From positions 406,506-470,505 of the forward strand of contig ML992508.1 of NCBI GenBank assembly GCA_010093995.1: a stretch of 64,000 nucleotides of DNA. The letters are read 5' to 3'. The stretch's first letter is position 1. Each line of letters starts with the position of its first letter. Position numbers and translations under genes: made by a program. Positions 1-64,000 of this stretch are shown piece by piece. The notes beneath the pieces were generated by a model. It saw nothing but the letters and a program-made list of their open reading frames with translations, was not told where the DNA came from and did not search any database. This stretch comes from Elsinoe ampelina. Taxonomy: Eukaryota.

Positions 1-476
1 GTCCTGGGTATACGGGGATGGGGGTAAGGAGGGTGAACAGTCCCGCGGTAGGGGGAGGGGTGAACGCGTGGGGCAAGGCGAATGGGGAGGGACGAGGAGG
101 TGGTGAGGAGGTGGGGGAGGTGCACGAGCAGGAGGCGAAGGGGAGGGGGAAGAAGGGGAAGAAGCAGGTTTTGTATAATTGGGGGTAGATGGGAGGGAGG
201 AAAAGGACGGGAAAGAGGGGAGAGGGATGCATAGCGAGGGGAAGGCTTGAGATGGATTGGGGTCAGGGAAGGGGAAATGTAGATGATGTGAACATGGCTC
301 ATGGCGTGGTAGGCATGATGATAGAAGCACAGTCATGAAAACGTCAGTTTCGATTCGTCTAGCTTTTCCTTCTCCAATGGCACCATACCTCTAGCGTATA
401 GCAGCCATGCCAAATTTCCATACGTGACCCGACCCACTCCCTATCCGTTCCTCTCTTTCTCTCTCGGCAAAAAGAC

Positions 477-1876
477 CTACTCAACCTCCACGGCCTCCCC
501 CCTCTCCTCCCTCCTCTCACCCCCACCCCTTCCACCCCTATACCCACCCCGTCCCCCCCGTCCCCCCCTCTCAAACCCCCTCCCCTCTCCCTCACCCCTC
601 GCCTCCCTCTCCTTATCCGCGACAAACTCCCTCTTCTGCTCCCCCAACACCCTCAACACCCCCTCCAGACTCCTCTTCCACATGTCCAACCTCGCCGCCA
701 CCTCCCGCCACTGATGCTCCCCGAACACCCTGTACGTCGCGCGATGGATGAGAAACGTCTGGCCGCTCTGGCTGAGTTTGCCCTCCACCAGCCCGGCGCG
801 GATGACGTCGATGACCCACCTCTCCACCTCGGAAACCTCGATGCGGAGGGCCTTGGCGATGGTGGCGTACGGCAAGGTGCGGGACTGGGAGGCGCCGGCC
901 GCGAGGGAAGAGAGAGTGAGGAGGCGCATTTTGGTTTCCAGCGTCTCGCGACCGAGGCCGGATTTGTTGAGGAAGTCGGTGTGGGAGGAGGCGAAGTCGA
1001 GGAAGTCGTCCAGGACTTCGGTCGAGAAGATCTCGAGGAGGTCGAACCAGTCCGACTCCGATTTGCGGAGGGCTTGGATCGAGTCCAGCGAGGTGAGGTC
1101 GGAGAAGTCGAAGGTGGAGGGGGCGTTGAGGGCCGAGGTCAGGGCTTTGATGGAGAGTTTCGAGGCTTCGGGAGTGGAGGCTTCGTCGCTGTCTTGGATG
1201 GTGCGGAGGGCGCGGAGGAGGTAGGCGTAGGATTGTGCATCGTCGCCGCTGTCAGAGGCGACGTCGGAGATGGCGAGGTAGAGTTTGCGGGCGTCTTCTT
1301 TATCGATGTCCCAGTTTTGGAGCCAGAGGTCGAGGGTTTTGAGCTGGGGACGGAGCAGTTCGAAAGATTGGGTGGATTTGCGAATTAGAGTGAGGATGGC
1401 GAGGAGGATGTGGTAGCGGGCTTCGCTTGAGGAAGGAAGGGTGTTGAAAATTGTGGTGAGCACGTTGAGCTGCAGCCCGACAGAGTTGTGCGGTGACGAT
1501 GTCACTGGATTTGACAAATTTGTGCAGATTTTGGGGAGGAACATCTCCGGCTTTGGCGCCTGTCGGACGAGGTGTACGAGCTGGTTGTATGCAGCGAGGA
1601 ATTCTGTCTCGTATCAGCCTCAATGTCCATCATACCTCCCTTCATTCAAACGCCAAACTCACCTCTTTCTGGCGCAGTGCTCAATATTGGGCTGGCCGTC
1701 ACCAGCTTCTTCAATACATCCTCCTTCTTCCCCTCCTGCAATTGTGGTTGAATTTCTGATTGTACCGAAGTCGACTGTCCTTGCGCGCTCGACAGGCCGT
1801 CCAGATACGTCGCGAGCTCATCTGCGAGCTCCTCGAAGGAGCCTTCGACAATGAGCGTGTTCGTAGGGGCGGGCAT
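477..1876 (-). CDS. eIF3m: Eukaryotic translation initiation factor 3 subunit M (PCI domain); 2 exons (1876-1663, 1603-477)
   Basis: MPAPTNTLIVEGSFEELADELA start; GT-AG intron 1662-1604 joins in frame to ORF 477..1544; PCI-type C-terminus KMRLLTLSSLA...VERWVIDVIRAGLVEGKLSQ...HRATYRVFG; RGG-rich tail. Confidence 0.9.
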
Positions 1877-2115
1877 GGTGAATGTGTGGATTGGCGACCG
1901 CCGTGTGTCGTGTGCGATTCCTCGTCGTCCGCACACAAAAACTCAGAGTGAGGTCGCGCGGAATCTTGGCATTTTTCTTATCGATAAGCACGTGCCCGCA
2001 GACTTGCCCCTCTCCACCATCCATCCATCTCATCAAAGCCATCATCAAGCAAATTGTCTTAGACTATTGTATTCTTGTATTCTACATCTATATGTCTTGA
2101 AACTTGGTGATACAT

Positions 2116-5100
2116 CTATTCCTTCTTTGCCCTCGGCAAGCGTGCATCGATTGTCTGCATGAAGAAAGTCCTCTCCATCCACTTGAGCACTTCATCAATG
2201 ACAACAATGGGTGCGCTCCAGACGAGTACAAGCTTCCATTCGTTCCACGAGAGTGGTACGATGCCAAAAATGCCTTGGAGAATTGGTGTATAGAGTAGGA
2301 AAAAGTGCAACGCCATTGACAATGCAATGGCATAGACAAGCATCATGTTGTTCCAGAGTGGCAGAGTGGCCAGCGATTCCGACGATGAGAGGGCGTTCAT
2401 GGCGTTCAGCATCTCAATGACCACGAGAATGGACAGCGAGATGGTCGAGGCGGTCTTGGCTGGAGCGCCGGAGAAGACTGAGCAGGACGTACTGAAGAAA
2501 GACGGGTTGCTGATCGTACAGGAGTGGAAGTGAGTCTTTGACTTGTTAGCAATAGCGACGGATATCCAAAATTGGCGGAACTCACAAGTTGCCAGAAGGA
2601 GATCTGTGGGCCTGCCTCGTAGAACATAAAGTACCAGGCATATCCTCCCACTGTGGCGATACCGACATACGTTCCAATAACCATGTATCTGAAAAACAGC
2701 CAACCGCCTACCAAAGCTTCGTCTCGCTTTCGTGGGGCTCGGCGCATGACATCGTGATCAGGTGGGTTGAAGCTCAATGCAGTAGCAGGAAGACCATCGG
2801 TGACCAGGTTGACCCAGAGGAGTTGCACAGGAATGAGCGCTTCGGGCATACCAAGAGCCGCGGTAAGGAAGATAGAGACGACCTCTCCAATGTTGGATGA
2901 GATGAGGTACCGAATGAATTGCTGGGTGTTGTTGTAGATGCTTCGGCCTTCCTCGACAGCGCCTTCGATAGTGGCAAAATTGTCATCGATCAAGACCATG
3001 TCGGCGGCAAGCTTGGCGACGTCGGTACCGCTGCCCATGGCAACACCAATGTCAGCTTTCTTGAGTGCAGGGGCATCGTTGACACCGTCACCCGTCATTG
3101 CCACTACCTCACCAGCAGATTGCAGGAGGTCGACCAATTTAGACTTGTGCGTCGGCTCGGTACGAGAGAAGAGGGAAGCACGCTTCGCAGCTTCGAGTTG
3201 CTCGCTTTCGCTAAGTGCGTCGAATTCGCGACCAGTGTAGCTCTTGCCCTTGAGATCTTCGGTAACACCAAAGACGCCGATCTGTCGGCAGATGGTCTCC
3301 GCGGTAGTCTTGTTGTCCCCAGTGATGACCACAACACGAATGCCAGCTTCCCTACACTTGCGGATGCTGTCGGCAACTTCTGGACGAGGAGGGTCTAGCA
3401 TGCCGACAAGACCGATAAGAGTCATGTTCTGCTCCAACTTCGCATACTCAGCAGTCGACTTGGCGGTCTTAGTCAGTGGGCTAGAGACGTTCTCGATACT
3501 GGCGAGAGCGATGACACGAAGACCGCGGCTGCCGTAATCGACAACTTCCTTGGACAGGAGCGCGTTCAGCTTGTCAGAAAGGGCAACCTTCTTGCCATTC
3601 TTCCCAACCATGACATGACTGCATCGATCGATGATGGATTCCGGCGCTCCCTTGACCAACAGGCGTTGTGAATTGCCAGAGGCGACCAAAACTGACATAC
3701 TCTTTCGATCGCGGGAGAACTCGTAGGTCGCAATACGCTGGGCTCGTTGCTCGTAGTACTTGCTGGCATAGTGGACGCGACCTTCAGCGGAAACATTGCT
3801 CCTTCTGTTGTACAGCTCGGCATCACCAGTACCAATCTTCTCAACCAGAGTTCGCAGGGCACCTTCGGTGGGTTCGCCGACATTGTTGTAAGTGTTAGCC
3901 TTGGGATCATACGAAAGTTGAGCGTCGTTGCAAATGGCGCAGACCTCGGCGATCTGAGCAATAGTGGCAGAGTGACCTGCAGGGTTATCCAATATCTTGC
4001 CGTTCAGCGAGATGCTGCCTTCTGGGGAGTAGTTGGTGCCTTCCACGTCCAGTTCCTCCAGACCATCGCCTTTCTCGTTGATGTACACGATCCTGTTGAC
4101 GCTCATCTGATTTGTCGTCAAGGTACCGGTCTTGTCGGAGCAGATGACGCTGCAACTTCCGAGAGTCTCGACAGAAGGCAAGCTTCGTACCACGGCGTTT
4201 CTGGCAGCCATCTTCCTGGTTCCGAGAGCCAGACAGGTGGTGATGACAACAGCCAGACCTTCTGGAATGGCGGCCACGCCGAGAGACACGGCGATCTTGA
4301 GGTAGTAAATGGCGCCCTTGACAAAGCTACCATGGGATGGGTCGTTGAAGTGGCCGATATTAATAATCCAGACGAGAATGCAGATGACGGTGATGGCCTT
4401 CGCCAGCATATCTCCAAAGTCATTCAACTTCTCTTTCAGAGGTGTTGGCTGAGAGATTTGCGCAGTAATGCTTTCGTGAATGTCGCCGATAGCGGTATTC
4501 GGCCCAGTCAAGACCACAATAGCGTTCGCGTGACCGACTACGACAGTCGTGCCCGAGAACAACATGTTGACCTGATCCTGCTTGACGCCCCGAATATCCT
4601 TGATTGGAGCGGTCTCCTTGCTAACACTCTCAGATTCACCAGTGAGGATACTCTGATCAATACTGAAGCTGTTGCTTTGAATGGACAGGACTCTGCAATC
4701 TGCAGGCACACGGTCTCCCACAGCCACGGTCACGATATCACCAGGTACCAGCTCTTCCGCCTTGATACGCTGGATCTTGCCATCTCGAACCACCTTGGCT
4801 TCGTTTGCGGAGTACTCCTGGAGGGCTGCGATCGCTTTCTCGGCTGATGACTCTTGCGATACTCCGACGACCGAGTTGAGAATCAGGATAGTGAGGATCT
4901 AGCGCTGTGTTAGGAGAGCTCTTGCACGGCTGTCCAAGGGCTACTCACGACCGCAGGATCTACAAAGGCAGTCCAATCTCCTCCCTCTTCAAAGAGCGCT
5001 AGGACGAACGATACTGCCGCAGAGCCGAGGAGGATCAGTACGAGCTGATCCTTGAACTGCTCCAGTATCAGCTCCCAAAGAGGCGTGGGAGGATCCTCCG

Positions 5101-5277
5101 GTATAGCTGCATCGCGTAAGCTTTTGCTCGATGATAGCCTGATTGGTAATAGTCCATACCATTCTTGCCATGCTTTTTTCTCGAGGCCTCTACCGCAGAT
5201 TGTGACAGACCTCGCTCTTCCGTGACTTGAAAGTGCGAGAGAACATCCTGCGCCGTGCGATTGAATGCATTATCCAT
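2116..5277 (-). CDS. SERCA-type (P2A) Ca2+-transporting P-type ATPase; about 4 exons
   Basis: TGES, phosphorylation motif [47 protein letters not shown]; exons approx. 5277-5160, 5106-4950, 4898-2587, 2534-2116. Confidence 0.95.
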
Positions 5278-5827
5278 GACAAATGTTGTCGCCCTCCTGC
5301 AAGATGGTGTAGAGGTGGGGCTGGTAAGGGTTGATGAGGGACGAGTCGCTTGCCGTTTGCGGTATGCCTGGTGTGATGAAGGATGTCAAACACAAACTTT
5401 GATCGATACCCAAGTGCCAGAGATGAGGCGACGTCGACAGCACGAGAAGATCAAGAACGAAAGACTTTGTTTGCCAGGCTCGGGAAGTATCTTCTGTACA
5501 GCTGGCCGCAACTGAAATTCACTTTTAGATCTGCGAATGGAAATCTGGGGAAATGCAAAAAGTCACACTCGGAGATGACATCGTCCCTGATTCGAGCTGG
5601 CCAATCACAGGTGAGCACGGGTTCTGCATGTGTTTCGCTTTCAGCATTGTTGTTGGAGGCTGGCTATCTCCTTTCTTCTGACAACACTTTTCTTTGTCCT
5701 CGCTGTATGCCCTCGGGCCACAGAGCCCTGTCCAGCTCTCCGCAAATACCACGCTGTTGAACCGTCTCGCCTGACATATACCCTACTATGTACCCGTGTG
5801 TTGAAAGGATGTTCATGGCGGACCCAA

Positions 5828-8800
5828 CTAGTTGAGGAAGCCCTTGCAACCGACAGAACCGCAGAGACAAGGAATGCGGTCAGTACTGCCATACTCGCGC
5901 TCGAATTTGTAGTCGTATGTCAACTCATCGTCTGCGTACTGTCAGTATTGTACGATGAGAAGGAATGAGGCGGGACTTACTCTTCACGATGTCCTTGAGA
6001 GCATAGATGACAATACGCCTAGTTCCTTCGACCTTGATGATCTTAGCGGTGCAATTCGGCGTGCATGAGTGATTGATAAATCTCGCAATGCCACCCTTCT
6101 TCGTCGCATCGATAATCTCGTCGTCGACCATACGAAATAAGTAGGAGCTCCCCACACCTTGTCGATCGTACATTTCTTCTCGCATGTCGGCCACCTTCTG
6201 CCTGACCTTCTCGCCAACATACTCGATGATGAGATCGCCAGCAGGGATGTTCTCTTCTGAATACAGACCCCATCCATGGATGGCAGAACGATCGAACTTG
6301 ACAAGCTTCTTGCGCTTCTTGAGCTGATTGAAGCGGAATGCATCAGTCTCGGCACCTGACGAATTTTGCTTTTGAAGGTTGATATCGTTGACCATGCGAC
6401 GATTGTTTGCGCGAGCCGTGCGTGACGTTGCAGTAGCTGTGACCTTGGCCGCGGCCGCAGCAGCCTGTTTAGCAGCTTCAGCCACTCCCGAGGGGTCGTT
6501 CTTTGCCAGAGCTTCTCTCTCCTCGCGTGCCTTTTGGACCCGGATGCGATGTGGAAGATATTTGGACTTCTCTGACTCCAAGATCTTCTTGATGCCTTCC
6601 GTTCGAGCACTGCCGGTGGGGTTCGGCACGTAATAACCTGAAATGTGGGTTTCGACGTTGACAGGACCCATGACGCCTCCGTTGTTGAGAGCTTTGATCT
6701 CCTTTTGTTTCCAGGTCCAGAGCTTGACGTCGTTTATAGGGGCATTTGCAGAGGTGCTCATAGCCTTGTGCAGAAGAGCTAGATCTTCTTGGTCCTTCAC
6801 CAGATGCTGCCAGCCATCGATATCCAGGACCAAATTGTCCTCGTCTTCGACCGTACGACGTGGCTCGTCGGTCGAGACTCCCCATTCAACTTTGGCGCCG
6901 AGTTCAGGATCAATATAGTCTTCCTCAATTTCTTCCTCGTACACGATACGACGGACCTTCTCCTCAAGCTTCTCAACGGCCGCTTCGTCCTCGACGGCAT
7001 TCTCAGCAGCCTCCTGCGCTTGTTGTTCCAGCTCTTGGCGTTCCAGTGCCAGCTCCTTCTTCGTCTTGCGTTTCTTCTTGACTTTCTCCTTCTTTACAGA
7101 CACTTCCTTGTCGTCAATCGACGTTGCGTCGCCATCGCCGTGTTCGAGCAAGTCGTTTGCTGCACCATCCCGCATCGGCGTCGACTGACCTGTAGGAGTG
7201 CCTCCAGTCTTGAAAAGATCATCATCGAACTTCATGCGTTTCCGGTACGAGAGCTCGGTTCTCGCACGCTCGAGCAAAGACGAATCCGGTTTGTGCGAGG
7301 ATAGCACGTTGATGATCTGCTGCAGCTCGCCCACTGCCATATCTTCTGTGCGCTTTCCAAGGATGTCCCCCAAGAGCTTCTTGTAATGTGATGGGAATAC
7401 CTCTTGCTCGTCTTCTGTATCCCAAATGACATGGTCTGTCTTTCTCTTCTTATGCTTGGGCGTATCGTTCAAATCGCTCTCGAATGGTGTGGAAGTTCGG
7501 CTCGTCCGGCTCATCGGTCGACTTTCAACATCCTCGGTGTCTCTTGTCATGGATGTTCGACGCTCGTCGTCCGAGTCGTCTTCGTCGTCACGGAACATGT
7601 CCTGCAGGCGGAAGTGTAGCGGTCTTGCCGGTGCAGCTCGTGGAGCAGGGCGTTTACTCCGACGCTCGTCCTGATATGCGTTGTTGCTATTCAGGCCGCG
7701 ACGTTGAGAATGTGGGTCATGGGGCCGAAGTGGTTTGCTATGAGACAAAGGACGTCGTCCACGCGGCGAGGCATCGAGCGCTTTGTTGAGCAATACCGAC
7801 GGTACTTTGTTCTCATTGTCCATGGCGTCCGACAGGCCAAGCTTCCGTCGCTTTGCGGCATGGCGAACGGGATCCAGACACTCGTAAAGGCTAGGAATTG
7901 CGACCCTGACCTTGATGTCGTCCATGATCTTGGAGCGAAGCTCGTTGATCAGTTGATCCAGTGCTCCCTTCACAGGATCCAGATCTTCTGCTCGATGTTG
8001 CTTCTCAATCTCCAGATCCTCGTCCTCTTCATGTTGTAACCGTGCAATCTCCTCTTTCTTGCGATTTTCAGCCATGACTCTCTCCGGACTGGGACTGCGC
8101 TCGTAATCGGGGTTGCCGTACTGTTGGCATTCCAGGCTCATGGTGTAAGTGAACAAAGGAGTGTTGTTGCACTCGTTGAAGCAGCGCACGGTCTCATCTT
8201 CGCCTCGTTTGGAATCGTCGAAAATTACATAGTATCCCGACTGGTCAAGTCTGACTTCCTTCCACTCAAATGCTTTCAGTCTCTTCTTCAAGTGAGGTAT
8301 TGTCGTGCCCAAGACGGGTACTGATGATGCGGGGAGTAATATGTAGGGCTTCCTCTTGATCTTCGAAAGGATTGGCTCATCCTCTATCAGCGCATTCGCA
8401 CCAGTCTTCTGTATGGCAGCTTTTGGACATTCCGGTGGCTTGGTGACCACACGTCCGGAAGGACCTGTCGGCGCGTTCATGGGCGGTGCTGGGGAACCCG
8501 ACGGATGCGGCGTGCTCGCTGGTGCTTGTGATGGAGCTTTGGATAGTACCGGTACCGCCTTCGCTCGCGCGCGTTCTCGCTCTGCTTCTTCTTCCGCTTG
8601 CGCCTTTTTCAGGACCCTCTCCACATAGCGCTTGCATTTGCGACCCTCCCGGTCGCACTCAACCCTGATCGTCTTGAGGCCCATTCGCTCACCAGTGCCT
8701 TCCTTTTCAGCTCTGCGCGCCGCGGCGGCTGCAGGTACAGAGCTGCCTCTCGCAGAGCGGCTATCTCTGTACCTGATGAGGCAGATTCCAAGAAAGCTGG

Positions 8801-9680
8801 CAGTGTTTGGGTCTGTCTGGTTTTGAACCTCCGCCACTTCTCCGTACGAAGAGAAGAAGGTCTTCAACTGAGAGTCTGACGTGAAGGGGTCGAATCCAGT
8901 AACCACGACCTGCTTGGGAGGACCGGGACCGATCGATGTTTTCGGGTCGTGCGAGTATGGCTTAAGTGTATAGGGTGCTACGCGGAGACGACTTTTGCTA
9001 GTTGCATTCGGAGGTGTGCATTTCCCCGTCATGTAGCCAACAATGGCTAATCTTGGGTCCGGTGGCGCATCAGGCTCGTATGTCTGCCAGCAGGTATCAG
9101 CAAAGGGGTATAGAGCGGTTTTTCATCATATTTATCAAGCTCGACATCATGATGTGAAATTGTGATCTTGACATACCTCAGACCCGAAGGATTTGATTTT
9201 GGGTTTCATTTTCCGTTTCTCCTCTTTGCCGAGCTTGACATCTAATTCTGGATCCCATACCGCTCTATACCCCTTTGCTGCTCCTGCTGGTGGTCGAGCT
9301 TGTTTCCGATCGCGAGTCGGGGAGGCAAGTGGTGTAGCATTGCCCGAGGTCACTCGGGAAGCGTCTGATGTGAAGCGCTGCGCCGGAGTGCTACCAAGAT
9401 GCGAACGACCAGGGGTAGCACCAGGCATTGGGCTCGTCGCTTTTAGAGGAGAGGACTCGGGGATGGTCAGAGGCGTCGCAGCCCATGTCGATGATCTGCC
9501 GTTTGCTTTGTGTGCCTGAGCATTAGTACTGAACACAGAAGAAGCAGCGCTGTTGTGTGAGCTTGACGAGCCAACACCATTGAGAAGGTCGCCGCAGTCG
9601 CTGTTCCTGCCATCCTCTGGTCGGTGGTCAAGGCGACGAGATAGTGGTGATCGCCCATTCTGCAAACCCGATGATGCCAT
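5828..9680 (-). CDS. SET1: Histone H3K4 methyltransferase Set1 (RRM, n-SET, SET, post-SET); 3 exons
   Basis: n-[22 protein letters not shown]...ARFINHSC; last exon read by hand ELTYDYKF...[15 protein letters not shown] (stop 5828-5830); introns 9176-9084 and about 5980-5932; start codon 9680 is the most likely but not proven. Confidence 0.95.
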
Positions 9681-10375
9681 GATGGTTTGCGTGGAAGAAC
9701 AAGCAGTTCAGGTAGACTGCTACGGAAGTTTTAGAAACTTTCACGTGCAAGAATGTGAAGTTGTGTACCTCGTCCGAGCACCGAAGGGAGGCGCTCGAAG
9801 ATGATTGTGACAGCTGCCTCATCCCGACATGCTCTTTCCTTTTGTCGTGCCCATATGCAGCGGTCAACAGCCTGTTGATTGTGCTGTTTTACTGATCTGC
9901 CGAGTGTCGCGAAATGAAGATGAGAACCGAGCGCGGAGGTCTGACACGAAACGCGACAAGTCGTGATGGCACCGAAAGGTCGCTGGAGGTCGTACTGGCG
10001 CGGGGATAATCCGATAATTGGGTCTTTGATGATTGAAATGCCCAAGAGGTCAGTTGCGGGAACCGATTATTCTTGAGTTGAAAGAGTAGCAAAGGAGGTG
10101 GAATGCTGAAGCGGGATGGACCCAATTTCCAACTTCTCCAGATTGCCAAGACCATCTCTGGCTTCAGCTGCCAGCTGCCCTCAGCGCCTTGTGCCTCCTA
10201 CCACTGGATTGCCAGCAATTGGTGACAATCAAGCAGTTCGAGCTTCAATTGTCTGTAAACCAGTAATCATGGAGAAATTCGTTCGCATGAGACCTCGCAA
10301 TCATCATTTGGTATGTCCCTGGCTCTTCACGTTTTTCATTTGGTATCGGACCTGTATGGTTTTGGTATCACGCAA

Positions 10376-11080
10376 TCACTCTATGAATGTCCCTTCGTTC
10401 CAGCCCTTCCTCTTGATGGCAAGCTCGACAGCAGCTGATCCCCAGTCTTCGCCGTGATTATGACCCTTGCCAGCCTTGTCAATGCCTGCCCGTTCAAGAC
10501 CTTGCTCCTCGGTCAGGAGTGTAAGGAGACCGAAGATGACTGGGACTTCTTTCTCCAATTGTACTTTCATAAGGCCGTGGCTAACTGCGTCGGCGATGTA
10601 CTCGAAGTGCATAGTCGAGCCTTTGATTAGGACACCAATCGCAATGATAGCATCAAATGGATGTCGTGCACCTGATTGCTTGGACTGCTCGGTCGTTTTT
10701 GATAGATCTGTAGTGGATTGGGAAAGAAGGTCGGTGGCGGATGTGAGGATGCCACTTCCTGATGCTGATGCCTGTGTTTGTGAAGATGCATAAATTCGTT
10801 GCACGGCGTACGGAAGCTCATATGAGCCTGGTACGCTTTGGAGGACGATATTTTCTGATTTGACACCAGCAGCTGAGAGACTCTTCTTTGTGCCATCGAG
10901 AAGGGCGTCGATGATTTGGGCGTTCCATCTGGCATGAACAATACCTATTCTGAGCTCGGAACCTGCATCAAAATCAGTTGCCGTCCGATCATGTGCCTTT
11001 TGTATAATGTCAGCGACATGCTGGGGAAGCTTCTTACCATCGTACTGCTTTGCCTCACCAATCCCCTTGATACCGGACAT
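10376..11080 (-). CDS. RIB4: 6,7-dimethyl-8-ribityllumazine synthase
   Basis: RIGIVHARWN, VPGSYELP, IGVLIKGSTMHFEYI, HNHGEDWG motifs. Confidence 0.95.
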   Translation of the reverse strand: MSGIKGIGEAKQYDGKKLPQHVADIIQKAHDRTATDFDAGSELRIGIVHARWNAQIIDALLDGTKKSLSAAGVKSENIVLQSVPGSYELPYAVQRIYASSQTQASASGSGILTSATDLLSQSTTDLSKTTEQSKQSGARHPFDAIIAIGVLIKGSTMHFEYIADAVSHGLMKVQLEKEVPVIFGLLTLLTEEQGLERAGIDKAGKGHNHGEDWGSAAVELAIKRKGWNEGTFIE

Positions 11081-11687
11081 GATGATGCTTTGTATTCTTT
11101 TCCACTTGCCAAAAAGGTCAAAGTAAGATGACGGCCAAGATGAGATTGATGAGGACAGTCGCTAGCAGATATTTGCTGTGCCGTATTGCCAAGTCAGGTG
11201 TCGGTGTAGTGAAGCTGTGATGAGGAGTGGGAGGTCGAGGTTCTCCATTTTGGTGCGCAGTGTGGGGCTAGGCCCGATCTGTCCCTTCACAACACCGTCC
11301 TGAGATCTTGCTTTTCCTTCACAACAACTTCATTATAATCTCTCGATGGCATTGTATCGCGCTCGTTCTTACAAGATGCAGGTGACCGTCAACGCGGCAC
11401 GGCTTCATATCTCTACAATCCATGGCTTCTGCGCTGCGTCATGCCAACAGCCACGAGTCGACTTGCCGTAAGAGCCGTCCCGGTCTGGATCTTAGTGAAG
11501 ATCATCTTGCAATCAGGAAGGTCAGGGACCACGAACTCCTCTATCATCATACTTGAGCATTGCGCGCCACAGACTTTGGGAGATCATGGCCAAGGGATAT
11601 TGAGAGAAGACCTTGGGGCTACATATATTCAGTGAGCGCCCTCCGTGTTTAGTAGGTACAGGCCACCTGTTTCCAGCATCTCATACA

Positions 11688-13430
11688 ATGCTACATCCAG
11701 CGCTCCTGGCTATTGCCAGTCTGGCAGTTACGATCAATGGCTTCCTTCAAGTGCCGCACATGCCCCTCAGCGGCGCTCTCACCAGAAGACAAATTAGATC
11801 AATCAATGGAAGCGATTATCCCGCAGAGATAATCCAGATTCCCATCGACCATTTCAACGCAACAGACGATCGGACGTACAGCAACAGATTTTGGGTGAAT
11901 TCGCAATACTACAAGCCGGGTGGACCAGTCTTCCTGTATGATGCTGGGGAGCAGAACGCGGAGTTCTTGGTACCATACAACCTCTACGAAGTTGCTGGTC
12001 CAGCTGCCGTATTGCAATTGGCGAAGAGATTCAATGGCGTCGCAACCATCTTCGAGCATCGATACTACGGCGGGGTGCCTGTTGGTTCATATCCGGTTCC
12101 TATCGACGAAGAAGGCAGAGCCACTACATATCAGTACCTGAACACCGAACAGGCTCTCGAAGATGCGGTGTATTTTGCGAACAATTTCAAGCCGGCGGGT
12201 CTCGAACAACATTGGGATAAGTTGGTACCATCAAAGGCACCATGGGTTTGGCTCGGCGGTAGCTACCCAGGTATTCGTGGCACTCACCTCCGCGTCAGGA
12301 ACCCAGAGACCTTCTATGCAGCATGGGCTAGCTCGGCGCCAACAGAAGCGGTGGTGGACATGTGGACCTACTTCGCACAGGCAGAAAGATCAATGTTCCG
12401 CAATTGCAGCGCCGACTATCAAGCCGTCACTCGCTATGTCGACTCCGTGCTTGCGAACGGAACCACGCAAGAAGTCTCGGACCTCAAATTCCAGCTATAC
12501 ACAGTAATCGAAGCTAGTCCCGGCGGAGTACAAGCAACAAATCTGTCGCGTTCATCCTCAGATAGGTGGTCCGCCTCAACTGTTGGCAATTATCTACTTA
12601 CGCCGTTCAACTTCTATCAATACTACGGCTTCGAAAGGTCCGTCCAGCCATTCTGCGACATTATGCAAACTTTCAATCGCACTTCTGAGCGTACTACTGA
12701 CAATGGAGGCTTCGCTCCTCCCATCGCCACCGAAGGAGGTATAGCCCAGTCATACAACATCACCGCCGCGTGGAACGCGTTTCTCGTCGGCCTCGCAGAG
12801 ATTGACTACGACAGCATTCCTGGCAATGGTCTCTCAGATCCCAGTCAGGGCTATTCATGGACGTATCAGTATTGCAGCGAATATGGCTACTACCAGCGAG
12901 GTAATCCTGAAAACCCTCGCTCCATCCAATCTCAATTCTACGACCTCGACCTTTTCCAGAGTGGCTGCAACGAAACTTTCCCTGATGACAACCTCCCGCC
13001 TAGTCCAGACGTTGAGAAGTCGAACAAGTATGGTGGATGGTTGATTAACCCTCCTAACACTATGTTCTCCACAGGACAATTCGACCCGTGGCGATCAACT
13101 AGCCCGACATCCATCGATTTCGCTATTGGTGCTCCAGGACGGACATCCGACTCGAAGATCCCTAAATGCAACGTCGCACCGGATCCAAGCACCGTTTTTG
13201 GTATCGAGTATCGCGGCATGGTCCACGTATCCGACCTGCGAGCTCTTCTCGACCTCGAAGATCCGTATCACCAGAATTTCAGCACCGTCGGTTTCGCCAG
13301 CCCTATCGGCGTAGAGCCGTACTACGCCGGTCTTGGTCTGTTCCAGTCGGCATTGGAGGAGTGGCTGCCCTGCTTCGGAAACGGCAGCTACGCGCAGATG
13401 AGGTACCAGCTACCAGGCGCCTCTCCATAA
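11688..13430 (+). CDS. Secreted serine carboxypeptidase, family S28
   Basis: Signal-peptide-like MLHPALLAIASLAV; QIPIDHF, EHRYYG, LNTEQALED, nucleophile GGSYPG, ASSAP, QYCSEYGYYQ, DPW. Confidence 0.9.
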   Translation: MLHPALLAIASLAVTINGFLQVPHMPLSGALTRRQIRSINGSDYPAEIIQIPIDHFNATDDRTYSNRFWVNSQYYKPGGPVFLYDAGEQNAEFLVPYNLYEVAGPAAVLQLAKRFNGVATIFEHRYYGGVPVGSYPVPIDEEGRATTYQYLNTEQALEDAVYFANNFKPAGLEQHWDKLVPSKAPWVWLGGSYPGIRGTHLRVRNPETFYAAWASSAPTEAVVDMWTYFAQAERSMFRNCSADYQAVTRYVDSVLANGTTQEVSDLKFQLYTVIEASPGGVQATNLSRSSSDRWSASTVGNYLLTPFNFYQYYGFERSVQPFCDIMQTFNRTSERTTDNGGFAPPIATEGGIAQSYNITAAWNAFLVGLAEIDYDSIPGNGLSDPSQGYSWTYQYCSEYGYYQRGNPENPRSIQSQFYDLDLFQSGCNETFPDDNLPPSPDVEKSNKYGGWLINPPNTMFSTGQFDPWRSTSPTSIDFAIGAPGRTSDSKIPKCNVAPDPSTVFGIEYRGMVHVSDLRALLDLEDPYHQNFSTVGFASPIGVEPYYAGLGLFQSALEEWLPCFGNGSYAQMRYQLPGASP

Positions 13431-13485
13431 TCCATCTCCGTAGATCCAAAACCCATAGATAGCCTTCCTTAATCAGCCCTGAACC

Positions 13486-14115
13486 TCAACCACTCCATTT
13501 CCTCCACCCCCACCTTCCCACCAACCACATCCCACTCACCACCACCAAGCCTCCCACAACAACGATCAAACTAACCACCCCCCTCATCGCCCACGCATCC
13601 CTCATCTCCAGTCTCGCCACACTCCTCAACTTCTTCCTAATCGGCCAACTCCTCTGCCTCCCGTACTCCGGCGTCCCCTCCCCCCGATTCCAGCTTTCCC
13701 CTCCCTGCTTCCCCTCCCCACCCCTCCCCCCCTGCCCACCCACATCCCACCTCCCGTCCTCCCTCTGCCACGGCTCCCCCCAGTTCCACGGCAACCACTC
13801 CCACCATCCCATCGCGGTGCCGCGTTGAGCGATACGCCACGCGCGGTCCCGCCAGTCGACGTACGAGAGGGAGAAGAGGAAGGAGATGAAGGCCAGAGGG
13901 GCGGTGATGGTGCGGGTCCAGAGAGTGTCGGATGTGTCTGGGGAGGAAGGGGGGGAGGTGAAGGAGGTGAGGGTTGCGGTGTCGGTGCGTTGGAGGGGGT
14001 CGAGGGGGCGGGGTTTGCGGTGTTTGGGGCGGGGTTGGGGAGGGAGAGAAGGAGAGGGGGAGGGAGAGGTGGTCTGGGGTTGGGAGGAGGTGGTGGTGCT
14101 GGTCATTGTGGCCAT
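13486..14115 (-). CDS. Hypothetical small membrane protein (two hydrophobic segments)
   Basis: Open frame from MATMTST; hydrophobic ITAPLAFISFLFSLSYVD and C-terminal VVSLIVVVGGLVVVSGMWLV; start codon uncertain; lies in a compositionally biased island. Confidence 0.55.
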   Translation of the reverse strand: MATMTSTTTSSQPQTTSPSPSPSLPPQPRPKHRKPRPLDPLQRTDTATLTSFTSPPSSPDTSDTLWTRTITAPLAFISFLFSLSYVDWRDRAWRIAQRGTAMGWWEWLPWNWGEPWQREDGRWDVGGQGGRGGEGKQGGESWNRGEGTPEYGRQRSWPIRKKLRSVARLEMRDAWAMRGVVSLIVVVGGLVVVSGMWLVGRWGWRKWSG

Positions 14116-14674
14116 GTGGTGGTGGGGGTGGGGCGATTTGCTGGTGGGAGATCGCTGGATGGTGGGGGTTGAAGATCTGGCGCACGCGACTTTGTGGGTT
14201 GGGGTGATCGGAGAGATGGTGTTGCGCTGAAATTGATGGGATTTGATGTTTTTTTCTGCGATGGTGATTGATGGTTGTTGATGGTGTTTTTGTATCGTGT
14301 GCCGTCGCAATGACGATTGTGTGTTTCTTACCGCCGGATGGGAGCGGGCGGATCCACAATGTGACGATGGACAAGCTGGAGTTGGGGAAAAAAACCGCGG
14401 AAGCAGAGTTTGGATACGTGGAGTCGAGACGCAGTCGCTTTTTCCTCGCATCTGATCTCAGTCTTACAGTATGCAGGGTGGAATGTTGCGTGTCCTGAGG
14501 CGAAGTCAAGGCCATGCACTTGTTGGTGCACGATTGGATCCACATACTGTATACTGCTGCCTGTGGGCCTGACGACAAGTAAGGCACCACTCGTGCCCAA
14601 GTACAGCCCATAAAACTACACTGGAATGAAAGCTGCTACGAGTACACGACATTCGACCAAGCCACTCCGAAAGG

Positions 14675-15957
14675 TCAGAAATAGGAATCCCGCACTGGAC
14701 GATTGCTGCCAGCCAATGTCTCTCCTTGGACTTCATACTCCTTGGTGATCATGATCGGCTTGTTCAAGAAGCCATCATGATATGCTCGCGAGTAACGACC
14801 TGACTCCAGCTGAATTCCAGATCCAGTCGTGTTCGATCTGCCGGATAGCTCTTCTTGTGACTCGTTGGTCATGGAGAACAACTTCTGAGACGACACCAGT
14901 GATAGCAATGGCTTCCTCAGTGCTGGCAGGCAAGCACAAACAATTCTTGTATTGACCTCGACAAGTGTCCACGTAGCGCGAGGGACAAAGGCCCCTGGGA
15001 TCATCAGCATCGACCTGCGTGGTGGACTGCTCAGACTTACAAGTGGTGTCGGCCTTGTTGGACGTGGAAGCCTTGACGGCGATCACTCGAAGGATGCTAG
15101 TGAGCACGACACTGCTCGCGTCAGTCTCATGTATCATTGCATTTCTCATCTCGACTACTCACAATCCTCCCACCAAGAATGCCAGCAGCAGACCGATCTT
15201 CTCTCTCCGACGCATTTTGAGCTTCAGGATAGGCTGAACTGGCAAGACGAGGATGATGACATCTGTGGCGATGTTCATTCCTCCATAGGCCAACCAGAAG
15301 ATGTCCGAATTCGTGCAAGTGGCTTTGACACTCTTGTCCCAGGATGCTCTTATTGGAACGCATTGCAGAATAGTTGCCACGGTTGTACCGATGGTCCATG
15401 ACACGATGACTGCGATGTTGACCCACGCAATGATGTTGAACTTCTTCGACACGGTGAAGATGCGCAAGTAAGAGGCCAGGATCGAGGATTTGGTGAGGCC
15501 AATGATTGGCTTGTACACAACTTGGGCGATGTAGTACCACTACCACGGAGTCAGTACAGCCGATGCTTGTCAACGGAGAAGCACTTACTCGAAGAGCTGT
15601 CCGGAGCTGCAAGGTAGTGAGGTCGGTCTTATGCTGGCCATAACCGTTTCCAATGGCTGGTATTGTTTAGCAACAGCTTCCTTTGAGCTTCCTGGTCAGA
15701 CTCACACATGCACATGGCCAAAGTCAACACAATTGACAAGGTCTGGTTGAGTCGGTCATTACAGGTACGTCAGCCACAGAGGTGCATCTCACCAGCGACA
15801 ATAGTATGGTCCAGTCATCCCAGCCAGTTCTCCGAGTCACCAGCCGGTATGTCAAACGAGTGCCGACAAACACAGCTGCGAGGGTGACCATGAGGATGGA
15901 CGTCACGAAAAGTCCATAGCCCCGCCCAGCTATACCAGCATCACGAGAAGCCAACAT
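14675..15957 (-). CDS. Pth11-like / fungal rhodopsin-domain integral membrane protein; about 6 exons
   Basis: RLTYR...GWDDWTILLSL, GYGQH, YKPIIGLTKSSIL, ILQCVPI, NIATDVIILVLP, WTLVEVNTRIVCACLP across GT-AG introns. Confidence 0.85.
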
Positions 15958-16789
15958 TTTCGCAGGACTACATGTGGATCAGACGCATGGTCTGTGAGGG
16001 ACGCCAGGGCTACTTTAATGCTCGCGACACAACTGAAAGCCATTAGATAACAATGATGCAACCTTTACGCACGCGGGATACATTTTGGCAACGTGCTATC
16101 GTTCTGGCAGGTACCTTCCGCAAGCACAGTATCTGCTTCATTTAATCAAGACGTAGCGTGAAGACGGAAGCAAGATGGCAGCAGACGGGATCGAACAAGG
16201 GTCAGGTACTCGACGGTATACTGAAGGTACAGTATCAGGGTGCCGCCCTCACCGTGATGATCCAATCAGTCCTGCTGGCCAGCGAGAAGAGACCACTCTA
16301 AGCGAGTGTCAAAGCACGTGCTAATGCAATCAAAGGAAGATCTCTTTACCGTCGTGTCTGAGAAGGGGGGATGCTTGCGGTCCATGTATCAGCCTCTCGG
16401 GAAGTGTTGTAGATTAACGCAAGCCGACAGCGGGCCACGCTCGTGGCAAGGAGCGGACTAGTTCTGTACTTTGTCAGGTAACAACAAGATTCGAGTGTTT
16501 CATGGTAGGCAATAATCTACAGATCTGCTGTACTACTGTAGGAACACATCCGGAGCTCTGTCGCGGCCAATCATGATCGCCCAAACCTCGTGAAAAGGGA
16601 AGGTCGGCAACAAGGAAGCAATTTATCTGACTGGTGCTACGGCACAGCACTTGTCCCAAGGGAACAACTAAAACTTGACAGGAGGGTGGCGAAGAGACGG
16701 CGAAAAATAATTGCAGTGAAATCGGCCAGGTTTTCTCCCTTGCGCATGCACGAATTGAAGCAATTGAGGTCAGCTGTGTGGTGCACAGA

Positions 16790-18422
16790 ATGAAGCTCAT
16801 CGCCATCTTTATGGCTGCCGTCTGCGGCTTCGCCAATGCAGCTCCTGTATCTTCTGACACAACACACAAGAAATGCGCCTTCCGCGGAGCGACAGCAGTC
16901 ACTTCCAATGGGCCCATCACAGGTCATCCTGCAGATGTGAGGCCTCGCGTGGTTGAGTACCTGGGCATCCCTTATGCGGCTCCTCCAGTGGGTGACCTGC
17001 GCTTTGCTGCACCTGCGCCCTTCACAGGCAATGCACCACAAGTCGCATCAAACTTTGTGAGCAATAACACATTGCGTATACCGAGTTTCTGCTGATCATC
17101 ACTAGGGAGCCAGATGTCCCCAGACTCAAGGAAGACCAGTCGACTATCCGGATAGAACTCCGCAGGCTCAACGTGTGGTCGGCTTCTTCGCTGGACAGAA
17201 CAACTACACCACTAGCGAAGACTGCTTGACCCTTAATATCTGGACTCGACCAACAAACAAATCGTGCGCTGCCCGCAAACCCATCCTAGTCTTCTTCTAT
17301 GGTGGTCGTTGGTCCATCGGCGACACAATCTCACCCTTCTATACTGGCAAGTATCTCGCCGATGCCGAAGATGTCATTGTTGTGACGGTCAACTATCGCA
17401 TAAACATCTTTGGATTCCCTGGGGCACCTGACGGACCAAAGAACATTGCATTCTTGGACCAGAGACAAGCCATCGAATGGGTGTCGCGCAACGCTGCGGC
17501 ATTTGGTGGTGACGCCAGCAGGATCACCATCTTTGGTCAAAGCTCTGGCAGTGTAGCGGTCGACTACTACTCGTACAAGTATCTTGATGATCCTCTGGTT
17601 GCCGGCTACATCTCGCACTCAGGCAATGCTTTCAGCTTTCCCACCAACGACCTTGCGCTAGCGGAGAAGAATTGGTACAATGTTACTGATCAGCTAGGAT
17701 GTGGATCTTCCGGAGATGTGTTGCCTTGCATGAGGACAAAGAATTTCCAGGAAATTCTCGCAGCAGTTGGACGGGTCCGACCACCATCTACCGGGAGTCT
17801 TGCTCGTACACAACCCGCTTTCCAGCCTACCATTGACGGCGAATCGGTCTTCACTGTGGAGGAATACGCAGAGCGGCTGAAATCCGGCCAGTTCAGCAAG
17901 AAGCCGTACGTCTTTGTCAACAACGAAAACGAATCGGGATACTACAAGATCCCAGCATTCGCTCAAGGGAACATACTGCCAGAATCAGAATGGCAAGAGT
18001 TCAACGCCGAGAGCTTCACCTGTCCGAATACCTTCGAGTCTTTCTATCGTAGCGAACAGGACATTCCTGTATGGCTAGTACGGTACTTTGGGGACTGGGA
18101 TAACACCCGACTTTACCCAACAAGTGGCGCATACCATGGATCTGATTTGCAGATGCTGTTCGGTGCGTCTGAGGATGTCAGTGGACTTCCAGAGTCAGAG
18201 CCTCAGAAGCAGACGAAAGCTCTCGTCCAAAGCGCATGGGTGGCGTTTGCTAATGACCCGGTCAATGGCCTGACAAAGTTTGGATGGCCACGTTACGGTC
18301 GTTCATCCGCCTCTGTAATACAGATAGCGCGCAACAACACGCCATCTGCGCAGTTCACGCCGCCGCAGACATTCGATTCCGTTTGTTCCGGGCTGAACCT
18401 GACTTTTTATGACATACCTTGA
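16790..18422 (+). CDS. Secreted type-B carboxylesterase (cholinesterase-like alpha/beta hydrolase); 2 exons
   Basis: Signal peptide; YLGIPYAAPPVGDLRF, SEDCLTLNIW, FYGG, NYR, nucleophile GQSSG, GAYHGSDL; intron about 17057-17105. Confidence 0.9.
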
Positions 18423-19228
18423 TCACTGAGCCAGGAAGCGTCTGGTCAATCTGTTCATAGATCCAAATTTGTTAAAGATGAGCTCGTCTAAACCACAATC
18501 AAAAAGTCTTCATGTATACGACAAAACATGAATGGCTGCTGCAGACTATTGGCCAGGCAGGAAGATGCCAGATCTCTTCAGAGCCCAGACGACTTCAGCT
18601 TTGAGGATGGAGGTTCTTCTTCAGCATCTATGTATGCATGCCTGAGCAGGGTCACTACTAAAATGCCTGGTAGGGCTGCCACCTCAGGCCTCCCACCAAT
18701 CTCCAATCGCACCTAATCTCATCCCAACATGACCATCTATTGCCCCTCCGACCTACGAATCAGGTACGGCTCCAAATCACGGATCGAGATGTCACAATTC
18801 AGCCAAATGTGCCGTGTCGAAACACGGTAGGGCCACTCTACATGTGCCTTGGTTTCCGAGTCTCTTCCGGCTTACCGTCTGCTTGAGCTGTTCTGGTCAT
18901 CAATATAGCGGCACTAATCTCATCACGGAGGTCTCTGACTGGCTACCGCTCAACTACGCATCTATTTGAGATGTCGTCGGCGGTGGAGTCTTGGTACAGG
19001 CTCGACAGGCACGCATGAGGCATCCTCGCACACACAACTTGAACGGCTCATTCTTGTCCCGGTCCCGACTGTGCTTCATGTTTTATCAACACGCATTCGA
19101 CAGCTCCTCTTGAGAGCTCGAAGGGAACACTATTCTAGTCCTCATACCTCGATGCAGACTGGTCTTCAGGGTTTGGTGGCATCTTGCCCTCCCGATTGAA
19201 AGGGCACAAAGCGACTTGCCCCGCGACC

Positions 19229-21498
19229 ATGTCGTTCCAGGCCTCCCAGCACATGTCCTTCGTGACGGTCACAAATCTGGACGACTTCAAAAGCAAAGAG
19301 AATGTTCGAAAAGTCCGAACCACTGTTATGAACGACTATCTCGACAAGGCTAAAGAGGACCCGCTTACTACTGATAGGAGAGCATTCTCAAAGACCACGC
19401 CAGCCAAGAAACAGCATGTCTCGACTCAACGTCGACCGCGACACCGACCAATCCTGCCAATTTCACAATCAGGACCATCCCAGCATGACCAGTCAAGTAA
19501 GAGGACACCTTCCGAACGGTCGTTAGGCTCTTCCAAGCACACCGCCAATATCACTACCAGTCCCTCGTCATTGGAATCTACCAGTCCAAGGGTTCATATG
19601 CAGCTGCGCCAGGATAGCGCTGTGTCCATCAAGGAGGAGACGATCGCCCCTGCGACATCATCATGCTCGACGGTCTTTCTGAACGAGGTAAATGATCCAA
19701 GCGTGGAGCTGGAGCGGCACCTCGAGTCGTTCAATCTTGCACAGGGCGCTCTAGTCCCTGCAGCTATCGACATTCAATGGCTGAGAAACAATTGTGAGTA
19801 TCTCCGCCAATCTCGTGGTTCCTCACATGATTCTCCGATCATACCTTTGCTCCCTTCTTGTAGTCCCTCGATTGATGCCAACGAGTGTTTCTAGGCGCCC
19901 GATTCTTCAGGACTCAAGGCGCTGCTCGACGATGGTTCGCTGTCCTGATCCACAGTCCGCTTGCCTACCTCGCCAGACTTTGTCTGACAGCACCTTTCAC
20001 TGACCTTATGGTCTCGCAAACCTCATCTGTAGAAGGATTCTCCGACTCTGATACTAGATTAACGCTTGAGATATTCGACGTGATACCCCGGATCATTAAT
20101 GACACGCTCAATGATCCCCTGCAACAATGTAGCAATTCTACTATGCTTGCGATTGTACAGTTACTGTACGGGCAATTGTATACGAGCTACCGAAGCCTAA
20201 TTGGCTCACATCAATTCGCACTAAGGCAGATGATTCTTGCAAGAGGCGGCCTCGAAAAGCTTGATGGTAATGGACCAGTTGCCGTAGGCGTCACTATGGT
20301 CCATCTCGAGGCGAACTTTCTTCGGAACAAGGAAGGTGACCTAGATTGTCTTAATTGGATACTCGTGCGGATCTCGGACAGTACAGCAATGCCGTGGCCT
20401 GCACCGGAGGGACCACTGCTACGAATTCGTGATGATAATACGGCTGCCATGCCAAGTTCACTACACAGCACTGAGACAAACCAGCTGATAGGGCTGATGC
20501 AAGATCTTACCCACCAGGTCCTGCAGCTTCGTAAAATTGAAGTAGCCCAGACGATTGGTTCTACAGTAGCAGTAGCGGCATACGCAGAGCAAAAAGCAAA
20601 AATCTACTGGACCATGGCTGACCTGACTCGAAAAGTTCACCAGACGCCCGCCCGGACTAGAGTATATACTGGAGTGGCTGCATGGGCATATGAAGCGGTT
20701 CGGCAAGCATCGTTTCTCTATTCGCATGCCATCTGGGAGAGACGACCGTTCCATCAACCTGTCAAGTGTACCCAATGTGTCACGTTAGCTTCGCCTGAAA
20801 AGTTGTTCGACGCTGTCCGTAGGATCCCCATTGGAGATCTATGGGGGCCCCTTGCAGGCACCCTATACTGGGCACTCATGGTTGGTGCAGCAACATGTCA
20901 CCAGATTCCGCAAGGGACAGATGGTGAGAGATCTGACATCCAGACGAACACACCGATCTTGCCTTCAGATCTGGTACCTCCTCTCCCATACTCCTTCACC
21001 CACGAACGACAAATCAGTTCGTCAACGACCGTCGATCTCCTAGACCAGCTGCTGAACCCGCCAGAACCGCATCAAGCAGGTTCAGAGGCCGACGAGGCAG
21101 GACCACAAGCACTAGTGAGCCCAGTAGATCTGACTTCCGCCCCGAAGGAGTTCTTCATTCTAGAACAACGAACGCTGAACGCTGCTAAAGAGCTGTTCGA
21201 CTCGTATGCTCAGACGCGGCCTCATGATCGATGCAGTCAGCGCGAAGTGGATGCAGGTCGACCTTTTGTGCAGAGATGCGAGGACGACAAGTCGGCCAAA
21301 CGGCACCGTGTCCTGCCAACAAATGCTGATCCTGGTAGAGAGGAAGGACGAGCCGTAGAACACGCAGACTTCATTCGCTGCTTTCTAACAGCAAATGCGA
21401 TTCGGGTCAGCTTGCTGTTGAGATTCGACCACGAGATCGCCATGCTGAGGAGTGTCGCCACTCTAGACCAGGTCGCAGCCTGGTTGAGGCGGGAATGA
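19229..21498 (+). CDS. Fungal-specific transcription-factor-like protein (Fungal_trans_2-like, no Zn cluster), paralog A; 2 exons
   Basis: N-terminal FVTVTN..K..ENVRKVRTTVM basic motif; intron 19794-19894; H..ALRQMILARGGLEKL and LYWALMVGAA motifs. Confidence 0.7.
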
Positions 21499-22309
21499 TC
21501 CTCTTGCATAGCGAAGCTGAGGGTATCTTACCCTCCGAGTGAGAACGTAGTATCCCGTACGACTAGACATCTCAAAACATGTACTTTAATCACTCTTGAC
21601 CGGAAAATCAGCAAGCCTGGTATCATGTCAGCACTTCCAAACAAACTCCTTATAGCAAATGATACCCATCCCACCCCAGTGTCCAACTAAAGCCACCCTT
21701 GCGATCCCTTGCATTCATCTAATCGGATGCAAACACAGCCGGCAACACAGCCCGAAAGCCCCCCCCTCCCATTTACCCTACCAGATCTCGCTCCCCCCTT
21801 GCCCAACTTCACCCGCACCCAGATCCTCCTCAGCCGCACCATGCGGCTTGCCCTCTAGCGTGCCTACAGCGAACACTAGAGCAAGCCACTCTCCGGAAAG
21901 AAGCACCAATAGTTCGCCTCTGGGCTCCTGGTCCCCCCCCCCCCTCCATTCGTTGGCCCACCCCGTGAATTAGGCCTCGCAACATGGTGCTTCACCGGTT
22001 GATTGATTGCGAGCTTTTCCCTTTTGACAGGGCTTATTTGCATGGGCAAACACGCAGGGCAGGCCAGGCTAAAACGCTCTGCGCAAATGGTGCTTTGGCC
22101 GGCTTACTCTTGTGCGGTTTTTTCTTTTGGACACGAGGGCTGAGCTGTTCGTCTTATAGAACACCGGGGATGTGGGTTTGACATTAACCTGGCTGGGTAT
22201 ATACATCCTGACTGCGCCGCCCAGAGATCGCTCGCCATCCTATGCCGACACCTCCACGCCGCAAAACCTTGGTCTAGGCTGGCACGTAACAGCTTCTCTC
22301 CGTTTCACC

Positions 22310-24475
22310 ATGCCGCCTATGCAATTCGCTTTCATCACGGCCACCACGCCGGCGGAATGGAAGAGCAAACCCAACGTCACGGCCATGCGGTCGGCGGTGA
22401 TGCACGAGTACCTCGAGCGGGCTCGGGATGACCCTACCACGACCGACCGTCGAGCGCTCAAGAAGAGAGTGATGGATGTGCCCCGCCGCCTGTTCGGGCG
22501 GAGTAAAAGCGTCAAGTCCCCTCCCGACGAGCAGGCGGTGAGGCACGACTTTGCCGTCGACATACGGCGGCAAACACCCGTAGCTCCACCGAGTATAGAC
22601 CCAAGCATCTACGCTCCTACCCTTTCGGATCTCACCAGCGTGCCTGCGCTGAGTGAAGGCTCCGAGTCCGGTGGCACCTCCCGCTCGTCCCCGACTATCG
22701 ACTACCACGACCAGAATCCAATCTATGGGTGCACTACAGCCCTCATGCCAGAGGCTTCCGACCTAGGCGTCGAGATGGAGCGGTACTTTGAGGACTTTCA
22801 CCGCGCGCGCCGCGTGTCCATCCCGACGCCTATCGAGATGGAGTGGCTGCGCATGCAATGTAAACCCCCTTTCTGCCCCCCCTCTGCCAGTTTCCTCTGA
22901 CCCCTTCCGACCCTAGGCCTCAAATACTTCGCCACAAAAGGCAAACTTCTCAAATGGCTCCCCTTCCAGATCTCCTCTCCCCTCGCCTACCTCGCCCGCC
23001 TCTGCATCGCCGCGCCCTACAACGACATCATGGCCTCGCAATCCTCCCCCTTGGACTCGGTCCCCTTTGTCGACCTGCGCATGACCATGGAGATCTTCGA
23101 CGTTTTGCCCCGCGCCATCAACGACGCTTTGGACGACCCTGCGCAGAGGGATAGTGATAGTTCCCTGGTCGCCATTATTCAGATGTTCTACGGCCAGTTG
23201 TCGACGCCGTATTTGGGGCTCGTGGGGTCGCATCAGGCTGCTTTGAAGCGGATGGTGGGAAGTCGTGGGGGTTTGGGGAGGTTGGATGAGGGCGGTGTGA
23301 TTGCCGCGAGTTTGACCATGTTGGATTTTGAGGCGAATTTTGTCAAGGGACTGCCGACGGATGCCATTTATCACGAGTGGACGGCCGGGTATTTGGAGGT
23401 GGGGAGGAGGTTTGAGTGTCCTTCTCCTGATGGGCCATTGTTTGTGGCGAATGAGGATATGAGGTGTATTGCTGCTAGTCCGCTTTGTGCGCCCAGGACA
23501 CTCGAGGTAGTGCGGGTCGCGAGGACTTTGACTTTGGTCGTGCTGAGACTGCGAAGGGTTGAGATTCTTGCCGGACAGACTGGTCTGGATACGATTCGGT
23601 TGTATAAGCAGGAGAGAGCCGTTCTTCAGGCACAGCTCCGCCAAATTTGTGGCGACGTCCACCGCTTTCCATCTGAGCTGTCAGGTGTCTCTAATGAGCA
23701 GGCGAGCGCAGTGTATACCGCTATCCGAGCAGCGACTTTACTCTACGCCCACGCGATCCAACACCGCACTCCACTTCAGAGCAACATCGTCTGCCACACC
23801 TGCGACCATCTCGTCACCGCAGAGACAATCTACGAAGCAGTCCGGACCACCTCACTAGGCGATTGCTGGGGCCACCTCGCCGGCGTGCTTTACTGGACTT
23901 TGATCGTAGCAGCAGCAGCGTGCCACCCAGCCCAGACTGCAAAGCCGCCCTCGTCTCCCTTCTGGTCTTTTGACAGCAGCCCGACGCCTGCAGACCACAA
24001 CAGCGACGCCATTCGTCTGAGTACGATTCATAACCTCCTTGTTCCTCCTACAGATGAACAGGAAGCATGCAACATCTTCTCCACCACTCCGCTCGTAACG
24101 CCGCCGGATCTGAGCGCTGTTCCACCGATCATGTTTCAGAAAGAGGCCCAGACGCTGGCAAAGGCAAAGGAGCTCTTTGATTCTTACGCCTGTCCGCGGT
24201 CGAGGGAGGTCGTTGCATGCGGGAGTGCGGCTCGGGCGCACTACGACAGTCCTGATCGCAAAGGACAGGAAGGTAAGCGAGTTCGACGAACAGGAAGACG
24301 ACATCCTTCTGGGGACGCTGGAGAGAAGCAAGTTGTGAGACAGGAATATGTGAGGAGATATCTGACTGCTAATGCGATGCGGGTGAGTTTTCTGTTGCGC
24401 TTTGAGCACGAGGCGGCAATGATCAGGTCGGTGGCGGCATTAGCGGAAGTACGGGCTTGGTTAGATGGGTCTTAA
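22310..24475 (+). CDS. Fungal-specific transcription-factor-like protein, paralog B (tandem duplicate of 19229-21498); 2 exons
   Basis: FAFITATT..K..NVTAMRSAVMHEYL; intron 22860-22916 at the same codon and phase as in paralog A; shared SPLAYLARLC, EIFDV.PR.IND.L.DP, AKELFDSYA, LTANA.RVS.LLRF.HE.AM.RSVA. Confidence 0.7.
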
Positions 24476-24512
24476 GGTGGTCGACCTGATCGCCAAGAGA
24501 TCATAGCAGAGG

Positions 24513-26752
24513 TCACATCGCCCAATTGGTGACCCAGTCAGAGGCCAATGGAAGCGTCGGATTGAGCTACTATGATCAGCTTCATGCTTCTGACGCCACA
24601 GGAAAGGACCTACCAAGGTTTCGATATCGGCCCAGCCTGAGACGCCGGCTAGGAAGGAAGAAGGACTGGTTTGATCAAAGTCTTGCATGTTGCCGAGACT
24701 GAACATGTCAAGATCTGCAGCTGACGGAGCCGAACCCATGTCATTGATGGACACCTCAGGCGCGTTGGCTGGGGTGTGACGGGCCAAGGGCTGGTTGGAG
24801 AGTCTCCTTGAGGCTTCATGGCGGAGCTCTTCCAGGACGACTCCGTATCTCGCGGTGAACGAGCTGAGCGGGACGGTCTGCGAGAGACTGGAAAGGCATG
24901 CTTCTGCATCGGCCAGATGTGCTTGCCAGTCCTCTTGGCTTTCGTTACGATGCTCGATGATGTAAACGTAGAGGACTGTCAGAGCATTGAATGTATAGTA
25001 GAAGGTGAACTGATCATATGTTAGCGTCTCTTGTCTGGTGCAACGAAGCTAATAGTGGTACAAACCCAGAGAACGTCGAACATCTTGTTTCCGTCACACA
25101 GCCCTCTGACAATCTTGATGATACGAAGAGCAGCATCTAGACCTGCAAGCCTACATTCGCGAATCTGGCTCTGAACAATGGGCATGCAAGACTGCAGCGC
25201 CTGCCGACTGCAGAGCAGTAAAGGCCTAGCAGTAAGTAAGGTAGTGTAGCAGGATGCTAGATTGAGGACAGTGCACTGTCGAGAAAAAGGCGGAATCATT
25301 AGACCAATACTCGTCCATTGTGCATCGAGAAAAGGTAGTATCTCGGATCGCCACGTCGCGATTTGCTCGAGGTGAGATCTAGCTAGCGAGGCATGAACGT
25401 CCCATGATGGTCTGATGATGCCGTACTGTTTCGTCAATACGCTGCTGATGATCCGAGAAAGCTTCGCATGATAAATTGGAGCAAGCATGACCGATTGAGC
25501 TTCCGAATTTGGACCAGCCACCACATGGTCTCTGTCGTCTGAGAGATCATGATCGTCAATCGGGTCAGGATATTCTTGATCAATGTCCTGTTCGTGAAGT
25601 GCCCTTGGTCGACCAAGCGCTGCACTGAGATAGTTGTCGAGACTGTAGGCGGCCCAGAATGTGCGTTTCCGGGATTCGTGGTCTACGTGAGAGTGATGCT
25701 TGCGGCCAGCAGCTAGCTTGTGCTTGCGATGGATCCCGACCGCAAAAGCAAGCCTCGCCGTGGTTCCGAACAGATTCCAGCATTGATTGACCCTAGACTG
25801 GGCAAGGAGATAGAAGCATTGAGCAAGGCGTGCTTGGACTGCACTGAGCCTTACTTCTCCAGTCTCTCGACCTAATTGATGCTCAGAGGCGGCGAAGAGA
25901 TTGGCGCTGAGACGGAAAATCAGTGAATGTGAATCCGTGATTAAATGGGAGGCCTGTCATACCTGTCTAGGGCGGCGTCCGATTGCAGCGAGCCTTTCCG
26001 CCTGAACAACATTGCATGAGCCAAGACTAGCATCACAATCGCGGAACGCTCTCTTGCTCCGGGCTTGAGCAATGTCGTTGGCTTATGCTGGTACAATTCC
26101 TGCATCCATGCCTCGACTGTAGGCTCATGAAGGAATCTGTGCGTCGGAAACGCCACATCGAAATAGGTCTTCACTAATTGTCTGGCTTCGGCGATTGGCG
26201 GCAGGCGAAGAAACGACTCATCCGTTTCTGGTAGAGGCGCGTCTCCGAATGCGAAGATGGAGATGTTCTCACTGAGTGGCATGGAGCTGTGCAAACGCTT
26301 CTGTGCTCTGGACAAGAATGCCAGGCCGGAAGCTGAGCCGTGATAATTACCGTGCGAAGAGACATGGTCGTGATCTGGTGAGTCCCTCGAGGAACCAGCA
26401 GGTGGACTGGTGATGTGCTCATCCTCTTGAACCTGAGAAGACGCTGTCATGGGTACACTGTCCAAGGCGTCTTTCGTCGAAGCATCGTGGCTCGGAGTTG
26501 ATAAGCTCTGCCCGGGCGAAGCTTGATCTCGTTCGACAATGTTGGGGAGCTTCCCACGACGATATAGCGCATTATAGGCACAGTTCAGGCGTAGCTTTGT
26601 GCAAGCAGTGCAAGGTTTATCGCCCGAGCATCTTAGCTTTTTCCTAGTGAAGATTCAGATGATGCTTCGTGTCATTGATTGGTGAGGTCCCACGATTTGC
26701 ATCGATCACAAGCGCGTGTCGCCCGGACCCGAGTTTTGGCGCGTTTCTCCAT
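24513..26752 (-). CDS. Zn(II)2Cys6 transcription factor with fungal TF middle homology region; about 5 exons
   Basis: Hand-spliced MEKRAKTRVRATRACDRCKS/KKLRCSGDKPCTACTKLRLNC (six Cys); YHGSASGLAFL; AFAVGIHR...RKRTFWAAYSLDNYLSAALGRP; last exon and stop are less certain. Confidence 0.85.
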
Positions 26753-26874
26753 GGGGAGTCAGCATCTCGGGTATGTATGTGTGCTGACAGACCCCAACGT
26801 CGCATGAACGAGTGGTTGCTGCTCTGAGTCGCGGTGATGGAAAAGAAGAGGTAAGGCGGAGAAGGGCAGGGCAG

Positions 26875-27130
26875 AAGTTACGGATAAAGATGCCCCACAG
26901 CTTTTGGTGTATCCGGATTTGAGACTCCAATTCCGCCACCAAAGCGGCGCCGCCCATCGCTTTTCCGGAATGGCTTCTCATCTGAACTTCCACCACTCAA
27001 GACATCCTCAACAGACCTTCCTAGGTGATGTATCGGTGTTCCCACTATCTCAAGCATCTGGGGACCCCGCAACCTCCCCGCAGAGCCAAGATCCAGTAAA
27101 CCTTCCTTATCCATCTCAACCGGATATGGA
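26875..27130. promoter_or_regulatory. Divergent promoter with clustered CGG(A) half-sites (candidate Zn2Cys6 binding sites)
   Basis: CGGATAA at 26881, TATCCGGATTT at about 26910, TTTTCCGGAAT at 26961, CCGGATAT at about 27120, between the TF and MFS start codons. Confidence 0.35.
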
Positions 27131-27257
27131 GTGAGATATCAGTCTGGACATTGCTCATGTTCTACGGGGACTCCAGCGGTACCAACTTACCCAGAACGCT
27201 ACTACCAGTAGTCTATCCTCGAGCGTGTTGTATCGTCAAGACGCCTGCATATCAGAC

Positions 27258-28960
27258 ATGACGGGTCACATCCAGCGAGAAGAGGCAAAGATCACCAAGC
27301 ACGATGTAGAGTGCATCGAGTTTGACGATGGCCACCAGGAGAAGGTCGACGTCGCAAAGGATGGCTTCGGTGCTCGAGTCAAGGTCGATCCAAAGGAGAT
27401 CAAGCTCGTCAAGAAGATTGACTGGTATATGATGGTAAAGTCCATTTTCGAGCAATGCTGGATATGGCTGACGTGCAAAGCCAACCTTGTGGGCCATGTA
27501 CTTCTTCAACTTCTTGGACCGCAACGCGATGATCAATGGGAAGCTCAACACGCTGTCAAAAGACCTCAAGTTGACGGGGACGCAATACAACACTTGCGTG
27601 TCGATCTTATTCGTCGGGTAGATTAACCACAAGGTCTGTACCTGACCATGGCTGACACGTTCAGATACTTGCTGGGACAAGTACCATCTAACATGTTGCT
27701 CAATCGAGTCCGTCCGTCGTGGTTCATGGCTGGTAGGTCCTCTGACAAGCCTTTGAATACAAATACTGACCATCTTTACAGGTTTCATGATGGCCTGGTC
27801 TGTCGTCAGTCTTCTGACTTACATGGCACACAACTACACCACCATGTTGGTATGCCGCTTCCTGCTGGGTATAACAGAAGCTCCGGTATGACTAATCTGA
27901 ACCTCTCAAGCCGAGGCTTCTCTGACAGTTTGCAGTTCTATCCGGGCGCCTTGTACATGATCAGCATGTTCTACACCAAGAGAGAGATGGCGACCCGCAT
28001 GTCCATCCTGTACACCGGTAACATGTTGGCGAGCTCGTTCTCAGGTCTCATTGCAGCTCCGATCTTCTCCGAGCTGTCCGGCGTCAAAGGCCTGGCCGGC
28101 TGGCAATGGTAAGACTAAGTACACCCTTCGTGTGACTGTGATACTGACAACCTGTCAGGCTCTTCATCATCCAAGGCGCCTTCTCCATCGCCATCGCCAT
28201 CGTCGCCTTCTTCCTCCTCCCCGACGCCCCCCTCAAAACCCGCTGGCTCACCGAGGAAGAACGCCTCCTCGCCCACAACCGCATCTTCGAAGACACCACG
28301 GGCCGCCGTTCCGAAGACTCCAGCGTAATGAAAGGTCTCCGCGAAGCCCTCGCCGACCCCAAAACCTGGCTCTTCTGCCTCATGGACAACCTCCACCTCT
28401 CGGCCAACGGCTTCAAGAACTTCCTCCCCTCGGTCGTCAAGACCCTCGGCTTCGACACCACCACCACCCTCGCCCTGACCTGCCCCCCTTACCTCGTGGC
28501 AGGCATCATCAGCATCCTCGTCTCGTGGTCAAGCGGCCGCTTCAACGAACGGACATGGCACACCACGGCGTCCAAACTCATCGCTTGCGTGGGCTTCGCC
28601 ATCTCGGCGGCCACATTCAACACCGCGGCCCGCTACGTGGGCATCATGCTCTTCGTCGGCGCCACCTACGGCGTGAATAACATCGTCCTCGCCTGGGCGG
28701 CAGCCAGCCTGGGGGAGACGGACGAGAAAAAAGCCGTGGCTATCGCCATGACGAACACGTTTGGTAATTTGGCGAGCGTGTATACTCCTTACCTATGGCC
28801 GGACTCGGATCAGCCGAGGTATATCAAGGCGTTCATGGCGAGTATTGGGTTTTCGATTGGGGTGGTGATTTGTGCTTGGGCGATGAGGATATTGTTGCAG
28901 AGGAAGAATAGGAAGATGAGGGAGGAGAATCCCGAGGTGCAGACTTTGTATGTCTACTAG
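27258..28960 (+). CDS. MFS transporter, allantoate/nicotinate permease (Dal5/Tna1-like ACS) family; about 6 exons
   Basis: KLVKKIDW, NFLDRN, GQVPSNMLL, EAP/FYPGALYMISMFYTKRE, LAGWQW/LFIIQG, LPDAP...WLTEEER, ER.WH. Confidence 0.9.
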
Positions 28961-31043
28961 GGAAGGACTTGTCAGGATAGAACAGCAGAGATACCAGTGG
29001 ATATCATGGAATTAATTCGTGTCTGATGCTTTCTGGCATGTTCAGTGCGGCTGCGAACAATGTCGGTCCGAGATGGTGCGGCTGGGATGTCATTACTGCT
29101 GTCGCAAGTGTTTGGTCTGGCGCTATGGACTTGGCCGTATCTTCTGACGCGGACATGCTAATAGACGCTGCGAACTGGAATTGCATGACGTCCCTATCTC
29201 CAGTTCGTGTAAAAAGGGCGCCCACATGTCGGGCTTTGATTATGCATACCGCTACGTAGCTTTCGAGACATCCTCAGCGATTCGTTGGAGGGCGTTCTCC
29301 GCCCCGCGGAAAGGACGTTTGACCACGACGATCGATATTCCATTCTGCAAATATCTCAGCCGCAATGACCGGTGTTCACTCGAGCGAACAATGGGCCGCT
29401 AAAACTATTTCCCGTCGTGGCTTGGGTTTTTGCTATAAGGAGACGGCATGATGATGATCGTTGCCTACTTCTGGGAGTCTGGAACAACCAGATGCAGGGA
29501 ATTCAGCCTCGATGATGCAACATGGCTGCAGATGTCGATGTGCAGCGTCCGAATGTGTGCCGAGGAGCGCAGTACCCTCGGTCGCGTCGGGTGTGATGAA
29601 ATTGTCAGCCACATGGTGGGCGGCAGTGTTCTAATAGTGTAATATACAAACAGCTGCATTAGCAGCAGCCTGGACGCGCAGTGTCGGCTTTTGACCGTCG
29701 GATGTGGCTTGAGGATGATGTCGCAGCGGTGTGCGGCCCTTTTCTCGGTGCGACTTCTCAGCGGATAGTCGTACCTTGCAGGAGGGGTGGCTGATTCTTT
29801 CTCCTCTTTACAAATGCATCTCGAGGCATCAGCTTTTCGCAATCTCGCTCCCGTCGAAAAGGGTGTGTGATGAATGCATGTCTACTTGTCCAGGTTGACA
29901 ACGCTGAACGGTATCTGCCTTACCGGCTGAGCAAAAGCCGATGCATCATACATCGAGATGGAGTCTCGACCGCGGGTACCAACCCGTGCAAGATTGTTGA
30001 TCGAACCGCACGGAAGAAACTCCAGTTCGATGCCACGTGGGTGTGGAAACGTAAGACACACACGACAGGGGCCGCGTCCATCAGCATGGTGCAACGTGGT
30101 GCAACGTGAAATTAGAGGATACGGATGCGTCGGAGCGTTGTGCGTATCCGCTACCTCATGTCATCTGCAGGCAACGCTGCTGGAACGATGTACCGGTCGA
30201 GCGGGTAGGTGCAAGTGGCTGCATAGGGCGACGAAAACAGTCAATGCGAAGTCCGCGGTCCAGCAGATCAACGGGTGATTATTGAGCAGCGGAGTATCCA
30301 GGTATTTTCGCAGGGTCGGCTGTATTCTGGCTGCTCAATGACGATGATCGGTACCTGAAGAGCAAGTGAAGGAGATGAATAATAAAAGTGAGGCTAGCAG
30401 GCATGTATGTGGAGGGCAAGATTTCTCATGGTTGTTTCTCAAATCTTCTCCTCCACATCCCGACCCGGTTGTGCGGATCCCGTATCGAACTCCTGTTCTG
30501 TGGAGGCGTTTCTAGAATTGCTTGCTCTCACTGATGCATCACCGGTGCGGGAGCGTAACGGTTGGTTGTCGAGCACAGACTGGATGCCGCTACAGGCGCC
30601 CATAGTGATGCTTCTCCATCGCCACGATGACTATTCATCCTGGTCGGGCCCCCTTCGGCCACGCCGTCTTCATTCGCACAACATGGTGGAAGCTTTGCAA
30701 GTGCAAATGCTTGATACCGTGACCGTGCGGAAGATGAAGGATCTGTCAATTTGTACAATCGTCGGCATTTGCACGTCGTCGTCAATGCATCGTCCCGCCT
30801 TGTTTGGTTTGTGATGACCTCTACTCGTATACCTTATAACAAACTTCTGCCCTCCTGAATTGTCATGACGGTGGCAATGTCGTTTTCCAGAGTTTCTCAA
30901 CTCGCGCCTAAATTCAACTTAACCTCTTCAGCATTACCAGATCCGATCAACGCTAGACACAGGAGTTCCGTTTTCGGGAACCCTGATCGACGCGCACCAG
31001 TTGTGACGAGTTTCGGCGGGGAACCTTAGTCGAGGGCGAAGCT

Positions 31044-32109
31044 ATGACCCAACGGCGACTTTCACCATCGTATTCTCGACCAAGACACAGTCCTCCTCCT
31101 GTCACAAACTTCGAGTTCCTCAGTTTCGGTCATCCTGAGCAGGCAAAGAGTGAGGACGCACGGCGAAAAGTGCGTTCCCATGTCACCAAGCAGCAGCACT
31201 TCCGGGAGCAGAGATCGCTCAATATGACGCTTGCGTCGGCTCCACAGGAAGCAGTGTCTCCTCAACCAAGTGTCTCGAGTAAAGGATCGCCCCCAAATAT
31301 GTCGAGCTATGCATCATCCGCTGCAGTCTCGCGGAGGACATCGACATCGACAACTGGATCAGGTCGAATTATTACCAGGGTTGACAGCTCGTCCGAGGGC
31401 GTCTCGCAGTCTGATCTTGCTTTACTTCGCGCCGCCATGTACGAGAGTGCGACGCCTGCTCAGTCACCCGATTCGTCAATCCAGGCACAACCACTGGTGA
31501 TCCCGACCACCACGCACATCGATCTCATCCTCTGGTATCCCCCAAATTGGCAGTCATCAGTACAAACTTTGCTCTCCCATTGTAAGCTCAATCGTCGTCG
31601 TGGTAGTGTTATGCTGTGCTGACAACATCGCAGACGCGATGGTCATAGCACCTCGTCAGCCATTTTTCGCAACAGGCCATAGGCCATCAACACTCCATGA
31701 CACCTGGCTGCCGTTCCTCATGTCGACTCGGACGACTCTCAATGCCGCTCTCCTCCTTTCGGCGACCCACTTCGCCAATTCACATGGCTACCAAGTATCA
31801 AACATAGACATTGAATCGCTCCGATGTACGGTCCTGTCCGACGTCACGACTAGTCTATCCTCAGGGTCGGACAAGCCGAGTGACGAGCTCATTGCGACAG
31901 TCATTCTGCTGGCGCAGTACGAGGCCTTCATCAGCAACGCTCAGACGTTCCAGCTGCACATGTCTGGTCTGCGAAAGATGGTCATGGCTCGTGGGGACCT
32001 GAAGACTACTGGTCTGGAAGGGTTGATGCGGAATATGCTGATCTGGCTTATCCGAGAGTCAGGATTCGCCCATCGACCTTCTCCGTCGCCCTCGACTTCT
32101 CCAGGATGA
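31044..32109 (+). CDS. Fungal-specific transcription-factor-like protein (shorter relative of paralogs A and B); 2 exons
   Basis: FEFLSF..PEQAKSEDARRKVRSHV; intron about 31582-31633; SDELIATVILLAQYE...HMSGLRKMVMARGDL. Confidence 0.7.
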
Positions 32110-32136
32110 AAGACGTCTGGATGTGTCGTGATCAGA

Positions 32137-33420
32137 TCAAGCAGCCCTTGACCCGAATCGCCTGCTGTCGATTCCACCATCACCAGCCTGCGTCCAAAAA
32201 TTCTCCAGCATCTCCATGAGAAGGTGGTCATCGTCGGCCAGAAATTGGTCCAGCGAGGCGTCTTGTCCCGCCATCGATGACGACAGATTGAGGACTTGAA
32301 AGTACCAATCGAAGACAAATACATCTGGCACATAGTTGTTCACCGCCGGCGACGCAACGTGCGAAGCGACCATGTGATGGTTCAGCGTGAATGCCAGGAG
32401 CTGAAGACCTGTGAGAACAGTCTTGTGTCAAGCGCGGTCGAGTCGGGCTAATTGAGCAACAATCTACACCTTCGAACGTTTCTGATACTGAAACCTAGGA
32501 GGTCGCCGGCACCCACTTGCAGGATCTGAGCTAGGACTACCAGAGCAAACCACGTCCTTGCTCGCTTCATCAGCTGAACAGCTTCATTGGAAGAAGATTG
32601 GCGTAAAGAAGTTTGGAGGAGACTATCGAAGGAAGAAGCCAGGTTGAGGTCAAGCGCCATGTTAAGGGCGACGGCAGTGACGATTTTGTTCTTCGGTGTC
32701 CAGCAGGCTGTGACCTGGGCAACATCAGTTCTCCTTGTAAGATGTATTGTAGGAGTAATTTTACTAGTAGTGCTTGTACAGCCTCGAGACAGTGCATGCT
32801 GGGGCTCAAAATGACGGTGGACAACCATCTCTTCAGCCTGACGTGTAGTGTGCGGCTCTCCATGGTGATGTCTCTTGATGCACCACATCCGACCGGACAG
32901 ATGGCGTCGACCAGCAGACCATCCCGTGCTCTGATAGAGGTGAAAGTGTCCGACTCATCGAACACAGGAAGAAAACGGTCACTACCCTCGAAAAAGCATT
33001 CAAAGTAGTACGATGCTTGTGTCTCGGTGATGATGCCTTCAGTGACGAAATCTGGTATGCTTGAACGTGTATCTGTGCGAATGTCGAAAGAGGTCTTTTG
33101 TCGTTTTGCAGGCCTGACTTTGAACACATGCGACCCAATGTGATCGCTATAGCTGGTTGGCGGAGCGGCAGAGCTTATAGTTGGGATGATAGAGCTTGTA
33201 GGAGAGACTGCAGCGACATGATTGGCAAATTGCAGTCGTTCTTTCAGAGCAAGCACCTCTGCTTGAAGCTCGTCGATACAATCCTCCTCGGACGTCCTTG
33301 TTCGTTCGGAATATACACAAGCCCTCCCCAGGTTACTCCAGCGTCCGCAAATTGGTCGATGCTCATCGCACCTTGTCTTCATGAGCGGCAGGTATTACAT
33401 GCTTTTGGAGTGCGTTTCAT
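32137..33420 (-). pseudogene. Disrupted Zn(II)2Cys6 transcription factor
   Basis: MKRTPKACNTCR then 1-nt frameshift at about 33383 to MKTRCDEHRPICGRWSNLGRAC (5th Cys replaced by Trp); premature TAG at 32448-32450 followed by TF-like PDSTALDTRLFSQV; C-terminal half appears mostly deleted. Confidence 0.75.
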
Positions 33421-33744
33421 GTCAATCACCCGTTCGTCCTGAGCCCTACTTCCAAGGCGCAACTAGCATAGAACGAAATCGAGGTGGCTACTCATACCGA
33501 GAGTGGCCGTCGTGTGGTAGGGTCAAGCTCGGAGATGATACCGGATTAGTTGTGGATGGAAACTCCGCGCCGACTCTATAGTATCAGCAGAAAGAGACAG
33601 GTCATCCGGACGATCGAGAAAGTTGTATGTCCAAACGATTGTAATGTGGTGATTGTCCGCAAGTTGGATGGTGTTGAAAGAAGATGGAAGTCACAAAGCT
33701 GGGACACATGTGGAGCACGCCTCACCTTTCACCTCACGGGTCGG

Positions 33745-34175
33745 CTTTTGACTGAGATGCCCCAGCAAAGAGTGGTCGCTGCCATGAACTTGCCGAGTGG
33801 GAATTTGACGAGTATATGGGCTGGGCTACCAGCTGAGCGACGTAGACGATCGCTCCCAACCGACTGTACTGCTAGCCGACTAGACCTGTGTCTTCGACGA
33901 GTCCGAACACAGTAGAATACGCAAGCGTCGCCTATTAAAGCATTAGTCACTGAAAAGACCCTGAAGCCATGAACAAGATACCTTGTCCAGCGCTTGAAGG
34001 AAACAGATGACCAGAATGACTGGCAAGATATTCGTATCAATCTTCTTGAGCACCCTCTTGTTGTTCTCCGGAGTGAGGGTGACTCGACCATCGGATGGAG
34101 GAACATCTTCATGCTTTTCGGCATGTTGAGACTCGGTGATTGGCATCTTATTGTCATCAGATTGTCATCAGCCAT
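33745..34175 (-). pseudogene. Truncated allantoate-permease-family MFS transporter fragment
   Basis: KRVLKKIDTNILPV..CFLQALDK / intron / ATLAYSTVFGLVEDTGLVG*QYS.LG.IVYVAQLVAQP; stop at 33872-33874, frameshift before ILVKFPLGKF, ends after about 3 TM helices. Confidence 0.8.
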
Positions 34176-34583
34176 GTCGGAGAGGGGTGTGTCTGATACT
34201 GATGTCAACGTCAAGAGGCGGGCAGCCTCTCTGCATCATGGGTCTTCGACCGGACCAGCCCGTCCCTCAATTGCCCATGTTCGTGCAGCGATCTCGCGGA
34301 GAATGATGCAACAGATCCTATTGATGCCTCTTCAAAGCCCGTTCGGCGCCGTCGGAAAGTGGTATATATATACTGTACACCGAGGAGTTCCGAAGCATTA
34401 TCCGCTTTTCCGGGAATTTGGACCGACCTTTCGACAACACAACAGGTGTGGCAATTGAGGACGGCAGTCAGACTTCCGGAGCTCCAAGCAATCATGTAAG
34501 TACATTAAATGGCAATGACGGCTTGATTGAAGTCGACAACGTTTCAAAGTCTGTGGTGATTGTTGCGATATAGCCTAACAACC

Positions 34584-36066
34584 ATGCCTCAGCAAGAGCA
34601 AGTCACGGACAGCTTCGTGCGTGAAGACGACCTCAAATCCGGCTCCACTTGGGCACCGGGCCTGTCTTTTCAGACTCGAGTCGGTATCAAAGGATGATAT
34701 CTCAATCAGTGGAGATGGCGACAAGAAGAATTTCGAGACTGGTGGTATCACCACATCGGTGGACTGGACAGGCGCGCCGATCGTGACACTAGGATGGGTC
34801 GGCTCAGAGGAACTGCTTCACAGCGACCTTCCTTACCAATCATACCTTGTGGACGGCTCGGGCATCGCTCACTATACACGACATGACAGAGAAGCTCTAC
34901 ACGTCGGTCTTGGAGAAGTTGCTGCACCCATGGACCTCACAGCACGAAGTTTCAAGATCGACGCCACAGACTGCTTTGGTTACGAGCCGAACAAGACTTC
35001 AACCAGGTATGAGCACATGCCATCCTGGTCAAAGCGATTCCACAAGGCTGTGTAGCCGTTGTATCTGCTATTTACAGCCGAGCATCATGGTCTGTGGGGG
35101 CTGAGGTCGACGGATTCTAGGGCTTCTACAAGGTCTATCGTCAGGACTATGGTGGACTGGACGAGTATCTGATTGTCGGGAAGACCATGAAGGATTTTGT
35201 AAGAACCTATGCCGAGCTGGTAGGATTCCCGCTCCTTGCTCCCAAATGGGCCTTCGCCTACCTCTCTGGCGGCTACAAGTATACCATGCAAGACGATCCA
35301 TCAGCGCACCAGTACTTGCTGGACTTTGCAGACAAGCTCAAAGGTCACGATATTCCTTGTTCTGGCCACTAGATGAGTTCTGGCTACTCTATCAGCGAAG
35401 TCGCTCCCAAAGTGCGCAATGTGTTCAACTGGAACAAACATCGGTTTCCCGATCCAGAAGCCTTCCTCGCAAAGTACCACGCCCTCGGCTTTTGTTTGCT
35501 GAGTAACATCAAGCCTTTCATCCTTGCTTCGCATCCCGACTTTGACAAGCTGAAAGTAGCACAAGGCATGTTTACAAACCCCGAAGACGAAGGACATGGC
35601 TTATGTGCGCCTTTGGAGGAAGAATGGTGTTCGTCGTCTGCGAGAGCAAGGAGTGGATGCCATGTGGAATGACAACAACGAATACACTCTCCCGAACGAC
35701 TCATGGCAGATTTCCCTGAAGCCCGAGATTCTCTCGACGCCCAAGACTGTCGGGCTCTGGGGTCTCGTCATGCAGACCTGGTACGAAGACGATGGTCTCC
35801 ACATCAAGCCCGACATTACGAGGTTCGAGGTTGCATACAACTCGACCGAAGAGAAGGTTGTCGTGGAAGTCACGCTTCCTAGTGGCGACAAGTTTGTGCC
35901 AGAGTGGAAAGAGATCGCCATCATATTCCCTGTCGGTGACAAGAGACATGTTGTCTCAGCCTCGGGCACCTTTCTGGAAACAATCGGAGACGATGAAAGT
36001 GGTCGCCGGCGATATGTGCCGCCGCAAGTCACGCGGTTGGAGTTTGCGGTGAATGGCTATCATTGA
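34584..36066 (+). pseudogene. Disrupted glycoside hydrolase family 31 (alpha-glucosidase/xylosidase)
   Basis: HVGLGE..APMDL, YRQDYGGLDEY, VGFPLLAPKWAFAYLSGG, IPCSGH*MSSGY (TAG 35370-35372), WNKHRFPDP, NIKP, catalytic-type MWNDNNEY, WYEDDG; several frameshifts and large internal deletions. Confidence 0.85.
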
Positions 36067-36386
36067 TATGGCATGCCAGTAGGATCTTATCCCCGCGATA
36101 CTGAATGAGACAGGTGGAGTATGCTAATGATTTGAAAACGAGGTTTGCCTTGGACGACGACTAGGCAGAGACGGGCTGTCTATGTAGTATGGTCAATGAG
36201 CAGTGAATTCTATCACGAGCCTTGAGTCGATGTATATCATATCTGGCGATCATATTGATCTGGCGAAAGGAACTAGTTCCCTGGCATGTCCATGTAAAAT
36301 CGTGCCTCGCTATTTGGCATAAGATAATGCCTCACCCTTCTGAAGCCAGCACTGCCCCACCGCCTCTTCCCTGACTCCCATCCGAA

Positions 36387-38605
36387 TCAAGCCCTCTCCA
36401 CGAGCAGCTCCCTAAACCTCTCCCCCAACGCCTGAACCGTCTCCTCCACCACCGGCGCAACCGGTACCCTCCTCGTCAACTTCTCCTTCTCCTCCACATC
36501 AACGCCCGTAGTCTCCACCTCCCCATCGACATCCCTACTACTCTCCTCTCTCACACTCGTGTCCTTGCCGGTTCGCACGTCGCCGAACGCTTGTTTAGGA
36601 GTAATGATTGTGGTGTCTAACAAGTGCTGCCACTTGGCGAGATAGGCGCCTGGACCGTACATGGTTTTCTTGCCGTTGGAAGACAGTGTCTTTGTGTCCT
36701 CGATCGAGGGGGAATCTTTGGTTTCTTTATCTCCGCCGCCACTTCTACTGAGGACAGAGCGGAGGGAGTTTGTGCTGGCTGTGCGTGAGCCTGGGCTTGG
36801 GCGGCGGGAAGGGTTCCGGGAGCCGGCGCGACTACTGGCGGGCTTGGGGGATCGCTTCACCGATCTGTCGTTGGAGATGACTGCGCGAATGGTGGATGCT
36901 GATGCTTCGTGGAGCTTGTGGAGATATTCTGCGTGAGCGTCGATCTCTGCAATGACTTTTGTCCTAGTCTCGGGTGGTAAATTTGCGAATGTTGTTGAAA
37001 GCTTCTCTGTAATGTGACCATGCTTCGAGTCAGGAGATGCCATTTCTCTGAAGTAATTGGTGATGTTGTGGCAGTAGTCGCGGAACCACTGCGTTATCTC
37101 CCGACCATTCTTCGATACTTGATGCAGGAATTTGTGACAAGATATTTGATGCGTATGCAGCAAGTGCACAAAGTCCTCGACGCTCGGTGGTGTCGGCTCC
37201 GAGCCATTCGCTGTGTTGTCAGGCTTCGCTAGCTTCAACATGTCGTTGACGAAATTCTGAAAGTCAAGGACGGTATCGCTCAGGTTGACAGCATTGTGTA
37301 CTTGACGGATCAATGGCTCATATGCAGCGATCGAGTCCCTAACGGCCTGCGTCAGATGGTCGGGATTACTCTTGCATAGCACTCTGATGATCTCGTCGCG
37401 ATCTCGAACGGCCAGCTGAAGGGACAGATATTCCAGGGCCTGGAAGTGCTGTCTCTCCTCCATCTCTGGATCGACTGATGAGAGCGATAGTATCGTCTGT
37501 ACGATCGACATCTTCGATTGACCTGCGTACGTCAACGTTGTCTGCACAAGAATGGTATCGGTTGACATACGGCTTTGTTCACGCATTTGTACGTGCTCCT
37601 CTCGAGGCTTGTCAAGATACTCCTTTAGCACGTTTCTGATCTCTTCTGATGGGCCTTTGCTGTCCTTCTCTATTTTGTCCGCTCGCTTCCTGAGCTCCTT
37701 CTTGTCCCAGCCGAGCACTGTCGAAATGATCTGCTGCATGAGATTCATGCCTTCATCTGCACCCGTAGACACGCCCAACCAGTTCGTGACAGAGCCTATG
37801 CTGACTTTGGCGAGCATCAGCTTCATCATGCCACTGATCATGGTCGCGACGTTACCGACTCTCAAGGTCTGCCGGATGAGGCCGTATGGAGCCAGCTTGT
37901 TAACAGCGTCAAGCATTCTTACCATGGTAGGTCCTTCGGGTGATAAGATCAGAGTATAGTGCATGAAAGAAGCAAGACTACCAAGATCAGTTCTTGTCCG
38001 CTGAGCCACGAAATATCACCATACTTGACCACAATAAACTCGTGGGCTGCTTGAGTCAAGGTCCCCTGATCGGCGAGGTTCTGAGTTTCTGACGTTTTAT
38101 CGTACAGCACATCGAACAAATCTCCATACACAAGTTGCTGTAGGAAGTGTTGCCACGCCGTCAGTACATCATCCGGGTTCTTGACATCGTACTCGCGTTC
38201 CTGGAAGGCGCTCTCGTCCTTTGGGAAGGCCCCAAGCAGACCACGTGCAGGATATTCGATCAAAGACGATATGGCAGTGGCGAGAGTTTTCCTGATTCCG
38301 AGATTCCCTTTATCATAAGACTCGCTCAGCTCGGCCTTTGCCAGATCCTCGATCATTGTCTGCACCTGCACCCTCCAAAAGTCCTGGCTGACATCCCGCA
38401 GACCCGGCAGTGTTACGGCGAACTTGCTCACTAGTCCCTGGAGGATCGGAGTCGAAGGCTTCTGGTTGTCCTGAAATGGCGGCCCATATTCGAGGATCGT
38501 CTGCGGCGATTTGAACTGCTCAATTTCCCGATAGGTCTCATGGTGGGTCAGGATGTCGACCAGCGTCTTTGCCTGTTCTGGCGATAGTTTTGCGTTATCG
38601 GCCAT
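36387..38605 (-). CDS. PX-associated (PXB) plus DUF3818 domain protein; 3 exons
   Basis: L.DILTHHETY.EI..F...YGPPF, LPGLRD, AELSESYDKG..G.RKTLAT, PYGLIRQTLRVGN, GMNLMQQIIS, YGPGAYLAKWQ. Confidence 0.8.
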
Positions 38606-38891
38606 GTTCCATGATGTTGTTGTTGTATTGTTGTCAAGTCGAAAACCTGTTGCCGCCTGGTTGATGGTTCACGACGTCACCCGCGCGTCGGCTACGAACC
38701 AGTGGGGGTGGGTTCACACCAGGCCTGGTAGAAGACAATGCAGGTGGCTGCTGATTGCTGCCTTGGGCTCTCATTTGGGGGCTCTCACTAAGGACAGCAG
38801 AGGTCCTCAGACTTTCTAAAATGCCCCTGTGCATCAAATCGTCACCCTCTGCAAAGAACGATTGATTCTCAGCGCCGGCAGTGACGACACA

Positions 38892-39383
38892 ATGTCCGCG
38901 ACAAGTACCCCAATGCGATCTACCTGCCACTGCGGCGCCATCACGGTCACGGTCAATCGACTCCCCAAATACATCAACGTGTGCCAGTGCACATTGTGTA
39001 GACGCTACGGAGTTGCCTGGGGCTACTACCATCCAGACGAAGTAAAGCTCGAGAAGAAACCAAACGCAGCAACAAAGAGATACATATGGGGCGATAAAAC
39101 TGCATCTTTCGAATTCTGCGACCATTGCGGTTGCATGTCAGTCGACCCTGTTCTAGTTCATCAGACATGCATTTCAGCGAGACTAATGCTGTACATCAGG
39201 TGTTACTGGTGGCCATTGGAGCCTCCTACCGACGGATCAAAGTATCAGATGGGACTCAATACCAACAATATGAATCCCGAGCTGTTGAAGTACGTCGATA
39301 GAACGTGGGAGTATGCGCAATTGAGAATGGCATTGGGCTCCAAGGAGCTTGCGCATTCCGAGGATTTGGCCGAGTACCTTTGA
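38892..39383 (+). CDS. GFA / Mss4-like (CENP-V) zinc-binding protein; 2 exons
   Basis: CHCGAI...CQCTLCRRYG...FCDHCGC; GT-AG intron 39137-39199. Confidence 0.85.
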   Translation: MSATSTPMRSTCHCGAITVTVNRLPKYINVCQCTLCRRYGVAWGYYHPDEVKLEKKPNAATKRYIWGDKTASFEFCDHCGCMSVDPVLVHQTCISARLMLYIRCYWWPLEPPTDGSKYQMGLNTNNMNPELLKYVDRTWEYAQLRMALGSKELAHSEDLAEYL

Positions 39384-40208
39384 GCAATACCTTGCAAGCC
39401 TCCCTTGGTCGACAGGCCTTCCTGTAGGTGCCCAACAGATCTATGCACAAGCTTTTCGGCCGCATGAGATAATGTGTAGGCGGAAATAAGATCCGTCAAG
39501 CCTAGATACCCATACCACCATAGAAGTGCTTCGTTTGGAATTGCCAAACCAATTGCAGTGCGTTCATTATGATAAATTGAGGGGTGAATGAGTTGAGGCC
39601 GTAGTGAAGGAAGCGAGCGAAAGAGTGGATGGAGAACCAGAACACCCGCATTATTCCGGATCTTCACTTAACCCCAATTTCATCATCACACATCTCTACT
39701 CTTGCAGCCACTTCATGTTGTTACAGGTGTCATAGGGACATGCTGTGTTGGCCTTACTTAGGCCTTGCATGACTAACATCTCGACACGATATGTAAAAGC
39801 ATTTGGCTGGCGAGCCGTGTTACGTGCGCTTGGGTCAGCGATGAACGGGCCATGCTCTAGTACGGAGGATCGAGGTCAAACTTCATCTGGTGGCGTGACG
39901 TGGGGATTGTGCCGACTGCCAACACCATCGGCCGTAGTTACCATGCGTGTATTCTCGGTCCATTTCCATTCCGCTTTACCGTGACACGGTGGGAGGGATA
40001 TACCATCATGGAGATGCACATGATGATCTACTATAAGAAGACCCAGGTAGGTCGTTGTCGAGGTTTGGACTCTTTCACACAACATCACTCCACTTCACCA
40101 AGTATAGAGACCTCTCACACGAAACAATCCAACTCCAATCCCAGTATCACACAGCAGCAGTCCAGTCCAGACGAATCGCCTGTATCAAACAGCGAATCTT
40201 CCGCAAAC

Positions 40209-41184
40209 ATGGTCAACTTCGATCCTGCAAAGGACATTCCCGACCTTTCCAACAAAGTCATCATCGTCACCGGTGGTATGGCAAACCCCCTCAACAACGC
40301 CCGAGACCACATCCCTAACCTGCCATCCAGGTAACGCCGGCCTCGGTAAAGAGACCGTCCGCATCCTAGCATCTCACAATGCAAAAGCAATCTACATGGC
40401 CTCCCGCACCCAGAGCAAAGCCGAGACCGCCATTACCGAAATCAAAAAAGACTACCCAAACGCCAACATCCATTTCCTCCCCATCGACCTGACAGACTTC
40501 ACGTCCATCTCAGCCGCTGCCCAAATTTTCACTTCCCAATCAGACCGTCTCGACATCCTAGTCAACAACGCAGGAATCATGAACGGTCCCTACTCCGAGA
40601 CGAAACAAGGCTACGAGATCCAGTTCGGAACAAACCACATGGGCCACGCTCTCCTCACCAAACTCCTCCTCCCCACTCTCCTACGCACAGCCGAGGCCTC
40701 CACCTCAGACGTGAGAGTCGTCAACCTCTCCTCCTCAGCGATAGGTCTGACCGGCCTGATGAACGGCATCACAACCTCCACCCCCAGCCTCAAGGGGAAA
40801 TGGACCTTCATCCGCTACGGGAACAGTAAACTCGCCAACCTCCTCCACGCCCGCGGCCTGGCAGAGCGCCACCCCCAGCTCACAGCAACGAGTGTGCACC
40901 CCGGCTTCGTGGCCACAAACCTGTTCAGCAACACGCAGAAGCAGGGAGGGAACGGACTCGTTGATAGGCTGTTTAGGAGCGTGCAGGGTTGGTTCTCGAC
41001 GGCGGATGTTGGGGCGCGAAATCAGCTGTGGGCCATGTTTGGTGATCGACGGGAGGTGAGGAAGGGGTTCTATTTTGTGCCTGTGGGTAAGACGGATTTT
41101 ACGGGCAATTACTTTGGATCGAAGAAACAGGCGGATAGGCTTTGGGAGTTTACCGAGGGGGAGTTGGAGAAGAAGGGATACTGA
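40209..41184 (+). CDS. Short-chain dehydrogenase/reductase (retinol dehydrogenase-like); 2 exons
   Basis: VIIVTG/GNAGLG (intron 40276-40330), LDILVNNAG, FGTNHMGH, RVVNLSS, YGNSK, VHPGFV. Confidence 0.92.
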
Positions 41185-41542
41185 AGTGTAATGATAGTAG
41201 TAAGGGTAATGGCGGATCCTTCGTTGCCTATTCAGACCAGCCTCGGTTATTTGTTCATGGATATCCAATCTCAATTTCGAGAGTATGTTCTAGCATTTCT
41301 AGGAGATCCGACAGGATTGCCAGACGTATTGAAACCAGCATATTTGTCGCCATGTTCTGATAGTATTCCAGACCATGTTGCGGACCTGACAGTGCCTGGA
41401 CTTATCCCACAAGTCTGCCAGGCATGCTGCACGGCGATTCGTATCTGGATCATCCTGGTAGTGTCATTTCATACATGCGTCTATTCCCACCAAACGCCTC
41501 GCCAACTTTTAAGCCTTTCCAAATATGCCCGTCAATTATGCA

Positions 41543-42730
41543 CTAGTCGTCCCATTCTTCATCCAACTGATCGATGAGACGATTCTCATCCTCAGAATCG
41601 TTCCTCCCCCTTCTACCACTACCACCACTACCAGGGAACCCATTTGTGCTCAAACGGTTGTACCCCTCTCTGCCAGGAAAGAAACGTGCACAGGAACTCG
41701 TCGCGATTATGAATATGTCCTGCCAGGAGTCAGCATGTCTGGTCGTACCACGAGCAATCTGGGAGTCACGAACAGCAAAGAATCCTCCGATGCCCGCCCA
41801 TAAGCTGTAGTTTGGCAATTGTCGCCAGCCTCGTTGATGCATGACCGTCCGTTGATATACACAACCACCCACAAGGTACACAAGCACAGCGATCATCGCT
41901 ATAACACCAAACACTCCGCCGGGGCTGAGCGTTTGCTGGGCCGTTTCGACACCTCCGCACGCAGCCGGTGTACGTGCCTCGAAGAAGTATGTGCAGGAGT
42001 CGGGAGAGGCGACGAATGAGATGGCCATCGGCGGTGCGAGCGGATCTGATGCACACAGCAGGCTGATTATGGTGTTCTTCCGTCTGCCAGTCATCTCAGA
42101 TGGCTTCTTCTTTGCCGGCTCGTCATCATCGTCATCCTGGCTGGGTCGCTTGCCAGAGGGTTTCTTCTTGTCATCATCGTCATCGTCGTCACCAACAATC
42201 TCTCGCTCTTCCAAGTCATCCAGTCCTCGAGCAAGAGTCGACTTTGGAAGCGAGGGACACGGCGATCCATGTGTGTAGTTCAACACAAGCTTCCGGCCTC
42301 GAATTATCGGTTCATCACTCTGTTGTCTTGACCAGAATTAGCACTATTTGCTTGCATTTGCCCACGGAAAGTCTCACCCTATGCTGTATGTTTTGCCCCC
42401 TTTTTCGTAGAATGCGCTCACATTCTTCCACCTACTGTCGGGGACGCCGACGACATCTTCGAGCTTTTCAATGACAGGGCCGCAGATATTGAGAGTGAAA
42501 TTGGCACCATAGTCCCAGCCTCTCGCTGGCCATGATACATTTCGCTGATCGCTCGGTGGCTTCTTCCCTTCTGGTGGAAGCTCTATCCGGACTGCATTAA
42601 GGTCGAAGAATGCGCCTGTCGTCGGCGATTTGATGGCGCATGGTGTTCGTGGTGGAGCCTTCTTCTCATCTGATCCTGAAGCCGCCAGCACTGGTAGCGC
42701 AAATGCCAGCGAGTAGTAGAGTAATTGCAT
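41543..42730 (-). CDS. MRL1: Mannose-6-phosphate receptor-like vacuolar sorting receptor; 3 exons
   Basis: Signal peptide; PC.I.SPTTGAFFDL, GWDYGANFTLNICGPV, YSIG, LNYT.GSPC, CTYFFE.R...AC, TM helix, RGWRQLPNY, ENRLIDQLDEEWDD. Confidence 0.85.
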
Positions 42731-43165
42731 TGTGAAATGACAGCTGTCCGCAGGCTCCGGCGGGATCCTTTGTTCGTCGGAATTCGACCGCAGATACCTA
42801 TGCTCTACGCATGAACCGGGTTTAGATCGCAGGCGGGGTTGGAGATCTCGACGCTTCCAAATGTTAAGATAAAGCACAGGTAACGTGTATGAATTGAGAG
42901 ATGACCCTTTCGGAGCTCATTCAAACGGACTCGCAAGGGCTGCCTCGGATATTTACCCTGAATGTCCGTTGCAGAAAGGAGCGGTACGTCCCTGCCTTGG
43001 CGCGTTTTTAGGTCCGCGTCGGCGATCAAGAGAATCTGGCTTGAGCCTTGAGCTGGCTTGAGAATTCGGAGCTTGCTTGCTTGCGGCTCTGCGGGTCGAG
43101 AAGAGCGGGTCATTGATTTTTGTCGATTCAGCTGAGATCTCAGGGCAGTCCATGATGTCAAAGCT

Positions 43166-43175
43166 CTCGTACGAT
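43166..43175. promoter_or_regulatory. Candidate sterol-regulatory (SREBP-type) element CTCGTACGAT upstream of ERG24
   Basis: Palindromic core TCGTACGA about 110 bp upstream of the ERG24 ATG; resembles the ATCGTACGAT-type fungal SREBP site as recalled, not verified here. Confidence 0.3.
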
Positions 43176-43283
43176 CTCGCGCGACAAATCGCAGCTGAAC
43201 AGCAGCTCTACTTTCTCAGATGCACCTTCTTCGCATTCCCCTCTTAAACCTAGACACCATAGCATTGAGCACACCACGCAACC

Positions 43284-44858
43284 ATGGCAGCAAAGAAACA
43301 CGTCGAATATGAGTTCCTAGGCCCGTAAGTAGCTACTCGAACCCCAGGTCTTCGAGATCTAGCCGCTGACTCGCGCATACAGACCCGGAGCTGTATTGAT
43401 CTCTATCGGCCTACCACTTGTCTGCTACGTCCTCGCCTTCTTCACAAACGATGTCTCGGGATGTCCACCTCCTTCGCTCCTTCACCCTTCGACATTTACC
43501 CTCGACAAGCTGAAGCAGGATGTTGGCTGGCAAGGTTGGACATCGCTGATCAACACCGAGACTGTCCTTTGGACTCTCGCCTACTATGCTCTCAACGCGA
43601 TACTCTGGAAGGTGCTGCCTGCTGAGGAGGCTCAAGGCACAGTCTTGCGTACAGGTGGGAGGCTCAAATATCGCTTCAATGGTATAGTCCACTACGCATC
43701 TACACAGACACCAGACGCTGACTAGCTACAGGCTTCACCACAGACATCTTCGTCCTCTCCATTCTCGCTGCTGGCACCTTTCTCCAAGGTCCCGACTTTC
43801 CTGTTTGGACATTTATCAACAAGAACTACATCCCGCTTTTGACCACAAACGTTATCATCGCGTACGCCCTTGCGACATTTGTCTACGTAAGGTCCTTCTC
43901 GGTCACCCAGCCAAAAGATCCAAAGGACAGAGAATTAGCAGTTGGTGGTACGACTGGCAACATGATCTACGATTGGTACATTGGACGCGAGCTCAATCCG
44001 GTGGTGGACCTGCCATTCATTGGGACCATGGACATCAAGACATTCATGGAGGTCCGTCCCGGAATGTTGGGCTGGATCATTCTTGATCTTGCCTTTGTCA
44101 TGCGCCAGTGGAAGACATACGGCTACGTGACAGATTCGATCTGTAGGTCTGACGCCGATACGAGCACGGCCATGTTCTAATTCTACGCAGTGATCACAAC
44201 CATTACCCAGACGATTTACATGCTTGACGCTGTATACGTCGAATCTGCCATCATGACTCAAATGGATATCACGACCGACGGATTCGGGTTCATGCTTTCA
44301 TTCGGTGACCTAGCTTGGCTCCCTTTCACCTACAGCATTCAGGCCCGTTACCTGTCCATTCACCCTGTCAAGCTTGGCTGGACTGGCACTGCCGCCATCA
44401 TTGCGATCCAACTCATCGGCTACTACATCTTCCGATTCTCCAACCTCGAGAAGAACACGTTCCGCACTAATCCTGATGATCCCAAGGTGAAGCACCTCAC
44501 GTACATTGAGACCAAGACTGGCTCCCGACTCATCACATCCGGTTGGTGGGGTACAGCGCGACACATCAACTACCTCGGCGACTGGATCATGAGCTGGGCA
44601 TACTGCCTGCCCACCGGTCTGGCAGGATATGTCATCCACAAGAGCATCACGACCGGCGAACAGATTGTGTCTCAGGGACCAAATAACGAGATGAGAGGCT
44701 GGGGTACCCCGGTGACTTATTTCTACATGCTGTACTTTGCCGTCTTGTTGATCCACAGAGAGCTTCGCGACGAGGAGAAGTGCAGGAAGAAGTACGGCGC
44801 TGACTGGGACGAGTATTGCAAAAAAGTGCCATACAAGATCATTCCTTACATTTACTAA
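43284..44858 (+). CDS. ERG24: C-14 sterol reductase (ERG4/ERG24 family); 4 exons
   Basis: YEFLGP, LKYRFNG, GNMIYDWYIGRELNP, EVRPGMLGW, MDITTDGFGFML.FGDL, GWWGTARHINYLGDW, RDEEKCRKKYG.DW..YC..VPYKIIPYIY. Confidence 0.93.
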
Positions 44859-45275
44859 GGAGATGATCGGTCTAAACACAAGGGGAGGGAGTGTAGGAGG
44901 ATTTGAGTGATGGTCCACGTTCAAGCGGATCAACAGCGAGTCGATCTTCACGAAGATTTCAAGATAGTCTACGGTGGCTGTAATCATCATACCCTTCAGG
45001 TACTGTCAGATTTCTTCACGAAGAATCTATCAGAGCATCAATAACGCTTTCTTGTGCTCGGGACCTCTTTGAAGATAAGATCTTGCAAATTCAGGGGCAC
45101 GATTGCAGCTGCTATATATGTGGCGCGGGGGTGAGAAGCCATAGTTCATGAAGAAGAGATTTCCGACGCCGACATTGTGGCACTCACAGTATCATGTTGA
45201 GAGGCGCCATGTAATAAGTGACTGGGCCTACATTGGCACCGCTCCCTGAGCGAGCAACGAGTGACAGTCAATGCT

Positions 45276-46817
45276 ATGCCGTTCATACTGCCAGTCCTGG
45301 TAGTGCTATTCGCCTCGTACTGCGCTTATGCTGTACTGTCAGGACATAATTCCAGATCTAACAAGTCAATACCATTAGCTCACCCTCTGAGCTCCTGGAC
45401 AGATCTCTGGATACTGTACCGCAGATGGCTAGGCCGGGAGAACAGCACGATCTGGCATGCACACAAGCAGCTTGGACCTATCGTGCGGCTGGGACCTAGT
45501 GAGGTCAGTGTCAACAGTCTCGAAGGACTGGAAGCCATCTACACTGGTAATTTCGACAAGCATGACTTCTACTCCGGCTTCGAGCAATTCGGTGAAACAA
45601 ACATGTTCTCAGAACTCGGGCAAGCCCCTCATCTTGAGAAGCGAAAGATGTTGAACACCGTCTACTCAAAGTCCTATATCATGGGTTCACCTGAGATGCG
45701 AGCAATTCTCTACGAAGTCATCCATGGTAGAATGCTCACCAAACTTCGAGAGTACGCGAGGTCTGGCAATACCGTCGAGGTGTTCTCCTTCTTCTCATCG
45801 ACGGCCATGGACATGGTCAGCTCCTGGGTCTTCGGCCAGGGCTCTGGCACCGACTTCCTCAATGACTCCCCTGAACGCGAGCAATGGCAAGGCTCCGCAA
45901 AGAAACTCGAGCCCTACTTCTTCTACTGGCTCTACATGAACAAAGTCGTCGACTTCTTCGACAGGCTCCACCTCCCTTTCCTCCCCAACTGGACCATCGC
46001 TGAAGCCGAGAAACAACCAGCAATCTGCCTCTCCCTCTGCCGAAACAGCGCTCGCCGCCCTCTCCTCTCTCCACCCGCCACCGTCTTCTCCAAACTCGCC
46101 ACCTCCCTCACCCCCACCCCTTCCTCCCTCACCTTCACCTCCCCCCACTCCCTCTCTCCTCCCGAGAAACGCCTCGCAGCCGAAGTCCTCGACCACCTCC
46201 TCGCCGGCTCCGACACAACAGCCACCACCCTCCTCTACCTCTTCCACCACCTCTCGCTACGCCCCGCCCTCCAATCCCTCCTCCGCACCCACCTCTCCAC
46301 CCTCCCCCGCCCCTCCATCTCCACCGACCCCCCCGAACTCTCCCCCACCTTCCTCCGCGCCCTCGACTCCCTCCCCCTCCTCGACGCCCTCATCACCGAA
46401 TCCCTCCGCCTCAACCCCCCCGTCCCAGGCAGCCAACCCCGCCTCGTCCCTCCCCGCGGCGTGACACTCCACTCCCATCCCATCGCCCCGGGGACGAGAA
46501 TCAGTTGCTCGGCGTACGCCCTGCACCGCAACCCGCATGTCTTTTCGCAGCCGGAGGAGTGGGCGTACGAGCGCTGGCTTGACGCGAGCGAGGAGGAGCA
46601 AAGGGTTATGAGGAGGTGGTTCTGGGGGTGGGGCGGCGGGGTGCGGATGTGTGTGGGCAAGGCGTTTGCGGTGCTGGAGATGAAGGTTGTGGTGGCGGTT
46701 GTGTTTGGGGAGTCGGGCGGGATGGGGGGCATGGGGTGTGAGGTCGTGGATGATGGGGGGNNNNNNNNNNGGGGGAGGGGTATTTTGCTGGTCCGAAGGG
46801 GGGAGGGTTGGGGGTGA
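45276..46817 (+). CDS. Cytochrome P450 (3' end interrupted by an assembly gap)
   Basis: N-terminal anchor; GPIVRLGPSEVS; I-helix AGSDTT; ESLR; PEEW..ERW; heme motif WGGGVRMCVG; Ns at 46761-46770 make the stop uncertain. Confidence 0.85.
   Translation: MPFILPVLVVLFASYCAYAVLSGHNSRSNKSIPLAHPLSSWTDLWILYRRWLGRENSTIWHAHKQLGPIVRLGPSEVSVNSLEGLEAIYTGNFDKHDFYSGFEQFGETNMFSELGQAPHLEKRKMLNTVYSKSYIMGSPEMRAILYEVIHGRMLTKLREYARSGNTVEVFSFFSSTAMDMVSSWVFGQGSGTDFLNDSPEREQWQGSAKKLEPYFFYWLYMNKVVDFFDRLHLPFLPNWTIAEAEKQPAICLSLCRNSARRPLLSPPATVFSKLATSLTPTPSSLTFTSPHSLSPPEKRLAAEVLDHLLAGSDTTATTLLYLFHHLSLRPALQSLLRTHLSTLPRPSISTDPPELSPTFLRALDSLPLLDALITESLRLNPPVPGSQPRLVPPRGVTLHSHPIAPGTRISCSAYALHRNPHVFSQPEEWAYERWLDASEEEQRVMRRWFWGWGGGVRMCVGKAFAVLEMKVVVAVVFGESGGMGGMGCEVVDDGGXXXXGRGILLVRRGEGWG
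46761..46770. other. Assembly gap (10 N) inside a poly-G tract
   Basis: gggggg nnnnnnnnnn ggggg in the sequence. Confidence 0.99.
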
Positions 46818-46990
46818 GGTTTTGGGAGGCTGGGGGTGGAGGGGGAGAGGGGGGAGGGGGTTGATGGGGGATGGACGGAGGAGTGCTGGAGGGGATGGTG
46901 ATGCTTGGTTCATGATGTGATGTCCGTATAGGGAGGGATACGGATTCGATAGGATGGCTTCTGGTAGTGCCATAGGAAGGGGTTCTCTGC

Positions 46991-48265
46991 TTAGTCTGTA
47001 ATGAACACCCGGCTTTTCCCTCTGTCATGAGCCGTCGATCCTTCTGCGGTACTCGTAGGTCGCCGCAGTGTGTCCTCTACGTATACGCCCACCTGATCCT
47101 CCTCAACTGTAAGTCGTTGCGCCTTGTGCCCGCTCCAACCCGCCTCGCTGACAGAATCCAGTCTCGCATTGCGCATGATGTTCTCTTGGCTGGGAGAATT
47201 CTCAGGATCCAGCTCTGGGCTTCCATACTTCCGGAAGCCTTTCAGTTCGAAACCGGAACCCTGTCTTGCGGAGGCATTGCTTTGTGCTCGCGAGGCTGTG
47301 GTGCCGGTGTATCCCCATGTCTGCAACGAGGGGAAGATCTCCCGTAAGATGGACCACAAAGCAGGCAGGTTGGTGACGTAGACGGAAACGGCAGCTTCGC
47401 GCATGTACCAGAAAGCGTAGTTGTAGGAGAGGAGCCTGGAGGGATCGTCAGACAGGAGCAATGCACGAAGCGAGGAATCAAATGCTTACCACGGCAGATA
47501 GGCATACATCTTGTTTATGATAGCGGCTGCAATGACGAAGAGACCCATGCCAAAGACAATTACCAATGGTACCTTTTGCTGCCATGGTCGTTGGACATTA
47601 ATAACGATGGGTAGACCAACAAGAAGGACTGTAAGGTCGGCGGAAATATTGAAGACGGCTTCGACATAGCCAAAATGGTAATAGGACCAGCATTGAGCTG
47701 TGGTAGAGTTGTTAGAGCAAATAGACCACTTCACACTATTGTGCGAGTGTTACTCACGATTGCTAGCTGGAACGCTCCAGTATGCACTGAATGGTCTGCA
47801 GCTCAGAAACAGGGCCAGGAGGGTTGCGGTGAATCCGATGCCCACCCATATCGAGACTGCAAGGATGTATCGCTCCTGCTTCAACCCCAAAGTGAGTCTC
47901 CGGTAGACAAGAAGCATGATGAGTTTACAGCTCCAGATGGTGAAAAGCATGCCGAATTCGGATACAAGGACATATTTGCTGCCAATGATTCGTTCTCGTG
48001 TTGTCTGGGGTGTCAGTGCCGCTTGTTCCTCCGGTGTCATGAAGTTGCTGCCACCACCTTTGATGACTTTATTCATGGCTACTGTAAGGAGGGTAAACCA
48101 GCCAATCAATTGGAAAGCTATCCAGTCTTCGATCTGGAGGTTTCGAATGCCCTTGGCTCGTCTTGTACGCTCGATCAATCGAATGACAATGATCGCTATG
48201 CCGACACCGTAAAGTGCATACGTCTCGATTGTGAAACGATGGGCAAAGCCATCGGGAAGAGACAT
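46991..48265 (-). CDS. Pth11-like / fungal rhodopsin-domain integral membrane protein; 3 exons
   Basis: E.YALYG.G, RIIGSK, IWSCKL..L..Y.RLT, CRPF.AYW.VP, FNISADL, YMREAAVSVYVTNLP. Confidence 0.85.
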
Positions 48266-49858
48266 GATTTGAAGAGTATGCACACTCGTGCTTTAGGATG
48301 AGAGGCTGAATATCAGGTATATCAGCTACTCGAGCTCTCAAAAGCGCATGTTGGAGCACTCGACCACCAAATTCGAGGGAATCGTGGGCTCAGGAGACGA
48401 GATTGATGTCGATCTAATCCTGAGTGAATCAGCTTAATGGTTGGGCGATTCTAGTAGTGGAATGTGTTGGCTAGTAGCTCCTGATATCGAGTGTGCATGA
48501 CTAGTCGGTGTCGGGGGGGGGCAAACTTGCAAGGAAGCTGCAGAAGATGCCTTCACATGATGAGGGTTCGTCAAGGTGGCGATCGGGCAGGCCAGATGCG
48601 AGATGTAGACGTTGGATGAACCTGGCGGGGAAACGTCAGGACCTGGACGCGATCACGGCCACGACTGCGTCAAAGATCAAACGGTTTTTAGCATGGCGCG
48701 ACGAGTGCATAAACAAAGTGTAAAGAAAGGGAGCGCAACAACGATTGTGCGTCTGCACATCCGAGACGATGCCCCGGAAAGCCTACTGCAGTGCCGTAGT
48801 ATTGCTTGCATCCAGCTTGCATCCAGCTAGCAGTAGTGGACCAACCTACTGTCGTGCTGTTACCGGTATTCGTTTCTGCCGCTGGTAATGTGTCATGGGA
48901 GGCACCAGTCGGTGCATCCACACTCTGGGCCCAGCAGAAAGCAGCTTGAGAGCAGCAAGTGATGGAATTACAGGTTTTTCACAGATGTGGTGTCGAGAGC
49001 AGCGAACTCGGGCGGTCAGCGCGGGCCGAGTCGTCATCAAAGAGTGGATCCAGCAGAGTGGATGTTGAGGTCCCAAGGGTCCGGGATGGTCCGGGCACCG
49101 TCCCTCTTCCCGGCTTGGGTTCGTCCAATCTTTTCTGGCACCACAACAGGACCCTGTTTTGCCCGTTTGCAAATCTCTCATTATTTCACCCCCCTTGCCC
49201 AACTAAGCCTTCCATGGGTGAGCTCTTCCCAGCTACATGTGTGCGGAGAGTTGAGAGACTCGACCGGTGCAGCAGCTGTTTCGCGCCGCTAACCCTGACG
49301 CACAGCAGCTACTTTACGCCAATGACTTTCGATACCAAGAGATCTGACCAAACTCCTTTTCTTGCCATCAGCCACAGGGACAAGCTACTCCTGCCCCATG
49401 GCTCGACTAGTCGCCTGGGAGGGACGCCAAATGCACTCTAGACGCATCTCGCTCCTTCGACCCCGCTACCAATCATGACCGAAACTCGACACCCTCTTCA
49501 TATTAAATCCATGTGGCCTGGACCGCGCTATCGGGTCCAAGGACTCTTCAATGTGTCCCAAAGCTGTTTCTCTCCCGAGCGAAATGAGGAGACGCCGTTG
49601 CTGAGAGAGTCGTTTCGCCTCGTTTGACCCAGTTGCTCGGCATCTGCACTAGCAAGTACTACAACGCCTCTTCATCCCACTGCTCAAGTACCTACATTTG
49701 TACTTTATTGTTGTTGCTATTCCTTCCACGGTGCTTCTGCTCCTCTTCCACCCTCACCGTCCCCACGGTTTCACTTGCCTTGATCTGTTTGCCTTGTCAC
49801 TTGCTTTTGTGCTGCAGGCGAGCTTCTCCGCTCATCACACACTACAGCTCTGGCAAGC

Positions 49859-51601
49859 ATGGACGTCAAGGAAATGCACGAGGATGCGCGACCATCGTCT
49901 TCGGATGATGGTACCGTTAACGCATCTGGACACAAACAGGAACTCGAACGCAATTTCGGCTTGCTGTCCATTGTTGGTCTGGTCATCACATCTGGCAATA
50001 CATGGCTTGCTGTGGGCGGTACTTTGGTATGCATGTCACCCACGACGTCGAGAGCAACAAGCTAATCCTGAATGCAGACTGTTGCAATTTACAATGGTGG
50101 CGCTTTGGGGGTCATCACCGAATAGTAGGACTTCGCTACTCGCAGGTGGAAATTTGCTGATATACTATCAGCATCGCCGTGTCAGTCTTCTATTGGTGCA
50201 TCGCCGCATCACTGGCTGAGTTGGCATCCGCAATGCCTTCAGCTGGAGGAGGTATGTCGAAAGTACCGACTTTCATCCCTGCAAGACACTAACACGCACC
50301 AAGTCTATCATTGGGCAACCATCACAGCCGGTAAATACGGACGTCCTGTGGGATTCTTCGCAGGCTGGCTCAACTTCTTCGCCTGGTAGGTGCTGATCTG
50401 CACTCTGCAAGGCAACTACTGATATGACCGCAGGATTTTTGGACTCGCCTCGTCATTCCAGATCATTGGTCTCCAGATCACCTCTGCATACGCCCTATAC
50501 CACCCAGACTATGTCCCGGAAAGAAGCCACGTCATTGCCGTCTACATAATCTGTGTCTGGCTTCTCTGCGCCGGCGTCATCGTCGGAAATCGGATCCTTC
50601 CCCATGTCGAGACCCTTGGAGGTGTTCTCTGCATGGCTGGCTTTTTTGTAACCGTTTTGGTCTGCGCCATTCTTCCTGGCTCGACTGGCGGTGGCTACGC
50701 AACCGCAACCGATATCTGGAAGACATGGAGCAACGGCACTGGATGGAGTGATGGCCTTGCCTTTTGTCTCGGAATGCTCAACGGTGCCTACGCCGTAGGA
50801 ACGCCAGATGCTATCTCCAAGCTTTGCGAGGAGGTCCCGAGACCATCCATCAACATCCCGAAAGCCATGTTGATACAATACGTTGTCGGCTTCATCACTG
50901 GCTTGACCTTCCTTATTGGTATCTTCTACGGTATTACCGACTTGGACGCCGTCATTGCCCGCGGTCTCAATTTCCCTCTTGCAGCCATCTACGAGCAGGC
51001 TACCGGGACTACCGCAGGTGCAGTCGGACTTCTCATTGTCGCATTCCTCCCATCCTTCATTGGTCTGGTAGGCCTATATTTGATCGCAAGCCGTGCTTTC
51101 TGGACCTTGGCTCGTGATAACGCAACGCCATTCCCCAGCGTCTTTGGCAGAGTCAATGAACGCTTCAAGACTCCTGCCAACGCCATTATCTTGTGCGCTG
51201 CTATCTGCACCCTACTTGCCTTGATCTACCTCGGCAACTCGACTGCTTTCTCTGCCCTCATCGGCTCCTTCGTCATACTCACTACCATCTCCTACCTGCT
51301 GGCTATCATTCCACACGTCATCAACAAGCGTCAGTCCGTCGAACCGGGTGCGTTCTTCATGAAGGGCGCAACTGGCTACATTGTCAACATTGTCAGCATC
51401 GTTTTCATGATTGTGTTTGACGTCCTTTTCTGCATGCCTTTCGCAGTACCGTTCGATGCGGTCACTATGAATTATGCTAGCTTGCTCGCAGGAGGTCTGA
51501 CCATCTTCGTCGCCATCTTCTATTTGGTCAGGAGGAGTAGCTACGAAGGGCCGAAGTACGTGCCCGTCAGCTCGGATCATCTGGCCAAGGATGCCATCTA
51601 G
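49859..51601 (+). CDS. APC-superfamily amino acid/choline/GABA permease (Hnm1/Uga4-like); about 5 exons
   Basis: GHKQELERNFGLLS, SLAELASAMPSAGG, YHWA, GFFAGW, NGTGWSDG, EEVPRP, SRAFWTLARDNATPF. Confidence 0.9.
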
Positions 51602-51840
51602 AGCATCGCAATTGTGTTCTCCACAAGTCCATAGACATTTTTAGTAAATCAGTGACATGAATCTAAGCTCTCCAATGGTGTCAATATCTGAAAGTAGCAA
51701 ATGTCTTTCGCTATGTGTATGTAAAGTTGTGAGCGGGCCATGGAAGTGAGAGAGCCGCATGCCAAGCAATTTCGACCTCGAGCTCTCAAAAAGTTTCACT
51801 CGCCAACGCGATCATACAGCATCACCATTTCTTGCGCATC

Positions 51841-53523
51841 ATGTATGCGCGGCAGACCCTACAGGCTGTTGGACCTGGACGGCCATACTTCCGCCTACTC
51901 GTCCGCCAATGTCGCCGCCAGAGACCAACGCGCTTCTACTCCAATGGACGAGACGACGGAGAGTCTGAGGATAGTCCGCTAGGCAGATCGCGACAGGAAC
52001 GAGCAAATCAGCAATCACAGCAGATCGAGGATTTGGATCGCAGCAACAGAAGAGCGGCAGTGGATGAGACAGGCACATGGGGTGCGGGGTCAGGCCAGCA
52101 GAATGATATCTCGCCTGAAGTAGAGAGGGAACGCACGGCAATGAGGAACGCCACAACACGAGCGACAGCATCGACACAGAGTACAGAGTCCGCAGGTACT
52201 CAAGAGACATCATCCGAAAACGAGGATCCCTCATTCACGCCCATTGCTGAGCTATCGGAGGGCCTAGGTAGGCAACCCAAGCAGCCAACTTTCGATCTCT
52301 CCCCAAGAGATCAAGCTGTTTACGACGCCAACCCGGGGGCTTACTTCGTATTTCAAAATCAGGAAGGGGACCACATTATGCGACCAAAGTCGGAGCTAGA
52401 GTCATTAGGCCTGGAAGTCGACGAGATCGAAGCGATCAACAACGACCCTCGTACCCACCTCGTCCTACAAGACGATGATGGCGAGTACGCGGTCGTGCGT
52501 CTAGAGAATGATGTCCAGGATGAGGACGACTTTGATTTCGCAGATTCACAACCTTCTCCGGGCACGCTCGAGCTTGGACTCTCGGAGATTGACCTTCGCA
52601 GGTACAAGGCCAGTCCTGGAGCCTTTCTCCTCATTTCCTCGCCTGATGGTCCATTACTTAGACCACGATCCGACCTCGGCAAGCTCGGTCTCTCCGAGAT
52701 TGATCGAGACACCTACCTCTCCAACCCGTCCGCATTCATGATCTCGCAAAACAACGACGGCACTCACACTGTCGAGCTCTACAGCAACTTCTCTTCTGAT
52801 CTTGAAGAAGATGATCTTGAAGAAGAAGACGAGGAACGTGTCGTCGACCGGCTCAGCTCCGGTATCGAGATTGAATCGACGACCGAGGAGGAGGATGATG
52901 ACATTGACGAAGCAAACACTCTTCAACGAGACCTTCACGACCTTGAGACCTACGATAAACACGAAGTCACCCCGATCCCATTCTTCCCTGCTGAGACATC
53001 CAAAGAGCAATACCTGCGAGCTGGACGGGGCAATGCTACAATTTCAGCTGCCAACTTTGAAGGCGTCGTGCAAGACCGCATCAAGGCACTGACGGACAAG
53101 AGACAGAACGACTTCCGATATGCACCTGACATTGCGAAGAGGATGATGAGAGGCGGTCTGGTATCATTTCAGTCAGAGAAAGAGCGAGACGAAGTCGTAG
53201 CAGCTGCGCAAGACTACGCATATAAGCTCAAAATATCAGCGAGCAAAGCGCGGAAGGGCAAGGACGAGGTTGCAGAGCATGAGTTTGCACCGCTGAGCGA
53301 CTCCATGCAGTCGGCGATCGTGGCGAGATACGTCAAAGGAAAGTACTGGGAGATGAGCAGGAAGCGGTACGACAGCGATCTGCTGAACCAAGTGTCCGCT
53401 GCGGTTGCGCAGAACAACACCTATCTTGGCCGGGACAGCGCAGTGTTTATGAAGAAGCTGCAAGCGATGGTCGCACCACCGCGGCAAGGGGAAGGGCAAA
53501 AGCAAGCCAGAAAGCAGACGTAG
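51841..53523 (+). CDS. Putative mitochondrial protein with internal 4x repeat (possibly mitoribosome-associated)
   Basis: Arg-rich, acid-free N-terminus ending RPTRFYS (presequence-like); long intronless ORF; acidic middle; helical C-terminus YVKGKY...NNTYLG. Confidence 0.6.
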   Translation: MYARQTLQAVGPGRPYFRLLVRQCRRQRPTRFYSNGRDDGESEDSPLGRSRQERANQQSQQIEDLDRSNRRAAVDETGTWGAGSGQQNDISPEVERERTAMRNATTRATASTQSTESAGTQETSSENEDPSFTPIAELSEGLGRQPKQPTFDLSPRDQAVYDANPGAYFVFQNQEGDHIMRPKSELESLGLEVDEIEAINNDPRTHLVLQDDDGEYAVVRLENDVQDEDDFDFADSQPSPGTLELGLSEIDLRRYKASPGAFLLISSPDGPLLRPRSDLGKLGLSEIDRDTYLSNPSAFMISQNNDGTHTVELYSNFSSDLEEDDLEEEDEERVVDRLSSGIEIESTTEEEDDDIDEANTLQRDLHDLETYDKHEVTPIPFFPAETSKEQYLRAGRGNATISAANFEGVVQDRIKALTDKRQNDFRYAPDIAKRMMRGGLVSFQSEKERDEVVAAAQDYAYKLKISASKARKGKDEVAEHEFAPLSDSMQSAIVARYVKGKYWEMSRKRYDSDLLNQVSAAVAQNNTYLGRDSAVFMKKLQAMVAPPRQGEGQKQARKQT

Positions 53524-53615
53524 ATATCATTGTAGAATACTGTACACCTCAACCCCACCAACGCCACGCTAAGCCATCCCGTCCATTCCCTATCCCATGC
53601 CTTCCAGACGCCTCC

Positions 53616-54882
53616 TCACTTGGCGTGCTTCAAAATCTCCTCATACAAATCCTCCGGGATCTTCCTCACAAAATTAATCGCATACGCCTTGATCTTCGCC
53701 GCCTGCAACGGCGGAAAACTCCTCAGTATCTGATTCGGGCTCGGACTCGCCAATATCTGATCCCTGATCAAGACCAGCTGCGCCACGATACACAACAAAT
53801 TCATATGGCTCCCAAACGCAAAATAAAAATCCCACAGCTGCAACACCTCGGGCAACGGCGGGGTGCAAGCACACATTGTCAAGACGGACGCGAAACCATA
53901 GATCCTCGCCTCCAGCCCTTTGCTCTTGAGGTACGAGCACAGTTTCGGGTCCACGATGGCGAGGATCCGGTCCACGAGCGCCAGTCCCTTGTGCACACCC
54001 TCCATGCTCCCGCGCACGTAACCCGGTACTTCAGCCGTGATGAACCGGTCGAACGCGGCGAAGGCCTCGCTCTCGGAGCGCGCGGCGTAGAGGAACGGCG
54101 CCGCGAGGACGTTCATCCCTTGCACGTAGCCCACGTGCGACGTGTCCCCGGCGTCGCTCCCCTCTGTGCCTGCTACGCTGCCGCGGGGGCGCGTGGTGAT
54201 GGAGCCGGGCGAGGGGAACATGGAGGCCGGGTCGCCGTCGAGGTGTTTGGGGACGGGCAGGGTCGGGGGCGACATCCAGCCGTTGACGCGGGCTTCGTGG
54301 GCGTCGTGGAGTTTCCAGGCCACGGCGTTGAGGACGCGGGTGAGGCTGTTTTCGGTGACGCGGCGGCGGAATAGAGGGTCCGTGGTGAGGGTGCGGAAGG
54401 TGTCGTTGCGGATTTTGGCGTAGGCCGGGGAGGCGCCTTGTTGTACTAGGTCGACGTAGGTTTTGGTCGGGAGGGGGGGGACGTTGAGGAGGACGAGCCA
54501 GGCGTAGATGCGGAGTTCGGACTGGGGTGGTCAGCATTAGATCCAAAGGCTGGCTGTATATGATGGTTGTAGGGAGGTGTCGATATGTGATCGCTTCAGG
54601 CGGAGGGAGGTGTCACAGGCGTTCGCCTCTTCCATCAGATGAGGCGGTCCATTGAGATGTTGTAGAGAACGAAAAAGGATTGGGGCTTCCTGTGAGAGGT
54701 CTCTAGAAACCTCCACATATAAATACAAAATAGACGAATGCAAGGAAAGTCTGTCTACGTACCATGCCGTCGCTATTTGCTGGTATGCCATCAGCAAGCA
54801 CAGAATCTCGTATCTGGTCAAGGCCGCCATGTACATCATTCCCTATCGGTCCGCGGACCAATAATGACTCTAGAGCTGCCAT
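53616..54882 (-). CDS. BUB2: Bub2/Cdc16 TBC-domain GAP (mitotic exit / septation network); 2 exons
   Basis: Exon 1 MAALESLL...DGIPANSDGM (54882-54763), intron 54762-54522, exon 2 SELRIYAW...KIRNDTFRT...YVQGMNVLAAPF...ACTPPLPEVLQLWD. Confidence 0.9.
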
Positions 54883-55066
54883 ATTTCGGAAATTGAGATT
54901 TGTTGGACGTAGTCTCGCAAAGTGTAGTCAATGTTTACTCAGTCCTATGCAGTGCGGCGCGCTTTCACATGTCGGCCCGACAGCAGACGACCCACTTCGG
55001 CTTCACCACTCTTCATGACTTCTCTGTTCTACAAAATCTACATACAGTACATCTCGATCATTCGCC

Positions 55067-55288
55067 ATGCTTCGACGCGAGCCTACAAGGATCACATTGA
55101 CCAAGGATGAGGTTCAAGCCTACCTGGATCAGGAGCCGGCGAAGAAGGCCGCTCGTGAAGAGGCCCAGAGGCGACAACAACAGATCGCAGCAGTCAACGC
55201 TGGCCAGATGAACCAGGCGCAAATGCCCGCTCAGGATCAGCGCACTCGAGATCAACGGATTGGTGTGTCCAATGCTCGCTCAGGATAG
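55067..55288 (+). CDS. CDC26: Anaphase-promoting complex subunit Cdc26/Hcn1
   Basis: N-terminus MLRREPTRITLTKDEV matches the Cdc26 MLRRxPTxI/LxL motif; 73 aa; good GCC-ATG context. Confidence 0.75.
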   Translation: MLRREPTRITLTKDEVQAYLDQEPAKKAAREEAQRRQQQIAAVNAGQMNQAQMPAQDQRTRDQRIGVSNARSG

Positions 55289-55533
55289 TATCTGAGTGGC
55301 AAAGCGGACTCCTTGCGTGGCGAGTCCGGTTCTAGAGGTCGGAATCAAGCATTCCTCAATCAGCTACCACGTAAACATGGAATTCTTCGCGCACGCGCTT
55401 GCAAGAAAGTTGCACCTTTGATCGTACACTGAACGAACACGACAGACCAACTACAGTCACTCTTTTGGTGTGCCTGAATCGATCGACGGTGTACTTGTGT
55501 ATAACCAAACGAGTGGAAAGCAATCTAGAGGCG

Positions 55534-58171
55534 ATGGCTGTTCAGGGCCGCTGTGGCATTTGGCTACTGCTTGGGTCACTAATACTTGCCTTTTCGGTAA
55601 GTTAGCCTCGAGCAACGATGGTTGAGATTCTACTGACATACTGCTAGCATCTGACAGCAGCGGCGCATGGAGTCTCACACGATCATGTCAACCTACATGT
55701 AGAGCGGCAAGCACCGATAGATAGCGATTGGTGGTACGCTCAGATCAAGCATCAAGGGAGACCGGCTTACGGCAACAATGCGACTTACCAGCCGTGGCGA
55801 AACGTCAAGGACTACGGTGCAAAAGGTGTGTACTTCAGGACTACTTACGAGATGCAATTGACACTTTCCTAGGCGATGGCGTGACGGATGACACCGACGC
55901 CATTAACAACGCTACCTGGGATGGCAACCGGTGTGGATACTTCAACGACTGCAACCAGCAAACGACAGCTCCTGGTATCATCTACTTTCCACCTGGCGTC
56001 TACCGAGTGAGTCGACCGCTGGTTATGTTGTACTACACACAATTTGTCGGTGATGCGGTGGATATGCCAGTGATCAAGGGTCTCCCAAACTTCTTCGGCA
56101 TCGCTTTGCTCGATTCAGATCCATATCTGGCATACGGCTTCAATTGGTATCAAAATCAGAACAACTTCTGGCGACACGTACGAAACTTCGTGATCGACAT
56201 GACTGAGATGCCGACTCGAGGGCGTCAAAGTGGAATCCATTGGCAAGTCTCCCAGGGGACAACTATAATGAATGTCGTATTCAATATGGTCGAAGGAGAC
56301 CCGGAGAATGAACAACAAGGTATCTTCATGGACAATGGGTCTGGTGGTTGGGGTGAGAATCTTGTCTTCAATGGAGGCGGCATTGGTCTCTTTGCTGGGA
56401 ACCAACAGTGGGCCTGGCGGAACATGACCTTCAACCGCTGCCGCACCGCCATCTTCCAGAACTGGAACTGGGTCTTCCTGTACAAGTCAATCACGATCAA
56501 TGACTGTGATGTCGGACTCGATATGACCCAAGGTGGCAATGTCATCACGACTTCTTCAATCATTCTGCAGGACAGTGTCATGAACAATGTCCGCAGAGCT
56601 GGTGTGCTCACGACTTTTGTCGGCAACTCGACCCCGATCGCCGCAGGTACTTTCGTCATGGACAACGTTGATTTTGTCAATACACCTGTGGCACTCGCAT
56701 TCCAGAACGACTCGGTGATCGTCGAAGGCAATCAGCGTATTCAGTCTTTTGTGCAAGGGCGGGCTTACACGGTGTTTGATGGGGAGACCCAGTATGGCAA
56801 CCAGTCTTGCTTCAACCCAACAGTCAATGCTGCTCGCGTGCAAACGCTGGCAGATCCGCCACCAAAGCCCCTCTCCCTGCTTGATGACGATGGAAGGATC
56901 TTCGAGAGAACAAGGGACCAATATATTGGAACTCCGGTCTCTTCCTTTGTCTCAATCATGGATTATGGGTGCATCAATGACGGCTTGACGGATCAAACGC
57001 AATGTGTTCAGGACTTCTTCAACTCTATCCGCGAGGATCAGATCGCCTTCATAGATCATGGAGCGTACATTATTACTGGGACCGTGGAGATACCCATCAG
57101 GATCAAGATGGTCGGAGAGGCATGGTCTTATTTCATGATCGACAATCGGCTGGGCACCTTTAGTGACGAGCTCAACCCAGTTCCTGCTTTCCGAGTTGGC
57201 CGGCCTGGTGAGGAAGGCGCTGTTGAGATGCAAGAAATCATCTTCCAGACCAGAGGCCCCGTACCTGGCGCTATCATGATGGAGTGGAATTTGGCAAACG
57301 AAGGCGGGCGAAAGGGAGCCAACTGTAAGATCATTTCATGTCGTCACAAGTATACACTGACCACAGCCAGGCATGTGGGACGTCCACTGGCGTATCGGTG
57401 GCACGAACGGCACCCAGCTTCAGACACCTCTTTGCACCAAGACACCCAGCCGAGCAACCGAAGTGAACCCTCAATGCATCGCCGCCTTCCTCCTCCTCCA
57501 TCTCACCACTACCGCCCAAGTCTACATGGCCAACAATTGGGGCTGGGTATCCGACCACGAACTCGACCTCTACGACCACGACCAAATCAACCTCTACAAC
57601 GGCCGAGGCATCCTCGTCGAATCCCAAGGCCCCGTCTGGCTCTACGGCACCTCCTTCGAGCACCACGTGCTCTACAACTACCAAATTTCCAACGCCAAAG
57701 AAATCTACATGGGCGTCATCCAAACCGAAACCGCGTAAGTCCCCCTTCCCCCTCCGCCTTCTCCCCCCGCCCTATCCTCCCCTCTAAGTACCACCCAGAT
57801 ACATGCAGTCCAACCCCAACTCCCTCACGCCCTTCACGCGCCAACCCACATGGCACGACCCGGACTTCAGCAATTGCTTCAAATCAACCTGCTACAAAAC
57901 CTGGGGCCTCCGCATCACCGATTCTTCCTACGTGTACCTGTACGGCGGCGGCATGTACAGTTTCTTCGACAACTACGACACCGGGTGCCTGCTGACGACC
58001 AATTGCCAGCAGAACATGGTGAGTCTGGAGCGCAGTCAGGCCGTGTACATGTATGCGGTCAACACGGTGGGGACGGAGAATATGGTCTTGGTCGATGGGG
58101 TGGGGCTGAGTCCGTCGGGCCCGAATGAGAATTCGTTTAGTGATACGATGGCGGTTTTTAATTTTCCGTGA
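55534..58171 (+). CDS. GH55 exo-beta-1,3-glucanase (secreted, two beta-helix domains); about 5 exons
   Basis: Signal peptide; WRNVKDYGAK/GDGVTDDT, YFPPG.Y, YYTQFVGD, NQNNFWRHVRNF, IHWQVSQGT, MWDVHWRIGG, WGWVSDHELD, GRGILVES, IQTET. Confidence 0.92.
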
Positions 58172-58252
58172 GGGAGTCAACGGGGACGATGGGGGGGCGG
58201 TGGTGGAGGGGTGGAGGCGATGGGTGGGACGAAGGGGAGGAGATGAAGGGGA

Positions 58253-58333
58253 GGAGGTGAAAGCCTGGAGGTGAAAGCCTGGAGGTGAAAGCCTGGAGGT
58301 GAAAGCCTGGAGGTGAAAGCCTGGAGGTGAAAG
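58253..58333. repeat. 14-bp minisatellite (GGAGGTGAAAGCCT) x5 plus an 11-bp partial copy
   Basis: Five perfect copies starting at 58253, 58267, 58281, 58295 and 58309, then GGAGGTGAAAG. Confidence 0.95.
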
Positions 58334-58711
58334 GGAGGAGTGAGCAGGAACGCAGCAGGACTTGATAGGAGAGGGGGGAGTAATCTTCGGTATCTTTCAC
58401 ATTTGCATGCAATAGTCTAGTCTGAAATGAATCGTACTTGGTTTCCTTCGTTGGATCTACCCTGCTTCGTGGAAAAATCTAGACACCCTGTCGTCATCCA
58501 AGAAGAGACCCCGACACGCCCGCTCGCTTGCAATTTTAGTTCTATCACTTGACCCAACGAGATCTTTTCTACTTCTTCTTCTCCTCCGTCACTCGCTCTC
58601 TTTCTGACCCCCAACTTCCTCTTCCTACCACGTTCACTACCTCCAGCCATCCCACTTCCCACACCCAAGCCTTCCCTATCCTACTCCCCACGCCTACCCA
58701 CCTTCGGATCA

Positions 58712-61700
58712 TCACCACCCCTCCTCCTCCTCCTCCTCCCTCTTCCGTCCATTCATAGCCTTACTCCTCGCCTGCAACGCCGCCGCCAACCCCGTCGCCA
58801 CCCCACCCCCTTGCGTAGGCGTACTCCTCCCACTATCCCCATTCGCCACTCCACTGTCCCTCGCCCCAGGCGTAGGCGGGGCAGGCTTGCGTCCCGCTGG
58901 CCTCTTGGCCGGCGGCACTGGAGGACCGGGTTTCGTTTTGGCGATGCCCACGCCGTTCGCAGGGGCGGTGGTCGAGCCGTTGGTTTGGGCGGGCGCGGGA
59001 GGGGGTAAGGGCCGGGATGCCGCGGGTGGTGGGGCGGCGCGGACTTCTTCGAGGTAGGCTGAGGGGACCCAGCCGGATTTGGTGTCGGAGGGGTCGCGGG
59101 CGAGCCACCAGCCTGGGAAGGGGGGTTAGTGGTGTTCGTGAAGAGGTGTAAGGAGGAAGAGAGGGGAGGGGAAAAGGCAAGAGGCGGAAGGGGGGCTGCG
59201 AAACGTACCATTGTTCTCCTTTTGGGTGACGATGATGGTGTCGCCTTTGCTGAGGGAGAACTCGCCGCTTGTTTGGCCGACGAAATCGTAGAGGGCTTTA
59301 TAGGTGGGTTCTTTGGGTGGTGCGGCTGCTGCTGGAGGTGGAGGTGGGGGAGGTGCGCGAGAGGATGCGGTGGGGATGACGTGGGCGGTGGCCGCTGATG
59401 CGGCGTGAGATTGAGAGTGGCCATTGACTGCTGCCACCGGAGCGGGCATTGCTTGCGAGACGGCGGCTGACTGACCGCCTCCTGGAAGTGGCCGCGCTTG
59501 TGGAGTCGGTCGTTGTTGTCGCGCTTGTTGCGAGAGCTTACCCATTTGTCCGCCCGGTCCGCCAGCTTTGAGGAGCTTGCCGCTTGTGATTGGCTTGGCT
59601 GCAACTTGCTTGCCTTTTGGTGTGGGTTTCGAGACCGAGTTTGGCGGTTCTCCTGGGCCGGTGTGGATAGTCCCAGACTTGTAGTTGTCGTCCCGAGAGA
59701 CGGAAGGATCTTTCACAACCTTGACAGTTGCTGGCTTGCCCGGCTTCTTGTTGTATTGAATTTGATCGGCAATGCGTAGATCGACAGTCCCTCTCGAGGC
59801 TTTCTTAAGGTAGGTGAAGAATTCCGTCTTGAATATACATGACAGAAGTGGGTCCGGCTCCTGCTGTGAGCCCACACCTAGTGAGAACCAGTCGTCCTTG
59901 AGCGTGGATGCGCTGACATACTTGATCGCACCGAGTGGGATCGTTCGTTCAGCCATGATCTGCACAGACTTGTTGACAAGAGCCTGCTTGACGATATAGA
60001 CACTCCTTTGTGTCAAGATGAGCGTGCGTGGTTCTGGTTTACTCGATCGTCCGAGTTTGGACACAAGCGTTTCCGCTCTGCATGAGAAGAGCACGCCTTC
60101 AGCGGCATTCAAGCCGATCGAGTTGCGGATCATCTCACCGGGACCACCTGGATTGGCGATACCAAGGTAATCTCCCAGGAACCTCCTGTAGCCGACCAGA
60201 CTGTACCTCCGTCGCTCCTTGCGGCCGCCAAGCACTTTGTGGCCCTCATCACGGAGCTCGATGAATTCCATTCCGCCAGTCTTGCGTCTCCAGAAGCGCT
60301 GGATGCGGGTGGCGCACTCGATCCGGTACCGCAAGTAGTTCCTCCAAGCGCGCTGAATGCGAATAGCCATATTGTGCCAGTACCGATCTCGCATGGTCTC
60401 CAAAGCAAAGAGAGTCTCTGGCGTCTTGATGAACACCTTGGTCACACCCATCTGGAACTCCTCCTGAGGTATGCTGGTGTCCTTCAAGATCTGCTTGACT
60501 CCAGACTTCGGGTCGCCCGACCACGTGTACTCGCCGGCATATGAAGTTTTTGGCGAAAGTAGGTAGAAGCGCTCAACGAACTTCTCGAATGTTTGTCTCG
60601 AAGCGAAACCAGCTCGCCTGATTCTGACGTTCTCCTGCAAACCAAGATATTTGATCTGATGCATGACATTTGGCACGTTGTATTCGGTAGGTGACTTGTT
60701 CTCGTTCGGCTTGATCGTTCGAATGTATGACGGAGAAGCTTTCATGAGAGTCGAAACAAGGTCATTGGCGGAAGCCTTGATCTTGTCGCCAGCTGTCGGA
60801 GGTCGTCGCTTGTCGTCCTGATTGACCTGGTGCGGGAAGAGAGTGTGGATGAAGCTGTTCTGACTCTGGCCCATCAGATTGAGAATATCCTTGAGCAATT
60901 GATCCTTGTTCTTGTCCGTCATGCCATCCACAGCGTACGACACATCACCGGCGTAATGCTTGATGACGAATTGTCCTTGTCGCGGCTGGAAGTTTGGATT
61001 TGACGAGAGCACATTTAGCCGCTGCACAAATGTCTGATCCGCTGCAGCTGGATCTGCGTGTGCAGTCGCACAAGCGTCATTCAGAGCGGCGAAAACTCCA
61101 GGCGGTCTCTTCTCTTCGATCAACTCGCACACGACCTTGTTGTCAAAGTACTTGATCGGTGTCCACTTGATCTGTTCTCGCTCATACTCATCTTGCTCGG
61201 CCTTCAATGTGAGCTGAATGAAGATTTGCTGCAACTTCTCGTTGACGTAGTTGATGCACAGCTGTTCAAAACTGTTCTTCTCGAAAATCTCGAATCCGTA
61301 AATATCCAAGATCCCGATCGAGTATGCGACTTGACCTTTTGCTCTAAGCGATTGGTTTACTCGTTGTACAAGCCAGTCAAACATGTTGTAGTAAATGGCT
61401 TTCGACAGAGCGTCTCGTACAGACATGGCCTGAGCGGGATTCAGCGGAACGTCGTATACCGACCCTCGTCGGCCTCCTCTGCTTGTCTCGATCAGTCTTG
61501 TCGTGAGCACTTTGTTTACGTGCTTTGCTTCGACTTCGAGCAGGTATGCCACAAAATCCACCACCGACTGGTCTTGCACCGCCGCGTTCCCTTGGTCGTC
61601 CTCGGAAAATGTGCAGTTGCCCAGCCACAAAATGGCTGACAACATCCTGAATACCTCGTCCTGCTCTTGCTGCGACATTCCAATGACCTTCATCGCATTG

Positions 61701-62536
61701 ATCGTGTCCTTGAAGTCTCCATGATCGTCGATCCCCTGCACATCGTAGCACTTCGATTTGCTTGTGTAGACGTAAGACTGCGGCGGTTGTACTCCGAAGG
61801 TCTGCTTATAGTTTTCGCTCGCTGATTTCGTGAACTGGTAAAAGATGTGAAAGTTGCGCTCGTTCGTAATCTGCCCTACCACCCTCGACTTCTCCAGTAG
61901 GTAGTTGTTAATGTTTGCGCCCACTGGCTGTCCTTGCGCATTGAATTGGATCTCGAGGTACTTGCCGAATCGCGACGAGTTGTTGTTCCTGAGTGTCTTT
62001 GCGTTTCCAAAAGACTCGAGCAGAGGGTTGGTGGCCAGCACCATGTCCTTTGTCTCTTGAATGGAGCTATCGCTGCCTCCCGACACGTTCGCGATATACT
62101 GCATGATCCGCTTGGCTGCCTCGGTCTTTCCAGCTCCTGACTCTCCCGAAATGATGATACATTGATTCTCCTTGTACGCATTCATGTTGTAGTATGACGA
62201 CTCGGCGATCGCGAATACGTGCGGCGCGACCTCCAATCTGTTCTTTCCCTTGTAGCTCTCCAGTACCTGATCGGTGTAGATACCCAGATCCCGGAAGGGA
62301 TTGACTGACACCAGCACATGGCCGATGTATGTGTAGATCTCGCCATTCTCAAATCGCTTCTTCAGATTCTCGTTGATGGCTTCGTTTGAGATCTTGCTGA
62401 TCAATGTGAGATCCGACACTCCGACTTCCTTCTTCTTGGTCGTCTCGAAGACAGCTTTCCGTACTGCTGGCTTGCTCCCTGATGGCTGAGAGGCCGAGGC
62501 ATCCTTCTTGCGCCCTGCGCGCTTCGTGACACCCAT
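58712..62536 (-). CDS. MYO1: Class I myosin (motor, IQ, TH1, SH3, acidic tail); 2 exons
   Basis: [32 protein letters not shown]3 ALYDF...GWW...GWVPSAYL across intron 59208-59113, C-terminal EEEEEEGW*. Confidence 0.96.
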
Positions 62537-63029
62537 AGTGCTGGGTTGGTACGGTAGGTAGTTGGGTGCGCTGCCTGGCTGTTGGAGATTGTGGGGATAG
62601 AGGGAGATGAGGTGTTTCGGACGTCGGGATAGGTTGTAGGGCTGTGTGACGTCGCCTGTGACCTGGCAATTGTATGTGAAGTCGAGAGAGGTGTAGCAAA
62701 GGTCAGCGACGGGGATTGGGAGAAAATGATGAGAGACTTGGTGGGATTGATTGAATGGCTACCCACCAACGTCACCCGCAGAGTGCTACACTACAGTACA
62801 CGCCCACGCTCACGCTCACGCATTTGCGCCTTTGCCCGCGCCGCCCTGCCACACCGGTTATGTCCGAAAAATGCCGGCAGAATCGAGTGTGGCTGAACGC
62901 GCAAGCCTCCGTCATCAATCTCAGGCATCACAATTCTGACTACTTGGCATACAACAAGACATGGTTCAACGACACTCATTTTTGATGCTATGACTATCCC
63001 CTCGCTATGCAATACACATGACCAGAACA

Positions 63030-64000
63030 TCAATCGCCTCCGAAACGCCCAACCGTGACCCAGTCCATCTTCTTCGCATGGTCTGATACCCATGGTCCAT
63101 CCCATTGCAACTTTTCGCTACCACACCCTAAGCCGCCACCGTTCGTCCAACCCACGACTACTTTCAAGAGGAATTCGAGCTTTTCGTGCAAAAGATTCTC
63201 CCGTACGAGATCTGCCACTCGATCTCCAGGAGCTTGCGATCTCGCCGCCTTTACGAATGCATCGGTCGTGTCGAAAAGAATATCCCTCTCCCTGAGCATG
63301 TGTGATGGGAGCTCGTTATGCTCTTTGACATATCGCACCCCCTCTGCAGCAACCAGAGTGGCCGAGATGTATTGTGCGTCGGCGCTGATGACCATCTTGG
63401 TGTGATCGGGAAAGTGGATCTGTATACAACCGTCGTTGAATACCCATATCCCGACATGACCGAGTCTTTGGTAGAAGCGTACGATATTTGGCGTACCACC
63501 GGATTGCAGTTCGGCCTCTTCTCCGCGCTCGTTGAGCGATTGGCTCATGTATCGTCCGAATTTGACCCAGAGTCCTCGCAAGGTCTTGATTCTGTCGGTC
63601 GATTCCTGGGACATTCCGAGCGTTCTGACCTGGGCGACACCGCTTTCCGTATCTCGGTACAGTCTGATTGGGACTTTCTCAAGATTCTCGAATCGTTTCC
63701 CGACTCTCCTCAACCAAGCCTCTCCATTTCGAGCAAAAACATGTGTCACAGGCCAGGCCTCCCCACCAGCGACGGTCGACACAGCGATGAAGCCAACTGT
63801 ACCGTCCTGCAAAACATAGCCAACACCATGCTTCCGGCTATAGTCTACCCAGCGTGATATGAAGGGCAAGGCAGGAGGATCAGCTTTCCGCTTTCTGGAT
63901 GGTACAGCCTTGCCTGCAAGTGCAGACATGAGACTGTCGCGGAAAGTCGTCAAGCGCTTCAGGACAGCATCAGGTTCGGACCCTGGCAAGATTGATGTAG
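63030..64000 (-). CDS. CDC5: Polo-like kinase, C-terminal polo-box region (partial; 5' part is outside the window)
   Basis: FISRWVDYSRKHGVGYVL.DG (polo box 1) and VGIWVFNDGCIQIHFPDHTKMVIS (polo box 2). Confidence 0.8.
   Translation of the reverse strand, partial: TSILPGSEPDAVLKRLTTFRDSLMSALAGKAVPSRKRKADPPALPFISRWVDYSRKHGVGYVLQDGTVGFIAVSTVAGGEAWPVTHVFARNGEAWLRRVGKRFENLEKVPIRLYRDTESGVAQVRTLGMSQESTDRIKTLRGLWVKFGRYMSQSLNERGEEAELQSGGTPNIVRFYQRLGHVGIWVFNDGCIQIHFPDHTKMVISADAQYISATLVAAEGVRYVKEHNELPSHMLRERDILFDTTDAFVKAARSQAPGDRVADLVRENLLHEKLEFLLKVVVGWTNGGGLGCGSEKLQWDGPWVSDHAKKMDWVTVGRFGGD

What the first reader, a model, noticed from the sequence alone, without database searches (positions are those of the whole stretch)
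430..59400. Recurring C-rich to G/T-rich strand-skew switch islands (about 10 in 64 kb)
Seen: blocks where the + strand is first almost G-free (C/T/A runs) and then almost C-free (G/T/A runs), with an abrupt switch. Approximate spans: 430-720|850-1450, 13440-13810|13870-14300, 22860-23130|23200-23560, 28160-28700|28740-28970, 36330-36570|36660-36900, 40250-40900|40950-41200, 45850-46490|46550-46960, 53540-53850|54200-54530, 57420-57900|58020-58380, 58550-58870|58960-59400, plus a G-rich half at 1-300. They run through exons, introns and UTRs, occur in genes on both strands, and mostly sit at 3' ends of convergent gene pairs. The pattern is its own reverse complement. Inference: either a strand-asymmetric mutational footprint centred on a fixed point (the polarity matches the leading-strand G/T excess seen at replication origins; recombination sites are an alternative), or selection for R-loop/G4/fold-back structure at transcript ends. 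Sequence alone cannot separate these, and I cannot confirm novelty.
Basis: partly seen in the sequence, partly recalled or inferred. Interest (0 to 1): 0.72.

Follow-up and report, generated by a model that had tools for sequence, protein, structure and literature searches.

The report
Strand-skew flip at fungal gene ends
The last thousand bases of many genes in this plant-pathogenic fungus are first very C-rich and then very G-rich on the coding strand, which is a strong local form of a fungal gene-end bias described in 2011 whose cause is still unknown.

Summary
All 10 listed C-rich|G-rich islands exist: 27 blocks with |GC skew| above 0.45, against 0.18 expected in Markov simulations.

The islands are not centred on free-standing points. 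In 9 of 10, the switch lies 153-564 nt (median 248) upstream of one gene's stop codon. The coding strand is C-rich for about 400-600 nt. It is then G-rich through the stop codon and the 3' UTR.

The skew is strongest at four-fold degenerate sites (C 68%, then G 60%). It is also present in introns and UTRs. It exceeds synonymous-codon shuffles in 7 of 7 genes. RNA contigs from other studies carry the same sequence.

The closest proteins are from Elsinoe (Dothideomycetes). Other ascomycete contigs show the same architecture, but some lineages lack the flip at orthologous synonymous sites.

This matches the "opposite GC skews at 5' and 3' ends of fungal genes" of McLean & Tirosh (2011), here in a sharp, extreme form. 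Strong islands occurred only at convergently arranged genes (6 of 14 against 0 of 9 tandem).

The replication-origin and recombination-hotspot readings are disfavoured. A transcription-linked cause, possibly R-loop termination, is the best guess but is unproven.

I class it as a new member of a known kind, of modest interest.

The parts
1..371 (+). G-rich block. Presumed terminal G-rich zone (3' UTR) of a + strand gene that lies off the window. It abuts the eIF3m island.
   Evidence: GC skew +0.63. G 46%, C 11%. The gene itself was not seen, so its orientation is inferred.
337..1546 (-). eIF3m island. On the sense (-) strand it is C-rich at 1546-850 and G-rich at 790-337. The switch is at 839, 360 nt upstream of the stop (477-479).
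   Evidence: Pfam PCI and eIF3m_C_helix on ORF 480-1613. Four-fold site skew is -0.63, then +0.60. Switch position.
13368..14355 (-). Island in the C-terminal tail of a Fung_rhodopsin-domain gene (-). The switch is at 13853, 214 nt upstream of the stop of ORF 13640-14635.
   Evidence: The choice of reading frame for the tail is not confirmed by homology.
22838..23471 (+). Weaker island inside gene j (CDS about 22311-24475, intron about 22860-22916). The switch is at 23139, 1,334 nt upstream of the stop. This is the exception to the 3'-end rule.
   Evidence: Intron composition in the sense strand is G7 C28 A7 T15. The gene model was read from the sequence and has no RNA support.
28135..29031 (+). 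MFS transporter island. The switch is at 28693, 265 nt upstream of the stop (28958-28960).
   Evidence: Pfam MFS_1 on 28148-28957..
36276..36900 (-). PX/DUF3818 gene island. The switch is at 36584, 195 nt upstream of the stop (36387-36389).
40352..41236 (+). Short-chain dehydrogenase island. The switch is at 40934, 248 nt upstream of the stop (41182-41184).
   Evidence: An RNA contig with the intron 40275-40329 removed covers it.
41461..41671 (-). G-rich (sense) terminal zone of the convergent Man-6-P-receptor-like gene. It has no C-rich partner.
45926..47017 (+). Cytochrome P450 island, the strongest one. The switch is at 46552, 263 nt upstream of the stop (46815-46817), just before the haem-binding loop. 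An N gap lies at 46741-46750.
   Evidence: An RNA contig of run X3 covers 44191-46698 with 0 differences.
53503..54625 (-). RabGAP-TBC gene island with a GC-rich unskewed spacer. The switch is at 54182, 564 nt upstream of the stop (53616-53618).
57617..58444 (+). Island of the pectate-lyase-fold (RHGA-like) gene. The switch is at 57982, 187 nt upstream of the true stop (58169-58171). The C-rich half includes the intron 57735-57798.
   Evidence: RNA joints 57734>57799 and 57324>57371. Intron composition is G6 C36 A8 T14..
58470..59466 (-). Myosin-1 island. The switch is at 58867, 153 nt upstream of the stop (58712-58714). The intron 59112-59207 lies in the C-rich (sense) half. The G-rich half ends where RNA contigs end (58442/58457).
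62985..63170 (-). G-rich (sense) zone at the stop of the Polo-kinase gene (tandem arrangement). It has no C-rich partner.

Best explanation
Each island is the last ~1 kb of one gene's transcription unit.

On the coding strand the DNA is C-rich and G-poor for about 400-600 nt. About 250 nt before the stop codon it flips. From there it is G-rich and C-poor through the stop codon and the 3' UTR, and for the one gene whose end could be read (Myo1) it runs to where RNA contigs stop.

This is the 'opposite GC skew' of fungal genes: a C-biased gene body with a G-biased zone that peaks at the stop codon and reaches into the UTR (McLean & Tirosh 2011). It appears here in an Elsinoe-like Dothideomycete in an unusually sharp and strong form.

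What is shown:
- The bias acts on nucleotides and not on proteins. It is seen at four-fold sites, introns and UTRs, it exceeds codon shuffles, and the protein is conserved.
- It is anchored to the gene end.
- It is mirrored in composition.
- It recurs in other ascomycete lineages but is absent at orthologous synonymous sites in some.
- In this sample the strong form is limited to convergently arranged genes.

What is inferred is the cause. I take it to be co-transcriptional. The G-rich non-template strand of the last 400-500 nt favours RNA:DNA hybrids and G-quadruplexes, which slow and end RNA polymerase II before it meets the convergent neighbour. The preceding C-rich zone is G-rich for a polymerase entering in antisense, so it presents the same barrier to read-through from that neighbour. 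The skew would be kept by selection, possibly reinforced by mutation of the exposed strand.

I put about 0.85 on the anatomical reading (a transcript-end feature of the known fungal kind). I put about 0.3-0.35 on the R-loop terminator mechanism in particular.
For: Offset from stop codons:
- 9 of 10 switches lie 153-564 nt upstream of a stop (median 248). The chance of at least 9 of 10 is about 1e-6.
- The same offsets appear in two other lineages: L050 at 118-279 nt in 4 genes, and L011 at 225 and 429 nt.

Sense-strand profile over 22 genes:
- Mean skew falls to -0.21 at -600 from the stop, then rises to +0.25 at -150.

Four-fold degenerate sites:
- C-half: G68 C466 A94 T55.
- G-half: G180 C44 A36 T41.
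- Rest of the genes: G283 C379 A243 T168.

Introns are skewed. Two of the three were confirmed by RNA joints: G6 C36 and G8 C49. The third, G7 C28, comes from a model read off the sequence.

Synonymous-codon shuffles never reach the observed contrast: 0 of 1000 in each of 7 of 7 genes.

The eIF3m protein is conserved through its island.

Myo1 RNA contigs from two studies end at 58442 and 58457, which is the outer edge of the G-rich half.

Orthologous eIF3m residues 275-345, four-fold skew:
- Window: +0.52.
- Some lineages: +0.4 to +0.75.
- Others: -0.5 to -1.0.
- The flip is therefore not dictated by the protein.

Strong islands by gene arrangement:
- 6 of 14 clearly convergent genes against 0 of 9 tandem genes (Fisher p = 0.048).
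- Pooled with other lineages: 10 of 33 against 0 of 15 (p = 0.02).

R-loop and G4 potential:
- 12 of 14 G4 motifs lie in the skew blocks, which cover 15% of the window.
- About 15 of the 18 stretches that meet an R-loop-forming rule overlap skew blocks of matching polarity. The count was made by eye, and the rule was recalled.

The published description matches feature by feature (PMC3315797, parts 1-3 of 4 read).
Against: No R-loop, termination or antisense data exist here, so the mechanism is inference only.

One island (22838-23471) lies mid-gene, 1,334 nt from the stop.

The convergent link rests on small numbers:
- A rank test of contrast, convergent against tandem, is not significant (p = 0.59). 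Partners of island genes score negative.
- Two neighbour orientations (eIF3m, PX) are inferred, and one (MFS) is unknown.

In several other lineages the strongest synonymous flip in eIF3m occurs where the only long downstream ORF within about 1-2 kb is on the same strand (L043, L064, L029). Several lineages whose long downstream ORFs lie on the opposite strand lack the flip (L021, L012, L058). These ORFs were not confirmed by Pfam.

In humans, terminal GC skew is enriched at tandem rather than convergent neighbours (PMC3787257, passages).

Skews of 0.6-0.8 at silent sites could also come from a strong mutation or repair asymmetry, without any function.

The published fungal average has its strongest C-bias at the 5' end. 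Here it peaks just before the switch.
Confidence: 0.55

Rival explanations
1. This is a pure mutational footprint. [quoted passage not shown] They may be amplified where both strands are transcribed at convergent gene ends. The skew itself has no function.
For: The skew is strongest at four-fold sites and is present in introns and UTRs.

Composition at four-fold sites is close to a strand mirror: C68/A14/G10/T8% against G60/T14/C15/A12%.

The G+T against C+A polarity is the one known for exposed non-template strands. This rests on established knowledge (Green et al. 2003), which is recalled.

Lineages differ at orthologous silent sites.

The hypothesis is in print (PMC3315797).
Against: The amplitude, |skew| of 0.6-0.8, is far above transcription-linked skews known elsewhere (recalled).

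T is not enriched in the G-rich halves at four-fold sites (14% against 16% in the rest), so cytosine deamination alone does not fit.

Tandem genes also terminate but lack strong islands (0 of 9).

GC rises in both halves, although the few strain differences seen mostly have A/T in the window and G/C in the other strain, in no known direction.
Confidence: 0.3
2. The islands mark meiotic recombination (double-strand-break) hot spots. GC-biased gene conversion plus strand-specific repair of resected DNA builds a mirrored skew around the break.
For: GC content is raised in the islands, at 0.57-0.70 against 0.52.

The halves, at 400-600 nt, are of the order of fungal resection tracts (recalled).

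Strand-asymmetric mutation around human hot spots is documented (PMC7615360, passages).
Against: With a break at the switch, the strand left single-stranded should lose C and A. That gives G-rich on the left and C-rich on the right, which is the opposite of what is seen.

With a break at the outer G|C junctions, only the G-rich halves are explained, and single islands lack the mirror half on the other side.

The fixed offset from stop codons inside coding sequence is not where nucleosome-free hot spots are expected.
Confidence: 0.06
3. The switch points are replication origins. The skew is the leading/lagging-strand asymmetry.
For: The polarity (C-rich then G-rich on the top strand) is the polarity found at origins. 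This is established knowledge, also cited in PMC3315797.
Against: There are ten switches in 64 kb, two of them 885 nt apart.

The skew decays within about 500 nt rather than across a replicon.

Nine of 10 switches sit at a set distance from a stop codon inside coding sequence.

The same offset is seen at genes of other lineages with different neighbours.
Confidence: 0.03
4. This is an adaptive control of polymerase flow by nucleotide supply. CTP is scarce, so C-rich RNA is made slowly and C-poor 3' ends quickly, which reduces polymerase collisions (the adaptive hypothesis of McLean & Tirosh).
For: The idea was proposed for the same pattern (PMC3315797).

The terminal zone is C-poor on the coding strand.
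Against: The hypothesis predicts slow synthesis at the 5' end. Here the most C-rich zone lies directly before the 3' zone.

It does not explain the sharp switch or the link with convergent neighbours.

Nothing here tests nucleotide pools.
Confidence: 0.04
5. The two halves pair with each other in the RNA or DNA, as a long fold-back hairpin at the transcript end or as a cruciform. The structure is the selected feature.
For: A C-rich stretch followed by a G-rich stretch on one strand can pair in a loose way.

G-poor and C-poor halves are each unable to form internal G-C pairs (inference).
Against: There is no sequence complementarity beyond what composition gives: 8 islands, local-alignment z from -0.5 to 2.6, shared 7-mers z from -2.1 to 2.0.

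Introns carry the skew although they are absent from the mature RNA.

Confidence: 0.03

Closest known systems
Opposite GC skews at the 5' and 3' ends of fungal genes (McLean & Tirosh, BMC Genomics 2011, PMC3315797)
   Same: [quoted passage not shown] That zone peaks around the stop codon and extends into the 3' UTR. The pattern is seen at four-fold degenerate sites, shifts amino-acid use and varies between lineages. The paper's data set included Dothideomycetes (Pyrenophora, Stagonospora). The cause is unresolved.
   Different: The paper reports genome-wide averages, described as gradients with the strongest C-bias at the promoter or 5' UTR.

Here the signal is discrete and gene-specific, and it flips within about 50-100 nt. 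It reaches |skew| of 0.6-0.8, and the C-bias peaks directly upstream of the flip. It is much stronger at four-fold sites than at codon positions 1-2, whereas the paper found similar magnitudes.

In this sample the strong form occurs only at convergently arranged genes, a factor the paper does not treat.

Elsinoe was not in its species list.
Terminal GC skew and R-loops at 3' ends of human genes (Ginno et al., Genome Res 2013, PMC3787257)
   Same: There is co-oriented positive GC skew at gene ends, sometimes starting before the poly(A) signal. It is enriched where neighbouring genes are close. It was proposed to aid termination through R-loops, and the paper includes an example at two convergent genes.
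   Different: In humans the skew lies mostly downstream of coding sequence, is weaker, has no preceding C-rich zone, and is enriched at tandem rather than convergent neighbours. R-loops were measured there and not here.
C-skew around transcription start sites of plants and fungi (Fujimori et al. 2005, PMC555766; Bourras et al. 2012, PMC3411245, for the Dothideomycete Leptosphaeria maculans)
   Same: Unpaired C-rich (sense) blocks lie at or just upstream of 5' ends in the window: 21551-21915, 40068-40226 and 62523-62765 (the last in antisense).
   Different: Those are single, 5'-proximal C-rich tracts. They do not account for the paired C|G islands near stop codons.
GC-skew jumps at replication origins (bacteria; mammalian N-domains)
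   Same: The sign of the switch on the top strand is the same.
   Different: The scale (kb to Mb), the persistence across the replicon, the low amplitude in eukaryotes and the independence from stop codons all differ. None of these fits here.

Membership tests
Fungal gene-end opposite GC skew (McLean & Tirosh 2011) | The coding strand is C-biased upstream and G-biased at the 3' end of the same gene. | tested here: met
   Mean over 22 genes is -0.21 at -600 and +0.25 at -150 from the stop. Nine genes have a contrast of at least 0.45.
Fungal gene-end opposite GC skew (McLean & Tirosh 2011) | The positive skew is strongest around the stop codon and extends into the 3' UTR. | tested here: met
   G-rich zones span about -250 to +150/+270 around stops. 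The UTR stretch 58172-58444 is G-rich, and 58470-58711 is G-rich in sense.
Fungal gene-end opposite GC skew (McLean & Tirosh 2011) | The skew is present at four-fold degenerate positions, so it is not explained by protein function. | tested here: met
   Four-fold skew is -0.75 in the C-half, +0.61 in the G-half and -0.15 in the rest. Codon shuffles reach the observed contrast in 0 of 1000 trials in 7 of 7 genes.
Fungal gene-end opposite GC skew (McLean & Tirosh 2011) | The skew shifts amino-acid usage towards residues with skewed codons. | tested here: met
   With the amino-acid sequence kept and codons shuffled, the contrast remains 0.03-0.97. Tails rich in P/S/T/L change to tails rich in G/W/V/R in the P450 and rhodopsin-domain genes.
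Fungal gene-end opposite GC skew (McLean & Tirosh 2011) | The strongest C-bias is at the promoter or 5' UTR and declines along the gene. | tested here: inconclusive
   In island genes the C-bias peaks at -900 to -300 from the stop. Single C-rich blocks do sit at or just upstream of some 5' ends. 5' ends were not analysed systematically.
R-loop-linked terminal GC skew (Ginno et al. 2013) | There is co-oriented G-rich skew on the non-template strand at the gene end, able to form R-loops by sequence rules. | tested here: met
   Eighteen stretches meet a simplified R-loop-forming rule (rule recalled). About 15 overlap skew blocks of matching polarity, counted by eye. Twelve of 14 G4 motifs lie in the blocks.
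R-loop-linked terminal GC skew (Ginno et al. 2013) | RNA:DNA hybrids are detected at the site (DRIP) and have an effect on termination. | not testable with these tools
   No DRIP or nascent-RNA data exist. The RNA runs are held as unstranded contigs only.
R-loop-linked terminal GC skew (Ginno et al. 2013) | The skew is enriched at closely spaced neighbours. | tested here: inconclusive
   Strong islands occur in 6 of 14 convergent against 0 of 9 tandem genes (p = 0.048). Pooled, the figures are 10 of 33 against 0 of 15 (p = 0.02). In humans the enrichment is at tandem neighbours.
Replication-origin skew switch | The skew of one sign persists over the replicon, and switches are spaced tens of kb apart. 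| tested here: not met
   The skew returns to about 0 within roughly 500 nt. There are ten switches in 64 kb, two of them 885 nt apart.
Replication-origin skew switch | The position is independent of gene structure, or intergenic. | tested here: not met
   All ten switches lie within coding ORFs. Nine lie 153-564 nt upstream of a stop codon.
Meiotic double-strand-break hot-spot asymmetry | The strand left single-stranded after 5'-3' resection loses C and A (Hinch et al. 2023). | tested here: not met
   The expected top strand is C-poor on the left and G-poor on the right of the break. The observed pattern at the switch is the reverse.

The most novel reading that the evidence does not exclude
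The paired halves form a two-way R-loop or G-quadruplex terminator that evolved at convergent gene ends in some ascomycete lineages.

The G-rich half stops the gene's own polymerase. The C-rich half, which is G-rich in antisense, stops polymerases reading through from the convergent neighbour. Usually one partner of a pair 'owns' the island.

On this reading, the published genome-wide 'opposite GC skew' of fungi is the average of such discrete elements.

Orthologous genes carry or lack the flip at silent sites in different lineages. This gives a natural experiment on a cause that has been open since 2011.
Probability: 0.22. Interest if true: 0.6.

Novelty: new member of a known kind. Interest (0 to 1): 0.3.

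Why it matters
The fungal gene-end skew has been in print since 2011. Its cause is unknown, and follow-up has been scant: only 5 papers in the held library contain the title phrase.

This window shows that, at least in an Elsinoe-like fungus, the effect is not a faint average. It is a sharp, gene-specific flip, strong enough to invert synonymous codon choice inside conserved genes such as eIF3m and a P450, and to reshape protein tails.

Three practical consequences follow:
- Codon-usage and selection analyses (dN/dS, codon optimality, GC3) in such fungi are biased near 3' ends.
- Gene finders and assemblers meet G-runs and spurious open frames there. One example is an N gap inside a G-rich half.
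- The possible restriction to convergent genes, together with lineage-to-lineage presence or absence at orthologous silent sites, gives a concrete way to test mutation bias against R-loop-based termination.

Tried and rejected
Whole genome. None is held for this window, so no genome-wide metagene analysis was possible.

Fold-back pairing. It was replaced by local-alignment and shared-7-mer tests, which gave no complementarity beyond composition.

Motif at the switch. No common motif was found. CGTACG lies within 100 nt of a switch in 4 of its 16 occurrences, but at only 3 of 10 switches. I took this as a by-product of the CpG-rich balanced spacer.

Polymorphism. Contigs of other strains (runs X4, X7) differ from the window at only about 35 places in 20 kb, 24 of them in one gene. 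Five lie in islands (53820, 58789, 58835, 58841, 58987). That is too few to polarise, and there is no outgroup.

RNA evidence. No listed holder is on record as RNA. Runs X3, X4 and X7 behave as RNA, with GT..AG joints, but they are unstranded contigs. Transcript ends, antisense RNA and expression level could therefore not be read. Parts without cover were not interpreted.

Neighbour orientation in metagenome loci. Raw ORFs alone were too noisy. Pfam annotation of 8 loci was used instead.

Earlier notes of this scan. There was nothing on this genome or on look-alike stretches. Two word hits concern bacterial skews and do not bear on this finding.

Literature. Searches for a fungal description of paired islands or a convergent-gene link returned only McLean & Tirosh 2011 as directly relevant. 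Subscription journals are not covered by the library.

Assembly artefact. I rejected this. Reading frames and conserved protein motifs run through the islands. RNA contigs from other studies match base for base.

Repeat or mobile element. I rejected this. The islands lie in unrelated single-copy genes and share only composition.

Full report
OBSERVATION

The window has 52.5-53% G+C and an almost balanced overall G/C count. A 300-nt profile shows repeated excursions of GC skew to between -0.75 and +0.71.

I scanned with a 150-nt window, a threshold of |skew| above 0.45 and a minimum length of 150 nt. This gave 27 blocks covering 9,431 bases. Fifty first-order Markov simulations gave a mean of 0.18 blocks and at most 2.

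- Three pairs are weaker: 22838-23471, 28135-29031 and 36276-36900.
- One pair, 53503-54625, has an unskewed GC-rich spacer of about 500 nt.
- In the strongest halves one of G or C makes up 42-54% of bases and the other 11-18%.
- Islands are also richer in G+C, at 0.57-0.70.

WHERE THE ISLANDS LIE

I scanned stop-to-stop ORFs with Pfam. The result is a gene-dense filamentous-ascomycete region with Zn2Cys6 factors, Fungal_trans, Fung_rhodopsin, a P450, myosin-1, SET1, eIF3m and others.

Each island belongs to one gene. I placed each switch at the minimum of cumulative G minus C. On that measure the switch lies upstream of the gene's stop codon by the following distances:

| Gene | Distance upstream of stop (nt) |
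|---|---|
| eIF3m | 360 |
| Rhodopsin-domain gene | 214 |
| MFS | 265 |
| PX/DUF3818 | 195 |
| SDR | 248 |
| P450 | 263 |
| RabGAP | 564 |
| Pectate-lyase-fold gene (true stop 58169-58171, after the intron shown by RNA joints) | 187 |
| Myosin-1 | 153 |

- The median is 248 nt.
- The tenth island lies 1,334 nt upstream of its gene's stop and is an exception.
- A random point has a chance of about 0.17 of falling in such a zone. Nine or more of ten has a probability of about 1e-6.

Read on the coding strand, every gene is first C-rich and then G-rich. The G-rich zone runs through the stop codon into the 3' UTR. For myosin-1, RNA contigs of two studies end at 58442 and 58457. That is the outer edge of its G-rich zone and the junction with the neighbour's island.

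The mean sense-strand profile over 22 genes falls to -0.21 at -600 from the stop and rises to +0.25 at -150.

THE BIAS ACTS ON NUCLEOTIDES

At four-fold degenerate sites of nine ORF segments, from eight genes, the counts are:

| Region | G | C | A | T | Skew |
|---|---|---|---|---|---|
| C-rich halves | 68 | 466 | 94 | 55 | -0.75 |
| G-rich halves | 180 | 44 | 36 | 41 | +0.61 |
| Rest of these genes | 283 | 379 | 243 | 168 | -0.15 |

Codon positions 1 and 2 follow more weakly. The two compositions are nearly strand mirrors of each other.

Introns inside islands are skewed in the same sense as the exons around them. Sense-strand counts are G6 C36, G8 C49 and G7 C28. Two of these introns are confirmed by RNA joints.

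I shuffled synonymous codons within each ORF, keeping the protein and the ORF's overall codon usage. This never reached the observed contrast: 0 of 1000 shuffles in each of 7 of 7 genes. The shuffled means of 0.03-0.97 show that amino-acid composition is also shifted.

The eIF3m protein is nonetheless well conserved through its island.

The skew does not vanish at silent or intronic sites, and it exceeds codon-shuffled controls.

IS THE SEQUENCE REAL?

DNA contigs of run X1, which may be the source of the window, agree with it. This is not independent evidence.

Spliced contigs of runs X3, X4 and X7 come from other studies and show GT..AG joints. They cover the islands with no or few differences. 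One X3 contig spans 44191-46698 across the P450 switch with 0 differences.

Raw long reads could not be examined.

TAXON AND RELATIVES

The closest eIF3m proteins are named:
- Elsinoe batatas, 98% identity
- E. fawcettii, 87%
- Sphaceloma murrayae, 83%
- E. australis, 81%
- Myriangium duriaei, 76%

The window is therefore from an Elsinoe-like member of the Myriangiales (Dothideomycetes).

I fetched eighty metagenome loci that encode eIF3m relatives of 49-67% identity, 837 kb in all.
- They carry skew blocks at a similar density: 5.6 per 10 kb against 4.2 in the window.
- In some lineages the blocks are long and paired in the C-then-G order (the L050 group, L011, L014, L065). In others they are short and single (L028, L032, L003, L058).
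- In L050 four annotated genes (M19 peptidase, Na/Ca exchanger, eIF3m, PAN1-like) have the switch 118-279 nt upstream of the stop. In L011 two genes have it at 225 and 429 nt.

At the orthologous eIF3m residues 275-345 the four-fold skew differs sharply between lineages:
- +0.52 in the window
- +0.4 to +0.75 in several lineages (L006/7, L023, L036/37, L043-46, L056, L062/64)
- -0.5 to -1.0 in others (L004, L012, L019, L021, L026, L032)

The flip at silent sites is therefore lineage-dependent and not imposed by the protein.

WHAT IS KNOWN

McLean & Tirosh (BMC Genomics 2011, PMC3315797; I read parts 1-3 of 4) describe this pattern as an average over genes of 64 fungi, including filamentous ascomycetes.
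- The coding strand is C-biased over most of the gene.
- The pattern is visible at four-fold sites and shifts amino-acid use.
- It varies between species.
- Two untested explanations are offered: phase-specific mutation pressure, and C-avoidance linked to CTP supply and polymerase flow.

The finding is therefore a member of a known kind.

Seven literature searches turned up no description of the following differences seen here:
- The signal is discrete and gene-specific rather than a gradient.
- It flips within about 50-100 nt.
- The C-bias peaks directly before the flip rather than at the 5' end.
- It is much stronger at four-fold sites than at positions 1-2.

The nearest functional concept is the terminal GC skew of human genes, which is linked to R-loops and termination (Ginno et al. 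2013, PMC3787257, passages read).

GENE ARRANGEMENT

I defined a strong island as a contrast of at least 0.45 between the zone from -300 to +150 and the zone from -900 to -300 around the stop. The counts are:

| Comparison | Convergent genes | Tandem genes | Fisher p |
|---|---|---|---|
| Window, clearly convergent only | 6 of 14 | 0 of 9 | 0.048 |
| Window, adding two inferred orientations | 8 of 16 | 0 of 9 | 0.022 |
| Pooled with Pfam-annotated genes of other lineages | 10 of 33 | 0 of 15 | 0.02 |

Within convergent pairs usually one partner owns the island and the other scores about zero or negative. This is why a rank test is not significant (p = 0.59).

There is evidence against a simple rule. 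Some lineages with a strong silent-site flip in eIF3m have only a same-strand long ORF 0.5-1.9 kb downstream (L043, L064, L029). Some whose long downstream ORFs lie on the opposite strand lack the flip (L021, L012, L058). These ORFs were not confirmed by Pfam.

I regard the link as suggestive only.

MECHANISM

The polarity is top strand C-rich on the left and G-rich on the right. That is the polarity expected if the top strand is the exposed or non-template strand to the right of the switch and the bottom strand is exposed to the left. A replication origin would give this, and so would outward-directed transcription.

An origin does not fit:
- There are ten switches in 64 kb, two of them 885 nt apart.
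- The skew decays within about 500 nt.
- The switches sit at a fixed offset from stop codons inside coding sequence.
- The same offset is seen in other lineages with different neighbours.

A resected double-strand break at the switch predicts the opposite sign, because the single-stranded 3' tail loses C and A (Hinch et al. 2023, PMC7615360, passages). Breaks at the outer junctions would explain only the G-rich halves and would require mirror halves that single islands lack.

Specific fold-back pairing is not supported.

What remains is a transcription-linked cause.
- The G-rich halves meet sequence rules for R-loop formation and hold most of the G4 motifs. In the C-rich halves the same is true of the antisense strand (the R-loop rule is recalled).
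- My preferred model, held at about 0.3-0.35, is a two-way barrier. The gene's own polymerase meets a G-rich non-template strand in the last 400-500 nt. A polymerase reading through from the convergent neighbour meets one in the C-rich half.
- A pure mutation or repair asymmetry is nearly as likely, at about 0.3.
- Nothing here measures hybrids, pausing, antisense RNA or substitution direction.

VERDICT

The point-centred interpretation (origin or recombination site) is not supported. The transcript-end interpretation is supported as to place.

The feature is a strong new instance of a fungal gene-end skew already in print. Two aspects may be new: the sharp paired form and the possible restriction to convergent genes. 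Both need genome-wide confirmation.

Noticed in passing
window 51850-53553: An ORF without a Pfam match (51733-53520, + strand) differs from the contigs of two other runs (X4, X7) at 24 places plus 3 small indels in 1.7 kb. The rest of the 20 kb laid shows only about 10 differences. This is a locally hypervariable gene between strains.
   Followed up: no
window 48194-48223: DNA contigs of run X1 break here with a 30-nt overlap. One contig runs on into 21 letters unlike the window, whose end resembles a loxP arm (resemblance recalled, not tested). This could be an engineered insertion, or vector sequence in that sample, inside the Fung_rhodopsin-like gene.
   Followed up: no
window 46741-46750 and 46769: A 10-N gap lies inside the G-rich half of the P450 island. 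The X1 DNA contig lacks 2 letters at 46769. G-runs here seem hard to assemble.
   Followed up: partly
window 58255-58330: A tandem repeat of a 14-nt unit, about five copies, lies in the G-rich 3' UTR of the pectate-lyase-fold gene. DNA contigs of X1 break at 58234/58304.
   Followed up: no
window 19139-21498 and 22311-24475: Two neighbouring + strand genes without Pfam matches end in similar peptides (…RFDHEIAMLRSVA… and …RFEHEAAMIRSVA…), so they are probably tandem paralogues. The second gene's stop (24473-24475) overlaps the stop region (24461-24463) of the convergent Zn2Cys6 factor gene.
   Followed up: no
window 21551-21915, 40068-40226, 62523-62765: Unpaired blocks that are C-rich on the sense strand sit at or just upstream of 5' ends (gene j, SDR, myosin-1). 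This is the known C-skew near fungal transcription starts (PMC3411245 passages).
   Followed up: partly
L005, L011, L014, L016; L036, L050: The gene order eIF3m(+), adenylate kinase(-), DUF7730(+) is confirmed by Pfam in L011, L014 and L016. In L005 the kinase is inferred from unannotated ORFs only. A PAN1-like gene lies convergent to eIF3m in L050 but upstream in tandem in L036.
   Followed up: partly
L080: This fungal contig has GC3 of 0.98-1.00 in eIF3m and many spurious long ORFs on both strands. It is an extreme GC3 lineage.
   Followed up: no
window 55502: The RNA contig of run X4 carries 16 extra letters after 55502, just upstream of the pectate-lyase-fold gene. This is a strain indel or an alternative splice form.
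   Followed up: no
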